This document shows positions 1 to 64,000 of a DNA stretch of 64,000 nucleotides, one piece after another. Where the stretch lies: IMG/VR virus record IMGVR_UViG_3300045988_175656; one strand, 5' to 3'. Within the stretch, counting starts at the first letter, position 1. Each line of letters begins with the position of its first letter. The stretch is from a virus. The translations under genes were made by a program, and so were the position numbers. The notes under the pieces are model-generated. The model saw only the letters and a list, made by a program, of their open reading frames with translations, searched no databases and was not told the DNA's origin.

Positions 1-34
1 GGTTCTCGTTTTTTATTTCTATATTTGCAGTATA
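1..34 (+). repeat. Terminator-tail plus promoter cassette, copy 1 (cut by the window edge); identical to 30405-30438
   Basis: The 34-nt string ggttctcgttttttatttctatatttgcagtat occurs at both places. It contains the 3' half of a hairpin, a T-run and a tatatttg -7 box (20-27). Confidence 0.8.
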
Positions 35-55
35 ATCAAAAAACGAAATAAATAT

Positions 56-412
56 ATGAATAAAATTATTGCAAGGTATAAAATTACATATTCAGATTAC
101 GCAGATGGGAATGGAATGAGTCAATATAAAAATCTTATTGAATATAATGATTATATTGAAGATATTAAACCTAAATATAATGAAATTGCACTTCTTGAAG
201 CTGAACAAACAAAATACAGTAAAAAAAATGAAAAATATAAAGAATGTGATAGAAAAATTTCTGAACTTAAATCCTATATCAAGAAAAATTATGGTGATGA
301 ATTTTTCACAAATAAAGGACTTCTTTATAATTCCAAAAACAATAATGGCATTATGGTTTTACCTGAATGGCAAGGTGGTGAACATAGGGTTATATTAGAA
401 ATTTATAAATAG
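56..412 (+). CDS. hypothetical protein
   Basis: 118-aa ORF just downstream of the promoter box at 20-27. No motif recognised. Confidence 0.6.
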   Translation: MNKIIARYKITYSDYADGNGMSQYKNLIEYNDYIEDIKPKYNEIALLEAEQTKYSKKNEKYKECDRKISELKSYIKKNYGDEFFTNKGLLYNSKNNNGIMVLPEWQGGEHRVILEIYK

Positions 413-419
413 AAATATT

Positions 420-671
420 ATGATAGAAGAAGGATTTGAAGAATTTGTGGATAATATGTTGAAAAAACAAGAACAACAAATTAAAGAACGACAAGACTGT
501 AATAGAAGATTATTGGAAATTGTTGGTCATATGGTAGAAAAATATCCAGAATTAAGATTTGGACAAATTTTATATGCTCTATCTATATATCAAGCTGGTA
601 GAGATTTTTTTAATGATGAAAGTAGAGTAATGCTTGATAGAGTTGAAGTTAAATTTAAAAAATTTGAATAA
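420..671 (+). CDS. hypothetical protein
   Basis: ORF track only; tightly packed with its neighbours. Confidence 0.55.
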   Translation: MIEEGFEEFVDNMLKKQEQQIKERQDCNRRLLEIVGHMVEKYPELRFGQILYALSIYQAGRDFFNDESRVMLDRVEVKFKKFE

Positions 672-672
672 A

Positions 673-1020
673 ATGAATACAATTGTAGTTAATGGTAAAA
701 GAATGCAGGTAGAAGGTAATAATATTTCCATTAATGGAAACAAAATCTTTGTAGATGGTAAAGAATTGAATTGTGAAGAATTAAAAAATGAAGTTACTAT
801 TAAATGGGAAGGGGATTTAGCAAGCCTTGAATGCCATAATGCAAAAATTAAAGGAAATATACAAGGAAATGTAGATTCTCACAACATTGATATTACAGGT
901 AATGTTGGTGGTAATGTAGATTCTCATAATGTTGAAATGAAAGGCGATGTACATGGGGATGTAAAAGGTCATAACATTGATATATCAGGAAATGTTTATG
1001 GACAGCAAAAGAAAATATAA
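673..1020 (+). CDS. repeat protein with bactofilin-like beta-helical repeats (tentative)
   Basis: ORF 634-1020 trimmed to the first ATG after the upstream stop. Shows reiterated GNVDSHNIDITGNVGGNVDSHNVEMKGDVHGDVKGHNIDISGNV units. Confidence 0.5.
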   Translation: MNTIVVNGKRMQVEGNNISINGNKIFVDGKELNCEELKNEVTIKWEGDLASLECHNAKIKGNIQGNVDSHNIDITGNVGGNVDSHNVEMKGDVHGDVKGHNIDISGNVYGQQKKI

Positions 1021-1297
1021 ATATGAAGTTATTGGTACAGAATGCTCTAATGAAGGAATATTTGAAGGGGTGTCAAGTGAGTTTAATACATTGTCAAGTG
1101 CTAAAGAACATGTAGAAAAACATACCAATAATAAACTTGGTATTGTAACAAAACAATATATTTCATCAAATCTTATTTTCAAGTTTTATATGATAGATGG
1201 TTATGCTAAATATGTTAAAAGGGTGTGGGTTTATAATGATAAAAAATGGTATTCTACGAGAAAAATAAGAAAATATCAAATGTTTATTGAATATTAA
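977..1297 (+). CDS. hypothetical protein (start uncertain, 977-998)
   Basis: ORF track; overlaps the previous ORF by about 20-44 nt. Confidence 0.4.
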   Translation: MIYQEMFMDSKRKYKYEVIGTECSNEGIFEGVSSEFNTLSSAKEHVEKHTNNKLGIVTKQYISSNLIFKFYMIDGYAKYVKRVWVYNDKKWYSTRKIRKYQMFIEY

Positions 1298-1325
1298 CAA
1301 ATAATATTTGGAGAATTGAAATTTT

Positions 1326-1340
1326 AGTTGTATATTTGCA
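1326..1340 (+). promoter_or_regulatory. Bacteroidota-type promoter (-7 box TAnnTTTG)
   Basis: agttgtatatttgca matches the window-wide consensus; it precedes the ORF at 1368. Confidence 0.6.
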
Positions 1341-1367
1341 TTGTAAAATTTAAAAACAGAAAAGAAA

Positions 1368-2204
1368 ATGAAATTAATTAAACTATTGACATTTAGTTTA
1401 TTTAGCTTGATAATACTTACATTATCAAGTTGTTCGGTGGCAACCGTGAATGCAGATGAAGAATTAGTTTTTGTGAAAAAACCTATCATTTTTGGTAGTG
1501 GTGGTGTGGATTCTGAACCATTGACAAGTGGTTCACAATGGCGTTGGTTTTCTACTGATGAAGTAATCTTTAAAGTTTCACCTATTCAATATGAGGAAGA
1601 ATTTAAAGATATATTTACGAGTGATAATACACCAATCAATCTTTCTGCAAATCTTTTGCTTCAAATTGAAAAAGGAAGTACACCTAAGTTATTAACTGAT
1701 TTTGGGGAAAAGTGGTATGATAATAATATTCAAGTACAATTCGTAAAATATGTACGTGATGAAATATCAAAATACCCTATGAAGGAACTGACATCTAAAC
1801 GTGAAATATATGATAATGTAGAGATGGTTGTTAACGAAAAAGTGCAACAAATTATTAAAGATAAAAAGATACCTGTAAATGTTTTGGCTGTTGTAGTTAA
1901 TCGTGCTGTACCTAAAGATGATGTAATGGAAGAATTGACTCGTACTGCAATTCAAATTCAAGCACAAGAAACACAAGAACAACGTGAAAAAACAGAATCG
2001 AAACGTGAAGCTGCTGAAATTAAAAGAGCGCAAGCTGATAAAGCATATCAAAGGGAAATGAGTTTAACAGCAGACCAATATATTAAATTACGTGCTCTTG
2101 AAATTGAAAAAGAAAAGGTTGAAATGATTAAAAACAAACAAAATGTTAAAATTAATATGTTAATGGGTAATGGAGCACAACCCATTTATGATGTAAATTA
2201 TTAA
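1368..2204 (+). CDS. SPFH/band-7 (prohibitin/HflC-like) lipoprotein
   Basis: N-terminal lipobox signal MKLIKLLTFSLFSLIILTLSSC, then a band-7-like core and a charged Q/E/K-rich coiled-coil tail. Confidence 0.75.
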   Translation: MKLIKLLTFSLFSLIILTLSSCSVATVNADEELVFVKKPIIFGSGGVDSEPLTSGSQWRWFSTDEVIFKVSPIQYEEEFKDIFTSDNTPINLSANLLLQIEKGSTPKLLTDFGEKWYDNNIQVQFVKYVRDEISKYPMKELTSKREIYDNVEMVVNEKVQQIIKDKKIPVNVLAVVVNRAVPKDDVMEELTRTAIQIQAQETQEQREKTESKREAAEIKRAQADKAYQREMSLTADQYIKLRALEIEKEKVEMIKNKQNVKINMLMGNGAQPIYDVNY

Positions 2205-2215
2205 TTTTAATGGTT

Positions 2216-2323
2216 TAGAATGCTTGGTGGTAGAAAGTTTACATTTAGATATTTTTATTCATAAAAATAATATGAAATATAACTAAATAATAATCTATGT
2301 GGGTTCGAATCCCATCATTCTAA
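2216..2323 (+). tRNA. tRNA-shaped gene with expanded interior (anticodon not assignable)
   Basis: 7-bp acceptor tagaatg/cattcta and T-arm gtggg-ttcgaat-cccat. The candidate anticodon stem tagat/atcta encloses about 42 nt instead of 7. Confidence 0.4.
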
Positions 2324-2337
2324 CAAAATTATAAAAT

Positions 2338-2655
2338 ATGGATAAGGAAATTTTAAAAAGATTTACTACTAATACTGATGAAACAGGTCGTATGATTGTT
2401 ACATCATTAAAAACAGGTAGAAAGTATTTTATTGAAGCTATTGGAAGTGGATATAATGAAGTGTGGGGTGATGTTGACCCTGCAACAAAGAAAATGACAG
2501 GAAGTTATGGAGATAAATATACAGGGTCAGTTAGACCTGAACAATCTTTGATAACTGAAGAAAATGGATTTAAAAACGTAGTAACATTAAAAGTTGGCGA
2601 ATCTCCTTTTGATGAAATTGATAGACGTGATAAAGAATATGAGAAAAAATCGTGA
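2338..2655 (+). CDS. hypothetical protein
   Basis: ORF track only. Confidence 0.6.
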   Translation: MDKEILKRFTTNTDETGRMIVTSLKTGRKYFIEAIGSGYNEVWGDVDPATKKMTGSYGDKYTGSVRPEQSLITEENGFKNVVTLKVGESPFDEIDRRDKEYEKKS

Positions 2656-2679
2656 TATTATATTTTAAGTAAAAAAAAA

Positions 2680-2799
2680 ACAGTATTAGCTCAGTTGGTT
2701 AGAGCATCAGCCCATAATAGAAATTTTTCAGTATTTGAAAAAACAGCAATATAATCTTAAACACGCAGAGGGTCATTGGTTCGAGTCCAATATACTGTT
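2680..2799 (+). tRNA. tRNA-shaped gene (probably CAU class) interrupted by the conserved hairpin/AGCAA module
   Basis: Acceptor acagtat/atactgt, D-arm gctc-agttggtta-gagc, T-arm attgg-ttcgagt-ccaat. Anticodon stem tcagc/gcaga encloses 53 nt beginning ccataat. The insert carries tttttca-gtatt-tgaaaaa followed by cagcaatataa (2724-2754). Confidence 0.6.
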
Positions 2800-2815
2800 C
2801 TAAAAAATAAAAATT

Positions 2816-3130
2816 ATGGTAAAAGATAAAGTATCATTTTATGAAATGATGAAAACCTTAGATGAAGGTGGATATGCGTTTTTAGCAAATGGGTGTATTT
2901 TGTTTAAACAAATACCTGCTGAGATTATGCCTGATACAATTCCTTTATTGAAGTCAGTACCAGATTTAGTTAAACAAAGAATGCTATCTTTAATTGAAAA
3001 AGATTCAGCTAAAAGTGCTAAGTATGAAAACCAATATATAAAAATGAATCAACAACTAAGAATGACTTATTATATATTTACAGGAGATGATGTAAATAGT
3101 AATGATTGGACTGTTGTTGCTAAAGATTAA
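2816..3130 (+). CDS. hypothetical protein
   Basis: ORF track only. Confidence 0.6.
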   Translation: MVKDKVSFYEMMKTLDEGGYAFLANGCILFKQIPAEIMPDTIPLLKSVPDLVKQRMLSLIEKDSAKSAKYENQYIKMNQQLRMTYYIFTGDDVNSNDWTVVAKD

Positions 3131-3134
3131 TGTT

Positions 3135-3581
3135 ATGGGAATATCAAGAAAACAAATAAAAAAAGCTATTCACAGATTAAGAGTAGATGGTAAAACACCA
3201 CATGATGTAATAGATTTTATTAATAAAAAACTTTGCACAAATAAGGTGGAATTTGAAGAAATACAAAATTGTAGTGAAAATAAAAAACTTTTACCTACAA
3301 GTACCATTTTATCAGATGTTTCAAATTTAAAAGGTATTATGAATGGTGTTACTTTTAATACAGGAAATGGACTTCTTATTAAAAGAACATACAATACGTT
3401 GTGTAATAATTTTAAAAGAATAACTAAGAAACAGTTTCCATTATCATATGAAGAAACTAATGAAGTGATTCAAGCTGTGAAAGATGGAAACAAACTTCAT
3501 GCTGTGAAATTGATAAAAATAAATTCAGGTCTTGGGTTGAGAGAGTCCAAAAATATTTTAGATGCAATGTTTTTTATATAA
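3135..3581 (+). CDS. protein with ribosomal L7/L12 C-terminal-domain-like tail
   Basis: ORF 3102-3581 trimmed to the ATG after the upstream stop. C-terminal AVKLIKINSGLGLRESKNILD resembles the L7/L12 CTD signature VIKxVRxxTGLGLKEAKDLVE. Confidence 0.55.
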   Translation: MGISRKQIKKAIHRLRVDGKTPHDVIDFINKKLCTNKVEFEEIQNCSENKKLLPTSTILSDVSNLKGIMNGVTFNTGNGLLIKRTYNTLCNNFKRITKKQFPLSYEETNEVIQAVKDGNKLHAVKLIKINSGLGLRESKNILDAMFFI

Positions 3582-3592
3582 GTCATTATAAT

Positions 3593-3802
3593 ATGGGAAA
3601 ACAAAAAATAAAACAAGGAATGGTTGTTGTTCTCGATACTGATATTTTTAGTGAAGAATGCGTTATATTATTATCAAGAGTAGGTAATAAGATTAAATCT
3701 TTCTATTTAAGAGAATATGAAATTATTGAAATTGATAAAGATGAAATGTTAGAAAATATTAAAAAAGGTAAATGGTTACTTAGAGTGCCTGATGAACTTT
3801 AA
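3593..3802 (+). CDS. hypothetical protein
   Basis: ORF track only. Confidence 0.55.
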   Translation: MGKQKIKQGMVVVLDTDIFSEECVILLSRVGNKIKSFYLREYEIIEIDKDEMLENIKKGKWLLRVPDEL

Positions 3803-4400
3803 CAATAATAAAATGAAGGGAAGTACTAATACTAAGCAGTTTAAAAATTTTCAGATTAGATGGGCTGAAAAATTAGGGTATGAAGATAATCCATACCTTA
3901 TAAGGTGGACATTTATATTTTTTGGTTATTCAATGAGAATACATCATTGGATTAAATCAGATGATGATAGATATTTTCATGACCATTCAGCTAATTTGCT
4001 TAGTATTGTATTGAAAGGGCATTATTGGAATGTAAAACCAATTGATACTAATAAAAATCCTTCTGATATGGTTAAAGTAATGGTTGATTCATATGTTAGT
4101 GGCTATATACCTGATAACCCTGATGAAGATTATGTTGAAATTGAAAAAGAAAATACAAAGTATTATTATGTAGAAGGTATTTTCAATTCTTTTTGGAATT
4201 TCATTAATATGAGAAAATCTATTTGGTTTTCAAAAGCTGAAGATAAACATTTTCTACGAATACCTGAAGGCGGTGCTTGGACATTGATGTTTGAAGGCAG
4301 ACCAAAACATAAATGGGGATTTTATGTTAATGGTCATAAATGGAGACCACTAAGATATTTTCATAAGTTTGGAATAAGACAAGATAAAAATTATCAATAA
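3792..4400 (+). CDS. hypothetical protein
   Basis: ORF track; its stop overlaps the coaE start (ATAATG). Confidence 0.6.
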   Translation: MNFNNNKMKGSTNTKQFKNFQIRWAEKLGYEDNPYLIRWTFIFFGYSMRIHHWIKSDDDRYFHDHSANLLSIVLKGHYWNVKPIDTNKNPSDMVKVMVDSYVSGYIPDNPDEDYVEIEKENTKYYYVEGIFNSFWNFINMRKSIWFSKAEDKHFLRIPEGGAWTLMFEGRPKHKWGFYVNGHKWRPLRYFHKFGIRQDKNYQ

Positions 4401-4984
4401 TGATATTAGGTATAACAGGTTATATTGGAAGTGGAAAAAGTTATATTTCCAACCTTTTTAGAAAAAATAACATTCCTGTATATGATACAGATAGTAAAGC
4501 AAAAGAAATTTTGAATACTAATCATCAACTTAAACAGGAATTAATTGATTTACTTGGCAATTCTATTTATAAAGATGGTGAATTAAATAAAAAACAATTA
4601 GCATTTTATTTGTTTAGTGACCAAGGTTATACTGATAAGATAAATGCAACTATTCATCCTTATGTAACAGAAGATTTTAAAAAGTGGAGTAAAAAAGAAC
4701 TTGTAACACATAAGATAGTTGCAGTTGAATCAGCTATACTTATTGATAGTGAGTTAGTTAATTGTGTTGATAAAATTGTTTTTGTTGAAGCACCTGTTGA
4801 ATTATGTATTGAAAGAGCCACAAAAAGGGATAACACAAATAAAATTGATATTATTAATAGAATTAATAAACAACCATCGCATTCTGATATAGTTAGATTT
4901 TCTAATTATGTTATATGTAATGATGGAAAAAAAGACAATGATATTGAAATGCAAGTAAAAAATATAATTGATAACATTTTTTAA
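4400..4984 (+). CDS. coaE: dephospho-CoA kinase
   Basis: N-terminal P-loop ILGITGYIGSGKS with the typical CoaE layout (IPVYDTDSKAKEIL; length 194 aa). Confidence 0.85.
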   Translation: MILGITGYIGSGKSYISNLFRKNNIPVYDTDSKAKEILNTNHQLKQELIDLLGNSIYKDGELNKKQLAFYLFSDQGYTDKINATIHPYVTEDFKKWSKKELVTHKIVAVESAILIDSELVNCVDKIVFVEAPVELCIERATKRDNTNKIDIINRINKQPSHSDIVRFSNYVICNDGKKDNDIEMQVKNIIDNIF

Positions 4985-5010
4985 TATTAAAAATTTGTTA
5001 GTTTAAAAAA

Positions 5011-5030
5011 TAAGTTGTATATTTGCAAAG
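5011..5030 (+). promoter_or_regulatory. Bacteroidota-type promoter driving a small structured RNA
   Basis: taagttgtatatttgcaaag consensus copy. Confidence 0.65.
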
Positions 5031-5032
5031 TC

Positions 5033-5170
5033 AAAAATTAATAATAGTCTTAGAACGATATATAAAATGACATAATTTGTTAGTTAGCGAATCTTTAACG
5101 AAACATAGTTGTAGAGTTTCAAACAAATTATTTGGGTGGAGAATCGGGATTCCTAATATTATTAATTTTA
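5033..5170 (+). ncRNA. structured small RNA candidate (unknown class)
   Basis: No ORF. A 13-bp closing helix (5034-5046 aaaattaataata with 5157-5169 tattattaatttt) encloses a nested 10-bp helix (5072-5081 ataatttgtt with 5122-5131 aacaaattat). It lies between two consensus promoters. Confidence 0.5.
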
Positions 5171-5210
5171 AAACATTTTTTAATAATAAATTTTTGGTTT
5201 ATTAAAAAAT

Positions 5211-5229
5211 AAGTTGTATATTTGCAAAG
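5211..5229 (+). promoter_or_regulatory. Bacteroidota-type promoter
   Basis: aagttgtatatttgcaaag, 10 nt upstream of the tRNA-shaped gene at 5239. Confidence 0.65.
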
Positions 5230-5238
5230 TAAAAAGAA

Positions 5239-5435
5239 CAATGGTTAGCTTAATTTGGTAAAGCGTTTCCCAATGATATAATTTCTTGCGCAATTGGAAT
5301 TATGTCATAACGACATGGAAAAGAATGGGTGTTGAAAAAAGAAGGATTTAGTAGAGTTTATTAGAGGTGCGCACCTCTAATAAAGGAAACTTGATTTGGA
5401 ATGAAGTAAAAAAGGTTCGAGTCCCCCACCATTGA
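5239..5435 (+). tRNA. tRNA-shaped gene with a ~110-nt insertion in the anticodon region and a weak T-stem
   Basis: Perfect acceptor caatggt/accattg, D-arm gctt-aatttggta-aagc and T-loop ggttcgagtcc. The stem tttcc (5266-5270)/ggaaa (5385-5389) encloses 114 nt, including the palindromic hairpin tagaggtgcgcacctcta. The T-stem has only 2 clear pairs. Confidence 0.4.
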
Positions 5436-5462
5436 CGATGTTTAATTATAAAATTATATTTC

Positions 5463-5762
5463 ATGAGAATTAAAGAAAAGAAAGTTGGGCAACACTTTCA
5501 ACATAGAAAAAGGATATTAGATACTGTTGCAGTACAACATGATAAAGTAGTTGGAACTGGATGGCATTGTGGGGTTGAAAATGGAAAATGTATGAATTGC
5601 TATTTTAATAATCATCCACCTTACAAATTTGCTTATTCTTATGAAAGAGAAAAAGTTAAAGACTATAATAGTTGTGCATATAAACATAGATGCACAAAAG
5701 TATATAGAACAGATGGAAATAATGTAATTTTTAAATCCATTAAAAATTTAACAAATAATTAA
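5463..5762 (+). CDS. hypothetical Cys/His-rich protein
   Basis: ORF track; several C and H residues (CGVENGKCMNC, CAYKHRC). Confidence 0.5.
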   Translation: MRIKEKKVGQHFQHRKRILDTVAVQHDKVVGTGWHCGVENGKCMNCYFNNHPPYKFAYSYEREKVKDYNSCAYKHRCTKVYRTDGNNVIFKSIKNLTNN

Positions 5763-5789
5763 CATTAAAAATTTGCAAGTTTCAAAAAT

Positions 5790-5808
5790 AAGTCGTATAT
5801 TTGCAAAG
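5790..5808 (+). promoter_or_regulatory. Bacteroidota-type promoter driving the large ORF-free block
   Basis: aagtcgtatatttgcaaag consensus copy. Confidence 0.65.
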
Positions 5809-5809
5809 T

Positions 5810-6786
5810 AAAAAGAAAACAAAGCGTTCTTTGAGAGAATTAAAACGAAATTTTATTAGTTTTTTATTAAAAATGGAAACATTTGGAAATGATAAACTAT
5901 TTAAAATATACAGTTAGCCCTCATAACTGTAAGGATAACGCAGTAATGTAATAAAGCAAACATGTGACAGTGTTTGCGATGCTTAATAAGCATTCCATAG
6001 AAGGGCAATATTGAGTATCATAACAAATGGAGTAAGGACGGGCAGAAATGAAAGTTTGTTATGACAAGGGGGATAAATCCTCTTTGTTGATACAGAAATG
6101 TAAATAAGAAAGTATTGGATAATGGTGCAATTCTTAACCGAGAAACGTGCTATTATAAATCATGTGGCAATTTAGACTTCGTAGCTCCCCCAAAGAGCGA
6201 TTAACGAGTGGTGTCGAATAGTAGAAATACAAAGTCTTTGTTAGAATCAAAAACTAACAGTCAAGTGGTAGTACAAAACATCTCAATTCGGTTAGATGTG
6301 TACAGATTGGTGTTTAAGTGGATTGTACTCAAAAGGTACAAATGCTTTGGGTCGCACCACATCAATCAGTTTTTAGATTAATAAAGGATTATTAGGAATC
6401 AAATTTATGCAGCAAAAGTGTGCGACACTTGTAGGTTAAAATGACCTTATTCCTCTGCAATATGAGGACAATATGAGTACCGCAAGGAAAATATTGAGAA
6501 AGTAAAAGTAATGATTTATCTAAGAGGGGTCGCCTTCTGAAGCCGAAAGCAGTTAGTCAAGAAATGAAATCTATGATACCTATGAGTAAGTGTTTAGTAG
6601 TTTTTCGCAAAACTATTGGTCATGCTATCTACTTAGCAGTAATGTTAAGTGTGAACATTCAGTTCCAACGCTGAAGTAATGATAGTATTAATGGTCATGT
6701 TCTCAGCCATACTTTTAACTCAAAGTGGGGGTCAATGCAGATGATTTTCTGTTGGAATGGTTCAATTCCATTTAAAAGTACTTTAA
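5810..6786 (+). ncRNA. large structured ncRNA candidate (~970 nt; class unknown, GOLLD/ROOL-like context)
   Basis: No ORF of 60 aa or more in any frame between 5762 and 7033. It sits behind its own consensus promoter, is visibly more G/C-rich than the flanks, and has many local helices (e.g. gcaaaca...tgtttgc at ~5957-5978 and tggaat-ggttca-attcca near 6754-6771). A small stem element and tRNA-Leu follow directly. Confidence 0.5.
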
Positions 6787-6850
6787 AGGAAACGTAGCAA
6801 ATATTTTAACTATCGAATTATTAATTTGAACAAAGTAAAAAATGTTTCCT
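6787..6850 (+). repeat. AGGAAAC...GTTTCCT stem element, copy 1 (small RNA or processing element)
   Basis: The 7-bp terminal stem aggaaac/gtttcct encloses gtagcaaatattttaac...aaaaaat. Copies also at 12574, 18556 and 18966. Confidence 0.6.
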
Positions 6851-6858
6851 GTTAAAAT

Positions 6859-6945
6859 GGCTCTGTGGCGAAATTGGTAGTACGCATCAGACTTAAAATC
6901 TGAGGGGCAGAAATGCCCGTGTGGGTTCGACTCCCATCAGAGCTA
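6859..6945 (+). tRNA. tRNA-Leu(UAA), type II
   Basis: Acceptor ggctctg/cagagct (G1-U72), anticodon stem tcaga/tctga, loop cttaaaa, long variable arm, T-arm gtggg-ttcgact-cccat. Confidence 0.9.
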
Positions 6946-7032
6946 CAAAAAAAAAATAAAAAAGTTTTTTAAAAAATTGAATTTTTCAATTTATAAGTTA
7001 TATTTATATTAAAAAGTAAAAAAATTAACATT

Positions 7033-7215
7033 ATGGCAACACTTAGTCAAACATATAATCAAATATCGAATTCAACATTTAAATGTTGGAACGGGTTTGT
7101 TATGCACAATGAACAAGTGAGACCTAATGGTATTGCGTTTTATGATAATAAACATAACAGAAAAAGCGTTCGATTACGACTGAAGGATGATATAGTACAA
7201 GAAATAGACTATTAG
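7033..7215 (+). CDS. hypothetical protein
   Basis: ORF track only; followed by a terminator. Confidence 0.45.
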   Translation: MATLSQTYNQISNSTFKCWNGFVMHNEQVRPNGIAFYDNKHNRKSVRLRLKDDIVQEIDY

Positions 7216-7246
7216 AGTTTAAAATACATAACTCAACATATATCCC

Positions 7247-7294
7247 AAAGCTGTAAGAGAACGATAAAAAGTTTGAATACAGCTTTTTTATTTT
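7247..7294 (+). terminator. rho-independent terminator
   Basis: Stem aaagctgta/tacagcttt followed by a T-run. Confidence 0.55.
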
Positions 7295-7308
7295 ATGTAT
7301 ATTTGAAT
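7294..7308 (+). promoter_or_regulatory. Bacteroidota-type promoter
   Basis: tatgtatatttgaat contains TAtaTTTG; precedes folA. Confidence 0.5.
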
Positions 7309-7329
7309 AAAAATTAAGAAATAAGATAT

Positions 7330-8028
7330 ATGACAGTTAATTTGATTGTTGCAATTAGTGAGAATAATGCAATTGGTAAAAATGGCGATTTGTGTTTTCA
7401 TATTAAAGATGATTTAAGAAGATTCAAAGAACTTACAATAGGCAAACCAGTAATAATGGGATATAATACATATAAATCATTACCAAATGGTGCTTTACCA
7501 AAAAGAAAAAATATTGTTTTATGTGATAATGAAACAACAGTGTTGATTAAAGAAATGGTAACTTTGTTACCTTCATTAGAAGAAGCTATACAATATTGCG
7601 ATGATAACTGTTATGATGATATTTTTATAATTGGTGGTGGAATGCTCTACAAATATGCAATTGAACATGATTTAGTGGATATTTTGTATATTACAAAAAT
7701 ACATGAAATTGTTGAAGATGCAGATACATTTTTTCCAAATATTGATTATAATAAATGGGTAGAAAAAACAAAAGAAGATAAAGAAACTGAAGATGGTATC
7801 AAATATAGTTTTGTTAAATATAAAAGAAATAAAGCAAAATTTATTTTAAATCCTGATTCAATTCATGTTGACAAAATACATAAGGCTATTGAAAAGAAGA
7901 AAGAAAAATTTGGAGAAAGATATTGCCCATGTGTAACAAAATTAGCCCACTGTGAGGACACAATTTGTCCTTGCAAAGAATATAGGACTAATGGGGGAAA
8001 ATGTCACTGTGAGCTTTATATTGAGTGA
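7330..8028 (+). CDS. folA: dihydrofolate reductase fused to a ferredoxin-thioredoxin-reductase catalytic-chain-like Cys domain
   Basis: The N-terminal ~160 aa is DHFR-like (LIVAISENNAIGKNGDL, RFKELT, GYNTYKSLP, IIGGGMLY). The C-terminus has the CPC-x11-CPC-x9-CHC pattern (RYCPCVTKLAHCEDTICPCKEYRTNGGKCHCELY). Confidence 0.85.
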   Translation: MTVNLIVAISENNAIGKNGDLCFHIKDDLRRFKELTIGKPVIMGYNTYKSLPNGALPKRKNIVLCDNETTVLIKEMVTLLPSLEEAIQYCDDNCYDDIFIIGGGMLYKYAIEHDLVDILYITKIHEIVEDADTFFPNIDYNKWVEKTKEDKETEDGIKYSFVKYKRNKAKFILNPDSIHVDKIHKAIEKKKEKFGERYCPCVTKLAHCEDTICPCKEYRTNGGKCHCELYIE

Positions 8029-8039
8029 TAGACATATTT

Positions 8040-8113
8040 TGGGATGAAGCTTAAATGGTATAAGCTACTGCCTGTTAAGCAGAAGATAGTAGGTTCGAGT
8101 CCTATCATCCCAG
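8040..8113 (+). tRNA. tRNA-Asn(GUU)
   Basis: Acceptor tgggatg/catccca, D gctt/aagc, anticodon loop ctgttaa, T-arm gtagg-ttcgagt-cctat. Confidence 0.9.
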
Positions 8114-8126
8114 CAAAATTAAATAT

Positions 8127-8240
8127 GGTGAGATTGAAATGTTGGTTAAATTTTTTCAGTATTGGAAAATTAGCAAATATTTAGAAATTCAGTTTAACAG
8201 TAAATTAAATATAACGTTGGTTCGATTCCAGCTCTCACCG
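8127..8240 (+). tRNA. tRNA-shaped gene carrying the conserved hairpin/TAGCAA module (paralog of 12452-12566)
   Basis: Acceptor ggtgaga/tctcacc and T-arm gttgg-ttcgatt-ccagc. The interior ttttttcagtattggaaaattagcaaatattt... (module 8152-8180) replaces a normal anticodon arm. Confidence 0.55.
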
Positions 8241-8282
8241 CAAAACGTTTTTTAACTTTGAAAAGTTGCATATGTTATTTAA

Positions 8283-8298
8283 ATGTTGTATATTTGCA
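8283..8298 (+). promoter_or_regulatory. Bacteroidota-type promoter
   Basis: atgttgtatatttgca; precedes the lipoprotein gene. Confidence 0.6.
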
Positions 8299-8338
8299 TT
8301 ATAAAAGTATTTATATAATATATAAATTTTAGAAAATA

Positions 8339-9325
8339 ATGAAAAAATTATCGCTTTTAGCCCTAATTTTATTAATTGCAACATCTTGTATTGATAAAGT
8401 TGACTATTCCAAAAAAATGAAGGAATTAGTCTTGAATTGTGAGACTTTTAAGGATTTTAAAGTTCCTGTGGTTGAAAATTGTATAACTGTTATGACATTA
8501 AATGGTGATACAGTAGCTATTACAAATAAACCAATGACAATTAAAGTACCGAAAAATACTCTAATGGCAACCACTCGTAGTAGTGAAAATGATAACTTAT
8601 TAATTTCATATGTTAATAAGGATGATATAAAATATGAAGAGCTTGAAAAACGTACTTATGGAGCATATTGGCAAGCTGTAATGTTTGAAGATTCAAAAAA
8701 TGGTGATTATGATTACAATGATTTAGTTATTCATATTTCAAGCATAATTGAAACTCCTTGGAATACTAATAAAGCATTGCAAACAATAAGATTGCAACCA
8801 ATTGCGTTAGGAAGTAGTAAGAATATTGGATTAGGTTGTGTTTTATCTGATTATAGTGAACATATAATCAGCAATAATGTAAGAGCCGATTTATTTGGCG
8901 GAAATCAAGGGTTTATAAATACTCTTGATGAAAAAGAGCCAATAAGGTTTAAACTTGAACCAACACAAATTCTGAAATATGAATTTCCTTATGATGAAAA
9001 TAAAACATATTGGGTTGCGTGGTTTATTGAAGTAGATGGGATAAGACAATATGCTGTAAGTGGAGATTTTGAATATGTAAATTATAATAATGTAATAAGC
9101 AAGGATTTATTACCATATGGTCTTGTAATTGCAAATGATAATGGTACATTCAAATATCCAAAAGAAACAATTAGTATATTTGATACATATAAATCTTTTA
9201 AAGATTGGGTTTATAATTCAAATGCCAACATAGGTAAATCTGAAAAAGAAAATGTATATAAATATTGTTTTGATAAAAGTATAAATGGTGAGAACAAAAT
9301 ATGGGATTACCAAGATTTAAAGTAA
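8339..9325 (+). CDS. LruC-domain lipoprotein
   Basis: Lipobox MKKLSLLALILLIATSC and the LruC-type motif GDYDYNDLVIHI. Confidence 0.7.
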   Translation: MKKLSLLALILLIATSCIDKVDYSKKMKELVLNCETFKDFKVPVVENCITVMTLNGDTVAITNKPMTIKVPKNTLMATTRSSENDNLLISYVNKDDIKYEELEKRTYGAYWQAVMFEDSKNGDYDYNDLVIHISSIIETPWNTNKALQTIRLQPIALGSSKNIGLGCVLSDYSEHIISNNVRADLFGGNQGFINTLDEKEPIRFKLEPTQILKYEFPYDENKTYWVAWFIEVDGIRQYAVSGDFEYVNYNNVISKDLLPYGLVIANDNGTFKYPKETISIFDTYKSFKDWVYNSNANIGKSEKENVYKYCFDKSINGENKIWDYQDLK

Positions 9326-9418
9326 AAAAGAAAAAAAAAATATGATTATAAAACGAAAACATATAAAACAGGTATAATCACTACATACACCTAACGGGCA
9401 TGGAGTGATTTAATAAAT

Positions 9419-9490
9419 GACTCCGAAGCATTTATGGTGATGCACTAGACTTTTAATCTAGGTAATTGGGTCCAAGTCCCAACGGGGTTA
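9419..9490 (+). tRNA. tRNA-Lys(UUU)
   Basis: Acceptor gactccg/cggggtt (with G-U pairs), D gcat/atgc, anticodon stem ctaga/tctag, loop cttttaa, T-arm ttggg-tccaagt-cccaa. Confidence 0.85.
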
Positions 9491-9510
9491 CTATGTAAGA
9501 GTTATAAGTA

Positions 9511-9999
9511 ATGTTAGAAAAATATATTTTTGAAAAAGGCTATACCATTAATGAAAATGGTATGGTATTTAACAATAGTGGAAAAAGAATTGGTCATTTA
9601 AGGCATAAAGCAAATGCACCTTATGAAATTATAAGATTTAGAATTAATGGTAAAATATGTACAGTATATACTCATAGATTACAAGCTTATAAAAAATTTG
9701 GTGAACAAATTTATAATAAAGGAATATTAGTAAGACATTTAGATGGTAATTCGTTAAATAATTCATGGGATAATATTAGTATTGGTACTAATTCTGATAA
9801 TCAAATGGATATTGAAAAAGATAAAAGAATTATTAGGTCATCTAATTCAAATAAAAAATATAGTGATAATATGGTATTTGAAATTTGTGAATATAAGAAA
9901 AAACATACTTATAAAGAAACGATGGAAAAATACAACATAAATAGTAAAGGAACATTACATTTTATTTTAAACAATAGATTATGTCTAAATAATGTCTGA
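9511..9999 (+). CDS. HNH homing endonuclease (HNH_3 type), free-standing between tRNAs
   Basis: Motif VRHLDGNSLNNSWDNISIGTNSDN; paralog of 14162-14650. Confidence 0.8.
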   Translation: MLEKYIFEKGYTINENGMVFNNSGKRIGHLRHKANAPYEIIRFRINGKICTVYTHRLQAYKKFGEQIYNKGILVRHLDGNSLNNSWDNISIGTNSDNQMDIEKDKRIIRSSNSNKKYSDNMVFEICEYKKKHTYKETMEKYNINSKGTLHFILNNRLCLNNV

Positions 10000-10006
10000 A
10001 AAATAT

Positions 10007-10078
10007 AGGTTGTTGGTGCAATGGTTAGCATAAGTGACTCCAAATCTCTTGATAAGGGTTCGAATCCTTTACAACCTG
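10007..10078 (+). tRNA. tRNA-Trp(CCA)
   Basis: Acceptor aggttgt/acaacct, anticodon loop ctccaaa, T-arm aaggg-ttcgaat-ccttt. Confidence 0.85.
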
Positions 10079-10087
10079 CAAAATTAT

Positions 10088-10179
10088 GGAAGCGTAAGCC
10101 TAATTGGTAAGGCAGTGGTCTTGAAAACCACCAGTAACCATGTAAAAGTGGTGTGTCAGTTCGAGTCTGACCGCTTCCG
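10088..10179 (+). tRNA. tRNA-Ser(UGA), type II
   Basis: Acceptor ggaagcg/cgcttcc, anticodon stem gtggt/accac, loop cttgaaa, long variable arm, T-arm gtcag-ttcgagt-ctgac. Confidence 0.9.
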
Positions 10180-10197
10180 CAATAAAATGTTTAACAT

Positions 10198-10270
10198 GGT
10201 GTTTGTAGTTCAACGGCTAGAATGTCAGATTGTGGTTCTGAAGATGTGGGTTCGATTCCCACCTAACACC
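10198..10270 (+). tRNA. tRNA-His(GUG) with encoded G-1
   Basis: Anticodon stem tcaga/tctga, loop ttgtggt, T-arm gtggg-ttcgatt-cccac. An extra 5' G sits opposite discriminator C. Confidence 0.9.
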
Positions 10271-10292
10271 CTTTAATTTTAAAATATTGTTT

Positions 10293-10478
10293 ATGAAACC
10301 TTATGGAGTTAAACGTAAAGACCAAGGCTGTTGTCCAGGTCATGATAAATTCCCATATGAATCATATGGAAGTCGAGTATCAATGAAATTGAAAAGGAGA
10401 ACTGACCAATTAGCACATAGAAGAACTAGAAGTTGGGAAAGACAAGAAATTTTTAAGGAATTAAATGATATTTTTTAA
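10293..10478 (+). CDS. hypothetical basic protein
   Basis: ORF 10287-10478 trimmed to its first ATG. Confidence 0.4.
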   Translation: MKPYGVKRKDQGCCPGHDKFPYESYGSRVSMKLKRRTDQLAHRRTRSWERQEIFKELNDIF

Positions 10479-10479
10479 T

Positions 10480-10641
10480 ATGGCGAGTATTAATAAGAAA
10501 AAGAAAGCAAGAAATTCATATTGTCATGGTTCTTTAAAAGAGAAAGACATGAAAATGAAACGAGTATTATTTTTTAATTCGTGTGTTAGAAAAAATTTAA
10601 AAAACGATTTAAGAACAATAGATACTGATGAAGGAAGTTAA
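10480..10641 (+). CDS. hypothetical small basic protein (53 aa)
   Basis: Hand-translated ORF MASINKKKKARNSYCHGSLKEK..., below the ORF-track cutoff; packed between neighbours. Confidence 0.3.
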   Translation: MASINKKKKARNSYCHGSLKEKDMKMKRVLFFNSCVRKNLKNDLRTIDTDEGS

Positions 10642-11065
10642 TTTTAATGTTGTTAAAAAGGTAAAAGAATATCCTTGGTATTATTTTAAAAAGAAAGATG
10701 TTTATCATATTTTTCAAATAAAAGATAATTTTGGTTTTACAAGTATTAATTCAACTAATTTAGGTGATTATTTAATTGAGATTGATAATTCTGAACCTTT
10801 TTATGTAAGAACATATCAAGATATAAAACCTGAATATTCATATAAAGTACTAACAAGAGATAGATGTTATATTGAAGATATTCAATTTTTAGAAAATAGT
10901 CTTGATGAATATCAACTTAGAATATCATGTATTATGTATATTATTACTGATTATAATGAATATGGGAGATGGCATATGAAGTGTTCTTATAGAAAAGAAG
11001 TACCATTTGTCAATGAAATGAAGAAATATATAAAAATAAAATTTCTTGAAAAAGATGATAATTGA
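10628..11065 (+). CDS. hypothetical protein
   Basis: ORF track only. Confidence 0.55.
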   Translation: MKEVNFNVVKKVKEYPWYYFKKKDVYHIFQIKDNFGFTSINSTNLGDYLIEIDNSEPFYVRTYQDIKPEYSYKVLTRDRCYIEDIQFLENSLDEYQLRISCIMYIITDYNEYGRWHMKCSYRKEVPFVNEMKKYIKIKFLEKDDN

Positions 11066-11105
11066 TAACAATTTTTAAGATTAAAAATTTGGCAGATATG
11101 AAAAT

Positions 11106-11124
11106 AAGTCGTATATTTGCAAAG
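11106..11124 (+). promoter_or_regulatory. Bacteroidota-type promoter in front of the split tRNA(CAU)
   Basis: aagtcgtatatttgcaaag consensus copy. Confidence 0.65.
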
Positions 11125-11183
11125 TAAAAAATATAAAAATTGCGAGGGAATGAAACGGATATATAAATCATGCAAGGCTCATA

Positions 11184-11930
11184 CCGAATAATGAAAGAGT
11201 TCATTATTTAAGATGATAAATAGTAATCAAAAAGAAAAACGAACTTTTATATTTATTTTTTAGTATGGTTCGAATAATTATATATAAAAATTGATTTTAT
11301 GAAAAAAGATGATTTGATTAAATATATAATTGATGAAGGTTTATCATATAGGGAAATTGGTAAAATTTATAATGTTAGTGATTCTTATATTAGAAAGATA
11401 GCACAAAAGTTAGGTATTATTCTGCCTAAAAGAAGAAAAATATCTAAAAATGAAACATTTAATAAAAATATTACTTTACTTGATAAAGTAAGTGATGATG
11501 ATTTTGTGGAGATAATATCAAAATCGAATAGTTGGATGGAAATAATCAATAATATAGGATATAAGAATATTGGTTCAAAAGTTAAAAAGAACATTTCAGA
11601 TAGGTGTGAAAAGTTAAATTTGAATCTAAATTTTAGTAAACTAACATTAATTGGATGCATAACAAAAGGTGAATTATTTAGTAATAGAAAAAATTGGCAG
11701 TCAGCTAGGAGTTCTATTCAAAAAATGGCTAGAAATATATTTTTCAAGCATAATAAAAAACCTAAATGTTGTATATGTGGTTATGACAAACATGTAGAAG
11801 TTGCACATATTAAACCAGTATCTGATTTTACTGATGAAACTTTAATTAAAGAAATAAATTCTATTGATAATTTGATTGGGTTATGTCCTAATCATCATTG
11901 GGAATATGATAATGGAATTTTAAAAATATA
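11184..11930 (+). mobile_element. intervening sequence inside tRNA(CAU) carrying an HNH endonuclease ORF
   Basis: Bounded by the two tRNA halves. It starts with a 9-bp hairpin aataatgaa-agag-ttcattatt, and the ORF stop codon abuts the 3' exon. Confidence 0.6.
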
Positions 11931-11931
11931 A
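11299..11931 (+). CDS. HNH endonuclease with N-terminal HTH-like region, encoded inside the tRNA intervening sequence
   Basis: C-terminal CCICGYDKHVEVAHIKPVSD...NLIGLCPNHHWEYD is an HNH motif with a zinc-ribbon-like Cys pair. Confidence 0.8.
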   Translation: MKKDDLIKYIIDEGLSYREIGKIYNVSDSYIRKIAQKLGIILPKRRKISKNETFNKNITLLDKVSDDDFVEIISKSNSWMEIINNIGYKNIGSKVKKNISDRCEKLNLNLNFSKLTLIGCITKGELFSNRKNWQSARSSIQKMARNIFFKHNKKPKCCICGYDKHVEVAHIKPVSDFTDETLIKEINSIDNLIGLCPNHHWEYDNGILKI

Positions 11932-11972
11932 CCTTGTTATAGTAAGTTCGACTCTTACACTCGCAACATAAT

Positions 11973-12046
11973 TGGGGGTTAGGTCAGTGGTTTAGACCGC
12001 CACTTTTACACAGTGGATGTCATTGGTTCGATTCCAATATCCCCAA
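11973..12046 (+). tRNA. tRNA-Val(UAC)
   Basis: Acceptor tgggggt/atcccca, D ggtc/gacc, anticodon stem ccact/agtgg, loop tttacac, T-arm attgg-ttcgatt-ccaat. Confidence 0.9.
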
Positions 12047-12163
12047 CACAGAAAGGTGGTTTGATATAACCTCTAAGACATATTAATTAAGTTTTAAGTT
12101 ATATCTTACACCTATGAAATTTAAAACATTTTTTAACAAAAAAGATTTTGTAGTTTGAAAATA

Positions 12164-12182
12164 ATTACTTATCTTTGCAAAG
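12164..12182 (+). promoter_or_regulatory. Bacteroidota-type promoter
   Basis: attacttatctttgcaaag contains TAtcTTTG; followed by an ORF-free stretch of ~180 nt and then tRNAs. Confidence 0.5.
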
Positions 12183-12366
12183 TGTTTTAAAAACAAATAG
12201 TTCTTTGACATGTTGGAAACCAAAAAATATAATTTTTAAAGACTAAAACAGGAGTTTATAAATTTGCGGAGTATAGATAAAACACATGGAAACATGGAGA
12301 TTTTTGAGACAATGCGCTGTATTTAGTCATAAATTAATACTATGTGTTAATGGTATTAATTTATAT

Positions 12367-12438
12367 TTCGATTTAGCTCAATGGCAGAGCACCTTGCTCA
12401 TATCGAGGTGGTTGATGGTTCGAATCCATCAGTCGAAA
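12367..12438 (+). tRNA. tRNA(CAU) (Met/fMet/Ile2 class)
   Basis: Acceptor ttcgatt/agtcgaa, D gctc/gagc, anticodon stem ccttg/cgagg, loop ctcatat, T-arm gatgg-ttcgaat-ccatc. Confidence 0.85.
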
Positions 12439-12451
12439 CAAATTATAAAAT

Positions 12452-12566
12452 AGAGGGGTTGAAATATTGGTCAAAATTTTTTCAGTATTGAAAAATTAGC
12501 AAATATTTAGAAATTCAGTTTAACAGTAAATTAAATATAATGTTGGTTCGATTCCAACCCCCTCTA
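12452..12566 (+). tRNA. tRNA-shaped gene carrying the conserved hairpin/TAGCAA module (paralog of 8127-8240)
   Basis: Acceptor agagggg/cccctct and T-arm gttgg-ttcgatt-ccaac. The interior is nearly identical to 8134-8232, including the module tttttcagtattgaaaaattagcaaatattt (12477-12506). Confidence 0.55.
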
Positions 12567-12573
12567 CAAATTA

Positions 12574-12637
12574 AGGAAACGTAGCAAATATTTTAACTAT
12601 CAAACTTTTAATTTGACGCAGTAAAAAAATGTTTCCT
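12574..12637 (+). repeat. AGGAAAC...GTTTCCT stem element, copy 2
   Basis: aggaaacgtagcaaatattttaactatc...aaaaaaatgtttcct. Sits 9 nt upstream of tRNA-Arg. Confidence 0.6.
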
Positions 12638-12646
12638 GTTTTTTAT

Positions 12647-12719
<73 letters not shown>

Positions 12720-12782
12720 CTCAAAAGTAGTTGTTTGTGAGTTACTCTACGTTTATGATAAATTAAAATGTGGCTTTCAATT

Positions 12783-12857
12783 CGGGGCGTTCCACAGATG
12801 GTTATATGGGCTTGATTTGGAGTCAAGTGTTCGCACGTTCGAATCGTGTCACCCCGA
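12783..12857 (+). tRNA. tRNA-Pro(UGG), one acceptor mismatch
   Basis: Acceptor cggggcg/caccccg, anticodon stem cttga/tcaag, loop tttggag, T-arm gcacg-ttcgaat-cgtgt. Confidence 0.8.
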
Positions 12858-12862
12858 CAAAT

Positions 12863-12935
12863 CTAGGTATGGTGGAGTTGGCAACACGCTACATTTGGGA
12901 TGTAGAGACCGCAAGTTCGAACCTTGCTATCTAGA
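12863..12935 (+). tRNA. tRNA-Pro(UGG)
   Basis: Acceptor ctaggta/tatctag, anticodon stem ctaca/tgtag, loop tttggga (G37), T-arm gcaag-ttcgaac-cttgc. Confidence 0.85.
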
Positions 12936-12972
12936 CAATTAACAAAAGTTTTAATTAAAAAAGGTAAAAATA

Positions 12973-13545
12973 ATGAAGAAATTTATGTTGTTAATTTGTT
13001 TATGTTTATCTTGTATTACTTTGAATGCACAAAAATGGTATTCATCTGTTTCGACAGGATGTGATACATATACAAATTTATACAAAGATTTAAAGTTTGG
13101 GAAAACTTTAGCACCAACCGCAGCGATTGCAGTTGGAAGAGACCACAATCCTTATCTTGGTACAAGATTGGAAGTTAGAGTAGGCAATGCATTATTTTCT
13201 GATGGCGAGAATATTCGAATGAATACACCATTTTTAATGTCATTTGCTGATATGACATGTAATCTTACAAATGTAGTTTGTGGATTAAATAATCGGATTT
13301 ATGATGTAATCATATTTGGTGGTGTTGGTGAGGTTTATAACTTCAAAAACAGTACTTATGATATGAAAAGTTTAAATTGTTTTGCTTTGAGGTATGGTAT
13401 TAGTTGTGATGTATATGTTTACAATAATGATAAACTTACATTATTTGTTGAACCTACTTTTAATGTTAACAATTATCTGATTGATAAAAAGTTTACTTCA
13501 GATTATATCCTTAATTTATCAATTGGTATATTAGTGAAATTATAA
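12973..13545 (+). CDS. outer-membrane beta-barrel protein (OmpA-N/porin-like), signal peptide
   Basis: Signal MKKFMLLICLCLSCITLNAQ with alternating hydrophobic beta-strand pattern. The terminal region IGILVKL is aromatic/hydrophobic. Confidence 0.55.
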   Translation: MKKFMLLICLCLSCITLNAQKWYSSVSTGCDTYTNLYKDLKFGKTLAPTAAIAVGRDHNPYLGTRLEVRVGNALFSDGENIRMNTPFLMSFADMTCNLTNVVCGLNNRIYDVIIFGGVGEVYNFKNSTYDMKSLNCFALRYGISCDVYVYNNDKLTLFVEPTFNVNNYLIDKKFTSDYILNLSIGILVKL

Positions 13546-13705
13546 TGAGAAATATGATTCAAGGCGTAAAAACCTATGGGAACGGCTTCTCGGTTTAAGT
13601 GGCATTGGGTTCGAATCCCCTTGGGAGTTAGGTCGGCACAAGCTCGGAAGGTATATCTATCTTAAACTGTTTCATATATAAAATTATTATAACAATACAA
13701 CTATC

Positions 13706-13914
13706 AGCGATAGAGGGGGACGGTGATTTAAGTTTTGATATGTAAAAATTAGCTACTTTTATATATTTCCTACTTTTAATTGTAGGCAAAACAAGCATTG
13801 TTTTTAGAAAACAGATGTGGCACGTGACATGTTAAATTGAGTTGTAACAATGTTAAATCTAAACTCGCCACTCGCTTAGGGTGGAGAAAACAGGTTCGAC
13901 TCCTGTTATCGCAA
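13706..13914 (+). tRNA. tRNA-shaped locus with very large interior (low confidence)
   Basis: T-arm acagg-ttcgact-cctgt. 6-bp acceptor gcgata/tatcgc with a mismatched terminal pair. About 130 extra nt, and a candidate anticodon-like hairpin ccact-cgcttag-ggtgg. Confidence 0.35.
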
Positions 13915-13921
13915 CAAATAT

Positions 13922-14063
13922 GGTGTAAATAACATTCATTTTTATGTAAATTCTATTTAAGTGTGCATAGAATAGAAACCTTATATAAATGATGAAAGGG
14001 TTTGATATGGAAGAGTAATTAACTTCAATTTAAGTATCGGTGGTTCGAATCCATCTTACATCA
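13922..14063 (+). tRNA. tRNA-shaped locus with ~65-nt extra interior
   Basis: Acceptor ggtgtaa/ttacatc and T-arm ggtgg-ttcgaat-ccatc. Internal hairpins ttctat...atagaa and aaacc...gggttt. No canonical anticodon loop. Confidence 0.4.
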
Positions 14064-14074
14064 CGAAATTAAAT

Positions 14075-14147
14075 GGGGTTCAAGCTAACTTAGTAGAAGC
14101 GTGGGTCTGAAAAACCCAAGGAGTTGGAGCGTAACCAACGTTCCCCA
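14075..14147 (+). tRNA. tRNA-Phe(GAA) with atypical T-loop and two acceptor mismatches
   Basis: Anticodon stem tgggt/accca, loop ctgaaaa, T-arm gttgg-agcgtaa-ccaac, acceptor ggggttc/gttcccc. Confidence 0.7.
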
Positions 14148-14161
14148 CAAAAATATTAAAT

Positions 14162-14650
14162 ATGAATATAAGAAATGTAGTTGGATATGATAATTATATT
14201 GTCTCAGATAATGGTGAAGTTTTTAATAAAAGGAATATAAATAAGCCATTAAAAACTAGAATAAATAAACATGGTTATAAATATTTAAATTTATCAAAAA
14301 ATGGTATAGTTAAAAGTAAATTGATACATAGAATAGTTGCTGAAGCTTTTTTAAACTATCAAGATGGTGATGTTGTAAATCATAAAGATGGAAATAAATT
14401 AAATAATAATATTGATAATTTAGAATTTTGTACTCAAAAGGATAATGTGAAACATGCTTTTGATAATGGTTTAATGCATCCTATTAATGGTGAAGAATGT
14501 CCTTGGTCTAAATTAACTGATGAAGAAGTGTTGAAAATTAGAAATGAGTACATTCCTTTTATATGTTCTTATAATATGTTAGCTAAAAAATATAATGTAT
14601 CTAAATCTGAAATTATACAAATAGTGAATAACAAAATAAGAAAACTTTAA
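14162..14650 (+). CDS. HNH homing endonuclease (HNH_3 type), free-standing between tRNAs
   Basis: Motif VNHKDGNKLNNNIDNLEFCTQKDN; paralog of 9511-9999. Confidence 0.8.
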   Translation: MNIRNVVGYDNYIVSDNGEVFNKRNINKPLKTRINKHGYKYLNLSKNGIVKSKLIHRIVAEAFLNYQDGDVVNHKDGNKLNNNIDNLEFCTQKDNVKHAFDNGLMHPINGEECPWSKLTDEEVLKIRNEYIPFICSYNMLAKKYNVSKSEIIQIVNNKIRKL

Positions 14651-14659
14651 TTTATAAAT

Positions 14660-14733
14660 GGCTGTGTGGCGCAGTTGGTTAGCGCAGGAATCTTATACAT
14701 TCAAGGTCAGGGGTTCAAGTCCCTTCACAGCTA
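14660..14733 (+). tRNA. tRNA-Ile(UAU)
   Basis: Acceptor ggctgtg/cacagct, D gcgc/gcgc-like, anticodon loop cttatac, T-arm agggg-ttcaagt-ccctt. Confidence 0.8.
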
Positions 14734-14822
14734 CAATAATAATGCATTTTTGAATTAATCATTATACTTTTTCACTTGATATACATCAAAAAATATGTTT
14801 TAAAACATATTTTTACCTTATT

Positions 14823-15014
14823 ATGGATATTTATAAGGGTAATAAGATAAAAATAAGTTTAATAAAAATGTTTAAAAAGATGATTAAGAAGTTAAAAAAA
14901 GCTATCGAATGGTATTGTGATAAATGTGCAACAACTAACATTTATGTACCAACAGGTATTATACCTTATAAAATCGTTGAAGATGAAAATAATAAAGTTG
15001 AAAATGAAAAATGA
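14823..15014 (+). CDS. hypothetical small protein (start uncertain)
   Basis: ORF track; CDKC pair; followed by a terminator. Confidence 0.4.
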   Translation: MDIYKGNKIKISLIKMFKKMIKKLKKAIEWYCDKCATTNIYVPTGIIPYKIVEDENNKVENEK

Positions 15015-15084
15015 TAGTTTTATGAAAAGGTTCAAGAATTTGACTATTGAATGTTTAGAAATAGTTGGAAGAAGTATATTATTA

Positions 15085-15123
15085 GGAAATTGGTATTATT
15101 AAGTTACTCAATTTCCTTTTTTT
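15085..15123 (+). terminator. rho-independent terminator
   Basis: Stem ggaaattg/caatttcc followed by tttttttt. Confidence 0.6.
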
Positions 15124-15132
15124 ATTATATAT

Positions 15133-15204
15133 GTTCGGTTCGAATAACGGTTAGTTCGCATCCCTTTCACGGATGAAATACGGGTTCGATTCCCGTACCG
15201 AATG
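15133..15204 (+). tRNA. tRNA-Glu(UUC)
   Basis: Acceptor gttcggt/accgaat, anticodon stem catcc/ggatg, loop ctttcac, T-arm acggg-ttcgatt-cccgt. Confidence 0.9.
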
Positions 15205-15238
15205 CTACAAGGGAACTGTAAGCAATATAATTAACTTT

Positions 15239-15310
15239 AGATTTGTAGTTTAGTGGTAAAATTTCAGGCTCATTACCTGAAGGTCAATGGTTCGAATCCA
15301 TTCAAACCCA
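15239..15310 (+). tRNA. tRNA(CAU)-like with two acceptor mismatches
   Basis: Anticodon stem tcagg/cctga, loop ctcatta, T-arm aatgg-ttcgaat-ccatt. The 3' half is identical to the tRNA at 15471. Acceptor agatttg/caaaccc pairs at only 5 of 7 positions. Confidence 0.6.
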
Positions 15311-15332
15311 AGTGAAGATGTTCTCTGTATAT

Positions 15333-15404
15333 GTACTGTGAACCAAGCGGTTAAGGTGGTGGTCTGCAAAACCTCATGGACAGGTTCGACTCCTGTACAG
15401 TACT
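15333..15404 (+). tRNA. tRNA-Cys(GCA)
   Basis: Perfect acceptor gtactgt/acagtac, anticodon loop ctgcaaa, T-arm acagg-ttcgact-cctgt. Confidence 0.85.
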
Positions 15405-15446
15405 CAAAAAAAAAAATAATGATTTTTATTTGGTAATTATGAATAA

Positions 15447-15465
15447 AAGTTGTATATTTGCAAAG
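15447..15465 (+). promoter_or_regulatory. Bacteroidota-type promoter
   Basis: aagttgtatatttgcaaag, 6 nt upstream of the tRNA at 15471. Confidence 0.65.
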
Positions 15466-15470
15466 TAAAT

Positions 15471-15542
15471 TGCGAGGTGTAGCAGTGGTAGCTAGTCAGG
15501 CTCATAACCTGAAGGTCAATGGTTCGAATCCATTCTTCGCAA
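15471..15542 (+). tRNA. tRNA(CAU) (Met/fMet/Ile2 class)
   Basis: Acceptor tgcgagg/cttcgca, D tagc/gcta, anticodon stem tcagg/cctga, loop ctcataa, T-arm aatgg-ttcgaat-ccatt. Confidence 0.9.
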
Positions 15543-15548
15543 CTTAGT

Positions 15549-15632
15549 CATGTGGGTCTTAACCTGAAATGGTAGTAAGGGGCAGACACTTAATCTGCTT
15601 GACTTAGTGAAGTTCGAATCTTCACCATATGA
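15549..15632 (+). tRNA. type II tRNA-shaped gene with non-canonical anticodon loop (cacttaa); identity unresolved
   Basis: Acceptor catgtgg/ccatatg, D ctta/taag with a large loop, stem gcaga/tctgc, extra arm, T-arm tgaag-ttcgaat-cttca. Followed by an encoded a-cca. Confidence 0.55.
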
Positions 15633-15699
15633 CCAATTATTTTATTAATTCAGATGGATGTTGTTGATTCAAGTTCCACACTATTCACAACTTTTTAAT

Positions 15700-15773
15700 G
15701 GGGGGTTAGTTCAGTTGGCTAGAACGTCTGCTTTGCACGCAGAAGGTCGTGGGTTCGAGTCCCACACTCTCCA
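15700..15773 (+). tRNA. tRNA-Ala(UGC)
   Basis: Acceptor ggggggt/actctcc with G3-U70, anticodon stem tctgc/gcaga, loop tttgcac, T-arm gtggg-ttcgagt-cccac. Confidence 0.9.
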
Positions 15774-15784
15774 CATTATTGTAT

Positions 15785-15869
15785 GTTCGGTTCGACTAGT
15801 GGCTTAGGTCGCTACCCTTTCACGGTAGTACATTGAAAAATGTCAGGGGTTCGAATCCCCTACCGAATA
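15785..15869 (+). tRNA. tRNA-Glu(UUC) paralog with an extra hairpin in the variable region
   Basis: Same acceptor gttcggt/accgaat and loop ctttcac as the tRNA at 15133. The variable region is expanded to tacattgaaaaatgtc (stem acatt/aatgt). Confidence 0.7.
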
Positions 15870-15879
15870 CAAAAAATAA

Positions 15880-16053
15880 ATGAATATTATGAATATTGGC
15901 GATATAGTAGTTTTAAAAAGTGGTGGACCTAATATGACTATTAGTGAAATAACACTTACAGAAATAATGTGTGTATGGTATGACTGTGATAGTCATAGAT
16001 TTTGTTATGATACTTTTAAAAAAGATGTTTTAAATAAAATTAAAGAAAATTAA
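15880..16053 (+). CDS. DUF2158/YodC-like small protein (57 aa)
   Basis: Hand-translated MNIMNIGDIVVLKSGGPNMTISEI..., carrying the GDxVxLKSGGPxMT signature. Confidence 0.55.
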   Translation: MNIMNIGDIVVLKSGGPNMTISEITLTEIMCVWYDCDSHRFCYDTFKKDVLNKIKEN

Positions 16054-16198
16054 CTCTCCTTATATATTTTGATGGGCTTGTTGACTTGGATAGTCAAAGA
16101 ATGAAGCAAGGGTTCATGGAGAATTTAAAACTATCCATTCTCGTGATGAACAACTTAGAAAGGCATTTCATGGTGTAGTTATCAGAAACACCAAATTT

Positions 16199-16272
16199 GC
16201 TGAAGTAGCACAATTGGTAGTTGCACCGCACTTGTAATGCGGATGTTGTGGGTTCGAGTCCCACCTTCAGCT
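16199..16272 (+). tRNA. tRNA-Thr(UGU)
   Basis: Acceptor gctgaag/cttcagc, anticodon stem ccgca/tgcgg, loop cttgtaa, T-arm gtggg-ttcgagt-cccac. Confidence 0.9.
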
Positions 16273-16278
16273 CAATAA

Positions 16279-16357
16279 CACTGTTAATCCAGAGATGGTA
16301 TCAAAGGTGGTTTTCATGTGTGTACAACATGAATGGGTTCGAATCCTATTACAGTGA
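16279..16357 (+). pseudogene. degenerate tRNA-like element
   Basis: Acceptor cactgtt/tacagtg (6 of 7 pairs), hairpin catgt-gtgtaca-acatg, T-arm atggg-ttcgaat-cctat. The D-arm and variable region do not fit a cloverleaf. Confidence 0.35.
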
Positions 16358-16825
16358 CACGGTTGCCTATGTTTGGATGCATACGAACATAGAACGTAGC
16401 TTAGTGAACGGTTCTAGTTTTTATGAAAATTAAAAACAACCGCACCCGTCACTCCAAATCGTTAGGTTGGCACTACCCTTTGTGAAGTAAAAGAAGGGAT
16501 ATTTTTTAAAAAGAAATTAGATGTATCTCAATGGTTATTATTAGTTGATGAATAAGTTGCAGTGGGCTAATTTCAAAGCATTCCAAAATTAGTTAAGATT
16601 TATATGTTGTATTTTGAAGTAAATTTTATTGATAGTTAACAATTAATAGGTTTAACATTAAATATGGTATATAATAGTTATCTAAGAGTAGCAATAAGGT
16701 TTTTCTTGTGAGATTGAAGAATTGTATAGAATGTGAGCGAATTCATTGTGTGAAAGTCACATACCCTTACAGTAGGAGTCTGTATAGATTAGTTTTAATC
16801 AGTCTGATTTCTTTTTAAAATAAAT

Positions 16826-16898
16826 GCCCTGTTAGTTCAGCGAACAGAACACTAAACTACGGATTTAGGGGTCGGGGGTTTGAATCCCTCACAGGGTA
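16826..16898 (+). tRNA. tRNA-Arg(ACG)
   Basis: Acceptor gccctgt/acagggt, D gttc/gaac, anticodon stem ctaaa/tttag, loop ctacgga, T-arm ggggg-tttgaat-ccctc. Confidence 0.9.
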
Positions 16899-16909
16899 CA
16901 AACATAAAT

Positions 16910-17022
16910 GGGGAAGTAGCTCAATTGGTAGAGCAAATGTTAAAAAAATGTTTTTAGTATTAAAAATGTAGCAATTAAATGAGGAAATCATTGTGTCATT
17001 GGTTCGATTCCAATCTTCCCCG
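16910..17022 (+). tRNA. tRNA-shaped gene carrying a covarying copy of the hairpin/TAGCAA module
   Basis: Acceptor ggggaag/cttcccc, D gctc-aattggta-gagc, T-arm attgg-ttcgatt-ccaat. The stem aatg/catt encloses ~49 nt with ttttta-gtat-taaaaa + tgtagcaattaaat (16951-16980). Confidence 0.55.
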
Positions 17023-17068
17023 CTTTTTAACAAAAAATTAACATTGAATATTTGGTATTATAAAAAAT

Positions 17069-17087
17069 AAGTTGTATATTTGCAATG
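17069..17087 (+). promoter_or_regulatory. Bacteroidota-type promoter
   Basis: aagttgtatatttgcaatg consensus copy. Confidence 0.65.
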
Positions 17088-17106
17088 TGAAAAAGATAAA
17101 AATAAT

Positions 17107-17179
17107 GGAGTATAGGTCAAACGGTTAAGATGTCTCCCTGTCACGGAGAACGGAGTGGGTTCGACTCCCATATATTCCG
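17107..17179 (+). tRNA. tRNA-Asp(GUC)
   Basis: Acceptor ggagtat/atattcc, anticodon stem tctcc/ggaga, loop ctgtcac, T-arm gtggg-ttcgact-cccat. Confidence 0.9.
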
Positions 17180-17185
17180 CAAAAT

Positions 17186-17399
17186 GGTGTGGTAGTTAAA
17201 TTGGAAACTTTCTTTTTATGTCAATAACATGTTTCATTCGCCAACAATTAGAATGATAGTGTGAGATATAAAATAGTTTATAAACTAAATGTTGAATAAG
17301 TATTCGAATTAAGTTCAGTAATAAGTTTATAAATGAAACGATAAGATAATGCTCCCAGATTTGAGGGAGTGATTGCAGGTTCGACTCCTGTTCATACCG
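17186..17399 (+). tRNA. tRNA-shaped locus with ~140-nt interior expansion
   Basis: Acceptor ggtgtgg/tcatacc (with G-U pairs), D-arm agtt/aact, T-arm gcagg-ttcgact-cctgt. The hairpin ctccc-agatttga-gggag lies just 5' of the variable region. Confidence 0.4.
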
Positions 17400-17406
17400 C
17401 AATAAT

Positions 17407-17478
17407 GGTCTATTCGTTCAACGGTTAGGATGTGGCACTGTCTATGCCAAGACGAGGGTTCGATTCCCTCATAGACCG
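17407..17478 (+). tRNA. tRNA-Asp(GUC), second copy
   Basis: Acceptor ggtctat/atagacc, anticodon stem tggca/tgcca, loop ctgtcta, T-arm gaggg-ttcgatt-ccctc. Confidence 0.85.
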
Positions 17479-17588
17479 CAAAAAAAGGAATGTGTTATCC
17501 TGAGTGAATTAGTATAGTGCACTATGTTAATCAATCAAACAACTCTTTGCTGTCAGTCGTTTATCAGACTAAAACCAGACTGTCATTT

Positions 17589-17721
17589 CACGGGTTCGTC
17601 TAATGGTTAGGACGCTTAAAATTTTTAAAACTTTTTTCAGTATTGAAAAAATAGCAAAATAACTAATTTAAAATTATGCAATTCTGAAGCAGAAATAGAG
17701 GTTCGAGTCCTCTACCCGTGT
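17589..17721 (+). tRNA. tRNA-shaped gene carrying the conserved hairpin/TAGCAA module
   Basis: Acceptor cacgggt/acccgtg, D gtc-taatggttag-gac, T-arm agagg-ttcgagt-cctct. The stem gctt/aagc encloses ~70 nt with ttttttcagtattgaaaaaatagcaaaataa (17632-17660). Confidence 0.5.
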
Positions 17722-17736
17722 CAAGATGTGTTACAT

Positions 17737-17808
17737 TGGGCTATGGTGTAATGGCAGTCACACAAGATTTTGATTCTTGGAGTCCAGGTTCGAGTCCTGG
17801 TAGCCCAA
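17737..17808 (+). tRNA. tRNA-Gln(UUG)
   Basis: Acceptor tgggcta/tagccca, anticodon stem caaga/tcttg, loop ttttgat, T-arm ccagg-ttcgagt-cctgg. Confidence 0.9.
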
Positions 17809-17821
17809 CAAATATAATAAT

Positions 17822-17905
17822 GGGAGTACGCCACAGTTGGAGAGGTGGGGCAGACTGTAAATCTGTTGCCTTCGGGCTGAGTAGGTTCGAATCCTACTAC
17901 TCCCA
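17822..17905 (+). tRNA. tRNA-Tyr(GUA), type II
   Basis: Acceptor gggagta/tactccc, anticodon stem gcaga/tctgt, loop ctgtaaa, long variable arm, T-arm gtagg-ttcgaat-cctac. Confidence 0.9.
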
Positions 17906-17937
17906 CATATATGAATATTAAATATATTTATTAAAGT

Positions 17938-18471
17938 ATGTGTAAGATTAAATTTTTAGAAGATACATCTGAAGGGTATGGTCATAGAACTTATATAAAT
18001 GCTGCAAGTGCAGATGTAACATTAGCTTTTGCGGTTGATTTTACAACAGGTGGGGAAAAATGTACAAAAGATGCTGCATTGAAAGCAAATAAGTTATATA
18101 TACCAATAAATTTGGATGATTCTAATTGGAAAGTTGACATACCTTATACAGCATGGATGATAAAAGAATTGCATTCTTTGAATATTGCAGGTAATGGTAT
18201 TTATACTTTAAGTAAATATAATATTTCACAGGATAAATGTGATAGAATGATTTATTACTTTATTGAAAGGTTAGTAAACGAATATGGATGTAAGATAACA
18301 AGTATTCGTAGTGGTGGTCAAACAGGCGTTGATGAATCGGGTTTGAAAGCAGGTGCTAAATTAAATGTTGAAACTATCAGCCTTTGTCCAAAAGGATGGA
18401 AATACAGAACACCAAAAAGAGATATTTGTGATGAACAAATGTTTAAAGAAAGGTTTAAAGAATATATTTAA
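17938..18471 (+). CDS. SLOG-superfamily (YpsA / putative molybdenum-carrier-like) protein
   Basis: Motif SIRSGGQTGVDESGLKAGAKL, typical of the YpsA/SLOG nucleotide-binding family. Confidence 0.6.
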   Translation: MCKIKFLEDTSEGYGHRTYINAASADVTLAFAVDFTTGGEKCTKDAALKANKLYIPINLDDSNWKVDIPYTAWMIKELHSLNIAGNGIYTLSKYNISQDKCDRMIYYFIERLVNEYGCKITSIRSGGQTGVDESGLKAGAKLNVETISLCPKGWKYRTPKRDICDEQMFKERFKEYI

Positions 18472-18473
18472 TT

Positions 18474-18549
18474 GCGAGTGTCGCATAGTGGTCGATTGCA
18501 CTAGATTTCCAATCTAGAAATACCGTGGGTTCGAATCCCACTACTCGCT
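18474..18549 (+). tRNA. tRNA-Gly(UCC)
   Basis: Acceptor gcgagtg/tactcgc, anticodon stem ctaga/tctag, loop tttccaa, T-arm gtggg-ttcgaat-cccac. Confidence 0.85.
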
Positions 18550-18555
18550 CAAATA

Positions 18556-18660
18556 AGGAAACGTAGCAAATAATTTAAATTGGATAATAAATTTAAACTC
18601 GAAATTTTAATTTTAGAAGGTTCAAATCCTTTAACTCTTAGGAGTATAAACTTGTTTCCT
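18556..18660 (+). repeat. AGGAAAC...GTTTCCT stem element, copy 3 (longer, with embedded T-arm-like hairpin)
   Basis: aggaaacgtagcaaataatttaaa...gaagg-ttcaaat-ccttt...cttgtttcct. Confidence 0.55.
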
Positions 18661-18856
18661 GTTAACTTATAGAGCCTAATGTATTTCGAACACTGCATAA
18701 GGCAGAAAATAAAGAATAGATTCGAAGATTTGTTAAGTATGAAAATTTTTCATATAAAAACAATACAGCATTTATTGTTGATTAGAATTGATAGTCTTTC
18801 ATGTTACCATTTTCAACCCAATGATGCATTGAGATTGGTTTTTTGGGTAACAAATT

Positions 18857-18928
18857 GCAGGTATAGCACAACGGTTAGTGCATCGGCTTGCCGAGCCGAG
18901 GATGTGAGTTCGATTCTCATTACCTGCT
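18857..18928 (+). tRNA. tRNA-Gly(GCC)
   Basis: Acceptor gcaggta/tacctgc, anticodon stem tcggc/gccga, loop ttgccga, T-arm gtgag-ttcgatt-ctcat. Confidence 0.9.
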
Positions 18929-18965
18929 CAAAAAGAGATTATTGGTTTTTCATCTTTATAAAATA

Positions 18966-19026
18966 AGGAAACGTAGCAAATAATTTAAACATTATTAAAA
19001 GGGTTAATAAATAAAAAATGTTTCCT
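18966..19026 (+). repeat. AGGAAAC...GTTTCCT stem element, copy 4
   Basis: aggaaacgtagcaaataatttaaac...aaaaaatgtttcct. Sits 6 nt upstream of tRNA-Asn. Confidence 0.6.
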
Positions 19027-19032
19027 GTACAT

Positions 19033-19106
19033 TCTCCGTTAGCTCAGCTGGTGGTAGCACCTGACTGTTAATCAGGGGGTCGTAGGTTCAAGTCCTACAC
19101 GGAGAG
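19033..19106 (+). tRNA. tRNA-Asn(GUU), second copy
   Basis: Acceptor tctccgt/acggaga, anticodon stem cctga/tcagg, loop ctgttaa, T-arm gtagg-ttcaagt-cctac. Confidence 0.9.
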
Positions 19107-19114
19107 CAAAATAT

Positions 19115-19187
19115 TGTCCCATCAGCTAATCGGTTAGGCTGCATCTCTGATAAGGATGTAATCTCAGTTCAAATCTGAGTGGGACAA
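19115..19187 (+). tRNA. tRNA-Ile(GAU)
   Basis: Perfect acceptor tgtccca/tgggaca, anticodon stem catct/ggatg, loop ctgataa, T-arm ctcag-ttcaaat-ctgag. Confidence 0.9.
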
Positions 19188-19210
19188 CAATTTAATTAAA
19201 TTATAAAATT

Positions 19211-19297
19211 GGGAATGTGGCGCAATGGTTGAGACGCAACAGACTTAGAATCTGTAAGAGGTAAACTCTTGTGTGGGTTCGACTCCCACCATTCCCA
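19211..19297 (+). tRNA. tRNA-Leu(UAG), type II
   Basis: Acceptor gggaatg/cattccc, anticodon stem acaga/tctgt, loop cttagaa, long variable arm, T-arm gtggg-ttcgact-cccac. Confidence 0.9.
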
Positions 19298-19369
19298 CTA
19301 TTAAAATTATATTTCTTGGGGATGTTGGCTTGAAAGTAGCCATTGCAGAAATGCAAACTAATATCAAAA

Positions 19370-19762
19370 ATGTTTATGGATAGTAAAATTTGTAAAAGGT
19401 GCAATATAGAAAAACCACTTAGTGAGTTTTATAAACAACAACAAAAGGGTAAACAAAATCAAATATGGTATTACTATGATTCATATTGTAAAATATGTAG
19501 AGGGTGTTATGCCACTGAGCGTAGAAGGAAACTCAAAATTCAAGCAATTGAATATAAAGGTGGAAAATGTGCTGATTGTGGTTATGATGATATGAGTCAT
19601 CCAGAAGTGTTTGATTTTCATCATGAAAATCCAGAAGAAAAAGATTTTGCAATTTTTGAAACAGCAAAGAAATTTTCTTCAGTAATATCAGAATTAGATA
19701 AATGCATTTTACTTTGTGCAAATTGTCATAGAATTAGGCATAGAGAAGAAAGAGGATATTAG
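19370..19762 (+). CDS. HNH endonuclease with Cys-rich zinc-binding N-terminus
   Basis: ORF 19343-19762 trimmed to an internal ATG. Motifs CKRCN...CKICRGC and FDFHHENPEEKDF...LLCANCHRIRH. Confidence 0.75.
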   Translation: MFMDSKICKRCNIEKPLSEFYKQQQKGKQNQIWYYYDSYCKICRGCYATERRRKLKIQAIEYKGGKCADCGYDDMSHPEVFDFHHENPEEKDFAIFETAKKFSSVISELDKCILLCANCHRIRHREERGY

Positions 19763-20053
19763 TCGTTTAAAGAGTGTGCAAAAAGTGCCATAAGAGCCTT
19801 AAATGACAATAGAGTTAATAGCTATTGTTGATAGACTGTAATGGGAATATCCACAACATGAATCTGCCCAATACATTTTGATAGAAGTCAATCATTAGAT
19901 AGTATTTGAGTTAACTCCTAATGTTAACGTATATAAGGTAGTGTGGCGAGGGTACGAACTTAATTCTTGGTAAGACATACAAGAATGCTTTGGTGTAATA
20001 ACACACCCAAGAAGATAATTTATTTTTAATCCTCTTGCTTTCTTGTAAGAGTT

Positions 20054-20076
20054 AAGCCATTCTTTAATGGCTTTTT
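20054..20076 (+). terminator. rho-independent terminator
   Basis: Stem aagccat/atggctt followed by ttttt. Confidence 0.6.
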
Positions 20077-20084
20077 AAATTTTT

Positions 20085-20171
20085 GGAGAGTAAACCCTGA
20101 TGGTGATGGGGGCAACCTGCTAAGTTGTTTCGCACTGTAAAAAGTGTCTGGTTCGATTCCAGTGCTCTCCG
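20085..20171 (+). tRNA. tRNA-Ser(GCU), type II
   Basis: Acceptor ggagagt/gctctcc, anticodon stem gcaac/gttgt, loop ctgctaa, variable arm with cact/agtg stem, T-loop ttcgatt. Confidence 0.85.
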
Positions 20172-20198
20172 CATATTAAATTTAAAACAATTAGTTAT

Positions 20199-20396
20199 AT
20201 GGCTATAAAAATAATTTCAAAGGAACCAGATAAATCTGTTGTAAAAAGATGTGTTTGTAAAAATTGTGGTGCAACATTAGAATATACACCAAATGATGTT
20301 GAATATAAAACATACCAAGATTATGGCGGTTATTCTGATACTTATGCTGAGTTTCTTTGTCCTAATTGTGGTAAAAAGCTTCAAATTATACAATAG
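20199..20396 (+). CDS. zinc-ribbon protein
   Basis: Paired CxxC motifs (CKNCG ... CPNCG). Confidence 0.55.
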   Translation: MAIKIISKEPDKSVVKRCVCKNCGATLEYTPNDVEYKTYQDYGGYSDTYAEFLCPNCGKKLQIIQ

Positions 20397-20418
20397 AATA
20401 TTGGTAACTTAATGAATT

Positions 20419-20437
20419 TAGTCGTATATTTGCAAAA
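20419..20437 (+). promoter_or_regulatory. Bacteroidota-type promoter
   Basis: tagtcgtatatttgcaaaa consensus copy. Confidence 0.6.
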
Positions 20438-20448
20438 ATATTCGATTA

Positions 20449-21072
20449 ATGAGTAGAAGTATTTTAAGAGATGGTGATGAACGAGGTGAAAAAATTGTCT
20501 CTGAATTTTTAGATAAACACTTTTATATAGAATGTGAAGATTTTCATAGGGTTGTTGATAAAGTTCAACAAATAAAAGGTGTTGATACTACGTTTGTAAA
20601 GAATGGTTTCCAGTATGTTTGTGATGAAAAGGCTGCATTGAAATATGTTAATAAGAATCTACAAACATTTTCAATGGAGCTTTCTTTTTTTAATGCTGCT
20701 GACAACATTTCAATTGGATGGCTTTTAGATTCTAATAAAATTAACAATTCATTTTTATTTTGTTGGATTGATAGTGCCATTAATGATGTTTTGTCATCAT
20801 CTGATGATATTGTCATGATGGAAGTTGCATTAGTTAGGAGAAATAAAATTATTGATTATTTGTCAGATATAGGATGGACATTAGACAAATTATTTCTTAA
20901 ATGTAAGAAAATAAGAGAAAACCCTTATGAGGAATGCGGTAATTTTTATAAAAATGAAGTAAAGTTTAGTAAATCGTTTCAACTTAAAGAAAAACCTATT
21001 AATCTTTTAATTAAAAGGAGTAAATTATTAGAAATTAGTGATTTTAGTAAAAAAATTAGCAATGGCAAATAA
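20449..21072 (+). CDS. hypothetical protein
   Basis: ORF track only. Confidence 0.6.
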   Translation: MSRSILRDGDERGEKIVSEFLDKHFYIECEDFHRVVDKVQQIKGVDTTFVKNGFQYVCDEKAALKYVNKNLQTFSMELSFFNAADNISIGWLLDSNKINNSFLFCWIDSAINDVLSSSDDIVMMEVALVRRNKIIDYLSDIGWTLDKLFLKCKKIRENPYEECGNFYKNEVKFSKSFQLKEKPINLLIKRSKLLEISDFSKKISNGK

Positions 21073-21505
21073 AAAGAAAAATTCAGATAAAGCCATATAT
21101 CGTTTATATATGGATTTTCGTGGTGGAGAAATTACAGGCATGTTTCTTGCAGATAAGAAATATATTGAATATATGATTGAACATGAAGTTTCAGTTCATT
21201 TTGGTGAAGTTTTAGGAAAACATTCAGATGTTCGTATTACTATTTGTGATGATGACATTGAAATGGTTAGTGATGAAAAAAATGTGATTGATTTTTTCAA
21301 AAAATATAAATTTGAAAATGGTTATAATCCTTTAACTGAACTTTTTGACCCTTATGGAACTGAAGGATTTAATGAACCTGAAGATGGTATTGAGTGGTCA
21401 GATTGTTGTGTTGAGGAATGGATTGAATATAAAATGTATGGTACTCTTCCTGAATATTATGAAAAATGGTTAGCTTCTCAAAATAAAACAAATGAAGAAA
21501 AATAA
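21062..21505 (+). CDS. hypothetical acidic protein
   Basis: ORF 21038-21505 trimmed to the ATG that minimises overlap. Confidence 0.55.
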   Translation: MANKKKNSDKAIYRLYMDFRGGEITGMFLADKKYIEYMIEHEVSVHFGEVLGKHSDVRITICDDDIEMVSDEKNVIDFFKKYKFENGYNPLTELFDPYGTEGFNEPEDGIEWSDCCVEEWIEYKMYGTLPEYYEKWLASQNKTNEEK

Positions 21506-21514
21506 TATAATATT

Positions 21515-21766
21515 ATGGTAGTAAAAGATATTAAAGAAATTGTAAAAGGTAAAGCTACCTTAGCTTATATAAAAGCAGGTGGTTTTGCTGTTTATGATAT
21601 TGCTGCTGTTGATGGTAATTTATATCAGTTAACAATTGATATGAAAGATACAAATGATGTTGGCACAGAAGCCTGTTTTTTACCTGTGTATGAAAAGGCT
21701 ATTACATTAATGCGTTGGATTAGACGTAGCAATGAAGATGGTACATTACTCAAAATAAGTGAATGA
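21515..21766 (+). CDS. hypothetical protein
   Basis: ORF track only. Confidence 0.55.
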   Translation: MVVKDIKEIVKGKATLAYIKAGGFAVYDIAAVDGNLYQLTIDMKDTNDVGTEACFLPVYEKAITLMRWIRRSNEDGTLLKISE

Positions 21767-21806
21767 TGTATTAATTTGAATAATAATAAATAATAAAGAT
21801 AAAAAA

Positions 21807-21983
21807 ATGAAAAAAGCAATTTTTAGTTTAGCAGTTTTTGTTACTATGTGTTGTTTAGCATCTTGTGGTGGTAAAACAACAAGTACAACAGTAACAAATG
21901 ATTCTGTTAGTGTAGATACAATGGTTGTTGATACAGTAACAGTTGATTCAACTGCCATTACTGTTGATTCCATTGCAGAATAA
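21807..21983 (+). CDS. small T/V-rich lipoprotein (58 aa)
   Basis: Hand-translated MKKAIFSLAVFVTMCCLASCGGK... with a lipobox. The antisense ORF 21746-21973 is rejected. Confidence 0.5.
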   Translation: MKKAIFSLAVFVTMCCLASCGGKTTSTTVTNDSVSVDTMVVDTVTVDSTAITVDSIAE

Positions 21984-22013
21984 GTAGTAATGAATTGAAA
22001 GCTTTAAGAAAAA

Positions 22014-22046
22014 ACCGATTAGATAGTTATGTTCTAATCAGTTTTT
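22014..22046 (+). terminator. rho-independent terminator
   Basis: Stem cgattaga/tctaatcag followed by tttttt. Confidence 0.55.
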
Positions 22047-22160
22047 TCAAGAAGTTTTTATTATTTTAAACACATTAACAATGAAAAATCCGTCAATTTT
22101 GGTTTTTAACATGTTTGGACTATTTATTAGGAAATAAATAATAAACTAATAATATAAGAC

Positions 22161-22526
22161 ATGGAAATTTTTAATGAGTTATTGGAACAAATATACAGTA
22201 GCCCATATAAAAAAGTAACATTCAGTATTTTCAATTTTATTGAGAATGATGGTTTTATTGATGAATTGTTTTGTGCAGACAAGACAAGGTATGGGATTGA
22301 CGATTTTGAATATATTAAGTTTTCAATAGATGATAAACAAAAAAGTGGTATAAAATATTCTAAAAGAGAATATACAAGATATTTTAAAGCATTTAAAGAA
22401 TATGTAGAAAAAGACCTTCAAGAAACCGCTATTCCAAGATTAAGAATATATTTAATCAAAGAAAGTGGTTCATTGATTGCAGTTAGATTATCATCATTTA
22501 GATTAGATAAGACCTCAGATAAGTAA
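22161..22526 (+). CDS. hypothetical protein
   Basis: ORF track only. Confidence 0.6.
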   Translation: MEIFNELLEQIYSSPYKKVTFSIFNFIENDGFIDELFCADKTRYGIDDFEYIKFSIDDKQKSGIKYSKREYTRYFKAFKEYVEKDLQETAIPRLRIYLIKESGSLIAVRLSSFRLDKTSDK

Positions 22527-22547
22527 ATCTGAGGTTTTTTGTTTTTT
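22512..22547 (+). terminator. rho-independent terminator
   Basis: Stem acctcaga/tctgaggt followed by ttttttgtttttt; overlaps the stop codon. Confidence 0.7.
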
Positions 22548-22576
22548 AACTGTATTTTTTTGGAAAATACAATAAA

Positions 22577-22595
22577 AAGTCGTTTATTTGCATAA
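22577..22595 (+). promoter_or_regulatory. Bacteroidota-type promoter
   Basis: aagtcgtttatttgcataa (TAttTTTG-like). Confidence 0.5.
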
Positions 22596-22682
22596 AGTTA
22601 ATTTGAAGCGATTTAAGCAACTTTTCTTTATTGTAAAGGAATTATAAATAAAAAGAGTTTAAGCTCAATATTGAGCTTGTAA

Positions 22683-23018
22683 ATGTGTTTAAAACTTATT
22701 TATATGGGCATTAAGAGTGATATGAATAAAATACCATCTTTATTAACAAAAGCGTTAAATTTTCAGAGTAAAATGAAAAGTGTTTTAGGTGGTATTCAAG
22801 AATTAATAGAACCATACATTGATTTAAGTGATTATGATGGCGATAAAGAAGATTTTTTACATAACATTTCAATTGTCGAAACAACAGATGGATTTTGTTT
22901 CTTAATTGAAATGGATGATGGTTATGCACCTCATAATGTCCCTGTTGAAGAAGTTATGAATTTTATTTTACAAAATGGGAAAATAATGTATAGTGATTTT
23001 AATAAAATAAGTATATGA
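22683..23018 (+). CDS. hypothetical protein (start uncertain)
   Basis: ORF track only. Confidence 0.5.
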   Translation: MCLKLIYMGIKSDMNKIPSLLTKALNFQSKMKSVLGGIQELIEPYIDLSDYDGDKEDFLHNISIVETTDGFCFLIEMDDGYAPHNVPVEEVMNFILQNGKIMYSDFNKISI

Positions 23019-23209
23019 AGATAGAAGAAGTAATGGCTTTTTTGAGCCAATTTAATCAAAAAGCTGATTTTAAGGTAGTAATGCCTGATGGAACACCAAT
23101 AGATATTAATAAAAATGATTTTGGATGGAGTTCAGGTGGTGATGGTGGAACTAAGATGGATGTTGTAGAAGTTTGTATAATGTTAAATAATTCTGAAAGT
23201 AGTAATTAA
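23015..23209 (+). CDS. hypothetical protein
   Basis: ORF track; ATGA overlap with the upstream ORF. Confidence 0.5.
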   Translation: MKIEEVMAFLSQFNQKADFKVVMPDGTPIDINKNDFGWSSGGDGGTKMDVVEVCIMLNNSESSN

Positions 23210-23210
23210 T

Positions 23211-23708
23211 ATGAAAGATAATAGATATGAATGGCGTATGTACAGTCTTGTAATGTACAACATATCAAGTATGCAAAAAGGTGTTCAAACGGCTCATGTT
23301 GTTTTAGAATATGCAAACCGATATAAAGATGATAATGATTTAAAAGAATATATTCAACATGATAAAACGTTGATTATTCTTGATGGTGGTACATCACTTG
23401 ATTTAAAACAATTGTTTGATAATTTATGTGAAAATGATATTAAGTTTGCTCATTTTGTTGAGCCTGATTTAAATGATGCAATTTCATCAGTTTGCTTTTT
23501 GGCAGATGAAAGGGTATGGGATAGAAAAAATTACCCTGATTATAACGATTGGCTGTATGTAAATGGTCATGTTATAGAAATTATGACATCATATCCATCA
23601 AAAGAACTTGTTAATGAAAAATTATATAAAGATTGGGTGGAGTTTATTGGTGGTGAAAAAAACGTTTATTTGAGAGAAATAATAACAGGAAAAAGATTAT
23701 CAATGTAA
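23211..23708 (+). CDS. hypothetical protein, weak peptidyl-tRNA hydrolase PTH2-like pattern
   Basis: MQKGVQTAHVVLEYA ... LIILDGGTSLDLKQL ... FVEPDL loosely follows the PTH2 layout. Not verified. Confidence 0.45.
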   Translation: MKDNRYEWRMYSLVMYNISSMQKGVQTAHVVLEYANRYKDDNDLKEYIQHDKTLIILDGGTSLDLKQLFDNLCENDIKFAHFVEPDLNDAISSVCFLADERVWDRKNYPDYNDWLYVNGHVIEIMTSYPSKELVNEKLYKDWVEFIGGEKNVYLREIITGKRLSM

Positions 23709-23965
23709 TGAATGATATAATTCTTTGTGATTTATGGGATGAAGAAGATGGTATTTATGTTCAATTTGATGATGATTTTGATATAACTTCAAATGAATAT
23801 AGAGATATTTTTAATAAATTGATTAATGAATTGGGTTATGATGAAAGTGGAAGTCATGAATTATTTTATTCGTGTAGTGAACCATCTTGGAGTGACCTTT
23901 CAGATGTTAGGGAAGAAGTCACAAAAGCAATAACTGATTTAGGATATAGAATAGAATGGCTGTAA
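23708..23965 (+). CDS. hypothetical acidic protein
   Basis: ORF track only. Confidence 0.5.
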   Translation: MNDIILCDLWDEEDGIYVQFDDDFDITSNEYRDIFNKLINELGYDESGSHELFYSCSEPSWSDLSDVREEVTKAITDLGYRIEWL

Positions 23966-24765
23966 ATATGAATGCTCCAATAAAATATTTTGGTGGAAAA
24001 GGGCAAATGTTCAATAAAATAATTGAACATTTTCCTGATTCGTCAACTTATGATACATACATAGAACCTTTTGGTGGCTCTTTTTCAATTGGATTGAAAA
24101 AGCCTAATGAAACACCTATCGAAATTTATAATGATTTAGAGAAAAATGTTTATTCATTATATAAAGTGTTATCAGATAAAGAATTATTTGAACAATTTAA
24201 AATTAAATGCGATTTATCTTATTATATAGCTGATTTAAGAAATGAATATAGGGATAAACTAAAATCAGATGATTTATCTTTACTTGATAGAGCGTTTTAT
24301 TTCTTTTATGTAAATAGGACTTCTCATAATGGTATTGGTGGCTTATCTGTTAATACTGTTGTTAGACGAAATATGTGTAAGTCTGTATCAGATATGCTTA
24401 GTTGTATTGATAGATTACCTGAATTACATCAGAGATTATCCAAATGTATATTTCTAAATCAAGATGGGATTAACTTGATAGAGAAATATAATAAAGAAAA
24501 TGTGTTTATATACAGTGACCCACCTTATGAATGGTCAACTAGAACATCTGTTAGATATAAGGTTGATATGGATAGAGAAGGTCATTTAAAATTCATAGAT
24601 GCTTGTTTGAATAGTAAAGCTAAAATATTAATTAGTGGATATGATTGCGAAATATATGATGCTTTAACTGATGCTAATTTCACTAAAATTAAATTTGAAG
24701 TGAATACTATTGGTGGAAATATGAAACCTAAAACTAAAGTTGAAACATTGTGGAAAAATTATTAA
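23956..24765 (+). CDS. dam: DNA N6-adenine methyltransferase (Dam/D12 class)
   Basis: N-terminal IKYFGGKGQM and catalytic IYSDPPYEWS (DPPY) motifs. Confidence 0.85.
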   Translation: MAVNMNAPIKYFGGKGQMFNKIIEHFPDSSTYDTYIEPFGGSFSIGLKKPNETPIEIYNDLEKNVYSLYKVLSDKELFEQFKIKCDLSYYIADLRNEYRDKLKSDDLSLLDRAFYFFYVNRTSHNGIGGLSVNTVVRRNMCKSVSDMLSCIDRLPELHQRLSKCIFLNQDGINLIEKYNKENVFIYSDPPYEWSTRTSVRYKVDMDREGHLKFIDACLNSKAKILISGYDCEIYDALTDANFTKIKFEVNTIGGNMKPKTKVETLWKNY

Positions 24766-24768
24766 ATT

Positions 24769-25275
24769 ATGATTAATACTGAGAAAAAACTATATAGAAA
24801 GGTTAATAGAAAATCTTCTTATCAAGTTCGTTGTATTGAAACTAAAAAAGTGCATTATAGATGGTCACGTCACACAAAAAAGAGTAAACAACAAGCTATG
24901 GATGGTGTGACTAAGACTTCAATGAAAAGTGGAAAAAAAGGTAGTATTACAAATGGGTATGATTATACTCCATTATTTCATTATTTATTAAAACAAGTTG
25001 GACGTAAATGGGATAAAGTATATTCAGAAGTAATACCACGTCTTAATACTACTATACCAATATTTTGGATGGTAGATATAAACAATTGTGATGAATCAGA
25101 ATATTGTAGGAGTGGTGAAGGGTCTTATTTTAGTAGATTATATGTTGATAATGATGGTATATTGCGTAAAGTCAATCCGAATTTAAGTAATGTTTCTCCA
25201 AGTTGTGATTGTCATACCCAAACATTTAATGGTAATGTTATTGGTAATAAAAATTATAATAAGACATGGCGGTAA
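24769..25275 (+). CDS. hypothetical protein
   Basis: ORF track only. Confidence 0.55.
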   Translation: MINTEKKLYRKVNRKSSYQVRCIETKKVHYRWSRHTKKSKQQAMDGVTKTSMKSGKKGSITNGYDYTPLFHYLLKQVGRKWDKVYSEVIPRLNTTIPIFWMVDINNCDESEYCRSGEGSYFSRLYVDNDGILRKVNPNLSNVSPSCDCHTQTFNGNVIGNKNYNKTWR

Positions 25276-25640
25276 TTGTTTATAATAAAAATCATGAAGA
25301 ACATTATGGTGATAATGTATTTTATATAGGTCGTGGCAGTGTGTTTGGTAATCCTTTTACGCATATAAAGGATAGAGAAACAAAAGCAGTTTTTGTAGTT
25401 GAAAACAGAGATAAAGCAATTGATTTATATGAACCATTATTTGATAAAATGTACGAATGTGATGAAGAGTTCAAGAATGAATTTGATAAAATGTATGAAA
25501 TGTATAAAGAAGGACAAGATATTTATCTTGGTTGTTATTGTAAGCCATTACGATGTCATGGCGATATTATAGAAAAAAAGCTCATTCAATTTTCAATGAA
25601 AGAGAAAATTAAACGAGCTATGAAAGAAAGAAGAAAATAA
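25266..25640 (+). CDS. DUF4326-domain protein
   Basis: Signature FYIGRGSVFGNPF ... GCYCKPLRCHGDII. Confidence 0.7.
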   Translation: MAVIVYNKNHEEHYGDNVFYIGRGSVFGNPFTHIKDRETKAVFVVENRDKAIDLYEPLFDKMYECDEEFKNEFDKMYEMYKEGQDIYLGCYCKPLRCHGDIIEKKLIQFSMKEKIKRAMKERRK

Positions 25641-25643
25641 CAT

Positions 25644-25952
25644 TTAGAAAAACGGATTATCTTTTAAAGCATTAATAATATTTTCGCATTTTTTGCATTC
25701 ATCAATAAATGACATTGCTTGTTCATCAGTTAATTCAAACCATTCGTTTTTTATATTATCTGAATGAAATCTATGATGTAACATAGATTCAACTTTATAA
25801 GGATTTTCAGTTTCATAATAATTGCAGATATGTAGTTCTGAAGAATTACCTGTCTGCAATTCTTTTTTACGCTTATCTACAATATTTTTAGTAACACCAA
25901 TTTTATATGCATTAACCTTATCTAAATCACAAATTAAATATACGAATCCCAT
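25644..25952 (-). CDS. T5orf172/MUG113 (GIY-YIG-like) domain protein
   Basis: GFVYLI...YKIGVTKN...LQTGN...LHHRF...NEWFELT pattern; one of the few minus-strand genes. Confidence 0.7.
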   Translation of the reverse strand: MGFVYLICDLDKVNAYKIGVTKNIVDKRKKELQTGNSSELHICNYYETENPYKVESMLHHRFHSDNIKNEWFELTDEQAMSFIDECKKCENIINALKDNPFF

Positions 25953-26012
25953 TTCCTTTATTATTATATGTTAATAATATAATATTTATTGTAATAAAAG
26001 TCAATAGGAAAA

Positions 26013-26387
26013 ATGAAGAAAATAAAAGATTTTTTAGTTAATTTATGTGAAAAAATAAAAAATTCTTACAAACATCAAAGATTTCATGTGTTTATTGGGA
26101 TTATTGTACCATTATTTTTATGGATAATTGGTTTTAGTTTCATATTATCATTGTTATGTGGTGCTCTTGCTGGTTTGTTAGAAGAAATTATATATTGTTA
26201 TGCTCCTTTGAAATCTATTAAAGTGTGGAAATGGTGTATAAAAGTTCCAGATTTTAAGAAATGGAAAGAAGAATTTAAAAATGGAAGTATCAAAACTAAA
26301 CATAGTTTTGAAAACGAGAATTATAAATATAATTTTGTTGGTTTGTTTGCTTTTGTTATTATAATAATATTACTTAAATTGTTATAA
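26013..26387 (+). CDS. membrane protein
   Basis: Hydrophobic segments HVFIGIIVPLFLWIIGFSFILSLLCGALAGLL and VGLFAFVIIIILLKLL. Confidence 0.55.
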   Translation: MKKIKDFLVNLCEKIKNSYKHQRFHVFIGIIVPLFLWIIGFSFILSLLCGALAGLLEEIIYCYAPLKSIKVWKWCIKVPDFKKWKEEFKNGSIKTKHSFENENYKYNFVGLFAFVIIIILLKLL

Positions 26388-26391
26388 TGTT

Positions 26392-29300
26392 ATGGATGAT
26401 AAAGTAATTTTATTAAATTCAAATGAGGTTGTTGATACAAACCCAAAATTATTAAATCCTGATAATGTGCAATATGGTGAGTTAGGTGTTAATTACCATA
26501 AAGGCATAGAAACCATTTCAACTAAAAATGATGAAAATGGTATTGCTGAATTTGTACCTTATTCAGTTTATGATGAAGCTATTGATAACATTCAGAATGA
26601 AGTCTTTTATGAAACTGACGAGCCTATTGGAAAAACAGGTGATGTTTGGATTTATAAAATACCACCTATACCTATGATGATAGAGTATAATGTATTGGCT
26701 GATGATTTATCAGTACAATTACCAATATCAGGAAATGTCAACTGTGATATTGAGTGGGGTGATGGCTCTAAAGAAAGTGTAAATAGTAATTATCCAACTC
26801 ATTCATATATAAGGGCAGGTGTATATGTTGTAAAAATAGTAGGCGATTTTAATCGTTTGTATAGGGGTTCTACTAACATTAGTAAAATATTGAATTGGGG
26901 AAATAGTAATATGTCATTAGTTACAGTTGAACAAGCATTTTCTAGCTATGCGAATTTGACTGAAGTTGCTGGTGATGAATTTGGTATTTTATCAAGAGTT
27001 CAAAGTTTTCTTCGTACATTCTTTAATTGTTCAAAATTAACAACAGTATCAGAAGATTTATTTAAATATTGTAATGCTGCAACTAATTTTTCAGGGACGT
27101 TTTTAAATTGTGCATCTTTAAGTGCAATAACTGATAATTTATTTATAAATTGCTATAATGCAACTAATTTTAGTCAAGTTTTTCAAGGCTGCAAATCTTT
27201 AACTAATATTCCAAATAATTTATTTGCCAATTGCATAAATGCAACAAATTTTAATAATATATTTAATGGATGTTCTAATTTAACATCTATTCCTGAAGAT
27301 TTATTCAAAAATAATATAAATGCAAGTACATTTGTTAGTGCATTTGATAGTTGTTCAGGATTAACAAGTTCAATACCTGAAAAGTTATTTGAAACCAATA
27401 TAAATGCAACTAACTTTACTAGAACTTTTTATTCTTGTACTAATTTGACAGGCGTTATTCCTGAAAATTTATTTAGTAATTGCGTAAATGCAAATAATTT
27501 CACATATACTTTTGGTTTATGTAGAAATTTATCAGGTAATATTCCAAATGGATTATTTAAAAATTGCCCTAATGTTACAACATTTAGTCAAACATTTTTT
27601 AATTGTTCAGGGTTAACAGGAATGTTACCATCTGGTTTATTTGTTGATAAGCCAGAAGTTTTGACATTATATCAAACATTTCAAAATTGTGTAAATATTA
27701 ATGGTATTGCTGAAGGATGTTTTGATAGTATGACTAAATTGAATAATTGTCAATCAACATTCAATGGTTGTACAAGTTTAACTTCAATACCAGAAACATT
27801 ATTTAACAATAACAAAGAAATTACCAACTTTACTACAATGTTTCAGGGTTGTACAGGTTTGACAGGTAACACACCAACAACTGATGGTTTACAATTATGG
27901 GAAAGAGCAGGACAAACAGGTTATCCATCAACAATAACAGGTGATGGATGTTTTTGTCGTGACACTAATTTAAATAGATACCATATAATAGACCCAGTTT
28001 GGCGTTGTAATGAAACTTTTCCAATGATATTGGAATATACTACAACTGCTGCAAATGAAACTATTACGTTACCAATATCAGGTAGTGGTGGACTTAGTTG
28101 TACTGTTAATTGGGGAGATGGCTCAACAGAAACAATTACTAGAAGTAGACCAACTCACAGTTATAGTAGTATAGGAGTACATCAAGTTTCAATTTATGGT
28201 AGTTTTCCTCAATTATATAGGAGTTCAGCTAACATAACAAAAGTGATTAGTTGGGGTTATGGCAATCAATATTTACGAAGTTTAGATAGTGCATTTTTAT
28301 CTTGTACTAAATTAGTTTCAATACCAGATGATAAGTATGAACAATTTACTAATGTTACAAGGTTTTATAGTGCATTTAATGGGTGTTCAAATTTAGTTTC
28401 AATACCAGAAAATTTGTTTAAATATGGAATTAACATACAAACTTTTCAAGGGGTATTTGATAGTTGTACAAGTTTAACTTCAATACCAGAAACATTATTT
28501 GATGCTTGTGTGAATGCTGAATTTTTTATAAATGTATTTAGTCGTTGTACTAAAATAAATGAAATACCAGAAAATTTATTTAAACATTGTTCTAATGCTA
28601 CAATGTTTGATAATGTATTCAGTGGTTGTACAAATATAACAAATATACCACCTACATTATTTAGTAATAATATTAAAGCCACTAGATTTTATGCTGCATT
28701 TTATGGCTGTACAAAATTACAGTCAATACCTGAGAATCTATTTGAAACTAATATTGAAGTTACTTCCTTTAGTAATACTTTTTATGGTTGTACAAATATA
28801 TTGAATATACCTGAGAAATTATTTTCAAATAATACTAAAGTTACTGGTTTTAGTGAAACTTTTAGGCAATGTACAAGAATAACAATAATACCTGAAAAAT
28901 TGTTTGTTAACAATGTTGAAGCTACTGATTTTAGTAATACTTTCTATGGGTGTACATATTTAAAATTAATTCCTGAGAATTTGTTTATGAATTGTACAAA
29001 AGTGAGTAAATTTGATGGTGCATTTTATGCATGTTCAAGTTTAACAGGCTCTATTCCTGAAAATTTATTTATGAATTGTAAAGAAGTTACTACATTTGAC
29101 TATACATTTTGGAATTGTTCAGGTTTGACTTCAATACCTGAAAATCTATTTGTTAATTGTCCAAAAGTTACGACATTTGAAAGAACTTTTCATCAATGTA
29201 GGAATATAATAAGTTCGATACCTGAAAATCTATTTAAAAATAATATTAATGTAATAAATTTTGATTCTACTTTTTTGAGTTGTTCAGGATTAACAGGTTC

Positions 29301-30186
29301 AATACCTGAAAATCTATTTGTTAATTGTCCAAATGTAACTACATTTAGTAGTACATTTGCTGGTTGTTCAGGTTTAATTGGTTCAATTCCTGAAAATCTA
29401 TTTATTAATTGTTCAAAAGTTACAACATTTTATAATACATTTAGTAATTGTTCAGGTTTAACAGGGTCTATTCCTGAGAATCTATTTATAAATTGTACAG
29501 GAGTTACTACATTTCAAAGTACGTTTGGCAAATGTTCAGGTTTAACAGGCTCAATACCAGAAAACTTGTTTGCAAGTTGTACAGGAGTCACAACATTTCA
29601 AGAAACATTTAGTGGTTGTTCTAATTTGAATGGAGAAATACCAGGTAGATTATTTAGAAATAATGTAAATGTTACTAGATTTGATGGTACATTTAATGGT
29701 TGTTATAGAATTACATCAATATCAGAAGAATTATTTAAGTATAATACAAATGTGGTAGTCTTTACAAGTACATTTAATGGTTGTTTAGGTTTAACATCAA
29801 TTCCTGGAAATTTGTTTATGAACAACATTAATGTGACAAATTTTGGATTTACGTTTGCTTCTTGTCCTAATATTATTGAAATTCCTGAAAATTTGTTTAA
29901 ATACAATATAAAAGCAACAAACTTTGAACGTGTATTTTATGGTTTAACTAAATTACAAACTATACCAAATAATGTTTTTGATTATAATAAAAATGGGGTA
30001 TCTTTTACAAGAACATTTGAGAATTGTTCAGGTTTGACAGGTAATACACCAACAGGTACAGATGGATTGGAACTTTGGGAAAGAGCAGGACAACCTGGTT
30101 ATCCATCTTCAATTTATGGGACACAATGTTTTTCTAGAGCAACTAGATTAACTAATTATAGTTCTATACCAACTGGATGGAAATAA
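26392..30186 (+). CDS. giant BspA-like leucine-rich-repeat protein (probable receptor-binding or surface protein), internally duplicated
   Basis: Dozens of ~25-aa repeats of the type N(A/V)TNFxxxFxGCxxLTxIPENLF. There are two modules. Each opens with a PKD-like W-G-D-G-S...P-T-H-S-Y stretch and closes with TPT..DGL(Q/E)LWERAGQ(T/P)GYPS. Confidence 0.85.
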   Translation: MDDKVILLNSNEVVDTNPKLLNPDNVQYGELGVNYHKGIETISTKNDENGIAEFVPYSVYDEAIDNIQNEVFYETDEPIGKTGDVWIYKIPPIPMMIEYNVLADDLSVQLPISGNVNCDIEWGDGSKESVNSNYPTHSYIRAGVYVVKIVGDFNRLYRGSTNISKILNWGNSNMSLVTVEQAFSSYANLTEVAGDEFGILSRVQSFLRTFFNCSKLTTVSEDLFKYCNAATNFSGTFLNCASLSAITDNLFINCYNATNFSQVFQGCKSLTNIPNNLFANCINATNFNNIFNGCSNLTSIPEDLFKNNINASTFVSAFDSCSGLTSSIPEKLFETNINATNFTRTFYSCTNLTGVIPENLFSNCVNANNFTYTFGLCRNLSGNIPNGLFKNCPNVTTFSQTFFNCSGLTGMLPSGLFVDKPEVLTLYQTFQNCVNINGIAEGCFDSMTKLNNCQSTFNGCTSLTSIPETLFNNNKEITNFTTMFQGCTGLTGNTPTTDGLQLWERAGQTGYPSTITGDGCFCRDTNLNRYHIIDPVWRCNETFPMILEYTTTAANETITLPISGSGGLSCTVNWGDGSTETITRSRPTHSYSSIGVHQVSIYGSFPQLYRSSANITKVISWGYGNQYLRSLDSAFLSCTKLVSIPDDKYEQFTNVTRFYSAFNGCSNLVSIPENLFKYGINIQTFQGVFDSCTSLTSIPETLFDACVNAEFFINVFSRCTKINEIPENLFKHCSNATMFDNVFSGCTNITNIPPTLFSNNIKATRFYAAFYGCTKLQSIPENLFETNIEVTSFSNTFYGCTNILNIPEKLFSNNTKVTGFSETFRQCTRITIIPEKLFVNNVEATDFSNTFYGCTYLKLIPENLFMNCTKVSKFDGAFYACSSLTGSIPENLFMNCKEVTTFDYTFWNCSGLTSIPENLFVNCPKVTTFERTFHQCRNIISSIPENLFKNNINVINFDSTFLSCSGLTGSIPENLFVNCPNVTTFSSTFAGCSGLIGSIPENLFINCSKVTTFYNTFSNCSGLTGSIPENLFINCTGVTTFQSTFGKCSGLTGSIPENLFASCTGVTTFQETFSGCSNLNGEIPGRLFRNNVNVTRFDGTFNGCYRITSISEELFKYNTNVVVFTSTFNGCLGLTSIPGNLFMNNINVTNFGFTFASCPNIIEIPENLFKYNIKATNFERVFYGLTKLQTIPNNVFDYNKNGVSFTRTFENCSGLTGNTPTGTDGLELWERAGQPGYPSSIYGTQCFSRATRLTNYSSIPTGWK

Positions 30187-30206
30187 AATTTGTTATTATC
30201 AAAAAT

Positions 30207-30225
30207 AAGTTGTATATTTGCAAAA
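30207..30225 (+). promoter_or_regulatory. Bacteroidota-type promoter
   Basis: aagttgtatatttgcaaaa consensus copy. Confidence 0.6.
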
Positions 30226-30236
30226 ACTAACAAAAT

Positions 30237-30380
30237 ATGAAACATTATCTATTAACCAAAATAATACAACTTTCACATAATATCAAATGGTTTATGTATG
30301 ATATAAAGTACAATTCCATGTTATGTATTCAATATTTTGAAAATTTATTATTGATATGTTTAGGAATACATTACTCTTAA
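30237..30380 (+). CDS. possible small ORF (47 aa) between promoter and terminator
   Basis: Hand-translated MKHYLLTKIIQLSHNIKWFMYD... No motif; the transcript could instead be non-coding. Confidence 0.25.
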   Translation: MKHYLLTKIIQLSHNIKWFMYDIKYNSMLCIQYFENLLLICLGIHYS

Positions 30381-30390
30381 CATAAATTAA

Positions 30391-30418
30391 CGAGAATCAT
30401 TTGTGGTTCTCGTTTTTT
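30391..30418 (+). terminator. rho-independent terminator (part of the repeated cassette)
   Basis: Stem cgagaatc/ggttctcg followed by tttttt. Confidence 0.7.
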
Positions 30419-30438
30419 ATTTCTATATTTGCAGTATG
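30405..30438 (+). repeat. Terminator-tail plus promoter cassette, copy 2 (identical to 1-34)
   Basis: Exact 34-nt match to the window start; includes the -7 box tatatttg at 30424-30431. Confidence 0.8.
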
Positions 30439-31335
30439 AAAAATGAAAATAATATTAATAACATTAAATATATGAGACAAGATTTTGAAGCAATAGTTCC
30501 TTTAATTAGAACACTTTGGAGAGAGTATTTAGTAAAACATAATATTAAATCAGTTGTAAATGGTGTTAGTGGTGGCTTGGATAGTGCAATTAATTGTGTG
30601 CTATTGAAGCCTGTGTGTGATGACTTGGGAATCCCTCTTATTGGAAGATATATCCATATCGAAACTAATAAAGAAGAGGAACAAAAACGTGCTGAAGCAA
30701 TTGGCAAATATTTTTGTACCGATTTTCAATCTATTGATATGACCGAAATATATTTAACAATGTTACCTAAAATAGAAGAAACTGGTCACATTATATATGT
30801 GGGTGATAATGCTTCTACAATGGAATATAAGCGTAAAATTAAACGAGGTAATATTAAAGCTCGTTTAAGAATGATTAAATTGCGTGACCTTGTGGCTGAA
30901 AATGATGGCTTATTGGTTGATAATGATAATAGAACTGAACATGAACTTGGTTTTTTTACATTAGATGGCGATGTGGGAGATGTTACTCCATTAGCAGATT
31001 TGTTTAAAACAGAAGTATTTGCTTTATCAAGATTTATATTAACTACTCTTGTATCAGAGGAAGAAAGAAAAGCTTTACAAGATGTAATAGATGCTGTTCC
31101 CACAGATGGTCTTGGTATTACATCATCTGATGTTGAACAGTTTGGTGCAAAGAGTTATGATGAAGTTGATGATATATTAATGAATATGCTTGGATATATT
31201 GAAAATCCTCTTCTTACTTTTGAAGATTTGTATTATAAGATGTTGAATAAATACAATGATGTGTTTATTAAAGTGTGGAGTAGACACTTAAATTCAGAAT
31301 TTAAAAGAAATTACCCATATCGTTTTAAACTTTAA
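30436..31335 (+). CDS. nadE: NH3-dependent NAD+ synthetase
   Basis: PP-loop VSGGLDSA and NadE-like length. The GTG at 30403 is rejected because it lies inside the terminator/promoter. The alternative start ATG 30472 is possible because the -7 box is only ~5 nt upstream of 30436. Confidence 0.8.
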   Translation: MKNENNINNIKYMRQDFEAIVPLIRTLWREYLVKHNIKSVVNGVSGGLDSAINCVLLKPVCDDLGIPLIGRYIHIETNKEEEQKRAEAIGKYFCTDFQSIDMTEIYLTMLPKIEETGHIIYVGDNASTMEYKRKIKRGNIKARLRMIKLRDLVAENDGLLVDNDNRTEHELGFFTLDGDVGDVTPLADLFKTEVFALSRFILTTLVSEEERKALQDVIDAVPTDGLGITSSDVEQFGAKSYDEVDDILMNMLGYIENPLLTFEDLYYKMLNKYNDVFIKVWSRHLNSEFKRNYPYRFKL

Positions 31336-31368
31336 AAATTGTTAATAAAGTTTGTATAATCAATATAT

Positions 31369-31387
31369 TAGTCGTATATTTGCATAA
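31369..31387 (+). promoter_or_regulatory. Bacteroidota-type promoter
   Basis: tagtcgtatatttgcataa consensus copy. Confidence 0.6.
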
Positions 31388-31403
31388 ATAATATGTTTAA
31401 TAT

Positions 31404-32603
31404 ATGATAATGATTGATTATTCAAACTGTGATATGACAATTGATGAATTGTCTGCACAATCCAATGTTAGTAAAGAAGAATTAATTACTGATATTGCTA
31501 AAAAATACAATAAGAGTGTTATAGAAGTTAATAATTGGATTAAGATTGGTAAAGGTAATATAAAAGTTGCCATAGATATTTTAGAAGGGTTATCAAAATA
31601 TAAAAGAAATGATGATACTGACCATGAAATTAAAGCTGTTAATTGGGATAAGTATCATGTTTTAATGAAGAAAAATAAGGAAGAAAAAAATGAATCTGAA
31701 GTTCATGATAATAAATTTGAAAAGGCTAAAGAGGGTGTAATTAATTGGGATAAATACTTAAATCATGACCAAAATGGTGTTAGTGATGAAACCAAAAAAA
31801 TTGCTGAGATGTTAAATTCTAATGCAAAAGTGTGGGAAGATTTTTTTAATCCAAAATATACATCTGATTTAAAAAAAGATATTGCCACAAAAGTATTTGA
31901 AGGTAAATACTCCTATGATGACATTTTAAAGGATGATTTTCAAAAAACAAGTGAGGATGTTAATTCTTTAAAATTTTTAAAAAATAGTAAACAATATTTT
32001 GAACCTGTTGATAACAAATTAGAAGATTCTGAATCAAAAGATATTGTAAGTCAAGTAAAAAGGAAAAAATATGTGATGTCTCAAAAAGATGAAACATCTC
32101 CTGTTTATTTGAAGATGGATAATGGTGAATTAATTGGACCATTTTATCGTAATAAAAATCATGAAAAAACAGCATTAGATGCTTTTTCTAAAGAAATAAT
32201 GTATAGTGAAATAAGAAATTTGATTAAAAAATATCCTAATATTGAAGATATTATCAAAGAAGTTAGAGAAGAATTAACAAAAAAACATCAAGAAAATATT
32301 ATTAATGAGGGAACTGTTTATACAACAGAAGAAGTCTTTAATATGAAGAAAGATAAATCAGCTTTTGATAAAGTAGATTTGAAAAGGTCAAAAGAAATTA
32401 TGGACGCTAATAGTATCAATAAAGGCGTTAAAGTTTATTCAAATGATGAATTATATCAAATGATTGAAAATTTAACAACAGAAGTAAATGCTCTTGCTGC
32501 TGAAATTGGGGTTAAATTAAATCCATATAGTTTTATTAATGAGCAATCTGATACAAAACAAAATTTAAAAGAGATAGTATTGAAAATAATTGAAAAAATA
32601 TGA
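31404..32603 (+). CDS. hypothetical K/E-rich protein
   Basis: ORF track only. Confidence 0.6.
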   Translation: MIMIDYSNCDMTIDELSAQSNVSKEELITDIAKKYNKSVIEVNNWIKIGKGNIKVAIDILEGLSKYKRNDDTDHEIKAVNWDKYHVLMKKNKEEKNESEVHDNKFEKAKEGVINWDKYLNHDQNGVSDETKKIAEMLNSNAKVWEDFFNPKYTSDLKKDIATKVFEGKYSYDDILKDDFQKTSEDVNSLKFLKNSKQYFEPVDNKLEDSESKDIVSQVKRKKYVMSQKDETSPVYLKMDNGELIGPFYRNKNHEKTALDAFSKEIMYSEIRNLIKKYPNIEDIIKEVREELTKKHQENIINEGTVYTTEEVFNMKKDKSAFDKVDLKRSKEIMDANSINKGVKVYSNDELYQMIENLTTEVNALAAEIGVKLNPYSFINEQSDTKQNLKEIVLKIIEKI

Positions 32604-32690
32604 TAGAAAAAGATAATCAAGTTGGAATCACTGAAACATTCTAAATGAAATTTTTAAAATTCATATTATTTATATATAAAATGTGATAAT

Positions 32691-33641
32691 ATGAATTTTA
32701 AATGGAATAAAGAGAAATGTTTAGAATATGCAAAAAAATGCACAACAAAAATGGAATTTAGAACAAAATTTCCCAAAGCTTATAGTGCATGTTGGAGATA
32801 TAAATGGTTTGATGAAATTACATGGTTTGAGCCAACAAATTATTCAATTAATTATTCTTGTAAAGAATATGTAATATATTCCTATGAAATTTCAATTTTG
32901 AAATCAGTATATGTTGGTTTGACTAAAAATATTAAAAGACGAGATAAACAACATAGAAATGGGTCAAAACATAGTAATGGTACTATAAATTATAGTAGTT
33001 TATATACTTTTTGTTACATGAATAAAGTATCAATACCTGTATATAAAATTTTAAATAATAATTTAGATTGTAAGCAGTGCCAAGTTCTTGAAAAAGAATG
33101 GATTGATTATTATAAAAGTAATGGGTGGAATATTATTAATATAGCTCCAACTGGTTTAAATGTTAGTTCTATTGGCTCTATTCCTAAATGGAATTATGAT
33201 ATGTGTTATGAAGAAGCTAAAAAATATAACTCAAAAACAAATTTTAAACATAATTCAAGTGGGGCTTATGCAAGTGCATGTAAAAATGGGTGGATTAATG
33301 ATTATATATGGTTATCCAAAAATTTAAATAATAATACGCATAAAAAAAATTATTGGAATTACGAAACTTGTTTTGAAGAAGCTAAAAAATATAATTCTAA
33401 AAAAGAGTTTGAACAAAAATCAGAAACTTCGTTTAAAGTTGCAGTAAAAAATAAGTGGCTTAATGATTATACATGGTTTGTGAATCCTAAAAAAAATAGA
33501 AATTATTGGAATTATGAAACTTGTTTTGAAGCTTCAAAACAATGTAAAAATAAGAAAGAATTTTCTATTAAATATAATAGGGCATATAAATTAAGTTTAC
33601 AAAATAAATGGTTAAATAAATTTTTTAATGAAAGTAGATAG
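32691..33641 (+). CDS. GIY-YIG nuclease with four ~45-aa flanking repeats
   Basis: GIY-YIG core YVIYSYEISILKSVYVGLTKNIKRRDKQH. Repeated modules of the type W(N)YE(T/M)C(F/Y)EEAKKYNSK.EF......KN.W(L/I)NDY.W. Confidence 0.7.
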   Translation: MNFKWNKEKCLEYAKKCTTKMEFRTKFPKAYSACWRYKWFDEITWFEPTNYSINYSCKEYVIYSYEISILKSVYVGLTKNIKRRDKQHRNGSKHSNGTINYSSLYTFCYMNKVSIPVYKILNNNLDCKQCQVLEKEWIDYYKSNGWNIINIAPTGLNVSSIGSIPKWNYDMCYEEAKKYNSKTNFKHNSSGAYASACKNGWINDYIWLSKNLNNNTHKKNYWNYETCFEEAKKYNSKKEFEQKSETSFKVAVKNKWLNDYTWFVNPKKNRNYWNYETCFEASKQCKNKKEFSIKYNRAYKLSLQNKWLNKFFNESR

Positions 33642-34368
33642 TAGTCAACAAATAGGAACCACCGAAACTGGTGAAATTGCATTTAATTTGGAAGCATTTG
33701 ACAATTTAAAAAAAGCCAACATTATCATAACTAAAAGATTAACTGATAAGTTAATTGATAAATTAATTGAGTTTAAGAGTAAATGTATATTGCATTTAAC
33801 TATAACAGGGATGGGTGGCACTAAATTAGAGCCACTTGTCCCTTCTCTTGAAATGAGTAAGCAGAAGTTTGATTTATTAATTAGTAAAGGCTTTCCTGTT
33901 GAACAAGTTGTGCTTCGTATAGACCCTATCATTCCAACTCCAAAGGGAGTTCAAACTGCTTTGAAAGTATTAAAAACATTTATAAATAGTGGAATAAAAA
34001 GAGTGCGTTGGTCATCTCTTGATATGTATAACCATGTTAAAGAAAGGTTTACAGAAGAACATATCAAAATGCCTTATGAAACTTTTCACGCAAACAAAGT
34101 TTTAATAAATGGTTTATATTCTATATTAGAAAGTGTTTGCTATATTAATGATATGGAGTTAGAAGCGTGTGGAGAACCTGGTTTTGACCCAACTCCTTGC
34201 ATATCTCAAAAAGATATTGATATATTGGGATTGTCTGATGAAATTAAACTTATTGGTAATGCTGAACAAAGACATGGTTGTAGTTGTCCAGCAAATAAAG
34301 TCCAGATATTAAAGCAAAAACCTGCTCAATGTGAAAATAAGTGTCTCTATTGTTTCTGGAAGGATTAA
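33628..34368 (+). CDS. DUF1848-like protein with C-terminal Cys cluster (tentative)
   Basis: LHLTITGMGGTKLEPLVPS ... VVLRIDPIIPT pattern and terminal CSCP...C..KCLYC. Confidence 0.45.
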   Translation: MKVDSSQQIGTTETGEIAFNLEAFDNLKKANIIITKRLTDKLIDKLIEFKSKCILHLTITGMGGTKLEPLVPSLEMSKQKFDLLISKGFPVEQVVLRIDPIIPTPKGVQTALKVLKTFINSGIKRVRWSSLDMYNHVKERFTEEHIKMPYETFHANKVLINGLYSILESVCYINDMELEACGEPGFDPTPCISQKDIDILGLSDEIKLIGNAEQRHGCSCPANKVQILKQKPAQCENKCLYCFWKD

Positions 34369-34403
34369 CTAATTTTAATAATTAAAATTTGGTTAATACA
34401 TAA

Positions 34404-34423
34404 ATTGTTCTTATATTTGCATC
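34404..34423 (+). promoter_or_regulatory. Bacteroidota-type promoter
   Basis: attgttcttatatttgcatc (TAtaTTTG). Confidence 0.55.
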
Positions 34424-34460
34424 ATGAAAAATCAAATAATTAATTTAATAATAAAAAGAA

Positions 34461-35183
34461 ATGGCTAAAAAGAATTTTTTAAACATTGTTAAAGGAGCTT
34501 TCTTAACTGAAGTTCCTGATGAAACAAAAGCCGAAGAAGTTGTTCAACCAGTAACAGTTCAACAAGTAGTTCCGCAAACTGTGGTTCAATCACAACCAAC
34601 AGTTAGTGTTCAACCATCTATTGCTACAACCAATTTAATTCAACCTGTTCAGGGAAATGGACAAGTAGTAGGACAAGTTGATGCAAATATTTTGGAAAAT
34701 TTATGTACTGTTCTTGATGAAAAAAATCTTCCAGGTCCTGATTATTTGGAGTTGAAGAGTGCTGCTAATGATGCTGTTATGCAAAAAGCAATTCCTGATG
34801 AAACAGCACGTTTTACATGTGCATATATTAGCATGAAAGTTAATGCACCACATTTAAACAAAGAAGTAATCATTAACAGTATTGACAAATATGTTGAATA
34901 TTTGGAAGCTGAAAGACAAAGTGGTTTAAATGAACTTGCAATTAAATGGAAAGAAGAAGTTGATGATAAGGAAGCATTAGTTGATACTGCTCAAAAAGAA
35001 CTTCTTGAACTTCAAGAAGCTTTAAATGCAAAGATTAAGTTTATTTCAGAAACGACAGCCGAAATAACAACGTCAAAAAATCAATGTACAGTTAGTAAAG
35101 CTAATTTTAATGCAACTGTTGATTATGTTATCAATAATTTAAATACTGATAAAACAAAGTTAAACGAAATATTAAAAGATTAA
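34461..35183 (+). CDS. hypothetical protein (Q/V-rich N-terminus, coiled-coil C-terminus)
   Basis: ORF track; first gene of the envelope/ABC block. Confidence 0.6.
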   Translation: MAKKNFLNIVKGAFLTEVPDETKAEEVVQPVTVQQVVPQTVVQSQPTVSVQPSIATTNLIQPVQGNGQVVGQVDANILENLCTVLDEKNLPGPDYLELKSAANDAVMQKAIPDETARFTCAYISMKVNAPHLNKEVIINSIDKYVEYLEAERQSGLNELAIKWKEEVDDKEALVDTAQKELLELQEALNAKIKFISETTAEITTSKNQCTVSKANFNATVDYVINNLNTDKTKLNEILKD

Positions 35184-35187
35184 AAAA

Positions 35188-36261
35188 ATGATGAATAATT
35201 TACCTTCAATGGATGAAAATACTAAAGTATCAGCATGGCAAAAACCAGGTGGTACACTTGGTATGATTGTAGCAGGTGTAGCAATTGCTGGTGGTGTAAT
35301 CTTAATCAATAAGATTCTTCCATTTTTAATTGCTTTAACTACCAATATGATTACATTGGCATTTCTTGTCGCAGTATTAGCTGGAATTGCTTTTCTTGTG
35401 ACAAACAAACAATTTAGAAAAGCTTTTTCAATGACTTATTTTATCATTATGAGAAAAATAACAGGACTTATCATTGAAATTGACCCAATTGCCATTGTTG
35501 AGAAAAAAATTGGTGAGATGAATAATAAGATTTTGGAGATTCAAAAACATATGGGAAGTTTGAATGGTCTTATTATTAATAACAAACGTAAGTTAGAAGA
35601 TAAAAAGTCTGATTTTGAAAATCAGTTACGAAGATTAGAAGAATATAAACGGCAAGGGAAAGTAGCTGACGCAAATGTGACAGAAAGACAAGTTGTTCGT
35701 TTGAAAGCAACAATCGAACGCCAAGCAAAACGTTTGGAAGATTCGAAAAAGTGGTATGAGATTCTGAAACAATTGAAACATGCTGCTGAATTAACAGTTC
35801 TTGATACTCAGAATGAAGTTAACGATAGAAAAGAAGAATTTGAATCAATTAAAGCTCAACATAAGGCATTTTCTTCTATAATGTCTATTATGAAAGGCAG
35901 TCCTGATGAAATGGAAGATTTCACCCGTGCTATGGATTTCATGGCTTATGATATTACACAAAAATTGGGAGAAATGTCTAATGTTATTGATGAAACAGGC
36001 GGTTTGTTATCACAAATTGCTGTTGATGAAGGAGTTGCATCTCATAAGGCTGATGAATTGTTGCAACAATATGAAAAATATGGTATTGATGGTTTATTTG
36101 CAACTTTCAAAAAAGTTGAAGAACCAAAAGCAATTGCAAATGATAATGTATCATATGTAAATTTGAATAATTTAAAAAGCCAAAAACCAATTGAGGTAGA
36201 AGCTACACCAATTGGTAGAAGTGAAACGTCATTATCAAAAACTGAAAGAAAATATTTTTAA
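35188..36261 (+). CDS. membrane-anchored coiled-coil protein, PspA/IM30-like (tentative)
   Basis: Two N-terminal hydrophobic helices (GMIVAGVAIAGGVILI, ITLAFLVAVLAGIAFLV), then long heptad-like helices beginning IEIDPIAIVEKKIGEMNNKILEIQ. Confidence 0.5.
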   Translation: MMNNLPSMDENTKVSAWQKPGGTLGMIVAGVAIAGGVILINKILPFLIALTTNMITLAFLVAVLAGIAFLVTNKQFRKAFSMTYFIIMRKITGLIIEIDPIAIVEKKIGEMNNKILEIQKHMGSLNGLIINNKRKLEDKKSDFENQLRRLEEYKRQGKVADANVTERQVVRLKATIERQAKRLEDSKKWYEILKQLKHAAELTVLDTQNEVNDRKEEFESIKAQHKAFSSIMSIMKGSPDEMEDFTRAMDFMAYDITQKLGEMSNVIDETGGLLSQIAVDEGVASHKADELLQQYEKYGIDGLFATFKKVEEPKAIANDNVSYVNLNNLKSQKPIEVEATPIGRSETSLSKTERKYF

Positions 36262-36295
36262 CATTTTTTAAAGAAATAAATTTGGTGATGTGAAA

Positions 36296-36316
36296 TATTT
36301 GTTATATCTTTGCATC
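36296..36316 (+). promoter_or_regulatory. Bacteroidota-type promoter
   Basis: tatttgttatatctttgcatc (TAtcTTTG). Confidence 0.5.
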
Positions 36317-36359
36317 ATCAAATTAAACGAAGAACTAATAATTTAAATTTTAAAAGAAA

Positions 36360-37952
36360 ATGAGTAAAACAGTAGTTAAACCTTGGGTTAAAACAACAGG
36401 GATTATTTTGGCAGTAGCAGCAATCGTTTTTGGATTGTGGTACACAGGTAAAACAACAGGTCTGATTGAAGAATCAAAATCAAACAGTGGCGATTCAAAA
36501 GGCTTCTTTTCAGGATTGTTTAGTGGTGGTGGGAGTGATTATATCACAGTTGGCACTAATACTTATGCAGGGTTTTTGCCTTTCATGTATTTGAATAATG
36601 GTCTTGACCCAACAGAAGATTGTATTCTTTATAAGGAGTATGGTTTGAAGTTAAAAATTGTGGTACAAGATGACTTTCAAGCAGGTCGTTCAGCGTTTAA
36701 AAATGGAGATATTGATATTATCTATTGTACAGCAGATGCATTTCCAGTAGAAATGTCAGAAGGTTCACAAATGGCAGACGCACGATTCTTTAATATTAGT
36801 AACTGGTCACGTGGTGCTGATGCAATTGTTGTTAATAAAAATATCAGAACAGTTGGTGATTTAATTGGTAAAGTGGTTGCTTGTTCTGAAGGTACTGCTT
36901 CACATACACTTTTGTTAAATACTCTTGAAACTAATGGAATTGGTTCAGATAAAGTAAATACTAAATCTAGTATTGATAAATCAAAGGTTAATATTAAGAT
37001 TGTAGGTAGTGGATTGGATGCAGCTTCAATTTTTAAAGCAGGTCAATGTGATGCAGCCGTAGTATTTTCACCCGATGACCAAGATATTGTTGCAAGTATT
37101 GCAGGTTCTAAAGTATTGGTGTCAACAAAACAAGCATCAAATATTATTTGTGATGGTTTGATTGCAAAACAATCTTATTTGGATGCAAATAAAGAAGATG
37201 TAAAGAAACTTATTTCTGCATTGCTTTCAGCTAATGTTAAAATGAACACTGATGATGTAGCCGTAGCACAAGCAGCTAAAGCGTTTGCGAAATCTTATGG
37301 AACTGATGAAACATTTGCAATTAGTGGTTCTAAAAATATTCGTTATATTACATTGGAAGATGCAGCTAATTTCTTTGGCTTGAATAGTTCATATACAGGC
37401 ATTAAGGGAGATGAACTTTATTCCAAGATGGCTCGTACTTATGAAAGCTTGAATTTGTGTAAACGTCCACTTGCATGGAGAAAAGTTTCAGATGCTTCAG
37501 TGATTGAAGAATTGATGGCAGACCCAAGTGCAATTAAGGGAGACCAACATGCAGAAGCTAAAAAAACATTTACAGCTCCAACTAAAGAACTTGAAACGAA
37601 AGCTGAAATGTCTAATAAAAAGCTTACAATTGAATATCCTGTGAATGGTGATTTGCTTGATAATGATGCTAAAGCATTGATTGATAGAGAGTTCGTAAGC
37701 ATTGCTAAACAATTTTCAGGTGCTCGTGTTAGAATTGAGGGTAATACTGATAATACTGGTAATGCAGCATATAATGTTGAATTGTCAAAACGTAGAGCAC
37801 AAAGTGTTGCAAATTACTTGATTAAGGAATATGGTTTTGATACGAACCGATTTATCATTGTTGGTAACGGTCCTAAGAAAGCAGTTGAAGATGGCGTTTC
37901 AGGAAGTAATCAGAGTTACCGAACCACTGATTTCCAACTTGTTAATGAATAA
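36360..37952 (+). CDS. membrane-anchored NitT/TauT-type substrate-binding protein fused to a C-terminal OmpA-like peptidoglycan-binding domain
   Basis: N-terminal TM GIILAVAAIVFGLWY, an NMT1/TauA-like SBP body, and a C-terminal RIEGNTDNTGNAAYNVELSKRRAQSVANYL OmpA_C signature. Confidence 0.7.
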   Translation: MSKTVVKPWVKTTGIILAVAAIVFGLWYTGKTTGLIEESKSNSGDSKGFFSGLFSGGGSDYITVGTNTYAGFLPFMYLNNGLDPTEDCILYKEYGLKLKIVVQDDFQAGRSAFKNGDIDIIYCTADAFPVEMSEGSQMADARFFNISNWSRGADAIVVNKNIRTVGDLIGKVVACSEGTASHTLLLNTLETNGIGSDKVNTKSSIDKSKVNIKIVGSGLDAASIFKAGQCDAAVVFSPDDQDIVASIAGSKVLVSTKQASNIICDGLIAKQSYLDANKEDVKKLISALLSANVKMNTDDVAVAQAAKAFAKSYGTDETFAISGSKNIRYITLEDAANFFGLNSSYTGIKGDELYSKMARTYESLNLCKRPLAWRKVSDASVIEELMADPSAIKGDQHAEAKKTFTAPTKELETKAEMSNKKLTIEYPVNGDLLDNDAKALIDREFVSIAKQFSGARVRIEGNTDNTGNAAYNVELSKRRAQSVANYLIKEYGFDTNRFIIVGNGPKKAVEDGVSGSNQSYRTTDFQLVNE

Positions 37953-37961
37953 TAAGAAAAT

Positions 37962-37992
37962 GGGGATATTAACAAGTGTCCCCTTTTCTTTT
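37962..37992 (+). terminator. weak rho-independent terminator
   Basis: Stem gggga/tcccc followed by ttttctttt. Confidence 0.4.
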
Positions 37993-38009
37993 AAAAACAA
38001 TCAAAAACT

Positions 38010-38189
38010 ATGAGAAAGATTGTATTATTTTTAGTATTGGTTATTATATTGGCATTTGTCATGCCTAGTTTATTAAATGTAGTATTTACCATTGGAGTTT
38101 TGGTAATTATGACTGTTTTCGGTTATGCTATCTATAAAATAGTAAAGTTTATAGATAACACAAACAAAAAGAAAGAGATGAAACAATAG
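38010..38189 (+). CDS. small membrane protein (59 aa)
   Basis: Hand-translated MRKIVLFLVLVIILAFVMPSLLNVVFTIGVLVIMTVFGYAIYK... Confidence 0.4.
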   Translation: MRKIVLFLVLVIILAFVMPSLLNVVFTIGVLVIMTVFGYAIYKIVKFIDNTNKKKEMKQ

Positions 38190-38215
38190 ATTGTATAATC
38201 TAAAATAAAACAATA

Positions 38216-39082
38216 ATGTTTAAAAAATTATTCAAAATGGGTGGAGATAGTAATTTTAATAAACTATCTTTACTTTTGATAACCATAATAGGTTTCACAT
38301 TAATAATTGGTGCGTGGTATTTTGTAACTTATTTACAAATTATTCCAACCAAAGTACTTCCTAATCCTTTTGATGTAATTGGGAGCTATGGTAAATTGAT
38401 TAGTGAATATAACATGTTTGGTAATGCGTGGTATTCAATTAAATTAAATTTTATGAGTTATTTTTATGCAATTTTGATAGCATTACCAATTGGATTTTTT
38501 ATTGCATTATATCCTATTAATAATATTTTAATTGGTAAATATATTAATTCTGTTAGGTATTTACCAATTCCTGCAATGAGTGGTATTTTTATTGCTATAT
38601 TTGGTTTAACATTTGGCATGAAAGTGTCTTTTTTAACATTTGCGTTATTAATTTATATTTTACCAGCAGTTGCTAATAAAGTTAATGATTTACAAAATCC
38701 AAATAATGATAAAGATTATGTGTATCTTCAAACGATAAGAACATTGGGTGGTAGTAATTGGCAAAAGTTTAAATATGTTTATTTTCCTTATGTAACACGA
38801 AATATTTCAAATGAAATTATTAATTTAACAGGTATTTCATGGTCATATGTTGTTATTTGTGAATTACTTTATAAAGACGGTTCAATTAGTGGTATTGGGG
38901 CGATGATTAATAATATGATGCGCCAATCTTATGTGCCTGAAGCATATGCTTTATTATTTTTAGTAATTCTTATTGGGTTTGGGCAAGATTATTTGTTGAA
39001 AGGATTGGATAAAGTATTATTTCCATCAAAATACAATAAAAAGCCGTTTAAAATTAGTAATTGGTTTGTAACAGAAAAATAA
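38216..39082 (+). CDS. ABC transporter permease (NitT/TauT family)
   Basis: Six hydrophobic segments and a binding-protein-dependent permease layout. Confidence 0.75.
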   Translation: MFKKLFKMGGDSNFNKLSLLLITIIGFTLIIGAWYFVTYLQIIPTKVLPNPFDVIGSYGKLISEYNMFGNAWYSIKLNFMSYFYAILIALPIGFFIALYPINNILIGKYINSVRYLPIPAMSGIFIAIFGLTFGMKVSFLTFALLIYILPAVANKVNDLQNPNNDKDYVYLQTIRTLGGSNWQKFKYVYFPYVTRNISNEIINLTGISWSYVVICELLYKDGSISGIGAMINNMMRQSYVPEAYALLFLVILIGFGQDYLLKGLDKVLFPSKYNKKPFKISNWFVTEK

Positions 39083-39088
39083 TAAAAT

Positions 39089-40147
39089 ATGGCAGGAAGA
39101 TTTACATCACTTTTTTCAAAAAGTGAAAAAAAGCCTGAACAAACAGTTCAGCAAACAATTGAAGTTGTAGAACAAACGACTTCTCCAGAAGTCATTGATA
39201 TTCAACAAACAATTACAGAAACAGCAAAAAAGAGTGCATCATTTTTAAATGGGGTTATGGATATTGTAAAAGAAGAATTATCAATACCACCAGTAACAAA
39301 TATTGTATCTACTCCTATTCAACAAGATACAAATGGAAAATTTGAGTGTGAAGCTGTTGATGTTATTAATTTATCAAATATTTGCCAATCATTTAAAACT
39401 GATAATGGTGAGTTTAAATTATTTGATAATTTTAATTTAGATATTAAAGATTTTAAAGATGTTGGACAATTTGTTTCCATTATGGGGGCTTCAGGTTGTG
39501 GTAAATCACAATTGTTGAAAATTATATCAGGACTAAATAAACCAACATCAGGTTCAATCAAAATATATGGTAAAGAACAAACAGATAAAGATTCTATACC
39601 AATGGTATTTCAGCAATATAGTTCTTATCCTTGGATGACTGTACTTGAAAATGTAGCACTTCCTCTTAAAATGAGAGGTGTCCCTAAAAAAGAACGAGAA
39701 GAACAAGCTCGTAATATGTTAAAAATTGTAGGATTAGAGGGACAAGAAAATAAATGGGCGCAATATCCAATTTTAAGTGGTGGTCAATTACAACGTGTAT
39801 CTCTTGCTCGTAATCTTGTATTTTCATCACAAATTTTGTTATTAGATGAAGCAACTGGGGCATTGGATATTAAGTCTAAAAGAGATATGCAAGATACACT
39901 TTTAGATGTGTTTTATAACGCAAAACTTGACCCAACTATCATTTCAGTAACACATTCAATTGAAGAAGCTGTTTATTTGTCAAATAGAGTTTATATATTG
40001 ACTGCTAATCCATGTACAATTCATTCTGTAATTGATATTGATTTTGGAAGCCAATATGCAAGAAGAACTTCTGAAGTTAGACAAACAGCTAAATTTGCTG
40101 AATATGTTAAACAAATTGAGACTATAATGGATGAAATAAACAAATAA
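39089..40147 (+). CDS. ABC transporter ATP-binding protein with ~95-aa N-terminal extension
   Basis: Walker A GASGCGKSQ, signature LSGGQLQRVSLAR, Walker B LLLDEATGALD. Confidence 0.85.
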   Translation: MAGRFTSLFSKSEKKPEQTVQQTIEVVEQTTSPEVIDIQQTITETAKKSASFLNGVMDIVKEELSIPPVTNIVSTPIQQDTNGKFECEAVDVINLSNICQSFKTDNGEFKLFDNFNLDIKDFKDVGQFVSIMGASGCGKSQLLKIISGLNKPTSGSIKIYGKEQTDKDSIPMVFQQYSSYPWMTVLENVALPLKMRGVPKKEREEQARNMLKIVGLEGQENKWAQYPILSGGQLQRVSLARNLVFSSQILLLDEATGALDIKSKRDMQDTLLDVFYNAKLDPTIISVTHSIEEAVYLSNRVYILTANPCTIHSVIDIDFGSQYARRTSEVRQTAKFAEYVKQIETIMDEINK

Positions 40148-40175
40148 AACTGTCATTTTGACAGTTTTATTTTGT
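40147..40175 (+). terminator. rho-independent terminator
   Basis: Stem aaactgtc/gacagttt followed by tattttg. Confidence 0.6.
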
Positions 40176-40219
40176 GGCATATAATTTGAGAATAAAAAGA
40201 TAAAAATTAGAAAGTAAAA

Positions 40220-42142
40220 ATGAAAAGAATTTTAGGTATTGATTTAGGCTCTACAAACTCAGCAGTGAGTGTGATTGAGAGTGGAAAAGCAATAATTGTA
40301 GTTAATGAGGAAGGTAGAAGAACTACCCCATCTGTGATTGCATTAAAGAATGGGGAAAGAAAAGTTGGAGAAGCTGCAAAAAGACAACGTGTTGTTAATC
40401 CTAAAGAAACTGTATCAATAATTAAAAGATTTATGGGGGCTGATTTTAATTCTTCTGAATGTCAAGAAGCTATTAAAAAAGTACCTTATGAAATTATTAA
40501 TAAGGATGGTAAAGCAAGAGTTCTAATTGAAAACAGAGAATATTCTCCTGAAGAATTATCTTCTTATATCATTTCTAAACTTAAAAAATGTGCCGAAGAT
40601 TATGTAGGTGGGGAAATTAAAGATGCTGTTATTACAGTTCCAGCATATTTTAATGATTCACAACGTACAGCAACTAAAGTCGCAGGTGAACTAGCTGGTT
40701 TGAATGTGTTAAGAATTATTAATGAACCAACAGCAGCTATTCTTTCTTCTGATATTGATATTAAACATGGTGAGAAAAATATTATGGTGTGTGACTTTGG
40801 TGGTGCAACAACTGATTTTTCTGTATGTAATTTGTCAGAAGGATTAACAGAAGTATTATCAACTTATGGTGATGTATTCCTAGGTGGTAGTGATATTGAT
40901 AATGCTATTGCAGAATGGATTATAAGCTCATTTAATGAAGAAAATGGTGTGGATTTAAAGAGTGATGCCCAAGCATTACAACGTGTCGTAGAAGCGGCTG
41001 AAACTGCTAAAATAGAGCTATCATCTTCTAGTTCTGCTGAAATTAATTTGCCTTATATTTGTAGTAAAGATAATACACCATTACATTTACAATATACATT
41101 AACAAGAGCTAAGTTTAATCAATTAACACAACCATTGATTGATAAACTGATTAAATGTGGTAAAGAGTCTTTGAAAAAAGCAAATCTTAAAGCAAATGAA
41201 CTTAATGGTATTTTGCTTGTTGGTGGGTCTTGTCGTTGTTTGAATGTACAAGATGCTTTAACCAAAGAATTTGGTGTAGAACTATTGAAATCAGCTAATT
41301 TGGATGAAGCTGTTTCATTAGGTGCAGCTATTCAAGCTAATATTATAGTTGGTGGAGAAGGAAGTTCTGATATGGTATTACTTGATGTAACTCCACTTTC
41401 AATGGGTATTGAAACAATGGGTAATGTGATGACAAAACTTATTGATGCAAATACAACAATTCCATGCAAAAAAAGCCAAATTTTCACAACTGCTGTGGAT
41501 AATCAGCCATCTGTTGATATTCATGTATTACAAGGTGAAAGACCAATGGCTAAAGATAATAAAACAATTGGTATGTTCCAATTAACTGATATTTTACCAG
41601 CAAGACGTGGTGTGCCACAAATTGAAGTAACATTTGATATTGATGCTAATGGTATTTTGAATGTTTCTGCAAAAGATAAAGGTACAGGAAAAGAACAGTC
41701 AATTAGAATTGAAGCAAGTAATGGTCTTTCTGATGCTGAAATTGAAAAAATCAAGCAAGAAGCAAAAGAACATGAAGCAGCAGATAAGAAATTGAAAGAA
41801 GAAGCTGATATAATTAATAATGGAGATGCTATGGTTTTTCAAACTGAAAAACAGATTGAAGAATATGGTGATAAAATTTCTTCAGATAGTAAGAAATCTT
41901 TAGAAGAACTAATTGAAAAGTTAAAAAATTCTTTAAAAGATAGAAATATATCTGATATTAAAGAAAACACTGATAAAATCACATCACAATGGCAAAAAAT
42001 TACTTCTGAAATGTATGCAACAGGTACTAATGGTGGTACATCTAATTTTGAAGATATTTTAAGAGGTGCAGCAAATGGTAATACAAAAACAGATACCAAA
42101 GAAGATAATGTAACTGATGCTGATTTTGAAGAAGTTAAATAA
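40220..42142 (+). CDS. dnaK: Hsp70 chaperone DnaK
   Basis: [19 protein letters not shown] and [14 protein letters not shown] signatures; 640 aa. Confidence 0.95.
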
Positions 42143-42188
42143 TATTTAAGGTAAATTAACATTAATAATGGTGCAGATTACGAATTAA

Positions 42189-42205
42189 TTTTGTATATTT
42201 GTACC
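42189..42205 (+). promoter_or_regulatory. promoter-like box enclosed in a 9-bp stem
   Basis: ttttgtatatttgtacc lies inside the helix aataatggt (42166-42174) / accattatt (42202-42210). Confidence 0.4.
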
Positions 42206-42239
42206 ATTATTGGTTTAATAACACATTAAAGAAAGATAT

Positions 42240-43331
42240 ATGGCAGAAAAAAGAGATTATTATGAAGTGCTAGGAGTTGATAGAAATTCATCAAATGATG
42301 ATATTAAAAAGGCATATCGTAAGAAAGCAATTGTATTACATCCTGATAAACAACAAGGAAAAACAGATGAAGAAAAGAAAATAGCAGAAGAAGAGTTTAA
42401 AGAAGTTGCTGAAGCATATGAAGTTTTATCAAACCCTCAAAAAAGAACTGAATATGACCAATTTGGTTTTGCTGGACGTAATGGTCAAGGATTTGATATT
42501 AACATGCAAGACATCATGGAAGAAATGATGCGTATGAATCCATTTGGCAATCCATTTCATAGAAATCAATCACGCCAATATATGAAAGGTAGTGATATAA
42601 GAATACCACTTGTTTTATCATTAGAAGATATATTTAATGGGGTGCATAAAACAGGCAAATATAAAAGAAAAATAAAATGTCCTGATTGTAATGGTCTAGG
42701 TGCAAAAAATAAAGATGATATAACAGAATGTCCTCATTGTCATGGTACAGGTGTGTATGTTGAAACTGTAATGCAAGGAAATATGATTTTTCAGAATCAA
42801 ACAACATGCCCATATTGTTATGGTAAAGGTAAAATAGTTTCCAAACCATGTGATAGATGTCATGGAGAAGGTCTTATCACAGTTGAAGAGACTATTGAGA
42901 TTGATGTACCAAAAGGGGTAGAAGAAAATATGGCAATAACATTTAATGGTATGGGAAACTTCCCACAAGGAGAAGGTGTTCCTGGGGATTTAATTGTCAT
43001 TATTAAACTTAAACCTCATGGTAGATTTGATAAACAAGGTGCAACAATTTATGCAATGAAAGAAGTGTCAGTTATTGATTGTATTCTGGGTGTTAATTCT
43101 ACAATTCAGGGGATTGATGGAAATATTTACAAATTTAGAATACGTCAAGGTACAATGAATGGTGAACAATATAGGATTGCAGGAAAAGGTTTGCCAATAC
43201 TTCATACTGATAAACGTGGTGATTTGATTGTTATGATTAAACAAGATATGCCAAAAAATCTTACATCAGAAGAAATTGAATTGCTAAAAAAGTTAAGAGA
43301 AATGCCACATTTTAAAACTGAAGAAGAATGA
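42240..43331 (+). CDS. dnaJ: co-chaperone DnaJ
   Basis: J domain DYYEVLGV...HPD and four CxxCxGxG zinc-finger repeats. Confidence 0.95.
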
Positions 43332-52609: not shown

Positions 52610-53200
52610 ATGAACAAAATTAAAATTGTGTTTGCTTCACATAACAAACACAAAATAGATGAAATTAAGCAAATTCTTGGTGATAGATTTGAAATTACCA
52701 GTTTGACTGATTTAGGTGTAACAGAAGAAATTCCAGAAACAGGAAACAGTTATTTTGAAAACGCAAATATAAAAGCAAGTTATGTTTACAATAAATTTGG
52801 TTTAAATTGTTTTGCTGATGATAGTGGTATTGAATTTTCAGGTTTATTAGGCGAACCAGGCATATTTTCAGCTCGCTGGGCAGGCGAAAATGCCACAGGC
52901 GAGGATTTGGTTGAAAAGTCGTTAAAATTGCTTGGTGACTCTTTAAATAGGTCTGCAATACAACTTACAACGATAGTAGTTTATATTGATGGAGAAATGC
53001 ATATGTTTAATGGAAGTTTAAGTGGGTTTATCACTTATCAACCATTTGGCTGTAATGGGTTTGCTTATGATAAAATATTTGTACCTAATAACTGTGAAAA
53101 GACTTTAGCTGAAATGACAAATGAAGAAAAGAATGTTATTTCTCATAGAGGTATAGCAGTTAGAAAATTAAAAGAGTTTCTTTTGAATAAAATATGTTAA
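52610..53200 (+). CDS. rdgB: non-canonical purine NTP pyrophosphatase (RdgB/HAM1)
   Basis: KIVFASHNKHKIDEI, ETGNSYFENANIKA, FADDSGIE and GIFSARWAG motifs. Confidence 0.9.
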   Translation: MNKIKIVFASHNKHKIDEIKQILGDRFEITSLTDLGVTEEIPETGNSYFENANIKASYVYNKFGLNCFADDSGIEFSGLLGEPGIFSARWAGENATGEDLVEKSLKLLGDSLNRSAIQLTTIVVYIDGEMHMFNGSLSGFITYQPFGCNGFAYDKIFVPNNCEKTLAEMTNEEKNVISHRGIAVRKLKEFLLNKIC

Positions 53201-53313
53201 AAAAGATTAGAAAATTCATTCAAAGTGAGGATTTTGCAATTTATTTTAGTATATTTGCATTACTGATTACATTTGCACTTGTTTACATAACATATATTAA
53301 ACCAACATTATGA
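53194..53313 (+). CDS. small membrane protein (39 aa), translationally coupled on both sides
   Basis: Hand-translated MLKKIRKFIQSEDFAIYFSIFALLITFALVYITYIKPTL. It overlaps the rdgB stop and the next start (ATGA). Confidence 0.4.
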   Translation: MLKKIRKFIQSEDFAIYFSIFALLITFALVYITYIKPTL

Positions 53314-53696
53314 AACGTAGAATCGAAAAAAAGAAAGACCCTAAGTATTTAGGAATTCCAAATATAAATTTTTCTTTATCAAAATCATCAGATAAAAGAG
53401 AAGGAAAATATATGAATCAAAGAAAGTTAAGAGGGTTTGATGATACAGAACTGTGGTCATTGGATTGTACAATATGTCGTTTTATTGCACCTCGTTTAAA
53501 AGTTTTTATTGAAAATACAATGAGTTCTTGCCCTGGTAAATTTATGGATAATCCTGATGAATGGGTTGAAATTTTAAATAAAATGTTATATGCATTTGAA
53601 CATTATGAAGTGAATTATAAGATGGATGAAAATGCAGATAAAATAGAAGAAGGGTTAAATTTGTTTCATGAATATTTTAATATGTTATGGGATTAA
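53310..53696 (+). CDS. hypothetical protein
   Basis: ORF track only. Confidence 0.55.
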   Translation: MKRRIEKKKDPKYLGIPNINFSLSKSSDKREGKYMNQRKLRGFDDTELWSLDCTICRFIAPRLKVFIENTMSSCPGKFMDNPDEWVEILNKMLYAFEHYEVNYKMDENADKIEEGLNLFHEYFNMLWD

Positions 53697-53863
53697 AAGA
53701 GAATGAATTTATTATATGTCCTAATTGTAAAGGTAGAAAATATGTATATGACCATATGTTAGGTTGTTTTACATTAGGAATTGGATATTTGATGGGCAGA
53801 GATGATAAATGCCCTACTTGTGATGGTAAAGGATTTATAAAAGTTACAGATGGTAAAAAATAA
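53687..53863 (+). CDS. small zinc-ribbon protein (58 aa)
   Basis: Hand-translated MGLKENEFIICPNCKGRKY...KCPTCDGKGF. The antisense ORF 53677-53973 is rejected. Confidence 0.5.
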   Translation: MGLKENEFIICPNCKGRKYVYDHMLGCFTLGIGYLMGRDDKCPTCDGKGFIKVTDGKK

Positions 53864-53875
53864 AACAGAAGTATT

Positions 53876-54343
53876 ATGATTAGTGATAAATTAGACAATT
53901 TGATTGCAGAAGCAATGAAAAACCATGAAACTGAAAAGTTAGAAGTTTTAAGATTAATTAAGACTAAGTTCATGGAGTATAAAACAGCTAAAGCTGGAAA
54001 TGTATTGGATGAACAGACTGAAGCAAGTATATTAATTAAGATGATTTCTCAAAGAGAAGATTCGATTAAACAATATACCAATGCAAAACGTCCTGAATTA
54101 GCTGAACAAGAAGCAAAAGAAATTAATATTATTCAAGAGTTTGCACCAAAACAAGCAACAGATGAAGAAATTGAAAATTTCACAAGTTCTACAATTACAG
54201 CTTATAAATTAACAAAAGAAGAAGGTTATATAATTTCTATGAGAGATATGAAACCAATTATGGAGCTTGTTAAAGCTGAATATCCTATGGCTAATGGGAA
54301 AGTTGTGTCTAAAGTAATGAATAACTATATTAATGGTAAGTAA
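53876..54343 (+). CDS. GatB/YqeY-domain protein
   Basis: Collinear with YqeY: L..LIAEAMK....EKLEVLRLIK......K ... QREDSIKQY..A.RPELAEQE..EI.II. Confidence 0.8.
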   Translation: MISDKLDNLIAEAMKNHETEKLEVLRLIKTKFMEYKTAKAGNVLDEQTEASILIKMISQREDSIKQYTNAKRPELAEQEAKEINIIQEFAPKQATDEEIENFTSSTITAYKLTKEEGYIISMRDMKPIMELVKAEYPMANGKVVSKVMNNYINGK

Positions 54344-54576
54344 TGGCTAAATTTATAGTAGGTAGTATAGGAACAATACTTAGTGTATTGATTATATTGT
54401 TTGGAAGTTCTTTATTAGAAGGTATTATATTATGGGTATCATATCCATCATTAATAAAATTATTTCCAATTTTAGGATGTTATTTACCATTAAGTATATC
54501 ATATTGGAATAGTGCTATGATAATGGCATTATTGAATTTAATAATTGGAACTATTAGTAAATTATGGAAGAAATAA
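54343..54576 (+). CDS. small membrane protein
   Basis: Two hydrophobic helices. Confidence 0.5.
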   Translation: MAKFIVGSIGTILSVLIILFGSSLLEGIILWVSYPSLIKLFPILGCYLPLSISYWNSAMIMALLNLIIGTISKLWKK

Positions 54577-54788
54577 GTAAATATCCTTATCTTGGAAAGT
54601 TTAGTTTTCCAAATAATGAGGAAATGGCATATGTTGTATTGTTCAATCGTCCTAAAACTGGTATGATTGTTTCAAGTAACATAGTTGGTAATACATTATT
54701 AGAAATTGGTAGCTATTCTGAAGAATGGGATGAAAATTCATTCACTTATTTACCAAAAGAAATTGATGTAAGATTGAATAATGATTAA
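54564..54788 (+). CDS. hypothetical protein
   Basis: ORF track only. Confidence 0.5.
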   Translation: MEEISKYPYLGKFSFPNNEEMAYVVLFNRPKTGMIVSSNIVGNTLLEIGSYSEEWDENSFTYLPKEIDVRLNND

Positions 54789-54799
54789 ATAAAAATAAA

Positions 54800-55336
54800 A
54801 TGAATATGAATTGTTGTAGTAATGAAAGCAAAGCAACTTTGGCTTATGTAAATGATTGTGGTTCAAGTGAAATTTTAACCAAAGAAGTGGACTTGTCAAG
54901 TAAAGAAAGTGTTTTGAAAAGACATAAAGAATTAGAACAAGTACAAAGAAATTTGTATGATAAAATGGAGAATCTAGGAAAGAAATATACAGAATTGTTT
55001 AAGACAGAATTAATTAATAGAAATATTAAAGGCAAATGTTTTGTCTCTGATAAAAATATTAATAGTTGTTATGGTCCAATAAACGATGTTAAGTCCAAAT
55101 ATGTTGAATATTTTAGAGTGACAGAAATTAAATATGTATATTATAATTCAATTACATTAGTTTGCGATTTTTTTAATAAATATGAAGATGAAAATTCAAA
55201 GAAAGCGTATCATTTTGGTCATGGTGTAATTGAAGTACTTCATTCAGCTCTTGATGAAAAGAATGAAATTACACTTCAAGAATTTAAGCAAAAACGTGAA
55301 GAATATTTTAATGAATATAAAGAATATGTTCAATGA
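54800..55336 (+). CDS. hypothetical protein
   Basis: ORF track only. Confidence 0.55.
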   Translation: MNMNCCSNESKATLAYVNDCGSSEILTKEVDLSSKESVLKRHKELEQVQRNLYDKMENLGKKYTELFKTELINRNIKGKCFVSDKNINSCYGPINDVKSKYVEYFRVTEIKYVYYNSITLVCDFFNKYEDENSKKAYHFGHGVIEVLHSALDEKNEITLQEFKQKREEYFNEYKEYVQ

Positions 55337-55809
55337 GAGTAAATAAAGATTATGTATTTTTCTGGGGAAGCGAATTTTCTAATTGGTTTCCCTCAGAATT
55401 TCAGTTAGAAGGAAAGAAGTTCTATAATGCAGAACAATATTTCATGTATAAAAAAGCTAAATTTTTTAACGATGAAGAAATGGCTATGGCTATTTTGTGT
55501 ACTGATGACCCTAAAGTAGCTAAGAAATTAGGACGTAAAGTTAAAAATTTTAAAGATATTGCTTGGTCAAAAGTTCGTAAAGAATATATGAAAGAAGCTT
55601 GTAGAGCTAAATTTACACAAAATTTAGATTTAAAAGAGAAACTTCTTAGTCATAAAACACAAACTTATGTTGAAGCTTCTCCTTATGATATTATTTGGGG
55701 TGTTGGATTAAGTGAGGACAATCCACAAATAAATAATAAGGAGAATTGGTTAGGAAAAAATCTTTTAGGAGAAGTTTTAACTGAATTAAGAGATGAACTT
55801 AGTAAATAA
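55333..55809 (+). CDS. NADAR (YbiA/DUF1768) family protein
   Basis: FFWGSEFSNWFPSEF..EGKKFYNAEQYFMYKKAKFF and IWGVGL motifs. Confidence 0.85.
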   Translation: MRVNKDYVFFWGSEFSNWFPSEFQLEGKKFYNAEQYFMYKKAKFFNDEEMAMAILCTDDPKVAKKLGRKVKNFKDIAWSKVRKEYMKEACRAKFTQNLDLKEKLLSHKTQTYVEASPYDIIWGVGLSEDNPQINNKENWLGKNLLGEVLTELRDELSK

Positions 55810-55815
55810 AATAAT

Positions 55816-56226
55816 ATGGGTACAGATAGAGTGACTATTGATTTACCATCTTATTTATCAATTGATACTGATGATGGTTTAAAAATTGAAATTGATACTG
55901 ACAAATATCTAAATTCCTTGAAAACTTATGACATTGTATATCATCTTGAAGGTAGGCATGATTATGACCCACTTGACGATGCAGATGATGATGATTTAGT
56001 TGAAGAATTGAGAAACCGTAATTATGACTTTTCAGGCGAATTGGATGACTATGATATAGATTGTGAATATTTCAATAGAGGTCTAGGGGATAATGCAAGT
56101 GTAGTAGATTGCTTAATTCAAGCAGCTAAAATATTAGCACCAAGAAGAATTTTAGATAAAGCCACAATTAAAGAAATAATAAATGATTTTATTGATTCAT
56201 CATTAGATAATAGATGCTATAAGTAA
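55816..56226 (+). CDS. hypothetical acidic protein
   Basis: ORF track only. Confidence 0.55.
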   Translation: MGTDRVTIDLPSYLSIDTDDGLKIEIDTDKYLNSLKTYDIVYHLEGRHDYDPLDDADDDDLVEELRNRNYDFSGELDDYDIDCEYFNRGLGDNASVVDCLIQAAKILAPRRILDKATIKEIINDFIDSSLDNRCYK

Positions 56227-56260
56227 GTGTAATTTTACTTTTTATTATATTTAATATTAA

Positions 56261-56587
56261 ATGATATTACATACAATGAATAAAATTAGTATTAAAGAAT
56301 CGGTATTAATGGATTGTATTATTGAAGCGATACAAGCATCTTTATTTGATGATGGTGTTTCTCCTGAACAAGAAGAATTATATAATAAAAAGAAAATTGC
56401 AAGACAAAATGCAGCAAAGAAAGCAGCCCAAACTCGTTCTGTTAATAAACAGAATAAAGAAAAAGCAATTAACAAAGCACATGTTATAGCAAGAGGGACT
56501 GGAGAAGATTTATTTGGTAATAAGGTATCAGATGATGAACGAAAAGAAGCTGAAAATTATCTTCAGAAAAATGTGAAGAGAAAATAA
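56261..56587 (+). CDS. hypothetical protein
   Basis: ORF track only. Confidence 0.55.
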   Translation: MILHTMNKISIKESVLMDCIIEAIQASLFDDGVSPEQEELYNKKKIARQNAAKKAAQTRSVNKQNKEKAINKAHVIARGTGEDLFGNKVSDDERKEAENYLQKNVKRK

Positions 56588-56617
56588 AAATGGGAACTAA
56601 AAATAGTTCCCATTTTT
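56587..56617. terminator. bidirectional terminator between convergent genes
   Basis: Stem aaaatgggaacta/tagttcccatttt; same GGGAACT core as the terminator at 47558. Confidence 0.7.
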
Positions 56618-56622
56618 GTATA

Positions 56623-57096
56623 TTAAAATTCGTTCCAAGTAAGAACATTTTTACTTATTTTATCATCAACAGTGTTCTTATCATAAAAATTATTATCAAT
56701 ATATTCTTTATCATAAAAGTTATCTATTAATGATGTTAAATCTAAGCTGATGGTTGTTGCATCATTTAATGTGAATACCATAGTATTAGTATCATTATTA
56801 AACAACACATTAGATAAAAATTTATCGACAAGATTTATTGTTTTTGTTGGTTGATTTGAATAAGTAATTTCTAAAGAGTTATTAACTGAATTATATTTTA
56901 TGTCACTAACACCTTGACTCATTCCACCACCATTAACAATCATTTCGTATATTACACGGTAAAATGATACATAATTATCATTTAATTGTATATCATCTCC
57001 ACTAATATCTTTTAGTTGATTTAATGTGCTATTAAGTGGGCTTGGCGTTGTGAATCCCCAGCTAGCAAGTGGATTAGATTTACTTATTTCTCTCAT
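56623..57096 (-). CDS. hypothetical structural protein (tail-fibre module)
   Basis: ORF track; last gene of the minus-strand block. Confidence 0.55.
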   Translation of the reverse strand: MREISKSNPLASWGFTTPSPLNSTLNQLKDISGDDIQLNDNYVSFYRVIYEMIVNGGGMSQGVSDIKYNSVNNSLEITYSNQPTKTINLVDKFLSNVLFNNDTNTMVFTLNDATTISLDLTSLIDNFYDKEYIDNNFYDKNTVDDKISKNVLTWNEF

Positions 57097-57126
57097 TTTT
57101 GTTTTTTAATTTACATTGAAATATTA

Positions 57127-58344
57127 TTAAAATTCACCCCATATCAAAGATGCTGTTAAACCATTAGCTGTTTTTTCTAAAACAACACCACCTGTTGTTT
57201 CGTCAGGTTGTGGTGCTAATTTTACAGATACACCATTTGCACTTGTTTCTAATGAAGGTGTTGTAGAGTTAATTTTAAGAGCCGCTTTTAAGCCATCGCT
57301 TTCTTTAGTTAAAGTTACATCTCCTTGTGTTGCAGTAATTTTAACATCTGCTTGCAATTCATATGCATTATAAGTCAAATCAACTGTGTTTGTATCAAGC
57401 ACAGTCATTTGAGCAGGAGTTGCCACAAATAAACCATCTGATTTTATTTCCAATGCATTGTTACTTTCAGCAGATTTCTTAACATCAGTTGTTATTTTGT
57501 TAGCTGCAACTGTAACATTTGCTGTTGAGGTGGTATCACCACTTAATGATGGTGTTGGTGGTACATACAAACCATCTGTTTTCCCAACTAATATGTTATC
57601 CCCATCAGTTGTTGATAAATTAACATTTGCTGTAACGTTAACAGTATTAGAAGTTTCAACTGCTGTTAATGTAACAGAACTACTTGATTGAAAAGTATAT
57701 GCTTTATATAAATCGTCAGTTGGCACTACAATGGCTTCATAAGTGATACCACTAGTTGATTCTTCTCTCATAATGAAAACAATACTTGGTTCTGAAATTG
57801 TAGCTGTAATACCACTCCATTCTTTACCAACTATCCATGCATTAAATTCAGCTTGATTTTTGACAAATGTTGCTCCAGCTAAAAATGAATCTTGAAGTAA
57901 ATCAACAGCATCTCCAACATTAGCCCATGCAGTTCCATTATAATATTGTAGTTGTAATGAGCCACTTTCATAAATAGCTTTTATTGTTGAATATAATCCA
58001 CTACCATCATTTATCAATATATTATTTCCAGTTGCAACAGCTTTACTTACCACAACATCAACTGTAATATCTCCGTTGTTATCAATAGTCATATTAGTCG
58101 CATCTCCATTAATACCATTTAATAATGTAACAGTTTTAGTTGTACCATCTGTTTTCGTAAAAGTTGCAACAAGTGCATTGTTATTTGTTGTTATAACAAC
58201 ATCAGTAAAATCTTCACCACCTGCATACCATTTTTTATCTAATAATTGTATGATACCACTATCAGTTTTGAAGTATATGTTACCATCAGTTGTAGCATTC
58301 ACAGGGATTGCATTAGTTCCTTTAAAAAATTTTAAATTCGCCAT
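57127..58344 (-). CDS. tail-fibre-like protein (T/N/V-rich)
   Basis: Shared N-terminal motif MANLKFFKGTNAIPVNATTDGNIYFKTDSG; T/V/N-rich beta-type body. Confidence 0.6.
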   Translation of the reverse strand: MANLKFFKGTNAIPVNATTDGNIYFKTDSGIIQLLDKKWYAGGEDFTDVVITTNNNALVATFTKTDGTTKTVTLLNGINGDATNMTIDNNGDITVDVVVSKAVATGNNILINDGSGLYSTIKAIYESGSLQLQYYNGTAWANVGDAVDLLQDSFLAGATFVKNQAEFNAWIVGKEWSGITATISEPSIVFIMREESTSGITYEAIVVPTDDLYKAYTFQSSSSVTLTAVETSNTVNVTANVNLSTTDGDNILVGKTDGLYVPPTPSLSGDTTSTANVTVAANKITTDVKKSAESNNALEIKSDGLFVATPAQMTVLDTNTVDLTYNAYELQADVKITATQGDVTLTKESDGLKAALKINSTTPSLETSANGVSVKLAPQPDETTGGVVLEKTANGLTASLIWGEF

Positions 58345-58369
58345 TAATTTTATTTTTATTATTTATTTA

Positions 58370-59227
58370 TTATTTGAAATACATATCATTAATATACATT
58401 GTGACTGATTCACTTTCTGATGAACTACCATTCATTAATATTCCACTTAATTTTTGTATGTTCATACCTGTTGATATAATATCAGAAATAGGTATAATGA
58501 TATGATTCCAGTTTTTAGATTTTAGTTTATTTGTAAAAGATATTTGGTAGTTATATTCTACATTATCCCAACTAATAAATCTTAATTCAAAACCATATGG
58601 TACTTCACTAAACATTGTTATATAAAAATTGTTTAAACCAGCCATGTTTAATGCCCCATTAGGCTCTCCATTAAAGTTAAAAAATAATTGACCTGCACCA
58701 CTTATTTTTTTGATAATAGTTTGACCACCACTAGCAGGAGTGCCATAATCTTCAACTAAAATCTTTCCAATTGGTTCAAACCAAGGTTCTAACGAATAAT
58801 TAACATTTGAGCCTTGGTTGCTGAATATTACTTTTCCACCATTTAATATATCATCAACAGTATGATAATCTATAACAGGTACTTTTCTACCTATTTCTCC
58901 AATTGCTGTATGATATAATCTAAAAGTTGTGTTATCTGGTACTGGTTGCCCTTGATATTCAATAGCACCTTTAATCCAACTTTTAGTATCTAAAAGATAA
59001 GACAATTTATCTGATGTTGTAGTGCCATAAGATTCACCACTAATTTCATCAAGTTTATTATTGATATTATTAATTATTGAATTAAGTTCATTTTCAGTAA
59101 CCCATAGTTTTTTATCACCTAAAAAGCCTTTTAATGTGTCTTTAGTTATGTAAATACTATTGTCATCTTTTTCAGTAATATTGGTATAATTTTCCTCTAA
59201 TCCTTGTAGAAAATGTAAATCTTTCAT
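58370..59227 (-). CDS. tail-fibre or baseplate-associated protein
   Basis: N-terminal MKDLHFLQGLEENYTNITEKDDNSIYITKDT is paralogous to its neighbours. Confidence 0.55.
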   Translation of the reverse strand: MKDLHFLQGLEENYTNITEKDDNSIYITKDTLKGFLGDKKLWVTENELNSIINNINNKLDEISGESYGTTTSDKLSYLLDTKSWIKGAIEYQGQPVPDNTTFRLYHTAIGEIGRKVPVIDYHTVDDILNGGKVIFSNQGSNVNYSLEPWFEPIGKILVEDYGTPASGGQTIIKKISGAGQLFFNFNGEPNGALNMAGLNNFYITMFSEVPYGFELRFISWDNVEYNYQISFTNKLKSKNWNHIIIPISDIISTGMNIQKLSGILMNGSSSESESVTMYINDMYFK

Positions 59228-59391
59228 ATTGTTCCAGTTTTTGATTCTAAATCATCTTTTGTTATCCATAATTTTTTAGCTCCTAAATAACCATTATTTT
59301 TATCACTGGTTATATATAAAGTGTATTCATCTTTAATAGATAAATTTTGATAATTTTGTTCTGTACATATTTTTAATTTAAATCTATTCAT
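59224..59391 (-). CDS. small protein (55 aa) consisting of the shared fibre N-terminal motif
   Basis: Hand-translated MNRFKLKICTEQNYQNLSIKDEYTLYITSDKNNGYLGAKKLWITKDD...; ATGA overlap with the next gene. Confidence 0.45.
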   Translation of the reverse strand: MNRFKLKICTEQNYQNLSIKDEYTLYITSDKNNGYLGAKKLWITKDDLESKTGTI

Positions 59392-59478
59392 ATAACAAAA
59401 GGCGTTTGAAATAAATAGTAATTAATAAATTTATTTATTAACGTTAAATTTATGAAAATATTTGGAAGTTTTAATTTT

Positions 59479-59497
59479 TAGTTGTATATTTGCAAAA
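59479..59497 (+). promoter_or_regulatory. Bacteroidota-type promoter
   Basis: tagttgtatatttgcaaaa in the divergent intergenic region. Confidence 0.6.
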
Positions 59498-59623
59498 AGT
59501 TTAAAAACAATCCATTATAAATAGTGTGAATGGTATTGTGATGTAATTTATTCTATTTTATAGAAAGCGTAAAATAGAATAACTTTAGCGAAGTTTAGAA
59601 CATTGATAAAAACAAAAATATTT

Positions 59624-60829
59624 ATGAAACTATTAGAGAAAATTATAAATCAAGAAACTTATATGGTTAATTGGGATGAAGTGGCAAAAATACCAGAATT
59701 TGGCGTTTTAAAAAAAACTGAACAGAATCCTAAATGGCATTCAGAAGGAAATGTATGGAATCATACAGTAAATGTGGTAAATGAAATGTATAAATTAGTA
59801 CCATATAACGAATCAGATAAAATATTCTCTGATATGAGACATCAAAGACGTTTAGTTATGGTTGCTGCTGCTTTGTTTCATGATATAGGCAAAGGTGCTA
59901 CAACCAAATGGTCAGATGAAAAGGGTTCATGGACTTCTCCACGTCATGCGCCTGTTGGTGAACAAATCACACGTAGATTGTTATGGGATGAAGATTTTTT
60001 TGTTAGAGAAAAAATATGCTCTTTGGTTAGAAACCATATGAAACCGTTATATATTTATGATTCTGAAACTCCTGTTCGTGATGTAATATTTTTAGCTGAA
60101 GAGCCTATATCTTTTAACAATTTAATTACGTTAAAAATTGCTGATTGTTTAGGCGCAATTCAAACTGAAGAAGATGGATGGAGAGATAAATTAGAATATG
60201 CAAAAGAAATAGCCCAAGACTATAAATGTTTAGAAAATCCTTATAAGTTTTCTAATGAATATAGTCGTTTTGAATTTTTCCATAATCAAAAAATGGAATA
60301 TCCTGTGGATTTGTATAATCCATCTAATGTAGGTAATTTTACAGTATATTTTATGATTGGATTACCTGGTTCAGGCAAAGATACATATATTAAAAACCAT
60401 TTGTCTAATATTCCAACTGTTTGTAGAGACGAAATTCGCACTGAAATTGGTATTAAAGGTGAAAAGCCAATGGGCAATAAAAAGCAAGAAGATGAAGTTA
60501 CTCGTATTCAAAATGAAAGAATTTTGGAATATGCAAGAAAACATCAATCTTTCATTATCAATGCAACTAATTTAAAAAGAATGTATCGTGATGGGTTTAA
60601 ATCAATGTTAGCTCCATACAATGCTCGTATCGAATATGTGTATGTAGAAGCACCTGATTTTAACAAAACACTTGAAAGAAGAAAAGGTACAATACCACAA
60701 GATGTTATTAAAAGAATGAGAGAATATTTTGAATTTCCACGTCCAAATGAAGCTTATGCAATAAGAATTGATGTACAAAGAAATTCAATTTATGGTAAAA
60801 CAACTGATTATGAAGGAAAAGACAAATGA
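59624..60829 (+). CDS. HD phosphohydrolase fused to P-loop polynucleotide-kinase-like domain (RNA end-healing enzyme)
   Basis: ORF trimmed to its first ATG. HD part NPKWHSEGNVWNHT ... AALFHDIGK (like the CCA-enzyme HD domain). Kinase part with Walker A GLPGSGKDT. Confidence 0.75.
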   Translation: MKLLEKIINQETYMVNWDEVAKIPEFGVLKKTEQNPKWHSEGNVWNHTVNVVNEMYKLVPYNESDKIFSDMRHQRRLVMVAAALFHDIGKGATTKWSDEKGSWTSPRHAPVGEQITRRLLWDEDFFVREKICSLVRNHMKPLYIYDSETPVRDVIFLAEEPISFNNLITLKIADCLGAIQTEEDGWRDKLEYAKEIAQDYKCLENPYKFSNEYSRFEFFHNQKMEYPVDLYNPSNVGNFTVYFMIGLPGSGKDTYIKNHLSNIPTVCRDEIRTEIGIKGEKPMGNKKQEDEVTRIQNERILEYARKHQSFIINATNLKRMYRDGFKSMLAPYNARIEYVYVEAPDFNKTLERRKGTIPQDVIKRMREYFEFPRPNEAYAIRIDVQRNSIYGKTTDYEGKDK

Positions 60830-61268
60830 TAAACTTCAAACACCATATGAATTGTTTGGTGTTGAATGTGGAGATGGGTGGAAAGGTTTACTAAAACCCA
60901 TCTTTGATTATATTGAAAAATATAATTCTGAACATACAAAAAATCCAATTGTAATTGAACAAGTTAAAGAAAAATTTGGACAATTAAGATTTTATGTTAA
61001 TTTCGAAACAGAAGAACTTTCAAAATTGATTGAAGATGCTGAATGTGATTCATGGGAAACATGTGAGTTATGTGGTAGTAAAGAACATATTGGTCATACA
61101 ACTGGGTGGGTTATGACTATTTGCCATGATTGTATCAAGAAAAATGCTGTTGGTAGAAAGAATGATAGAATGTGGATTAATTATGCTAATGATAAAAAAT
61201 ATATTATTTCACATGATGAAAATATACCTGATAAAGAAATAGTGAAAAATGAAAGAAATGTGCAATAA
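60810..61268 (+). CDS. hypothetical Cys-containing protein (start uncertain)
   Basis: ORF track; CELCGS...CHDC pairs. Confidence 0.5.
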   Translation: MKEKTNDKLQTPYELFGVECGDGWKGLLKPIFDYIEKYNSEHTKNPIVIEQVKEKFGQLRFYVNFETEELSKLIEDAECDSWETCELCGSKEHIGHTTGWVMTICHDCIKKNAVGRKNDRMWINYANDKKYIISHDENIPDKEIVKNERNVQ

Positions 61269-61407
61269 CAAAATTGAAATATATAAGAAACAAGTAATTG
61301 ATAAATTACATATTCTTATAGGAGCAATGATATTAGATGGTTATGATGAATATGATTCTTGTGTTAAATATGTAAATGAATTGATTAAAGAATTAGAAAA
61401 CGAATGA
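61249..61407 (+). CDS. small hypothetical protein (52 aa)
   Basis: Hand-translated MKEMCNNKIEIYKKQVIDKLH...; followed by a terminator. Confidence 0.4.
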   Translation: MKEMCNNKIEIYKKQVIDKLHILIGAMILDGYDEYDSCVKYVNELIKELENE

Positions 61408-61431
61408 CTTAAATATAGATTAAGAATAATT

Positions 61432-61462
61432 AACGGAACTTATTTGCAAGTTCCGTTTTTTG
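61432..61462 (+). terminator. rho-independent terminator
   Basis: Stem aacggaact/agttccgtt followed by ttttt. Confidence 0.7.
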
Positions 61463-61478
61463 TTTCTATATTTGCATC
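61463..61478 (+). promoter_or_regulatory. Bacteroidota-type promoter
   Basis: tttctatatttgcatc; same TTTCTATATTTGCA variant as at 14-29 and 30420-30433. Confidence 0.55.
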
Positions 61479-61501
61479 ATAATAATAAATCATAAAACAA
61501 A

Positions 61502-62308
61502 ATGGAAGAACAAAGAATTAGTAGTTTTGCATCTTACAATGCTAACATGAAAAAAAGTTTAATGGATAAAATTTATTTCATTGACAAAACTGAAGCAACT
61601 GTTTTTGTAGATTTTGGCTGTGCTGATGGAGAGTTAATTAAATTTATGAATGCATTGTTTCCTGAATATACATATATTGGATATGATATATCAGAAAGTA
61701 TGATTGAAGCTGCTCATATTAATATTGCAGGTAAAGATAATGTTAATCTTCCAAAAAATATACATCTATATAGTGAATGGAATGCATTAGAAAAATTTTT
61801 GAATGAGAACTATATAAATTCTAAAAAAGCTATTATTCTTAATTCAGTTATACATGAAGTATATTCTTATTCGACACTCCTTGCAATTGATACTTTTTGG
61901 GATGTAGTATTTGGTGGAAAGTTTGAATATGTAGTTATTCGTGATATGTTGCCAAGTATGTCAATTAATAAAAAATCCAATATAAATGACATTGCTAAAG
62001 TAAGAAGAAAGGCAAATAAATCACATCTTTCTGATTATGAAAATCATTGGGGGTCTATTAATGAAAATAAGAATTTGATTCATTTTCTACTTAAATATAG
62101 ATGGATTGAAAATTGGGATAGAGAGGTAAAAGAAAATTATTTTCCAATTTATGTGGAAAATTTTATGGAACATATTACTGACAAATATGTAATTGACTAT
62201 TATGAGGAATTTATTTTACCTTATACTAAAAGACAAATATTAAAAGATTTTGATATTGAATTAAAAGATAATACACACATTAAATGTATATTGAGATATG
62301 ATAAATAA
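61502..62308 (+). CDS. SAM-dependent methyltransferase
   Basis: Motif I VFVDFGCADGELI and a class I MTase layout. Confidence 0.7.
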   Translation: MEEQRISSFASYNANMKKSLMDKIYFIDKTEATVFVDFGCADGELIKFMNALFPEYTYIGYDISESMIEAAHINIAGKDNVNLPKNIHLYSEWNALEKFLNENYINSKKAIILNSVIHEVYSYSTLLAIDTFWDVVFGGKFEYVVIRDMLPSMSINKKSNINDIAKVRRKANKSHLSDYENHWGSINENKNLIHFLLKYRWIENWDREVKENYFPIYVENFMEHITDKYVIDYYEEFILPYTKRQILKDFDIELKDNTHIKCILRYDK

Positions 62309-62546
62309 TTTTGAAAAAACAAGACATTCGTTTTCATGGATAACTTTTGGACGTGAAATGAATGAAGAGCCAAGACAGATTCCATTAAAAGATATATCTG
62401 ATAGCCATTTGTTACATATAATTGGTCATATAATGAAAAATGTAGAGATAAAGAATAGTAGTGGAGGGAGAAATATATTAAATGTTATGCACCAAGAAGC
62501 TATATATAGGGCTGAACATAACATTTTTATTAGTGATTATAAATAA
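62298..62546 (+). CDS. hypothetical protein
   Basis: ORF track only. Confidence 0.5.
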   Translation: MINNFEKTRHSFSWITFGREMNEEPRQIPLKDISDSHLLHIIGHIMKNVEIKNSSGGRNILNVMHQEAIYRAEHNIFISDYK

Positions 62547-62554
62547 CAAAGAAT

Positions 62555-62842
62555 ATGAGTTTATATGATTTTGATAAATATAATAAAAACCATATAGGTG
62601 AAGATTATATTTTTGTATGGAATGATAAAAAAGGTAAAAATTATAGTTTTGAAGCCTATTTTATGAAATGGAATGGTTATAGTCATGAAGTGCTTGCTGA
62701 TGGTTATGGTGAAGATGAAAGAGATGCATTATATAACCTATTAGAAGATATTGAATCTAGAGTAAAAGAATTATCTAAAATAAATTTAATGATTCAAGAA
62801 GTTTTTGAAAATTGTGATAAAAAATCTTTACTTGTTGACTAA
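62555..62842 (+). CDS. hypothetical protein
   Basis: ORF track only. Confidence 0.5.
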   Translation: MSLYDFDKYNKNHIGEDYIFVWNDKKGKNYSFEAYFMKWNGYSHEVLADGYGEDERDALYNLLEDIESRVKELSKINLMIQEVFENCDKKSLLVD

Positions 62843-63015
62843 TGAGAAAACGTTTTCATAATACATCACTTTCTAAACCTATGATAATTAAATTGACTGA
62901 TGTGGAAAAAGATAATATAAATTGTCGAATTATTGGAAAAGTGGGCTTATGTGGAAGTAGATGTTATCTATTTCAACAAAATAAATGCAAGCACTGTAAG
63001 GTTAACATTTATTAA
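62842..63015 (+). CDS. small Cys-rich protein (57 aa)
   Basis: Hand-translated MRKRFHNTSLSKPMIIKL...CGSRCYLFQQNKCKHCKVNIY; TAATG overlap with the upstream gene. Confidence 0.4.
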   Translation: MRKRFHNTSLSKPMIIKLTDVEKDNINCRIIGKVGLCGSRCYLFQQNKCKHCKVNIY

Positions 63016-63042
63016 TATTATTAAATACCATATATCAAATTT

Positions 63043-63060
63043 AAATTGTATATTTGCAAT
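63043..63060 (+). promoter_or_regulatory. Bacteroidota-type promoter
   Basis: aaattgtatatttgcaat consensus copy. Confidence 0.6.
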
Positions 63061-63081
63061 AAGAAAATAATATAAATAGAT

Positions 63082-63645
63082 ATGAATCAAAGTAGACAAG
63101 ATAAATATGGTCATATTATGTTTGACCTTGAAACATTGGATAATAAAAATACATCAAGTATATTATCAATTGGTGCTGTTGAATTTAATTTACATACAGG
63201 AGAAATTGGTGAAACATTATATGTAAGAGTTGATTTGCAATCTTGTATTGATGAAGGATTAACTATTAGTGCTGATACTATTATGTGGTGGTTACGTCAA
63301 TCAGATGAAGCTAGAGCACATATTTATGGTACAAGTGGAATTCAATTAGAAGAAGCTTTAGACAAAGTTTTCAATTTTGTTGAAAGTTGTGGTGAGGATG
63401 TTGTGGTATGGGGAAATGGCTCAACGTTTGATATTTCAATTTTAGAATATGCATTTTATAAATTTTATACAACACTTCCGTGGAAATTTTATAATGTGAG
63501 TGATTTGAGAACAATTGTTAATATAAATCCTAAGATAAAGAAAAATTGTCCTTTTGATGGTATCAAACATGATGCAATAGCTGATTGTAAGCATCAAATA
63601 AAATATTTGTGTGATACATATAAGACAATAAAAGTTATTGACTAA
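63082..63645 (+). CDS. DEDDh 3'-5' exonuclease (DnaQ-like / exoribonuclease-like)
   Basis: Exo motifs MFDLETLD, WGNGSTFDISIL and HDAIADC. Confidence 0.8.
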   Translation: MNQSRQDKYGHIMFDLETLDNKNTSSILSIGAVEFNLHTGEIGETLYVRVDLQSCIDEGLTISADTIMWWLRQSDEARAHIYGTSGIQLEEALDKVFNFVESCGEDVVVWGNGSTFDISILEYAFYKFYTTLPWKFYNVSDLRTIVNINPKIKKNCPFDGIKHDAIADCKHQIKYLCDTYKTIKVID

Positions 63646-64000
63646 TGAAAAAATTATCAAATAAGAGAATTTCTGAATTAATTGATAAAGCAATAAATGA
63701 TATGAATGAATGGAATAATTCTCATACCATAGATGAATATGTTATTAATTCTATTAGAAATATTAATTTAATTGATGATGAAAAGAAACTTAAAGATGAA
63801 TTAAAATATTGGTCATGTTCAAGTAATTATTGGATTGGTGTATCAGCTTTAATGACCGCATATGAAGAACGATTAGATAATAAAGATGAAGAATATGCAA
63901 TAATTGAAGCTATCACTAGTAGTAATCCTACAAATGATTTATTAAGGCAAGGACAATCAGCTATAATATTAGATAAAAACAATACAGATGTTTGCCAAAT
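63645..64000 (+). CDS. hypothetical protein, 3'-truncated by the window end
   Basis: Open frame from ATG 63645 (TAATG overlap) to the window edge: MKKLSNKRISELIDKAINDMNEW... Confidence 0.5.
   Translation, partial: MKKLSNKRISELIDKAINDMNEWNNSHTIDEYVINSIRNINLIDDEKKLKDELKYWSCSSNYWIGVSALMTAYEERLDNKDEEYAIIEAITSSNPTNDLLRQGQSAIILDKNNTDVCQ

Follow-up and report, generated by a model that had tools for sequence, protein, structure and literature searches.

Conserved tRNA-derived genes with a hairpin cassette in large gut phages, probably encoding RNAs that have lost decoding rather than intron-bearing tRNAs or dead genes

The window, i.e., the whole stretch of 64 kb of phage DNA that was analysed, harbors five tRNA-shaped genes (c1 to c5), all on the + strand and 113-133 nt in length, as a preliminary description of this DNA had reported. 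The acceptor stem is completely paired in each (7/7), as is the T-arm (5/5, with the T-loop TTCGA(G/T)T), and to this extent the textbook tRNA features claimed for all five are borne out; a D-stem with G+C, however, is absent from c2 and c3. c1 (2680..2799; acceptor ACAGTAT/ATACTGT) occupies an inter-ORF gap and has a normal D-arm and T-arm and an insert of ~53 nt. c2 (8127..8240; acceptor GGTGAGA/TCTCACC) retains the GG motif but no strand of an anticodon stem, and its predicted fold is a single long arm with the module described below at the tip and a further hairpin at 8185-8210. The same motif and the same absences characterize c3 (12452..12566; acceptor AGAGGGG/CCCCTCT), a recent duplicate of c2. 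c4 (16910..17022; acceptor GGGGAAG/CTTCCCC) is derived from tRNA-Phe and has a normal D-arm and T-arm, with the insert after position 26-30, and c5 (17589..17721; acceptor CACGGGT/ACCCGTG) combines a Glu/Asp-type D-arm with an insert of ~60 nt. Only c1 (46.9 bits) and c4 (52.3 bits) pass the Rfam tRNA model. The standard tRNA set is complete (n = 31) and includes Phe, Asn, Arg, and Gly.

Each element contains one copy of a module of ~27 nt, i.e., a hairpin of 6-7 bp formed by a U-run and an A-run, followed by AGCAA. Pattern and profile searches both returned it where it had first been seen, always on the + strand and within a tRNA-like frame: in c1 at 2724..2749 (TTTTTCA-GTATT-TGAAAAA, AC, AGCAA), in c2 at 8152..8176 (TTTTTCA-GTAT-TGGAAAA with one U·G pair, TT, AGCAA), in c3 at 12478..12502 (pattern search and nhmmer profile), in c4 at 16949..16974 ((TG)TTTTTA-GTAT-TAAAAA(TG), T, AGCAA), and in c5 at 17633..17657 (TTTTTTCA-GTAT-TGAAAAAA, T, AGCAA). 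An 18-mer pattern with up to three mismatches had nine matches against 1.5 expected, a count reached in none of 100 shuffles. In the 64 kb, the nhmmer profile gave exactly five matches (E <= 7e-6; next E ~0.7) and the covariance model five at 47-57 bits (next 21 bits), matches that hold by construction since these same copies built the profile and the model.

The module-bearing phages form a group of large gut phages with five or six such tRNA-like genes, the sixth family (c6) having been found in relatives of the window with the profile and the covariance model. The scan of relatives by covariance model, set as a check in the preliminary description, recovered the module in related phages, and all copies fall within a single phage clade (220-400 kb, at least 84% nucleotide identity). 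No module copies were found in bacterial genomes, nor, with the covariance model, in the tRNA region of Lak-A1. Over 11 distinct sequences the hairpin is paired in 77 of 77 cells and no pair is ever lost; its changes comprise two double changes and two independent replacements of U-A by U·G, the wobble lying on the + strand. For the copy at 16951, the reported double change from C-G to T-A (in RNA a compensated C-G to U-A) is real, and the lineage of this copy shows a second one, U-A to G·U. All comparisons are within a single shallow clade (at least 84% identity), so the covariation amounts to ~4-6 independent events. In c6 the stem is kept with another loop and is invariant across lineages ~16% apart, and the loop is not uniformly GTAT as first stated, being GUAUU in c1 and GGAAG in c6; the GUAU loop is therefore dispensable. 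These patterns suggest that the hairpin is preserved as + strand RNA. The AGCAA tail may have a function, but it could equally be a leftover of the insertion event.

The insert had been placed, in all copies, between the two strands of the anticodon stem. This is so in c1, where the stem TCAGC/GCAGA flanks it, but c2 and c3 have no such strands, and in c4, c5, and the relatives' c6 the insert is followed on its 3' side by an anticodon-type hairpin at the canonical distance to the T-arm, which locates the insert after position 26 and ahead of the anticodon arm (the border in c4 is ambiguous, up to 30/31). These three inserts measure 42-60 nt and have the D-arm on one side and a weak residual anticodon arm on the other. 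In c1, c2, and c3 no anticodon arm combines a 5-bp stem and a 7-nt loop with U33 and a purine at position 37, and the arms of c4, c5, and c6 form only 3-4 pairs, with 5 of 51 columns variable (hand count on alignments), i.e., the rate of the linkers. The c4 arm (16977..16993, + strand; AAATG-AGGAAAT-CATTG) has in relatives the loop ATGAAGT, giving U33, the anticodon GAA and G37; in the window c4 has lost both U33 and A73. The weak arm of c5, read from the sequence at 17676..17692 (+ strand; ATGCA-ATTCTGA-AGCAG) and followed by a 4-nt variable loop, has the anticodon UCU in the window and UCC in relatives, an assignment that is tentative because only three of five stem pairs form. In the relatives' c4 and in c6 the anticodon loops are still the canonical ones of Phe and Asn and lie at the exact T-arm distance, and c5 and c6 show substitutions at anticodon position 36, as do genuine tRNAs of the clade; together these would also fit decoding after removal of the insert. 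No simple excision, though, yields a canonical anticodon loop in four of the five window copies.

Conservation is strong in the acceptor stem, the T-arm, the elbow G's, and the C that follows the discriminator. Among orthologues, 5 of 229 columns vary in the tRNA body, 19 of 149 in the linkers and 7 of 107 in the module; the linkers evolve ~six times faster than the body (p = 5e-5), while module against linkers alone is not significant (p = 0.14). c1 is 95.8% identical in relative L085 and c4 92.9% in relative L113, where codon positions 3 are 75% and codon positions 1-2 91-97% identical. c5 in the comparison with L101 is no slower than its surroundings (94.7% vs 97%), which counts against selection. 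Nine of the 15 differences between c2 and c3 (115 positions) fall in the acceptor stem and discriminator, including four fully compensated base-pair swaps (pairs 1, 3, 5, and 7) in c3. A C follows the discriminator in all five elements, in five other tRNA-like elements, and in 30 of 31 standard tRNAs, on a strand with 11% C. It thus appears, from comparisons of orthologous sequences, that selection targets the top half and the hairpin/AGCAA module, the anticodon not being among its targets. The presence of c3 and c6 varies among relatives, so the families turn over by gain and loss of whole genes.

The claim that nothing of the kind had been described was too strong, as short, unexplained tRNA "introns" have been reported from megaphages, i.e., the "enigmatic introns" in tRNA genes of the Lak megaphages of Prevotella (Devoto et al. 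2019, PMC6784885) and the "intronic sequences" in tRNAs of alternatively coded jumbo phages (2026, PMC13037316). Like the inserts described here, these are short (79-114 nt), AT-rich, unclassified, and found in very large phages of the gut that infect Bacteroidota; they are strongly conserved from one sample to the next, vary in presence among close relatives, and have neither an Rfam match nor a known splicing mechanism. Their architecture differs, however: Lak inserts occupy the canonical 37/38 site, leave the anticodon intact and consist of a 5' hairpin, an A-rich linker (ATTAAATTAAA), a nested tRNA-like unit with its own acceptor stem and T-arm, and a final CA, whereas ours precede the anticodon arm on its 5' side or stand in its place, contain no internal T-arm and have the U-run/A-run hairpin with AGCAA in common. 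BLAST matches to Lak-B were rejected as chance matches in coding DNA. A second likeness is to the YrlA-type Y RNAs of bacteria and phages, which carry a tRNA-like domain (Chen et al. 2014, PMC4201824). These are non-decoding RNAs in which a copy of the tRNA elbow of acceptor, T-arm and D-arm is joined to a protein-binding helix that replaces the anticodon stem, and RNA-repair genes adjoin them; both termini of a Y RNA, though, belong to the Ro-binding stem, and a loop closes its acceptor-like stem, while our elements begin and end at the acceptor stem as a tRNA does. They have no Rfam Y RNA match, and a search for a TROVE-domain protein found only a DUF2828/DUF7788/VWA protein.

With tmRNA the elements share tRNA-like ends, an internal hairpin and a GCA codon followed by a stop within 2-3 codons (five of five window copies). 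They differ from it in that the G3·U70 alanine identity pair is missing, the length is 113-133 nt instead of ~350 nt, neither ARAGORN nor Rfam calls a tmRNA, and the frame after GCA shifts among orthologues through the length of the A-run. The tRNA cluster of phage T4 includes the stable RNAs "species 1 and 2" (RNA C and RNA D; ~120-140 nt), which are matured with the tRNAs and by description are alike in size and in their place among phage tRNA genes; we know of no common inserted module in them. Archaeal/eukaryal bulge-helix-bulge introns and bacterial group I introns also interrupt the anticodon region of tRNA genes, the archaeal ones at times outside 37/38, but the bulge-helix-bulge motif occurs here at chance frequency, and a group I intron would be far longer than these inserts, in which there is neither a catalytic core nor an Rfam match, in agreement with the preliminary view that no known intron type fits. 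Ponchon and Dardel reportedly engineered a "tRNA scaffold" in which a recombinant RNA in the anticodon arm is processed and stabilised by the cell like a tRNA. It places a foreign RNA module in the same arm but is artificial, whereas the elements described here are natural, multi-copy and diversified in their acceptor stems.

Between the two readings first offered, a small intervening sequence and a tRNA-scaffolded RNA, the second fits the evidence better, because the top half and hairpin are conserved, the acceptor changes only in compensated form, four of five window copies yield no canonical anticodon loop by simple excision, and the leftover arms of c4, c5, and c6 pair imperfectly and vary like linkers. 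Its corollary of a swapped anticodon arm does not hold, the cassette having been added 5' of a residual arm in at least three families. As the tRNA top half is kept and the hairpin cassette sits at the start of the anticodon arm, we consider these genes to be probably non-decoding and tRNA-derived, and RNAs that display the module are the likeliest reading, tentative as it is. We postulate that tRNA-derived genes gained a common AU-rich cassette (A-run, U-run/A-run hairpin, AGCAA, and AU-rich tail) at the junction of D-arm and anticodon arm and that the genes bearing it lost their decoder role. As we infer it, the elements would be co-transcribed with the tRNA array or adjoining ORFs and released by RNase P and 3' tRNA-processing enzymes via the intact acceptor/T-arm/elbow, resulting in stable tRNA-like RNAs of ~115-135 nt with the hairpin module in the place of the anticodon domain. 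Their most plausible role would be that of a tRNA mimic, a decoy or platform for a putative protein recognizing the tRNA top, which fits the RNA-end-processing genes encoded in the window (an RNA ligase, an HD-polynucleotide kinase, and a 3'-5' exoribonuclease); that the module itself binds a protein is pure conjecture. For the copies between ORFs, a role as processing mark is possible.

A less likely alternative is a novel short and protein-dependent tRNA intervening sequence, in which the cassette of ~42-60 nt would be cut out, perhaps by an endonuclease of phage or host origin recognizing the hairpin/AGCAA, and the halves rejoined into working tRNAs, possibly by the phage kinase, ligase, and exoribonuclease. 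Enzymes for end-healing and sealing are indeed encoded in the window, the megaphage introns provide a precedent, and the Rfam model spans c1 and c4 with a single large insertion. Moreover, without 42-43 nt the relatives' c4 becomes a tRNA-Phe (U33, GAA, G37, A73, 4-nt variable loop) and c6 a tRNA-Asn (loop CUGUUAA, 4-nt variable loop), and the position-36 differences among orthologues (c5 UCU/UCC, c6 GUU/GUC) resemble anticodon switches in the clade's standard tRNAs. Such splicing would, however, give no canonical anticodon loop in c1, c2, or c3 and a stem of 3 bp in c5; the residual arms vary like linkers, c4 of the window lacks U33 and A73 in an otherwise intact body, and every product would be redundant with a standard tRNA. 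Bulge-helix-bulge motifs are at chance level and at positions not common to the copies, the inserts have no group I/II core, Rfam match, or nested tRNA-like unit as in Lak, and no candidate RNA endonuclease was seen in the window.

We give still less credence to a selfish mini-insertion (MITE/REP-like) that would enter tRNA genes or move from one to another and inactivate them, with the elements as pseudogenes on their way out and the module as core of the mobile DNA. Whole copies do appear and vanish between close relatives, the module is restricted to one clade, the inserts have a very high AT content and their linkers evolve fast, and a tail AGCAAT(T)ATAATCT is common to c1 and c6 despite unrelated tRNA bodies; in addition, HNH and GIY-YIG endonuclease genes are interspersed in a region rich in other degenerate tRNA-like elements and a partly similar repeat. 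The short direct repeats flanking inserts (AAATG or AGCAAAT in c4, TTAAAATT in c5) are of the length expected by chance for this base composition (an estimated ~1 per element), and neither terminal inverted repeats nor a transposase was found. Decay into pseudogenes hit by a junk repeat is disfavoured by the evidence for selection: codon positions 1-2 of neighbouring genes have diverged more than the bodies and the module, the four compensated swaps in the c3 acceptor are not a product of decay, C74 is present in every copy, and hairpin pairs are never lost, with G·U tolerated on the + strand only. Most improbable is a site acting in DNA, the near-palindrome TTTTTCA-n4-TGAAAAA with AGCAA being bound, cleaved, or recombined by a phage protein (homing endonuclease or regulator). 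The stem is also an inverted repeat in DNA whose symmetry C-G to T-A preserves, the array contains homing-endonuclease genes, and copies are gained and lost, but two independent A-to-G changes that give U·G in RNA break that symmetry, the loop varies in length and sequence (GTAT, GTATT, GGAAG), and all copies share the tRNA-gene orientation and one place within the tRNA frame, with no copy elsewhere in the 64 kb.

The partly similar repeat is a "b" element of ~65 nt on the + strand, seen with both halves at 6787..6850 (closing stem AGGAAACG/ATGTTTCCT), at 12574..12637 directly 3' of c3, where Rfam gives a weak tRNA alignment without T-arm (13.9 bits), and at 18966..19026; a fourth copy starting at 18556 is without its 3' half. 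The element at 6787..6850 has GTAGCAAATAtTT in common with the module tail of c2 and c3.

The five over-long tRNA-like genes put forward in the preliminary description (c1, 2680-2799; c2, 8127-8240; c3, 12452-12566; c4, 16910-17022; c5, 17589-17721; all on the + strand) were confirmed at these positions, and each has a fully paired acceptor stem (7/7), a complete T-stem (5/5), a T-loop of the form TTCGA(G/T)T and, in the D region, the GG motif of the elbow (G18G19, 5/5 elements). Regular arms had been described for all five, which holds for the acceptor stem and T-arm throughout; it does not hold for c2 and c3, where both a G+C D-stem and an anticodon stem are missing. Measured against the gathering threshold of the Rfam tRNA model (RF00005, 29 bits), c1 (46.9 bits) and c4 (52.3 bits) are the only two to pass, in both cases with a single large insertion; for c2, c3 and c5 there was no Rfam tRNA match at E <= 1, and the similarities of c3 to tRNA-Sec (18.6 bits) and of c5 (a partial match of 15.8 bits) are weak. 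Calls made by ARAGORN in intron mode were dropped owing to implausible anticodons (ATA, AGT, TTT) and forced long variable arms. A C directly after the discriminator (C74) is present in 5/5 elements, in five further tRNA-like elements of the window and in 30/31 standard tRNAs, in a region of low G+C (29% in the first 22 kb) and on a strand with 11% C. In this, the 3' flanks of c1-c5 and of the five further elements have the signature seen where a gene product is matured as a tRNA.

All five carry, once each and as originally noted, the same module of ca. 27 nt, i.e., a U-run/A-run hairpin followed by AGCAA, and every copy lies inside a tRNA-like frame, in one orientation and at the same relative place. 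A profile HMM built from the five copies recovered them at E <= 7e-6, with the next match in the window at E ~0.7, and the covariance model proposed in the preliminary description scored the same copies at 47-57 bits against 21 bits for the next match; as the copies themselves built the models, these five matches are expected by construction and the gap to the next match is the informative part. Scanning relatives with the covariance model revealed a sixth family (c6), present at six loci of at least three lineages between c4 and tRNA-Asp, and missing from the window and from one relative (L095). Across 11 distinct sequences, 77/77 pair cells of the hairpin are standard pairs. The stem and the 3' AGCAA are conserved among copies and the loop is variable; c6 retains the stem UUUUCA/UGGAAA with a GGAAG loop, and its module is identical between lineages ca. 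16% apart. The C-G to U-A double change pointed out earlier for c4 was borne out, a second double change in the same lineage is U-A to G·U, and a U-A to U·G change arose independently twice (c2 of the window and c4 of relative L113). Given that G·U would be tolerated only if the + strand RNA matters, these changes argue, weakly in view of the few independent G·U events, against a purely DNA-level palindrome. On the 5' side of the hairpin, c2, c3 and c4 have UGUUA/GUUAA, which c1 and c5 lack, and it is therefore not a universal pairing partner for AGCAA. AGCAA itself may serve for recognition or be left over from the origin of the element. A reading of the module as a promoter or terminator was rejected (as read from the sequence, its reverse complement is only a near-match to TAnnTTTG and the spacing is unlike that of a sigma-70-type promoter), and that as a CRISPR-repeat mimic was set aside (the G of the similar stretch, ATTGAAA, is variable). 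The module is described in no paper found by literature search.

All inserts had been thought to lie between the two strands of the anticodon stem, which fails for c4 and c5, where a placement between the D-arm and a residual anticodon-type arm fits better. The c4 of relatives runs from the D-arm through A26, a 42-nt cassette (the module with its AU-rich linkers), AAATG-ATGAAGT-CATTG and a 4-nt variable loop to the T-arm and A73, and is a tRNA-Phe(GAA) carrying an insertion, the border of which is ambiguous (26/27 to 30/31) because AAATG is repeated. In c6 the D-arm and C26 precede a cassette of 43 nt, which is followed by TAGCA-CUGUUAA-UGCCG, with a loop of the tRNA-Asn type (GUC in relative L010), and then by a variable loop of 4 nt and the T-arm. 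The arm ATGCA-AUUCUGA-AGCAG of c5 is followed by a 4-nt variable loop and its anticodon would be UCU in the window's copy but UCC in those of relatives, an assignment that is tentative because the stem has 3 pairs only. The insert of c1 is flanked whole by a 5-bp stem with one mismatch and there is no anticodon loop; neither such a stem nor an anticodon loop was found in c2 and c3, which are predicted, with the tRNA arms fixed, to fold into one long arm tipped by the module and a second hairpin.

Decaying pseudogenes, an alternative named in the preliminary description, are spoken against by the conserved tRNA bodies, the compensated swaps in the acceptor stem and C74. Among orthologues, all from one shallow clade that supplies the whole of the comparative evidence, the share of variable alignment columns is 19/149 for the linkers against 5/229 for the tRNA body (p = 5e-5), and 7/107 for the module. 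The two most divergent comparisons are those of c1 at 95.8% identity (insert 92.7%, module 96.8%) and c4 at 92.9% (insert 87.8%); neighbouring genes in these comparisons are 75% identical at codon position 3 and 91-97% at positions 1-2. A duplicate of c2, upstream spacer included, c3 differs from it at 15/115 positions, nine of which lie in the acceptor stem and discriminator (15 nt together), and the two acceptor stems are separated by four double, fully compensated swaps (pairs 1, 3, 5 and 7). Four such swaps are beyond the reach of neutral decay, which points to selection for an acceptor helix in c3 that is different yet still paired. We consider these sequence comparisons clear evidence that selection acts on the hairpin and on the top half of the tRNA, but not on the anticodon.

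The window derives from a jumbo phage of the gut Bacteroidota type, and not from a Lak phage, as follows from its AT-rich tRNA array, a promoter-like motif and the size of its close relatives (220-400 kb contigs from IMG/VR sample 3300045988, ENA assemblies and one human gut assembly). The array comprises 31 standard tRNA genes at 6.8-20.2 kb, + strand throughout, that serve 20/20 amino acids, with small ORFs and HNH endonuclease genes scattered among them, and the motif, ATATTTGCA, is frequent on the + strand and compatible with TAnnTTTG, the Bacteroidota -7 promoter box. Exact-pattern scans of IMG/VR, JGI/ENA metagenomes and one genome per prokaryotic species, together with BLAST against GenBank phages, recovered the module only at orthologous positions within one phage clade (for the metagenomes, among the matches listed). 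The IMG/VR viral contigs gave the same clade, chance matches in coding DNA and no other module carrier; metagenome contigs gave orthologues only among the 120 stretches listed; among 185,579 bacterial and archaeal genomes there were 56 chance matches, 0 within a tRNA; and the weak Lak-B matches among GenBank phages are coding DNA without nearby tRNAs. Distant relatives found via the neighbouring cpYpsA protein have corresponding loci without tRNA arrays. Homologous modules in related genomes and covariation in the hairpin, the joint absence of which had been named as counting against the module, are both present. Copies are gained and lost between near-identical genomes, and this concerns whole tRNA-like genes and not the cassette alone: c3 is present in the window and two relatives (L002, L126) and missing from six other loci, where tRNA-Met directly adjoins the next repeat. 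A search for c4 and c5 bodies that lack the insert found none. The 5' half of the c4 tRNA (GGGGAAGTAGCTCAATTGGTAGAGC) is also found in two unrelated viral contigs (L149, ~10475-10499 on the - strand; L151, from 1934), followed there by long, G+C-richer insertions that may mark tRNA genes with group I introns.

Highly conserved, present-or-absent introns in the tRNAs of Lak megaphages have been called "enigmatic" by Devoto et al. (PMC6784885), and a 2026 survey (PMC13037316) describes such tRNA inserts as common among jumbo phages with alternative genetic codes. The Lak introns lie at 37/38, leave the anticodon and the 5' half of its loop intact, and are built from a hairpin at the 5' end, then an A-rich linker, then a tRNA-like unit that is nested within the insert and has a T-arm of its own (PMC6784885, Table S6), whereas the inserts described here lie at 26/27 to 31/32 or replace the arm, and no internal GGTTCRA or T-arm was found within any of them. 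The covariance model did not find the module in the Lak-A1 tRNA region either, and the present inserts are therefore a variant, different in design, of a phenomenon that was observed earlier and is yet unexplained. A GCA codon with an early stop behind it recalls a tmRNA, a reading that was rejected because G3·U70 is missing from every copy and the frame differs from one orthologue to another; neither ARAGORN nor Rfam calls a tmRNA at these loci. YrlA-type Y RNAs end in a Ro-binding stem, have a loop-closed acceptor-like stem and lie next to a Ro (TROVE) gene, whereas these elements end at the acceptor stem and gave no match to Rfam Y RNAs or to the TROVE domain. Direct repeats of 5-8 nt flank the inserts, no longer than expected by chance at this base composition, and target-site duplications were accordingly rejected; as to MITE/REP-like marks, no terminal inverted repeats were found and no transposase was seen in the window. 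In function, the closest parallels are the engineered tRNA scaffold, the stable RNAs encoded in the tRNA cluster of T4 and those Y RNAs that have a tRNA-like domain, although none of these classes takes in the present elements.

We favour the view that the cassette turns a tRNA gene into a tRNA-like RNA, in which selection would act on the top half and on the module, and the anticodon arms of c4-c6 would be vestigial. A live rival is that the cassette is spliced out to leave decoding tRNAs. Cassette removal would make the c4 and c6 of relatives normal tRNAs, yet a canonical anticodon loop is impossible for three to four of the six families, and a decoding arm (5-bp stem, 7-nt loop, U33, purine 37, canonical T-arm distance) is found in none: c1-c3 have no arm, c4 of the window has G33, c5 has 3 pairs, and c4 and c6 of relatives have 4, i.e., residual arms of 3-4 pairs against otherwise perfect stems. 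Substitutions at anticodon position 36 of c5 and c6 suit decoding tRNAs, as the genuine tRNAs of the clade switch anticodons too, but the residual arms change at the linker rate (~5/51 columns, hand count on alignments), c4 of the window is altered at U33, G37 and A73 with the remaining body untouched, and the same anticodons are served by separate standard tRNAs in every lineage. The window also encodes an end-healing and sealing set in keeping with splicing, i.e., an Rnl5-like RNA ligase with an N-terminal OB domain like that of Naegleria Rnl (50618-52177), an HD phosphoesterase fused to a polynucleotide-kinase-type P-loop (HD-Pnk, 59603-60829), and a methyltransferase (61502-62308) followed by an Rv2179c-like 3'-5' exoribonuclease (63082-63645). 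No splicing endonuclease (EndA/Sen) was found among ~40 ORFs scanned against Pfam in the 64-kb window, which is part of a genome no smaller than 220 kb. The earlier failure to fold a bulge-helix-bulge was upheld, with a strict scan (two 3-nt bulges, 4-bp helix) giving 1-3 matches per element versus 0.5-1.8 in shuffled sequence, i.e., chance level, at unrelated positions and with no tRNA-like product. So was the exclusion of group I and II introns, whose catalytic cores (P3-P9 or domains I-VI) take up at least ~200 nt as against 45-70 nt for the inserts; there was no match to a ribozyme family, nor, even at E <= 10, to an Rfam intron family.

Carrying the tRNA-like RNA view further, we postulate, as an idea with rather poor odds, that this jumbo-phage clade keeps a natural "tRNA scaffold" family, in which a tRNA chassis shows a common hairpin-AGCAA aptamer and has no working anticodon domain. 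The family members differ by compensated changes in the acceptor stem and discriminator, a pattern that would be expected if the scaffold RNAs were decoys or sponges for host tRNA-directed defence enzymes, or handles for the phage's own RNA-repair enzymes, with acceptor stems in an arms race. Still bolder is the variant in which the cassette would be a new kind of intron, with hairpin-directed cleavage and sealing by the phage ligase. Large phages hold big tRNA arrays, tRNAs are a main battleground between phages and bacterial defences, and odd over-long tRNA genes of megaphages have been noted since 2019 and never explained; this locus, with six paralogous tRNA frames and one common 27-nt module, is a compact and tractable case. 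Decoys or scaffolds would add a new class to the non-coding RNAs of phages and give the engineered tRNA scaffold a counterpart in nature, and splicing would mean a new bacterial or phage intron type.

AGCAA also occurs, as GTAGCAAATA, within a ~65-nt repeat, "b" (6787-6850, 12574-12637, 18556-~18580 and 18966-19026, + strand), that always lies between tRNA genes. It reads AGGAAACG-TAGCAAATAwTTTAA...AAAAAATGTTTCCT with a 9-bp closing stem, and its first 20 nt are common to the module tail of c2 and c3. One copy was weakly aligned by Rfam as a tRNA without T-arm (loop CUUUUAA); the repeat was found in this clade only, its GGAAACGTAGCAAATA motif being elsewhere confined to coding DNA. The families c1 and c6 have a common tail sequence on different tRNA bodies, which points to mobility or recombination of some form having brought the cassette to the same junction in unrelated bodies. 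The five further odd or over-long tRNA-like elements (2216-2323, 5239-5436, 13922-14063, 16279-16358 and 17186-17400, + strand, 80-215 nt) have a paired acceptor, T-arm and C74, with other interiors and without the module. The counterpart of 2216-2323 in one other contig (L085, from a human gut assembly) has the same acceptor and T-arm and a wholly different interior, and gaps between ORFs are each filled by one of 2216-2323, c1 and 5239-5436.

Several orthologous tRNAs of the clade have different anticodons. Arg(TCT) of the window (12647-12720) is CTA, i.e., of amber suppressor type, in relative L010 (3869-3942). At 14660-14734 and 15238-15311, compared with L010 and L095, Ile(TAT) of the window is Met(CAT) in both of these relatives, and Met(CAT) of the window is Lys(TTT) or Thr(TGT) in relatives. 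These comparisons point to fast anticodon switching and, possibly, to TAG recoding in one lineage. A second tRNA-Glu (15785-15870, +) has an additional variable-region hairpin (ACATT-GAAAA-ATGT), and a tRNA-Phe (14075-14148, +) has the T-loop AGCGTAA in place of TTCGAAT, at a site where relatives L003 and L045 hold another, normal tRNA-Phe. Within the tRNA array, an ORF (7330-8028, +) encodes a dihydrofolate reductase fused to a ferredoxin-thioredoxin-reductase beta-like C-terminal domain, and further downstream (40220-43331 and 46663-47553, +) the phage encodes DnaK (Hsp70), DnaJ and a sigma-70-family factor with regions 2 and 4. A mini tRNA-like element of ~65 nt (52190-52256, +), with a 9-bp acceptor-type stem, one hairpin, a T-arm with GGGTTCAACTCCC and no Rfam match, is the next feature downstream of the RNA ligase gene, with a DUF2828/DUF7788/VWA protein encoded nearby (48199-49851), and might be a Y-RNA-like partner. 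Lastly, just upstream of a "b" repeat and tRNA-Leu, 6305-6709 (+) matches the GOLLD RNA model (RF02032) along its whole length (positions 1-416 of 416) with a score of 93 bits (E = 1.8e-23), below the gathering score of 150, and is probably a divergent GOLLD-like large RNA of the phage tRNA region.

What the first reader, a model, noticed from the sequence alone, without database searches (positions are those of the whole stretch)
5810..6786. An ORF-free, promoter-driven block of ~970 nt next to tRNAs is a candidate giant structured RNA (GOLLD/ROOL-like context)
Between 5762 and 7033 there is no ORF of 60 aa or more in any frame, in a genome that is otherwise densely coding. A full consensus promoter (5790-5808) fires into the block. 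The block is visibly richer in G and C than its surroundings and is full of local helices: gcaaaca/tgtttgc near 5957-5978, gctta-a-taagc near 5981-5991, and a T-arm-like tggaat-ggttca-attcca near 6754-6771. It is followed by a stem element and tRNA-Leu.

It is established that the very large ornate bacterial RNAs GOLLD and ROOL are typically carried by phages or prophages and sit beside tRNA genes. I did not recognise RNase P, tmRNA or group II domain V signatures. This could be a member of one of those classes in a Bacteroidota phage, or a new large RNA.
Basis: partly seen in the sequence, partly recalled or inferred. Interest (0 to 1): 0.78.

Follow-up and report, generated by a model that had tools for sequence, protein, structure and literature searches.

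The report
Divergent GOLLD RNA in a megaphage
The gene-free block is a roughly 800-base structured RNA gene of the known GOLLD class (a phage RNA that builds hollow RNA-only cages), here in a diverged form carried by giant gut phages related to the Lak phages of Prevotella and ending in a tRNA look-alike.

Summary
Window 5763-7032 has no credible ORF under the standard code or with any single stop codon recoded. It is richer in G+C than its flanks, sits behind a repeated phage promoter, and folds better than shuffled sequence.

The interpretation also holds. Positions 6305-6709 match the whole Rfam GOLLD model (93.2 bits, E=1.8e-24), although below Rfam's curated cut-off of 150 bits. In 17 related sequences, 63 of 96 predicted pairs of this 3' domain show changes on both sides.

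A 5' domain of about 400 nt (5910-6304) is conserved with the 3' domain. Its first module covaries in 26 distinct sequences and begins like the solved GOLLD env-38 RNA (hairpin, then GGAUAA).

Relatives occur in Lak-A/B/C Prevotella megaphages and in 220-550 kb viral contigs, mostly in tRNA arrays; one carries a tRNA inside the GOLLD linker. I found no report of GOLLD in Lak phages.

A degenerate tRNA-like cloverleaf (6711-6781) starts two bases after the last GOLLD pair. This suggests that RNase P makes the 3' end.

Verdict: a new, divergent member of a known class. Cage assembly and function are inferred, not shown.

The parts
5772..5809 (+). Bacteroidota-type promoter: -33 TTTG (5772-5775), -7 TATATTTG (5797-5804), inside the repeated box GTATATTTGCAAAGT (5795-5809). 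The inferred transcription start is about 5811-5814.
   Evidence: The box occurs 13 times, all on the + strand, against 0.74 expected. Upstream TTTG sits at fixed spacing, and other copies lie 10-40 nt before tRNAs and ORFs. The start site is inferred by analogy with the copy 10 nt before tRNA-Met at 15471.
5811..5909 (+). A+T-rich leader between the promoter and the first conserved helix. It is not conserved outside the closest relatives.
   Evidence: Alignments A1 and A3. In L090 a promoter box lies only about 20 nt before the P1 hairpin.
5910..5994 (+). 5' domain, module A: P1 hairpin 5910-5930, AGGAUAA 5932-5938, 3-bp GNRA hairpin 5940-5949, AUAAAG, hairpin Pb 5956-5977, hairpin Pc 5978-5994.
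   Evidence: Covariance model R1 finds this module upstream of the 3' domain in 41 loci, 26 of them distinct: 93.2% of cells paired against 30-49% when partners are slid, and 22 of 23 pairs changed on both sides. It lies about 300-390 nt upstream where this was measured. The published env-38 GOLLD sequence starts the same way: hairpin UAC-GAAA-GUA, then GGAUAA.
5995..6304 (+). 5' domain, variable remainder: Pd 6019-6063, Pe 6065-6086, GNRA hairpin G2 6091-6102, P7 6119-6156 (inner 6131-6144), P8 6184-6198, GNRA hairpin G3 6221-6230, P9 6240-6258, P10 6271-6303.
   Evidence: On unrefined MAFFT alignments, 74% (9 sequences) and 65.5% (14 lineages) of cells are paired, against 35-48% when slid. 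G2, P7 and G3 are best supported (77-80% paired). Pd, Pe, P8, P9 and P10 hold mainly in near relatives (L121, L090, L125). The minimum-free-energy fold recovers P1, G1, Pb, Pd, Pe and G2.
6305..6367 (+). 3' domain, first hairpin (P14-like), with the invariant loop CAAAAG (6330-6335).
   Evidence: Rfam GOLLD model positions 1-65. All 22 pairs hold at 95-100% of cells, 14 with changes on both sides. The loop is invariant in 17 sequences. In env-38 the loop adenosines make the chain-to-chain contact B6.
6368..6411 (+). A+U-rich variable linker (44 nt).
   Evidence: It varies greatly in length among relatives, from 44 nt here to about 90 nt in Lak-A2 and longer still in L110. In L125 it contains tRNA-Thr. 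It corresponds to the disordered 42-nt linker of env-38, which sometimes holds tRNAs (PMC12286853).
6412..6709 (+). 3' domain core: GCAAAAGU 6412-6419; long-range helix 6427-6436/6578-6587; hairpins 6451-6468 and 6469-6496 (invariant GAGUACCGCAAGGAAA 6475-6490); helix 6499-6515/6556-6574 enclosing hairpins 6523-6538 (loop GUCG) and 6542-6550 (loop CGAAA), separated by GAA 6539-6541; hairpin 6596-6617; three-way junction 6624-6686 (hairpins 6630-6651 and 6658-6675); terminal hairpin 6692-6709 with loop ...GUUCUCA.
   Evidence: Rfam GOLLD model positions 120-416. In 17 sequences, 90.8% of cells are paired against 37-44% when slid, 63 of 96 pairs change on both sides against 18-25, and the covariation score is 0.583 against at most 0.089. 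The inner part of 6469-6496 and the outer part of 6499-6574 are not Watson-Crick supported; they are probably non-canonical motifs.
6711..6781 (+). Degenerate tRNA-like cloverleaf: 7-bp acceptor stem, 3-bp D stem, 5-bp anticodon stem with an aberrant 6-nt loop, canonical T arm AAUGG-UUCAAUU-CCAUU. No CCA is encoded.
   Evidence: ARAGORN finds it only at an 80% threshold. It is not called at default settings or by Rfam. RNAfold alone gives a cloverleaf in four lineages. L121 keeps the acceptor and anticodon stems through compensatory changes.
6788..6849 (+). Spacer closed by the stem GGAAAC (6788-6793) / GUUUCC (6844-6849), before tRNA-Leu.
   Evidence: Both arms are conserved in L121 although the sequence between them has diverged and carries a 44-nt insertion just upstream. 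Its role is unknown.
6859..6946 (+). tRNA-Leu(UAA), the first gene of an array of at least 31 tRNAs, all on the + strand.
   Evidence: ARAGORN and Rfam.

Best explanation
This is a gene for a GOLLD-class large non-coding RNA, carried by a giant phage of the Lak/Bacteroidota-megaphage kind.

Shown here:
- A structured core of about 800 nt (5910-6709) has two domains. The 3' domain (6305-6709) is homologous to the universally conserved GOLLD 3' domain. A 5' domain of about 400 nt is more variable.
- Both domains are kept by compensatory substitutions across many phage lineages.
- The element is embedded at the head of a tRNA array.

Inferred:
- It is transcribed from the Bacteroidota-type promoter at 5772-5804, probably together with the downstream tRNA-like element and tRNA-Leu.
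- The 3' end is released when RNase P cuts at the 5' side of the cloverleaf that begins at 6711. In sister lineages, a real tRNA that starts 5-35 nt after the GOLLD end would do the same job.
- Like the solved env-38 GOLLD, the RNA assembles into a homo-oligomeric RNA-only cage whose variable linker faces the interior.
- It acts during lytic growth in connection with the phage's own tRNA/translation apparatus. The biological function of GOLLD is unknown for the whole class.
For: - Family match: the Rfam GOLLD model matches over its full length, 93.2 bits, E=1.8e-24. Relatives score 61.8, 97.4 and 86.1 bits, E from 3e-15 to 2.8e-25.
- 3' domain: covariation on 9 and 17 sequences.
- 5' domain: module A covaries in 26 distinct sequences. 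The rest of the 5' domain pairs above controls.
- Homology runs along the whole element with Lak-B1: window 5720-6710 aligns with L001 1899-2942.
- Signature motifs are present: L14 CAAAAG, GCAAAAGU, the GAA between two small hairpins, and the terminal UCUCAGCC. They compare with env-38 residues A447/A448, G664-A666, G656:C657 and G675:C676.
- A relative has a tRNA inside the linker (L125).
- tRNAs, or the tRNA-like element, abut the 3' end in most lineages.
- No ORF under any code tested.
- The promoter box is over-represented.
- Fold z-score -3.2.
- GOLLD properties are taken from PMC12286853.
Against: - The score is below Rfam's curated gathering cut-off (93 against 150 bits), as it is for every relative tested.
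- Two model helices are not supported as Watson-Crick pairs here (the inner helix of hairpin 6469-6496 and the outer part of helix 6499-6574): 54% and 58% of cells paired.
- The middle of the 5' domain is poorly conserved in distant lineages. It could not be aligned to env-38 by sequence; local alignment is no better than shuffles, although the same is true of the 3' domains.
- The env-38 contact B1 uses a GAAA loop on the first hairpin. That hairpin here has a 7-nt non-GNRA loop.
- The Lak-A/B/C L21a loop (GGGA) lacks the self-complementary GC/CG.
- There are no expression, end-mapping or assembly data. Promoter use, RNase P processing and cage formation are inferences.
Confidence: 0.87

Rival explanations
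1. It is a new class of large structured RNA that only superficially resembles GOLLD. The 3' half would share a few motifs by convergence, and the whole would have a different architecture and function.
For: The score is under the Rfam cut-off in all members. The 5' domain cannot be aligned to env-38 by sequence. The first-hairpin loop differs from that of env-38.
Against: The match covers all 416 model positions at E=1.8e-24. Every multi-helix junction of the model is present and covaries. The motifs fall in the same order and spacing. The linker sits at the same place and is nearly the same length (44 nt against 42 nt). A relative has a tRNA in the linker, as described for GOLLD. The 5' domain has the same size and starts with the same hairpin-GGAUAA motif.
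Confidence: 0.05
2. It is mainly a long structured leader and processing scaffold for the tRNA operon. Its job would be to control transcription, processing or stability of tRNA-Leu and the downstream tRNAs, not to act as a free RNA particle.
For: It shares a strand with the tRNA array and probably a transcript. tRNAs or tRNA-like elements abut its 3' end in most lineages. A conserved stem lies between it and tRNA-Leu.
Against: Lak-A/B/C carry the homologous RNA with no tRNA within 2.5 kb. There it is followed by its own hairpins and a terminator-like stem plus U-tract, so the RNA is kept without any tRNA to serve. The solved family member is an autonomous 14-mer particle (PMC12286853).
Confidence: 0.05
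3. It is decayed or non-functional DNA (a remnant of tRNA genes, introns or a dead gene), or a protein gene read in an unusual code.
For: Lak-type phages recode TAG. A degenerate tRNA lies at its end, and tRNA genes with inserts occur nearby.
Against: No frame stays open under TAG, TGA or TAA recoding. Substitutions are concentrated as compensatory pairs in helices, while loops such as CAAAAG and UCUCAG are invariant across lineages that are only about 60-70% identical.
Confidence: 0.02

Closest known systems
GOLLD RNA (Rfam RF02032; the solved example is env-38, an 833-nt marine metagenome RNA that forms a D7 14-mer nanocage, PMC12286853)
   Same: - Full-length significant match of the 3' domain.
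- The same helices, junctions and signature loops.
- A variable linker after the first 3' hairpin, which holds a tRNA in one relative.
- A 5' domain of about 400 nt that starts with a hairpin plus GGAUAA.
- Total size of about 800 nt.
- Phage-borne, beside a tRNA array.
   Different: - It scores 93 bits where Rfam requires 150.
- Its hosts are giant phages of gut Bacteroidota (Lak-like). These are not in the stored part of the published GOLLD alignment, which is cut in storage.
- The first hairpin lacks the GAAA loop used for contact B1.
- The L21a loop is GUCG rather than CGCAA.
- A degenerate tRNA-like cloverleaf is fused to the 3' end.
GOLLD RNAs in Mycobacterium tRNA arrays (Morgado et al. 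2020, cited in PMC12286853 as ref. 29; also PMC6582537)
   Same: A GOLLD gene embedded in a long array of tRNA genes on a mobile or viral element.
   Different: A different phylum and replicon. I did not compare sequences with those members.
ROOL RNA (Rfam; about 580 nt, an 8-mer nanocage)
   Same: A large ornate phage RNA near tRNA islands that forms a cage with an internal disordered linker.
   Different: No ROOL model match here. [quoted passage not shown]
tRNA-like 3'-end processing signals (for example the mascRNA element at the 3' end of the mammalian lncRNA MALAT1, cut by RNase P; recalled from my own knowledge)
   Same: A cloverleaf that is not a decoding tRNA sits immediately after the end of a long non-coding RNA, where RNase P cleavage would create that end.
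   Different: This is an analogy only. No cleavage has been shown here. In sister phage lineages ordinary tRNAs occupy the position.

Membership tests
GOLLD RNA (RF02032) | Statistically significant match to the family covariance model over its full length | tested here: met
   Window 6305-6709, model positions 1-416 of 416, 93.2 bits, E=1.8e-24. Relatives: Lak-B1 61.8 bits, L112 97.4 bits, L122 86.1 bits.
GOLLD RNA (RF02032) | Score at or above Rfam's curated gathering cut-off (150 bits) | tested here: not met
   93.2 bits, so it is absent from the gathering-threshold scan. None of 13 related loci reaches the cut-off either. This is an operational curators' threshold, not a structural feature. 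I therefore call the RNA a divergent homologue, not a member by Rfam's cut-off.
GOLLD RNA (RF02032) | Conserved 3'-domain secondary structure (first hairpin, long-range helix enclosing a multi-hairpin junction, three-way junction, terminal hairpin), kept by covariation | tested here: met
   In 17 sequences, 90.8% of cells are paired against 37-44% when slid, and 63 of 96 pairs change on both sides. Two sub-helices are not Watson-Crick supported.
GOLLD RNA (RF02032) | Signature conserved nucleotides: L14 UCAAAAG, AGCAAAAGU, CGCAA-type loops, terminal UCUCAGCC | tested here: met
   All are present in the model alignment. All are invariant or nearly so in 17 relatives.
GOLLD RNA (RF02032) | Variable, unstructured linker after the first 3'-domain hairpin, sometimes containing tRNAs | tested here: met
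   44 nt here (6368-6411), about 90 nt in Lak-A2 and longer still in L110. tRNA-Thr lies inside the linker of L125.
GOLLD RNA (RF02032) | Less conserved 5' domain of about 400 nt, joined to the 3' domain, for a total above about 800 nt | tested here: met
   5910-6304 is 395 nt and the core is 800 nt. Module A covaries and the remainder is partly supported. The start motif is shared with env-38. Homology of the whole 5' fold to env-38 could not be tested.
GOLLD RNA (RF02032) | Encoded by phages or prophages, often next to tRNA islands | tested here: met
   At least 31 tRNAs follow. Near-identical contigs of 220-398 kb occur in IMG/VR and metagenomes. Lak megaphage homologues exist.
GOLLD RNA (RF02032) | Self-assembly into a homo-oligomeric RNA-only nanocage | not testable with these tools
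   Only indirect evidence. The L14 A-run (contact B6), the GAA turn, CG-containing L21a/L21b loops (B8/B9 use GC) and the L27 loop are retained. The B1 GAAA loop is not.
ROOL RNA | Match to the ROOL covariance model | tested here: not met
   No hit at E up to 10 in 4900-7100, nor at the gathering threshold in the window.
tRNA (for element 6711-6781) | Cloverleaf with a 7-nt anticodon loop, detectable by the standard tRNA models | tested here: not met
   Not found by ARAGORN at default settings or by Rfam tRNA. Found only at an 80% threshold, with a 6-nt loop. The cloverleaf stems are kept. It is tRNA-like, not a decoding tRNA.

The most novel reading that the evidence does not exclude
Bacteroidota megaphages may carry a distinct GOLLD subclass. 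Its 3' end would be matured through a dedicated, non-decoding tRNA mimic: a tRNA that has degenerated into a pure RNase P handle, or that stays tethered to the particle. Its 5' cap domain lacks the env-38 B1 contact, so it might assemble with a different stoichiometry or cargo. If the tRNA-like piece or neighbouring tRNAs are the cargo, this locus would link GOLLD cages directly to phage tRNA handling.
Probability: 0.2. Interest if true: 0.65.

Novelty: new member of a known kind. Interest (0 to 1): 0.42.

Why it matters
GOLLD is one of the largest and most elaborate bacterial or phage RNAs. It was recently shown to build a 14-subunit RNA-only cage, yet its function is unknown.

This finding has three consequences.

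- It extends the class to the Lak-like megaphages of gut Bacteroidota. The family is clearly under-counted by the curated Rfam cut-off: all 17 or more lineages found here score 60-100 bits.
- It supplies a diverse set of new sequences for covariation and structure work. These include a short-linker form, a form with a tRNA in the linker, and forms with no tRNA nearby (Lak-A/B/C).
- The regular placement of a tRNA, or here a degenerate tRNA mimic, directly after the 3' end gives a concrete, testable model for how GOLLD ends are made, and one more tie between GOLLD and phage tRNA biology.

It does not change what kind of thing GOLLD is.

Tried and rejected
- The Rfam gathering-threshold scan of the window found tRNAs only. 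The hit appears only in E-value mode on a short stretch. A 16-kb E-value scan of three Lak loci found nothing, yet a 1.6-kb scan found GOLLD at 61.8 bits. The speed filters, not absence, explain the miss.
- ORFs under TAG, TGA or TAA recoding: none spans the block.
- Direct sequence alignment of either domain to env-38 is no better than shuffles. The env-38 sequence copied from the PDF is also 816 nt instead of about 835, so residue numbers could not be transferred exactly.
- RNAalifold on a raw MAFFT alignment of the 5' domain gave a poor consensus (37 pairs, -12.9 kcal/mol) because the lineages are out of register. I replaced it with hand-defined helices plus one covariance model.
- A proposed helix 6015-6019/6089-6093 enclosing Pd and Pe was dropped, because it conflicts with the conserved GNRA hairpin 6091-6102.
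- tblastx of the flanks against Lak loci showed no conserved neighbouring genes. The genomic context differs between the window clade and Lak-A/B/C.
- The genome-contig scan found only one 2-kb MAG contig, labelled Clostridium sp. and 80.6% identical to Lak-A2 over the element. It gives no host information.
- Weinberg et al. 2009 could not be read.

Full report
**Observation**

- Between the stop of a 99-aa ORF at 5762 and the ATG at 7033, the longest ORF is 57 aa.
- Lak-type megaphages recode TAG, so I recomputed stop-to-stop frames with TAG, TGA or TAA read through. The longest are 111, 120 and 139 codons, and none spans the block.
- G+C is 0.335-0.375 over 5900-6800, against 0.185-0.33 on either side.
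- The core (5903-6710) folds to -196.8 kcal/mol, against -174.7 +/- 6.9 for dinucleotide shuffles (z = -3.2).

- It occurs 13 times in the window, always on the + strand, against 0.74 expected.
- It has TTTG about 21 nt upstream in most copies, and it precedes tRNAs and ORFs.
- This is the Bacteroidota TTTG/TAnnTTTG promoter type (my knowledge of that consensus), not a sigma-70 consensus. The generic sigma-70 scan was not enriched: 18 sites against 14.8 expected.

**What it is**

A gathering-threshold Rfam scan of the window reports only tRNAs. An E-value scan of 4900-7100 gives a match of 6305-6709 (+) to GOLLD (RF02032).
- The match covers model positions 1-416 of 416, at 93.2 bits and E=1.8e-24. 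This is below the curated cut-off of 150 bits.
- No other family matches the block meaningfully.
- The Rfam model corresponds to the universally conserved 3' region of GOLLD. The solved env-38 RNA has a 5' domain (1-420) and a 3' domain (421-833), with a disordered linker at 497-538 (PMC12286853).
- In the window the same layout is seen: a first hairpin with loop CAAAAG (6305-6367), a 44-nt A+U-rich linker (6368-6411), GCAAAAGU (6412-6419), a long-range helix enclosing several hairpins, a further hairpin, a three-way junction, and a terminal hairpin with the loop ...UCUCA closed by GCC (6692-6709).

**Relatives**

- In the GenBank phage set, the block itself matches only the 15 Lak-A/B/C Prevotella megaphage genomes, at about 69% identity over the 3' domain. 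The other 12 records match only the flanking tRNA-Leu gene.
- With sensitive settings, homology to Lak-B1 runs along the whole element: 5720-6710 against L001 1899-2942, 61.6% identity.
- Lak-B1 itself matches the GOLLD model at 61.8 bits, E=3e-15.
- Pattern scans of IMG/VR, metagenomes and genomes, followed by nhmmer, gave three groups:
  - near-identical copies on contigs of 220-398 kb (L005, L008, L109, L123; 98-99.8% identity);
  - a 92% lineage (L121);
  - about a dozen lineages at roughly 68-81% identity to their nearest relative (L090/L113, L125, L118, L006, L114, L115/L122, L112, L110, L108, L104), plus more distant hits. The fetched loci of these groups are mostly rich in tRNAs.
- L112 and L122 score 97.4 and 86.1 bits against GOLLD.
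- The window's Hsp70 is closest to a 642-kb uncultured phage and to Lak-B. So the source is a Lak-like or Bacteroidota megaphage.

**Structure tests**

3' domain. I transferred the GOLLD helices from the model alignment to window coordinates. I corrected two hairpin registers by hand and counted pairs.
- On 9 sequences, 91.8% of cells pair against 38-46% when partners are slid, and 44 of 96 pairs change on both sides against 3-7.
- On 17 sequences, 90.8% pair against 37-44%, 63 of 96 pairs change on both sides against 18-25, and the covariation score is 0.583 against at most 0.089.
- Two sub-helices are not Watson-Crick supported: the inner part of the hairpin holding the invariant GAGUACCGCAAGGAAA, and the outer part of 6499-6574. 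They are probably non-canonical motifs. env-38 has a loop-E/bulged-G motif in the corresponding region.

5' domain, first module (5910-5994). A covariance model of this module covers the P1 hairpin, AGGAUAA, a 3-bp GNRA hairpin, AUAAAG and two further hairpins.
- It found the module upstream of the 3' domain in 41 loci, about 300-390 nt upstream where I measured it.
- In 26 distinct sequences, 93.2% of cells pair against 30-49% when slid, and 22 of 23 pairs change on both sides.
- That alignment is fitted to the model, which favours the structure.

5' domain, remainder (5995-6304).
- It is much more variable.
- On unrefined alignments, 74% and 65.5% of cells pair against 35-48% when slid.
- Two GNRA mini-hairpins and P7 are well supported. 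The other helices hold mainly in the nearer lineages.

Comparison with env-38.
- The published env-38 sequence also begins with a small hairpin followed by GGAUAA, about 380 nt before its 3' domain.
- Sequence alignment cannot establish fold homology. It fails even for the 3' domains.

**The ends**

5' end.
- The promoter box places the start near 5811.
- About 100 A+T-rich, unconserved bases precede P1. In L090 a box lies only about 20 nt before P1.

3' end.
- Two bases after the last GOLLD pair begins a 71-nt cloverleaf (6711-6781).
- ARAGORN finds it only at a relaxed threshold, with a 6-nt anticodon loop.
- RNAfold alone draws a cloverleaf in four lineages. L121 keeps the acceptor and anticodon stems through compensatory changes, while the anticodon loop is not conserved.
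- In other lineages an ordinary tRNA starts 5-35 nt after the GOLLD end: L125, L115, L108, L112 and L110, and the intron-type tRNAs of L090 and L006.
- L125 also has tRNA-Thr inside the linker, a trait described for GOLLD.
- Lak-A/B/C instead have extra hairpins and a terminator-like stem plus U-tract, with no tRNA within 2.5 kb.
- I infer that RNase P cleavage at the abutting tRNA or tRNA mimic makes the 3' end where one is present. In the window clade, a former tRNA would have decayed into a processing handle. This is not shown.

**How it probably works**

By homology, the RNA should fold into the two-domain GOLLD protomer and assemble into an RNA-only cage.

Elements used for chain-to-chain contacts in the env-38 3' ring that are retained:
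- the invariant L14 adenosines (contact B6);
- the GAA turn between the two small hairpins (G664-A666);
- self-complementary CG in both small loops (B8 and B9 use GC, and L21a is reported to switch between GC and CG);
- the terminal loop that ties the 3' domain together.

Elements not retained:
- the GAAA loop of the first hairpin used for B1;
- GC/CG in the L21a loop of Lak-A/B/C.

Assembly, stoichiometry and function remain untested. GOLLD function is unknown for the whole class.

**Known or new**

- GOLLD in phages beside tRNA arrays is established.
- I found no paper that mentions GOLLD together with the term megaphage, and none of the 30 GOLLD papers listed concerns Lak phages.
- The stored part of the published 806-sequence GOLLD alignment contains no MK2500xx, Prevotella or Lak entries, though it does contain some short Bacteroides hits. 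That file is truncated in storage, so this is not proof.
- I therefore rate the find as a new, divergent member, in fact a whole sub-threshold clade, of a known class.
- The added observations are the fused tRNA mimic and the regular tRNA abutment at the 3' end.

Noticed in passing
window 6711-6781: A degenerate tRNA-like cloverleaf starts two bases after the last GOLLD pair. Standard tRNA finders miss it. The stems are kept by compensatory changes in L121, but the anticodon loop is 6-7 nt long and not conserved.
   Followed up: yes
window 6788-6849: The stem GGAAAC/GUUUCC closes the spacer before tRNA-Leu. Both arms are conserved in L121 although the interior has diverged. The interior also holds a degenerate copy of the promoter-box tail (TTTGAACAAAGTAAAAAA).
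   Followed up: partly
window 2680-2799 and 16910-17022; also L090 and L006 just after their GOLLD ends: These tRNA genes carry 25-51 nt insertions in the anticodon-loop region. Rfam matches them as 113-124 nt tRNAs, and ARAGORN calls them introns. The inserts are far too short for group I introns, so their nature is unclear.
   Followed up: partly
window 5216-5436: A further copy of the promoter box (5216-5230) is followed by an odd tRNA-like sequence at 5239-5436: acceptor CAATGGT/ACCATTG, a good D arm, a weak T arm and a 109-nt insert. ARAGORN calls it only at a relaxed threshold, and Rfam does not call it.
   Followed up: partly
window 5017-5215: Another promoter box (5017-5031) is followed by about 180 nt with no ORF of 60 aa or more and no Rfam match. 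It could be a small RNA. I did not examine it.
   Followed up: no
window, 13 sites (1330, 5017, 5216, 5795, 11111, 12169, 15452, 17074, 20424, 30212, 44025, 48123, 59484): A highly uniform promoter, TTTG-N(~21)-GTATATTTGCAAAGT, all copies on the + strand, lies before both tRNAs and protein genes. It is a Bacteroidota-type consensus and supports a Bacteroidota host.
   Followed up: partly
L125 2004-2077; L110 linker (about 200-290): tRNA-Thr lies inside the GOLLD 3'-domain linker of L125. The long linker of L110 contains T-arm-like sequence but no tRNA was called.
   Followed up: partly
L001-L003 (Lak-B1, Lak-A2, Lak-C1), about 2945-3230: In Lak-A/B/C the GOLLD homologue has no tRNA within 2.5 kb. 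It is followed by about 100 nt of extra conserved hairpins and then a long stem plus U-tract that looks like a terminator.
   Followed up: partly
L110 1916-1988; whole window: A relative carries a tRNA with anticodon CUA (an amber suppressor). In the window, recoding TAG lengthens the summed long open frames only slightly (17,769 to 19,601 codons), and the window has no suppressor tRNA.
   Followed up: no
L035 942-1349, L006 3713-4021, L115 4022-4422: tmRNA genes sit within a few kb of the GOLLD-like RNAs in several related phage loci.
   Followed up: no
window 7330-8028, 40220-42142, 50618-52177, 4400-4984: The neighbouring genes include a dihydrofolate reductase fused to a domain resembling the ferredoxin-thioredoxin-reductase beta chain, a full-length Hsp70/DnaK, an RNA ligase and a dephospho-CoA kinase.
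   Followed up: no
Method note: Rfam E-value scans lose 60-bit GOLLD matches once about 16 kb are searched at a time. Routine genome-scale scans will therefore miss this clade even without the 150-bit cut-off.
   Followed up: yes

What the first reader, a model, noticed from the sequence alone, without database searches (positions are those of the whole stretch)
6787..6850. Four copies of a 60-105-nt AGGAAAC...GTTTCCT stem element flank tRNAs and share the TAGCAAATA core with the tRNA-embedded module
Copies at 6787-6850, 12574-12637, 18556-18660 and 18966-19026 all begin (A)AGGAAAC-GTAGCAAATA(T/A)TTTAA and end AAAAAATGTTTCCTGT. The ends form a 7-bp stem like an acceptor helix. Three copies end 6-9 nt upstream of a canonical tRNA (Leu-UAA, Arg-UCU, Asn-GUU), and each follows another RNA gene. 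The long copy contains a T-arm-like hairpin (gaagg-ttcaaat-ccttt). A degenerate 5' fragment (gggaactgtaagcaatataattaac, 15211-15235) precedes the tRNA at 15239.

The GTAGCAAATA core is the same motif that follows the hairpin in the five interrupted tRNA-shaped genes, which links the two families. Possible roles:
- a free-standing or excised form of the intervening element
- a processing or punctuation signal in polycistronic tRNA transcripts
- a small RNA ligand for a phage protein
Basis: partly seen in the sequence, partly recalled or inferred. Interest (0 to 1): 0.65.

Follow-up and report, generated by a model that had tools for sequence, protein, structure and literature searches.

The report
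Phage Y-RNA-like elements among tRNAs
The four repeats are real and belong to a larger family of small structured RNAs that sit between, around and inside tRNA-like genes of a giant gut phage, and they are most likely the RNA partners of a Ro60-like RNA-binding protein that the same phage encodes.

Summary
AGGAAACGTAGCAAATA occurs exactly four times, all on the + strand (0.02 expected). Each copy closes with (T)GTTTCCT.

The family is larger than reported. The "degenerate fragment" at 15211 is a fifth complete copy (15210-15326) whose stem encloses a whole tRNA. A sixth, mini copy (48164-48195) lies in the 5'UTR of ORF 48199-49851 and ends 3 nt before the ATG.

The five tRNA-embedded modules are circular permutations of the same unit. 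That unit is an 8-bp helix (H1), a 3'-adjacent YAGCAA and a 5'-adjacent A-run. H1 covaries across paralogues and related phages: 93% of cells pair and all 8 pairs show double changes. G·U intermediates fit only a + strand RNA.

ORF 48199-49851 (Pfam DUF2828/DUF7788 plus vWA) models as a Ro60/TROVE protein. A covariance model built only from tRNA-cluster copies hits the sequence just upstream of this gene's start codon in other phages. In one phage the whole tRNA/element array sits directly upstream of the gene.

Best reading (about 0.55): a new class of Y-RNA-like ligands and operator for a phage Ro60-like protein, matured by tRNA-processing enzymes. Binding is inferred, not shown.

The parts
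6787..6850 (+). F1: free-standing copy. H1 stem AGGAAACG/UGUUUCCU, J1 UAGCAAAUAUUUUAAC, interior hairpin UCGAA-UUAUUAA-UUUGA, J2 AGUAAAAAA. Follows a GOLLD-like RNA and a weak tRNA-like gene (6711-6780). Ends 8 nt before tRNA-Leu(UAA).
   Evidence: (79 bits)
12574..12637 (+). F2: free-standing copy. Its interior hairpin loop CUUUUAA is identical to the tRNA-Lys(UUU) anticodon loop. Follows the embedded-type tRNA-like gene E3. Ends 9 nt before tRNA-Arg(UCU).
15210..15326 (+). F5: fifth copy, with a tRNA nested inside. 5' arm AGGGAAC-UG-UAAGCAAUAUAAUUAACUUUA (15210-15237), tRNA 15238-15311, 3' arm AAGUGAAGAU-GUUCUCU (to 15326). The stem covaries among relatives: AGGAAAC/GUUUCCU in L085 and AGGGAAC/GUUCCCT in L043.
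18556..18660 (+). F3: long copy. H1, J1, an interior that weakly matches tRNA model positions 9-63 and includes a covarying T-arm-like hairpin GAAGG-UUCAAAU-CCUUU, then a second hairpin ACUC-UUAG-GAGU and J2. Starts 5 nt after tRNA-Gly(UCC).
18966..19026 (+). F4: free-standing copy with the interior motif GGGUUAAUAAAU. Ends 6 nt before tRNA-Asn(GUU). Closest relative of the copies found in Ro60-like gene leaders and in distant phage L089.
48164..48195 (+). F6: mini copy in the 5'UTR of the Ro60-like gene. AGAAAAA-U-AAGCAAUAAUUUAAAAA-GUUUUCU, followed by GUU-AUG. Lies downstream of the promoter at about 48100-48132. Candidate translational operator.
48199..49851 (+). Ro60/TROVE-like protein (Pfam DUF2828 + DUF7788 + vWA, MIDAS DxSxS conserved). 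Proposed protein partner of the elements.
50618..52177 (+). RNA ligase (PHA02142 OB fold + RNA_ligase). It is a neighbour of the Ro60-like gene in four other phages examined. Context only.
2724..2753 (+). E1 module inside tRNA-shaped gene 2680-2800: UUUUUCA-GUAUU-UGAAAAA-A-CAGCAAUAUA.
8152..8179 (+). E2 module inside tRNA-shaped gene 8127-8241: UUUUUCA-GUAU-UGGAAAA-U-UAGCAAAUA.
12478..12505 (+). E3 module inside tRNA-shaped gene 12452-12566. This gene is a paralogue of E2 with a fully compensated different acceptor stem, and it is absent in several relatives.
16950..16977 (+). E4 module. It replaces the anticodon loop of tRNA-shaped gene 16910-17023 (49-nt insert between AAUG and CAUU): GUUUUUA-GUAU-UAAAAAU-G-UAGCAAUUA.
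17633..17661 (+). E5 module inside tRNA-shaped gene 17589-17722.

Best explanation
**What it is.** The elements are + strand RNA genes of one modular family. The core is an 8-bp helix (H1). Its 3' strand side is followed by YAGCAA(W)n, and its other strand is preceded by an A-run (GURAAAAA). Together these form a purine-rich internal loop between H1 and a variable distal domain.

**Four settings of the same core.**
- With H1 formed by the RNA's own 5' and 3' ends and a small distal hairpin that mimics an anticodon arm or a T arm (F1-F4).
- With a whole tRNA as the distal domain (F5).
- With H1 capped by a GUAU loop and the junction strands leading into the anticodon stem of a tRNA-shaped scaffold (E1-E5).
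- As a 32-nt mini version abutting the start codon of the Ro60-like gene (F6).

**Maturation (inferred).** RNase P and the tRNA 3'-end enzymes, cutting the flanking or host tRNAs, would release these RNAs from the polycistronic tRNA transcripts.

**Function (inferred).** The core is the binding site of the phage's Ro60/TROVE-vWA protein. On this reading the free-standing and embedded forms are phage Y-RNA analogues: a Ro-binding stem joined to tRNA-mimicking parts. They would act with the adjacent RNA-ligase and RNA-repair genes. The leader copy would let the protein repress its own translation once the RNA ligands are saturated.

**Shown versus inferred.** Shown: the family, the helix, the strand, the permutation, the Ro60-like fold of the protein model, and the genomic association. 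Inferred: binding, maturation and autoregulation.
For: 1. **Helix H1 is under selection as RNA.** Across 33 distinct paralogous and orthologous copies, 93% of cells pair and 8 of 8 pairs show changes on both sides. The covariation score is 0.669 against 0.257 for shuffles (0 of 500 reach it) and at most 0.28 for slid registers (tRNA-cluster copies alone). Orthologous series go through G·U intermediates: AGGAAAC/GUUUCCU, AGGGAAC/GUUCCCU, AGGGAAC/GUUCUCU, UGGAAACU/AGUUUCCA. These pair only in the + strand transcript.
2. **All copies are on the tRNA strand**.
3. **Permutation.** Embedded and free-standing forms share, in order around the helix, the A-run, H1b, H1a, one or two nt, then YAGCAA. For example, E4 reads AAAAAAAUGUUUUUAGUAU and the F4 3' end reads AAAAAAUGUUUCCUGUAC.
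4. **Conservation in distant phages.** The family is present in phages whose cpYpsA or Ro-like proteins are only 58-61% identical: L089 11533-11589 and L099.
5. **The protein.** The AlphaFold2 model of ORF 48199-49851 has pLDDT 85. Its two best PDB matches are the TROVE domain and Ro60 of Thermus phage phiLo (9kop E 4e-7, 9l5y_B E 5e-6, probability 1.0). All other hits match the vWA domain only.
6. **Copy in the gene's own leader.** In the window, the + strand pattern GTT[TC][TC]C[TC]GT hits only F1-F5 and position 48189. The pattern AGCAA.?TAATTTAAA hits only F3, F4 and position 48173. Orthologous leaders keep the element with different helices: AGAAAAU/GUUUUCU, CGGAAAU/AUUUCUG, AGUAAAC/GUUUACU, AGAAAUUU/AAAUUUCU, AGAUUUC/GAAAUCU, GAAAAUC/GAUUUUC, GGGGACU/AGUCCCC.
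7. **Unbiased test.** Model R1 was built only from tRNA-cluster copies. Searched over 50 Ro-like loci (405 kb), it gave 16 hits at E<=10. Six of them end at the Ro-like start codon (L099 1441-1497, L105, L107, L135, L146, L095). By my estimate, about 0.07 would be expected by position alone.
8. **Adjacency.** In L099 the whole array lies directly upstream of the Ro-like gene and in the same orientation: three F copies, an E-type tRNA-like gene, and tRNAs. This is the arrangement described for Y RNAs next to Ro60 genes (PMC4201824, PMC12135203).
9. **tRNA mimicry.** Known bacterial and phage Y RNAs combine a Ro-binding terminal stem with tRNA-like parts (PMC4201824). Here F3 has a covarying T-arm-like hairpin and a weak match to tRNA model positions 9-63. 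F1 and F2 have anticodon-arm-like hairpins. The E forms place the module where YrlA places its Ro-binding stem.
10. **Gene neighbourhood.** In other phages examined the Ro-like gene sits beside RNA-repair genes: an RNA ligase in four of them, RlaP in one and a HAD phosphatase in two.
Against: - No binding or expression data exist. The protein-RNA link is guilt by association.
- The known Ro60 recognition motifs (GGUCCGA, GNCGAAN0-1G, CGAA) are absent, and no Rfam Y RNA-type model matches.
- In the window the tRNA-cluster copies lie 29-41 kb from the Ro-like gene.
- Only about a quarter of the Ro-like genes sampled carry the leader element. L089 and L096 lack it.
- No sequence-level match to solved Ro60 proteins was found. 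The assignment rests on a predicted fold with TM 0.41-0.53.
- Many copies used for the helix statistics were found with a filter that required pairing, which inflates the percentage paired.
- The leader copy could be the target of some other regulator.
Confidence: 0.55

Rival explanations
1. The elements bind a protein or RNA other than the Ro60-like protein, for example the RNA ligase or repair enzymes, a host factor, or a host anticodon nuclease for which they act as decoys. The copy in the Ro-like leader would then be a regulatory site for that other factor.
For: Structure and conservation point to a ligand but do not identify it. The F2 hairpin loop CUUUUAA equals the tRNA-Lys(UUU) anticodon loop, a classic nuclease target. 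RNA-ligase and kinase/phosphatase genes are nearby.
Against: The element is specifically and repeatedly placed at the start codon of the Ro-like gene, not of the ligase or other genes. Ro60 proteins are the class known to bind RNAs with a terminal stem and tRNA-like parts (PMC4201824).
Confidence: 0.14
2. The elements are cis-acting processing or punctuation signals. The stem and the AU-rich loop would direct an endonuclease that separates the RNAs of the polycistronic tRNA transcripts. In F5 the stem would act as a leader-trailer helix around a tRNA.
For: Positions 4-9 nt from tRNA ends. F5 pairs the leader and trailer of a tRNA. In L089 the element is the first thing after a promoter.
Against: Only 5 of about 40 RNA junctions have it. 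Most tRNAs in the array are 4-20 nt apart with no element. The same core sits inside tRNA-like bodies and in an mRNA leader 3 nt from the AUG. An 8-bp helix is too short for RNase III. The conserved AGCAA/A-run loop is not needed for an RNase E-type site.
Confidence: 0.1
3. The elements are decaying tRNA genes (acceptor stem plus remnants) with no function of their own.
For: A 7-bp terminal stem. GUAGC resembles U8-A9-G10-C11. F3 has a T-arm-like hairpin and a weak tRNA match (19.5 bits). F1 and F2 have a 5-bp/7-nt-loop hairpin. F5 shows a tRNA in the same frame.
Against: No tRNA model hit for F1, F2 or F4. The helix and motif are maintained with compensatory changes across phages 58-61% identical in protein. 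The same motif is embedded in the anticodon position of other tRNA-like genes and lies upstream of a protein gene. The interior tolerates indels while the ends stay fixed.
Confidence: 0.07
4. The elements are a mobile DNA element (MITE-like, or the free form of a small tRNA intron). The terminal inverted repeats would be its ends and the embedded hairpins would be abutted ends or circle junctions.
For: Multiple copies. 7-8-bp inverted termini. Presence/absence polymorphisms: an extra copy in L091/L092, and E3 absent in several relatives. Flanks ..AU/GU.. resemble the two halves of the GUAU loop. TnpB and HNH genes lie nearby.
Against: All copies are on one strand. No target-site duplications (flanks). 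Positional orthology is stable across relatives. The termini differ among copies in one genome yet always stay complementary, with G·U states that pair only as + strand RNA. Removing the module does not restore a normal tRNA. None found in 185,579 bacterial genomes.
Confidence: 0.07
5. The elements are small self-cleaving ribozymes that mature neighbouring tRNAs, as proposed for the HDV-like theta ribozymes of gut phages.
For: They start 4-6 nt after tRNA 3' ends. Gut Bacteroidota phage context. Circular permutation is typical of small ribozymes. The concept is documented in PMC10879173.
Against: No ribozyme family matches even at E<=10. The sequence cannot be threaded onto the nested double pseudoknot; a P1 partner was found for F2 only (my inspection, 6 sequences). 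Very few G/C residues and no conserved catalytic-C context. Presence in an mRNA leader next to the AUG.
Confidence: 0.04

Closest known systems
Bacterial and phage Y RNAs (YrlA/YrlB, Yrn1; Yrl1/Yrl2 of Thermus phage phiLo) bound by Ro60/Rsr
   Same: - Small RNAs whose 5' and 3' ends form a stem next to a large internal loop that carries the protein-binding motif.
- They are combined with tRNA-mimicking parts (T arm, D arm).
- They are encoded upstream of, and co-oriented with, a Ro60/TROVE-vWA gene and processed from longer precursors.
- Several paralogues occur per genome, and permuted arrangements of the tRNA-like parts are known (PMC4201824, PMC12135203).

Here the F forms have the terminal stem plus loop. 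F3 has a T-arm-like hairpin. The E forms put the module at the anticodon position of a tRNA mimic, as YrlA does. L099 has the array directly upstream of the Ro-like gene.
   Different: - The loop motif is YAGCAA opposite an A-run, not GGUCCGA, GNCGAA or CGAA, and no Rfam Y-RNA model matches.
- The protein belongs to a distant TROVE-like family (DUF2828/DUF7788) that is detectable only by fold.
- Copies are scattered through a 14-kb tRNA array, 29-41 kb from the gene in this phage.
- One copy encloses a real tRNA.
- In the embedded copies the RNA ends are at the acceptor stem and the presumed binding helix is capped, the reverse of YrlA.
- A mini copy overlaps the translation start region of the protein's own mRNA.
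- Binding is untested.
Autoregulatory operators that mimic the RNA ligand (ribosomal-protein leaders; the ThrRS operator that mimics the tRNA-Thr anticodon arm)
   Same: A reduced copy of the protein's presumed RNA ligand sits at the ribosome-binding region of the protein's own mRNA (F6 ends 3 nt before the AUG). It is conserved with covariation in orthologous leaders.
   Different: No experimental evidence of repression. Only about a quarter of orthologous genes sampled carry it. Bacteroidota-type translation initiation does not rely on a Shine-Dalgarno sequence (general knowledge), so the repression mechanism would be occlusion of an unstructured A-rich leader.
HDV-like theta ribozymes next to gut-phage tRNAs (PMC10879173)
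   Same: Short structured elements placed within a few nucleotides of tRNA 3' ends in Bacteroidota-infecting gut phages.
   Different: No HDV-like fold, no catalytic core and no Rfam match. The elements also occur inside tRNA-like genes and in an mRNA leader.
GOLLD/ROOL-type large phage RNAs associated with tRNAs
   Same: Phage non-coding RNAs that are co-located with tRNA arrays and can hold a tRNA inside a variable region. A GOLLD-like RNA (6305-6709) lies immediately upstream of F1.
   Different: The elements are 10 times smaller and unrelated in sequence. They have a single conserved helix plus an internal loop.

Membership tests
Y RNA / Yrl (Ro60-associated RNA) | 5' and 3' ends pair into a stem that flanks a large internal loop or bulge; size about 80-130 nt | tested here: met
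   H1 of 8 bp formed by the termini, with covariation. Internal loop YAGCAA versus A-run. Sizes are 51-118 nt, so some copies are shorter than classical Y RNAs.
Y RNA / Yrl (Ro60-associated RNA) | Conserved Ro60-contact motif (GGUCCGA in animals; GNCGAAN0-1G or CGAA in bacteria and phage) | tested here: not met
   No such motif in any copy. The invariant block is AGCAA. Motif definitions come from PMC4201824 and PMC12135203.
Y RNA / Yrl (Ro60-associated RNA) | Encoded next to a Ro60/TROVE gene | tested here: met
   F6 lies in the 5'UTR of the Ro60-like ORF. Leader copies occur in 13 or more other phages. The whole array is directly upstream in L099. However, F1-F5 in the window lie 29-41 kb away.
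Y RNA / Yrl (Ro60-associated RNA) | A tRNA-like domain (T and D arms) in at least one Y RNA of the genome | tested here: met
   E1 and E4 score as tRNA with the module in place of the anticodon loop (47 and 52 bits). F3 has a covarying T-arm-like hairpin and matches tRNA model positions 9-63 at 19.5 bits. The L099 14-96 copy has AUGG-UUCAAGC-CCAU.
Y RNA / Yrl (Ro60-associated RNA) | Physical binding to the Ro60 protein | not testable with these tools
   Needs EMSA, RIP or a structure.
Y RNA / Yrl (Ro60-associated RNA) | Match to curated Rfam Y RNA-type covariance models | tested here: not met
   No such hit at gathering score on the whole window, at E<=1 over 1-21000, or at E<=10 on the element regions.
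Ro60/TROVE protein (for ORF 48199-49851) | HEAT-repeat ring (TROVE) followed by a vWA domain with a MIDAS motif | tested here: met
   AlphaFold2 model pLDDT 85, pTM 0.86. Foldseek best hits are 9kop 'Trove domain' and 9l5y_B 'Ro60 of Thermus phage phiLo', probability 1.0, over about 560 columns. D324/T325/S326/S328 are invariant. Pfam VWA_2 hit. Sequence searches against PDB found nothing.
tRNA (RF00005) | Cloverleaf scoring above the Rfam gathering score or called by ARAGORN | tested here: not met
   F1, F2 and F4 get no hit. The F3 interior scores only 19.5 bits against a gathering score of 29.
HDV-like (theta) ribozyme | Nested double pseudoknot (P1, P1.1, P2, P3, P4) with a catalytic C in J4/2; cleavage at its own 5' end next to a tRNA 3' end | tested here: not met
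   Position next to tRNA 3' ends is met (4-6 nt). There are no Rfam ribozyme hits. Manual threading found a P1 partner in F2 only. Self-cleavage itself is not testable here.
MITE / IS-derived element | Terminal inverted repeats with target-site duplications, copies in either orientation, empty sites | tested here: not met
   7-8-bp inverted termini are present, but there are no duplications. All copies are on the + strand. Positions are orthologous among relatives. Two presence/absence cases exist (Fa, E3).
Integron attC site | R''/R' boxes RYYYAAC...GTTRRRY, an unpaired central spacer, a variable terminal structure, and an integron integrase | tested here: not met
   The AAC...GTT core and the overall layout resemble attC. 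But the boxes are RRRRAAC/GTTYYYY, strandedness and G·U states indicate RNA, and no integrase appeared among the 40 ORFs scanned. Not all ORFs were scanned.

The most novel reading that the evidence does not exclude
The helix-plus-AGCAA loop is a portable 'Ro60 tag' that these jumbo phages graft onto tRNA biology in every possible topology: alone with an anticodon-arm or T-arm mimic, wrapped around a live tRNA, or in place of the anticodon loop of tRNA decoys. The tag would recruit a Ro60-like/RNA-ligase repair machine to tRNAs, or to baits for host anticodon nucleases. The same tag in the protein's mRNA would set the protein level. The F2 hairpin copies the tRNA-Lys(UUU) anticodon loop, and the tRNA wrapped by F5 changes its anticodon between close relatives. 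Both would fit an arms race with tRNA-cleaving defences.
Probability: 0.2. Interest if true: 0.85.

Novelty: new variant of a known kind. Interest (0 to 1): 0.72.

Why it matters
**A partner for an uncharacterised protein family.** If the link holds, a large family of phage proteins (DUF2828/DUF7788; 1,452 homologues at E<=1e-5) gains both an identity (Ro60-like) and a defined RNA partner. A new, easily searchable class of Y-RNA-like molecules is added, with a recognition loop unlike any described.

**An explanation for odd RNA genes.** It would explain part of the unannotated RNA content of tRNA arrays in giant gut phages: tRNA-shaped genes that cannot decode, and conserved 'spacers'.

**A compact test system.** It offers a protein, six to eleven natural RNA variants in three topologies, and a built-in operator. 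These could be used to study how Ro60 proteins recognise RNA and how phages couple tRNA supply, tRNA repair and RNA quality control during infection of Bacteroidota.

**A general lesson.** Circular permutation of a protein-binding RNA module between 'closing stem' and 'capped hairpin' forms is also of general interest for RNA motif discovery.

Tried and rejected
- **Minus-strand promoter.** The reverse complement of the core contains ATATTTGC, the -7 box core of the phage's 21 Bacteroidota-type promoters. But it reads aATATTTGCtac rather than TAnnTTTG, and it lacks a -33 TTTG at the right spacing. Copies 3 and 4 read TTATTTGC. Rejected.
- **tmRNA-like reading** (resume codon GCA after UAGC). 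The putative tags are 2-14 codons and are not conserved among copies or orthologues. ARAGORN finds no tmRNA. Rejected.
- **Spliceable tRNA introns.** Infernal places a 49-nt insert in place of the whole anticodon loop of E4. No contiguous deletion restores a 7-nt loop with U33 and a plausible anticodon in E1, E4 or E5 (my inspection). Rejected.
- **HDV-like threading.** Fails except for a fortuitous P1 in F2.
- **attC and MITE readings.** See the membership tests.
- **CRISPR-repeat mimic.** Considered from memory only and not tested.
- **Searches that found nothing beyond the close clade.** An exact 16-mer, the embedded-module pattern and a gapped pattern in IMG/VR. A gapped pattern in metagenomes returned 22 stretches, of which only 7 were real and all were close relatives. 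Bacterial genomes gave none. INPHARED phages gave only tRNA-level hits.
- **Protein-based locus searches.** ORF 12973-13545 found only the same clade. Most cpYpsA relatives in IMG/VR have no tRNA cluster nearby.
- **Model R1.** It found no further copies elsewhere in the window.
- **Element next to the Ro-like gene in L096 and L089.** None found.
Full report
**Setting.** The window is AT-rich phage DNA. It carries 31 ARAGORN tRNAs on the + strand between 6859 and 20172 and a GOLLD-like RNA at 6305-6709 (93 bits, below the gathering score, E 1.7e-23). It has about 21 promoters of the Bacteroidota type, TTTG-N21-TAtaTTTGCaaag. Its close relatives are human-gut contigs of 220-400 kb. Variably present HNH endonuclease genes break the collinearity among these relatives.

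**The observation.** AGGAAACGTAGCAAATA occurs four times, at 6787, 12574, 18556 and 18966, all on the + strand, against 0.02 expected. The four copies share an invariant 5' AAGGAAACGTAGCAAATA.TTTAA and 3' TGTTTCCTGT around a variable, AT-rich interior. The ends pair as 8-9 bp. Copy 3 does not end in AAAAAATG.

**A fifth and a sixth copy.**
- The 'degenerate fragment' at 15211-15235 has its partner strand at 15320-15326, beyond the tRNA at 15238-15311. The unit AGGGAAC-UG-UAAGCAAUAUAAUUAACUUUA-[tRNA]-AAGUGAAGAU-GUUCUCU is therefore a complete element wrapped around a tRNA.
- The relatives have AGGAAAC/GUUUCCU (L085) and AGGGAAC/GUUCCCU (L043) at the same place.
- On the + strand of the whole window, the 3'-end pattern GTT[TC][TC]C[TC]GT hits only these five copies and position 48189. 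The pattern AGCAA.?TAATTTAAA hits only F3, F4 and position 48173.
- Together these define a 32-nt mini copy at 48164-48195 that ends 3 nt before the ATG of ORF 48199-49851.

**Relation to the embedded modules.**
- Five tRNA-shaped genes carry a hairpin followed by YAGCAA: 2680-2800, 8127-8241, 12452-12566, 16910-17023 and 17589-17722. A sixth occurs in relatives.
- For 16910-17023, Infernal shows a normal acceptor stem, D arm and T arm, with a 49-nt insert replacing the anticodon loop.
- Lining up all copies shows one unit: A-run, helix strand H1b, [GUAU loop or the RNA termini], helix strand H1a, one to three nt, then YAGCAA(W)n.
- In the embedded (E) form the helix is capped and the junction strands run into the tRNA body. 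In the free-standing (F) form the helix is made by the two ends and the junction strands are joined by a small distal domain.
- The sequence similarity crosses the permutation point. E4 reads AAAAAAAUGUUUUUAGUAU and the F4 3' end reads AAAAAAUGUUUCCUGUAC. E6 reads UGGAAAUGUAGCAAUUA and the F 5' end reads AGGAAACGUAGCAAAUA.
- So the two families are circular permutations of one RNA module, as happens with small structured RNAs. They are not an element and its fragment.

**It is an RNA, and the helix is selected.**
- More divergent relatives were reached through homologues of the cpYpsA gene at 17938-18471.
- Orthologous copies change the helix while keeping it paired. F3 reads AGGAAACG/UGUUUCCU in the window, AGGGAAC/GUUCCCU in L067, AGGGAAC/GUUCUCU in L042, UGGAAACU/AGUUUCCA in L085 and UGGAAACU/AGUUUUCA in L091. 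An extra copy in L092 reads AGGGGACA/UGUUCUCU.
- On 21 distinct tRNA-cluster copies, 95% of cells pair and 5 of 8 pairs change on both sides.
- With 12 leader copies added (33 sequences), 93% of cells pair and all 8 pairs change on both sides. The covariation score is 0.669, against 0.257 for shuffles (0 of 500 reach it) and at most 0.28 for slid registers.
- The G·U intermediates pair only in the + strand transcript, and every copy is on the tRNA strand.
- Caveat: most copies were collected with a filter that demanded pairing, so the percentage paired is inflated. The orthologous series and the register control do not depend on that filter.
- The interior tolerates indels: an 18-nt deletion in L043 F3 and a 6-nt insertion in L062 F1. 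H1, AGCAA and the A-run stay fixed.
- The distal domains mimic tRNA arms. The F3 hairpin GAAGG-UUCAAAU-CCUUU covaries (GGAGG/CCUCC, AAAGG/CCUUU), and the F3 interior matches tRNA model positions 9-63 at 19.5 bits. F1 and F2, and a copy in L099, have a 5-bp stem with 7-nt loops UUAUUAA, CUUUUAA and AUUGUAA.

**The protein.**
- ORF 48199-49851 hits Pfam DUF7788, DUF2828 (borderline) and VWA_2.
- It has 1,452 homologues, almost all unnamed, on phage-like contigs.
- An AlphaFold2 model from a 32-sequence alignment has pLDDT 85 and pTM 0.86.
- Its two best PDB matches are the TROVE domain and the Ro60 dimer of Thermus phage phiLo (E 4e-7 and 5e-6, probability 1.0, about 560 aligned columns). All later hits match the vWA domain only.
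- Sequence searches against PDB find nothing.
- The gene is followed by an RNA ligase here. In other phages examined it lies beside RNA-repair genes: an RNA ligase in four of them, RlaP in one and a HAD phosphatase in two. This is the RNA-repair context in which ROT/TROVE proteins with a tRNA-like RNA partner are described for jumbo phages (PMC7824862).

**The link between RNA and protein.**
- *Orthologous leaders.* Leaders of this gene keep the element with different helices. L094 reads AUAGAAAAU...GUUUUCUGU-AUG. L098 reads CGGAAAU...AUUUCUG-UU-AUG. L099 carries a full-length 57-nt copy, AGUAAAC-U-UAGCAAUUUAC...UUUAGGUUUAAU...AAAAC-GUUUACU-GUU-AUG.
- *Regex survey.* Among 67 Ro-like genes, a strict search found the arrangement H1a-N(2-5)-AGCA-...-H1b just upstream of the ATG in 13 genuine cases, plus the window clade. 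The same test gave 3% at random positions. Helices were as different as AGAUUUC/GAAAUCU and GGGGACU/AGUCCCC.
- *Unbiased test.* Covariance model R1, built only from tRNA-cluster copies, was run over 50 Ro-like loci (405 kb, both strands). Of 16 hits at E<=10, six end at the Ro-like start codon: L099 1441-1497, L105 2930-2991, L107 2931-2991, L135 2968-3018, L146 2971-3020 and L095 9939-9997. A 70-nt target in about 16 kb of searched sequence per locus predicts about 0.07 such hits (my arithmetic).
- *Adjacency in L099.* The Ro-like gene (61% identical to the window's) is directly preceded, in the same orientation, by:
  - an F copy with a T-arm-like hairpin (14-96);
  - tRNA-Met;
  - an F copy with helix GGUAAAC/GUUUACC (466-527);
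  - an E-type tRNA-like gene with helix GUUUUC/GAAAAC followed by A-UAGCAAC (627-745);
  - an F1/F2-type copy (768-831);
  - tRNA-Asp;
  - a tRNA-like gene with an insert;
  - the leader copy.
  This is the layout reported for Y RNAs and Ro60 genes in bacteria and phages (PMC4201824, PMC12135203).

**Interpretation.** The best-supported reading is that the element is the recognition module of a new class of Y-RNA-like RNAs for a phage Ro60-like protein.
- The F forms have the classical Y-RNA layout: a terminal stem, an internal loop carrying the motif, and a distal part that mimics a tRNA arm.
- The E forms put the module where YrlA puts its Ro-binding stem, at the anticodon end of a tRNA mimic, but with the ends at the acceptor stem.
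- F5 shows that the distal part can be a real tRNA. After RNase P and 3'-end processing it would leave a two-piece helix plus loop.
- The F and E RNAs would be released by the enzymes that cut the neighbouring or host tRNAs (inferred).
- The leader copy, 3 nt from the AUG, would be an operator (inferred).
- I put the structured + strand RNA family at about 0.9 and the Ro60-like partnership at about 0.55.

**What speaks against it.**
- There are no binding or expression data.
- The known Ro60 contact motifs are absent, and no Rfam Y-RNA model matches.
- The cluster copies are 29-41 kb from the gene in this phage.
- Only about a quarter of the sampled genes have the leader copy.
- The fold assignment rests on a prediction with moderate TM-scores.

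**Rivals.** The rivals are another ligand (including decoys for anticodon nucleases), a processing signal, tRNA relics, a mobile DNA element, and a ribozyme. They are set out in the Rival explanations section with their evidence. Each fails to account for at least one of three facts:
- the covarying helix with G·U states on one strand;
- the occurrence in three topologies;
- the repeated placement at the start codon of one particular gene.

**Novelty.**
- Y RNAs next to phage Ro60 genes are known.
- This recognition loop, this TROVE-like protein family, the multi-copy dispersal in a tRNA array, the permuted and tRNA-enclosing forms and the leader copy are not in Rfam 15.
- They were also not found in the literature searches.
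- The element was not found in 185,579 bacterial genomes.
- I class it as a new variant of a known kind.

Noticed in passing
window 6305-6709 (and about 5815-6305 upstream): GOLLD-like large RNA: RF02032, 93 bits, below the gathering score of 150 but E 1.7e-23. It lies downstream of a promoter at about 5797. It is followed by a weak tRNA-like gene (6711-6780, 20 bits) and then F1. A similar GOLLD-like stretch follows tRNA-Thr in L089 (12440-12740).
   Followed up: partly
window 8127-8241 vs 12452-12566: Two tRNA-shaped paralogues have interiors about 95% identical, but their acceptor stems differ at 4 of 7 pairs, all compensated (GGUGAGA/UCUCACC vs AGAGGGG/CCCCUCU). The second gene is absent from several close relatives, where tRNA-Met is followed directly by F2.
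   Followed up: partly
window 15238-15311 (tRNA inside F5): The tRNA enclosed by the fifth copy has anticodon CAU here, UUU in L024/L035 and a CAC-like loop in L085. Its acceptor stem has a mismatch. This is a fast-changing identity in otherwise 93-97% identical DNA.
   Followed up: no
window 12600-12616 (F2 hairpin) vs 9419-9491: The interior hairpin of F2 has the 7-nt loop CUUUUAA, identical to the anticodon loop of the phage tRNA-Lys(UUU). F1 and an L099 copy have the same 5-bp/7-nt design with other 'anticodons' (AUU/AUC, UGU).
   Followed up: partly
window 17186-17400, 5239-5436, 13560-13920, 15545-15640, 16280-16800, 17480-17590, 18661-18856, 19780-20084: More unannotated, ORF-poor stretches lie in the tRNA array, and many end in T-arm plus acceptor-like sequence. 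ARAGORN with introns calls 17186-17400 a tRNA with a 142-nt insert. They are likely further tRNA-like or large non-coding RNAs.
   Followed up: no
window 9511-9999, 11299-11931, 14162-14650, 19343-19762: HNH (and one unassigned) free-standing endonuclease-like ORFs lie between tRNAs. They are present or absent in different close relatives and account for most breaks in collinearity.
   Followed up: partly
window 50618-52177, 59603-60829, 43328-43987: An RNA-repair-type gene set: an RNA ligase with a PHA02142 OB fold, an HD phosphohydrolase fused to an AAA_33 kinase (polynucleotide-kinase-like), and another HD protein. In other phages the Ro60-like gene sits beside RlaP, HAD_SAK_2 and the same ligase.
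   Followed up: partly
window 7330-8028: Dihydrofolate reductase fused to a C-terminal Cys-rich domain that matches the ferredoxin-thioredoxin reductase catalytic chain (FeThRed_B). It is embedded in the tRNA array.
   Followed up: no
window 40220-43331, 46663-47553, 30403-31335: The phage encodes DnaK and DnaJ chaperones, a sigma-70-family factor just upstream of the Ro60-like gene, and an NAD synthase.
   Followed up: no
L091 2861-2911, L092 3218-3275: An extra free-standing copy lies between the cpYpsA gene and tRNA-Gly(UCC) in two relatives (81-83% identical in protein). It is absent at that site in the window and in L085. So copies are gained or lost as discrete units.
   Followed up: partly
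L088 7671-8837, L093 12276-13595, L094 20549-end, L099 3528-end: TnpB (OrfB_IS605/Cas12f-like) genes lie next to the tRNA/RNA clusters or the Ro60-like gene in several related phages. None was seen in the window.
   Followed up: no
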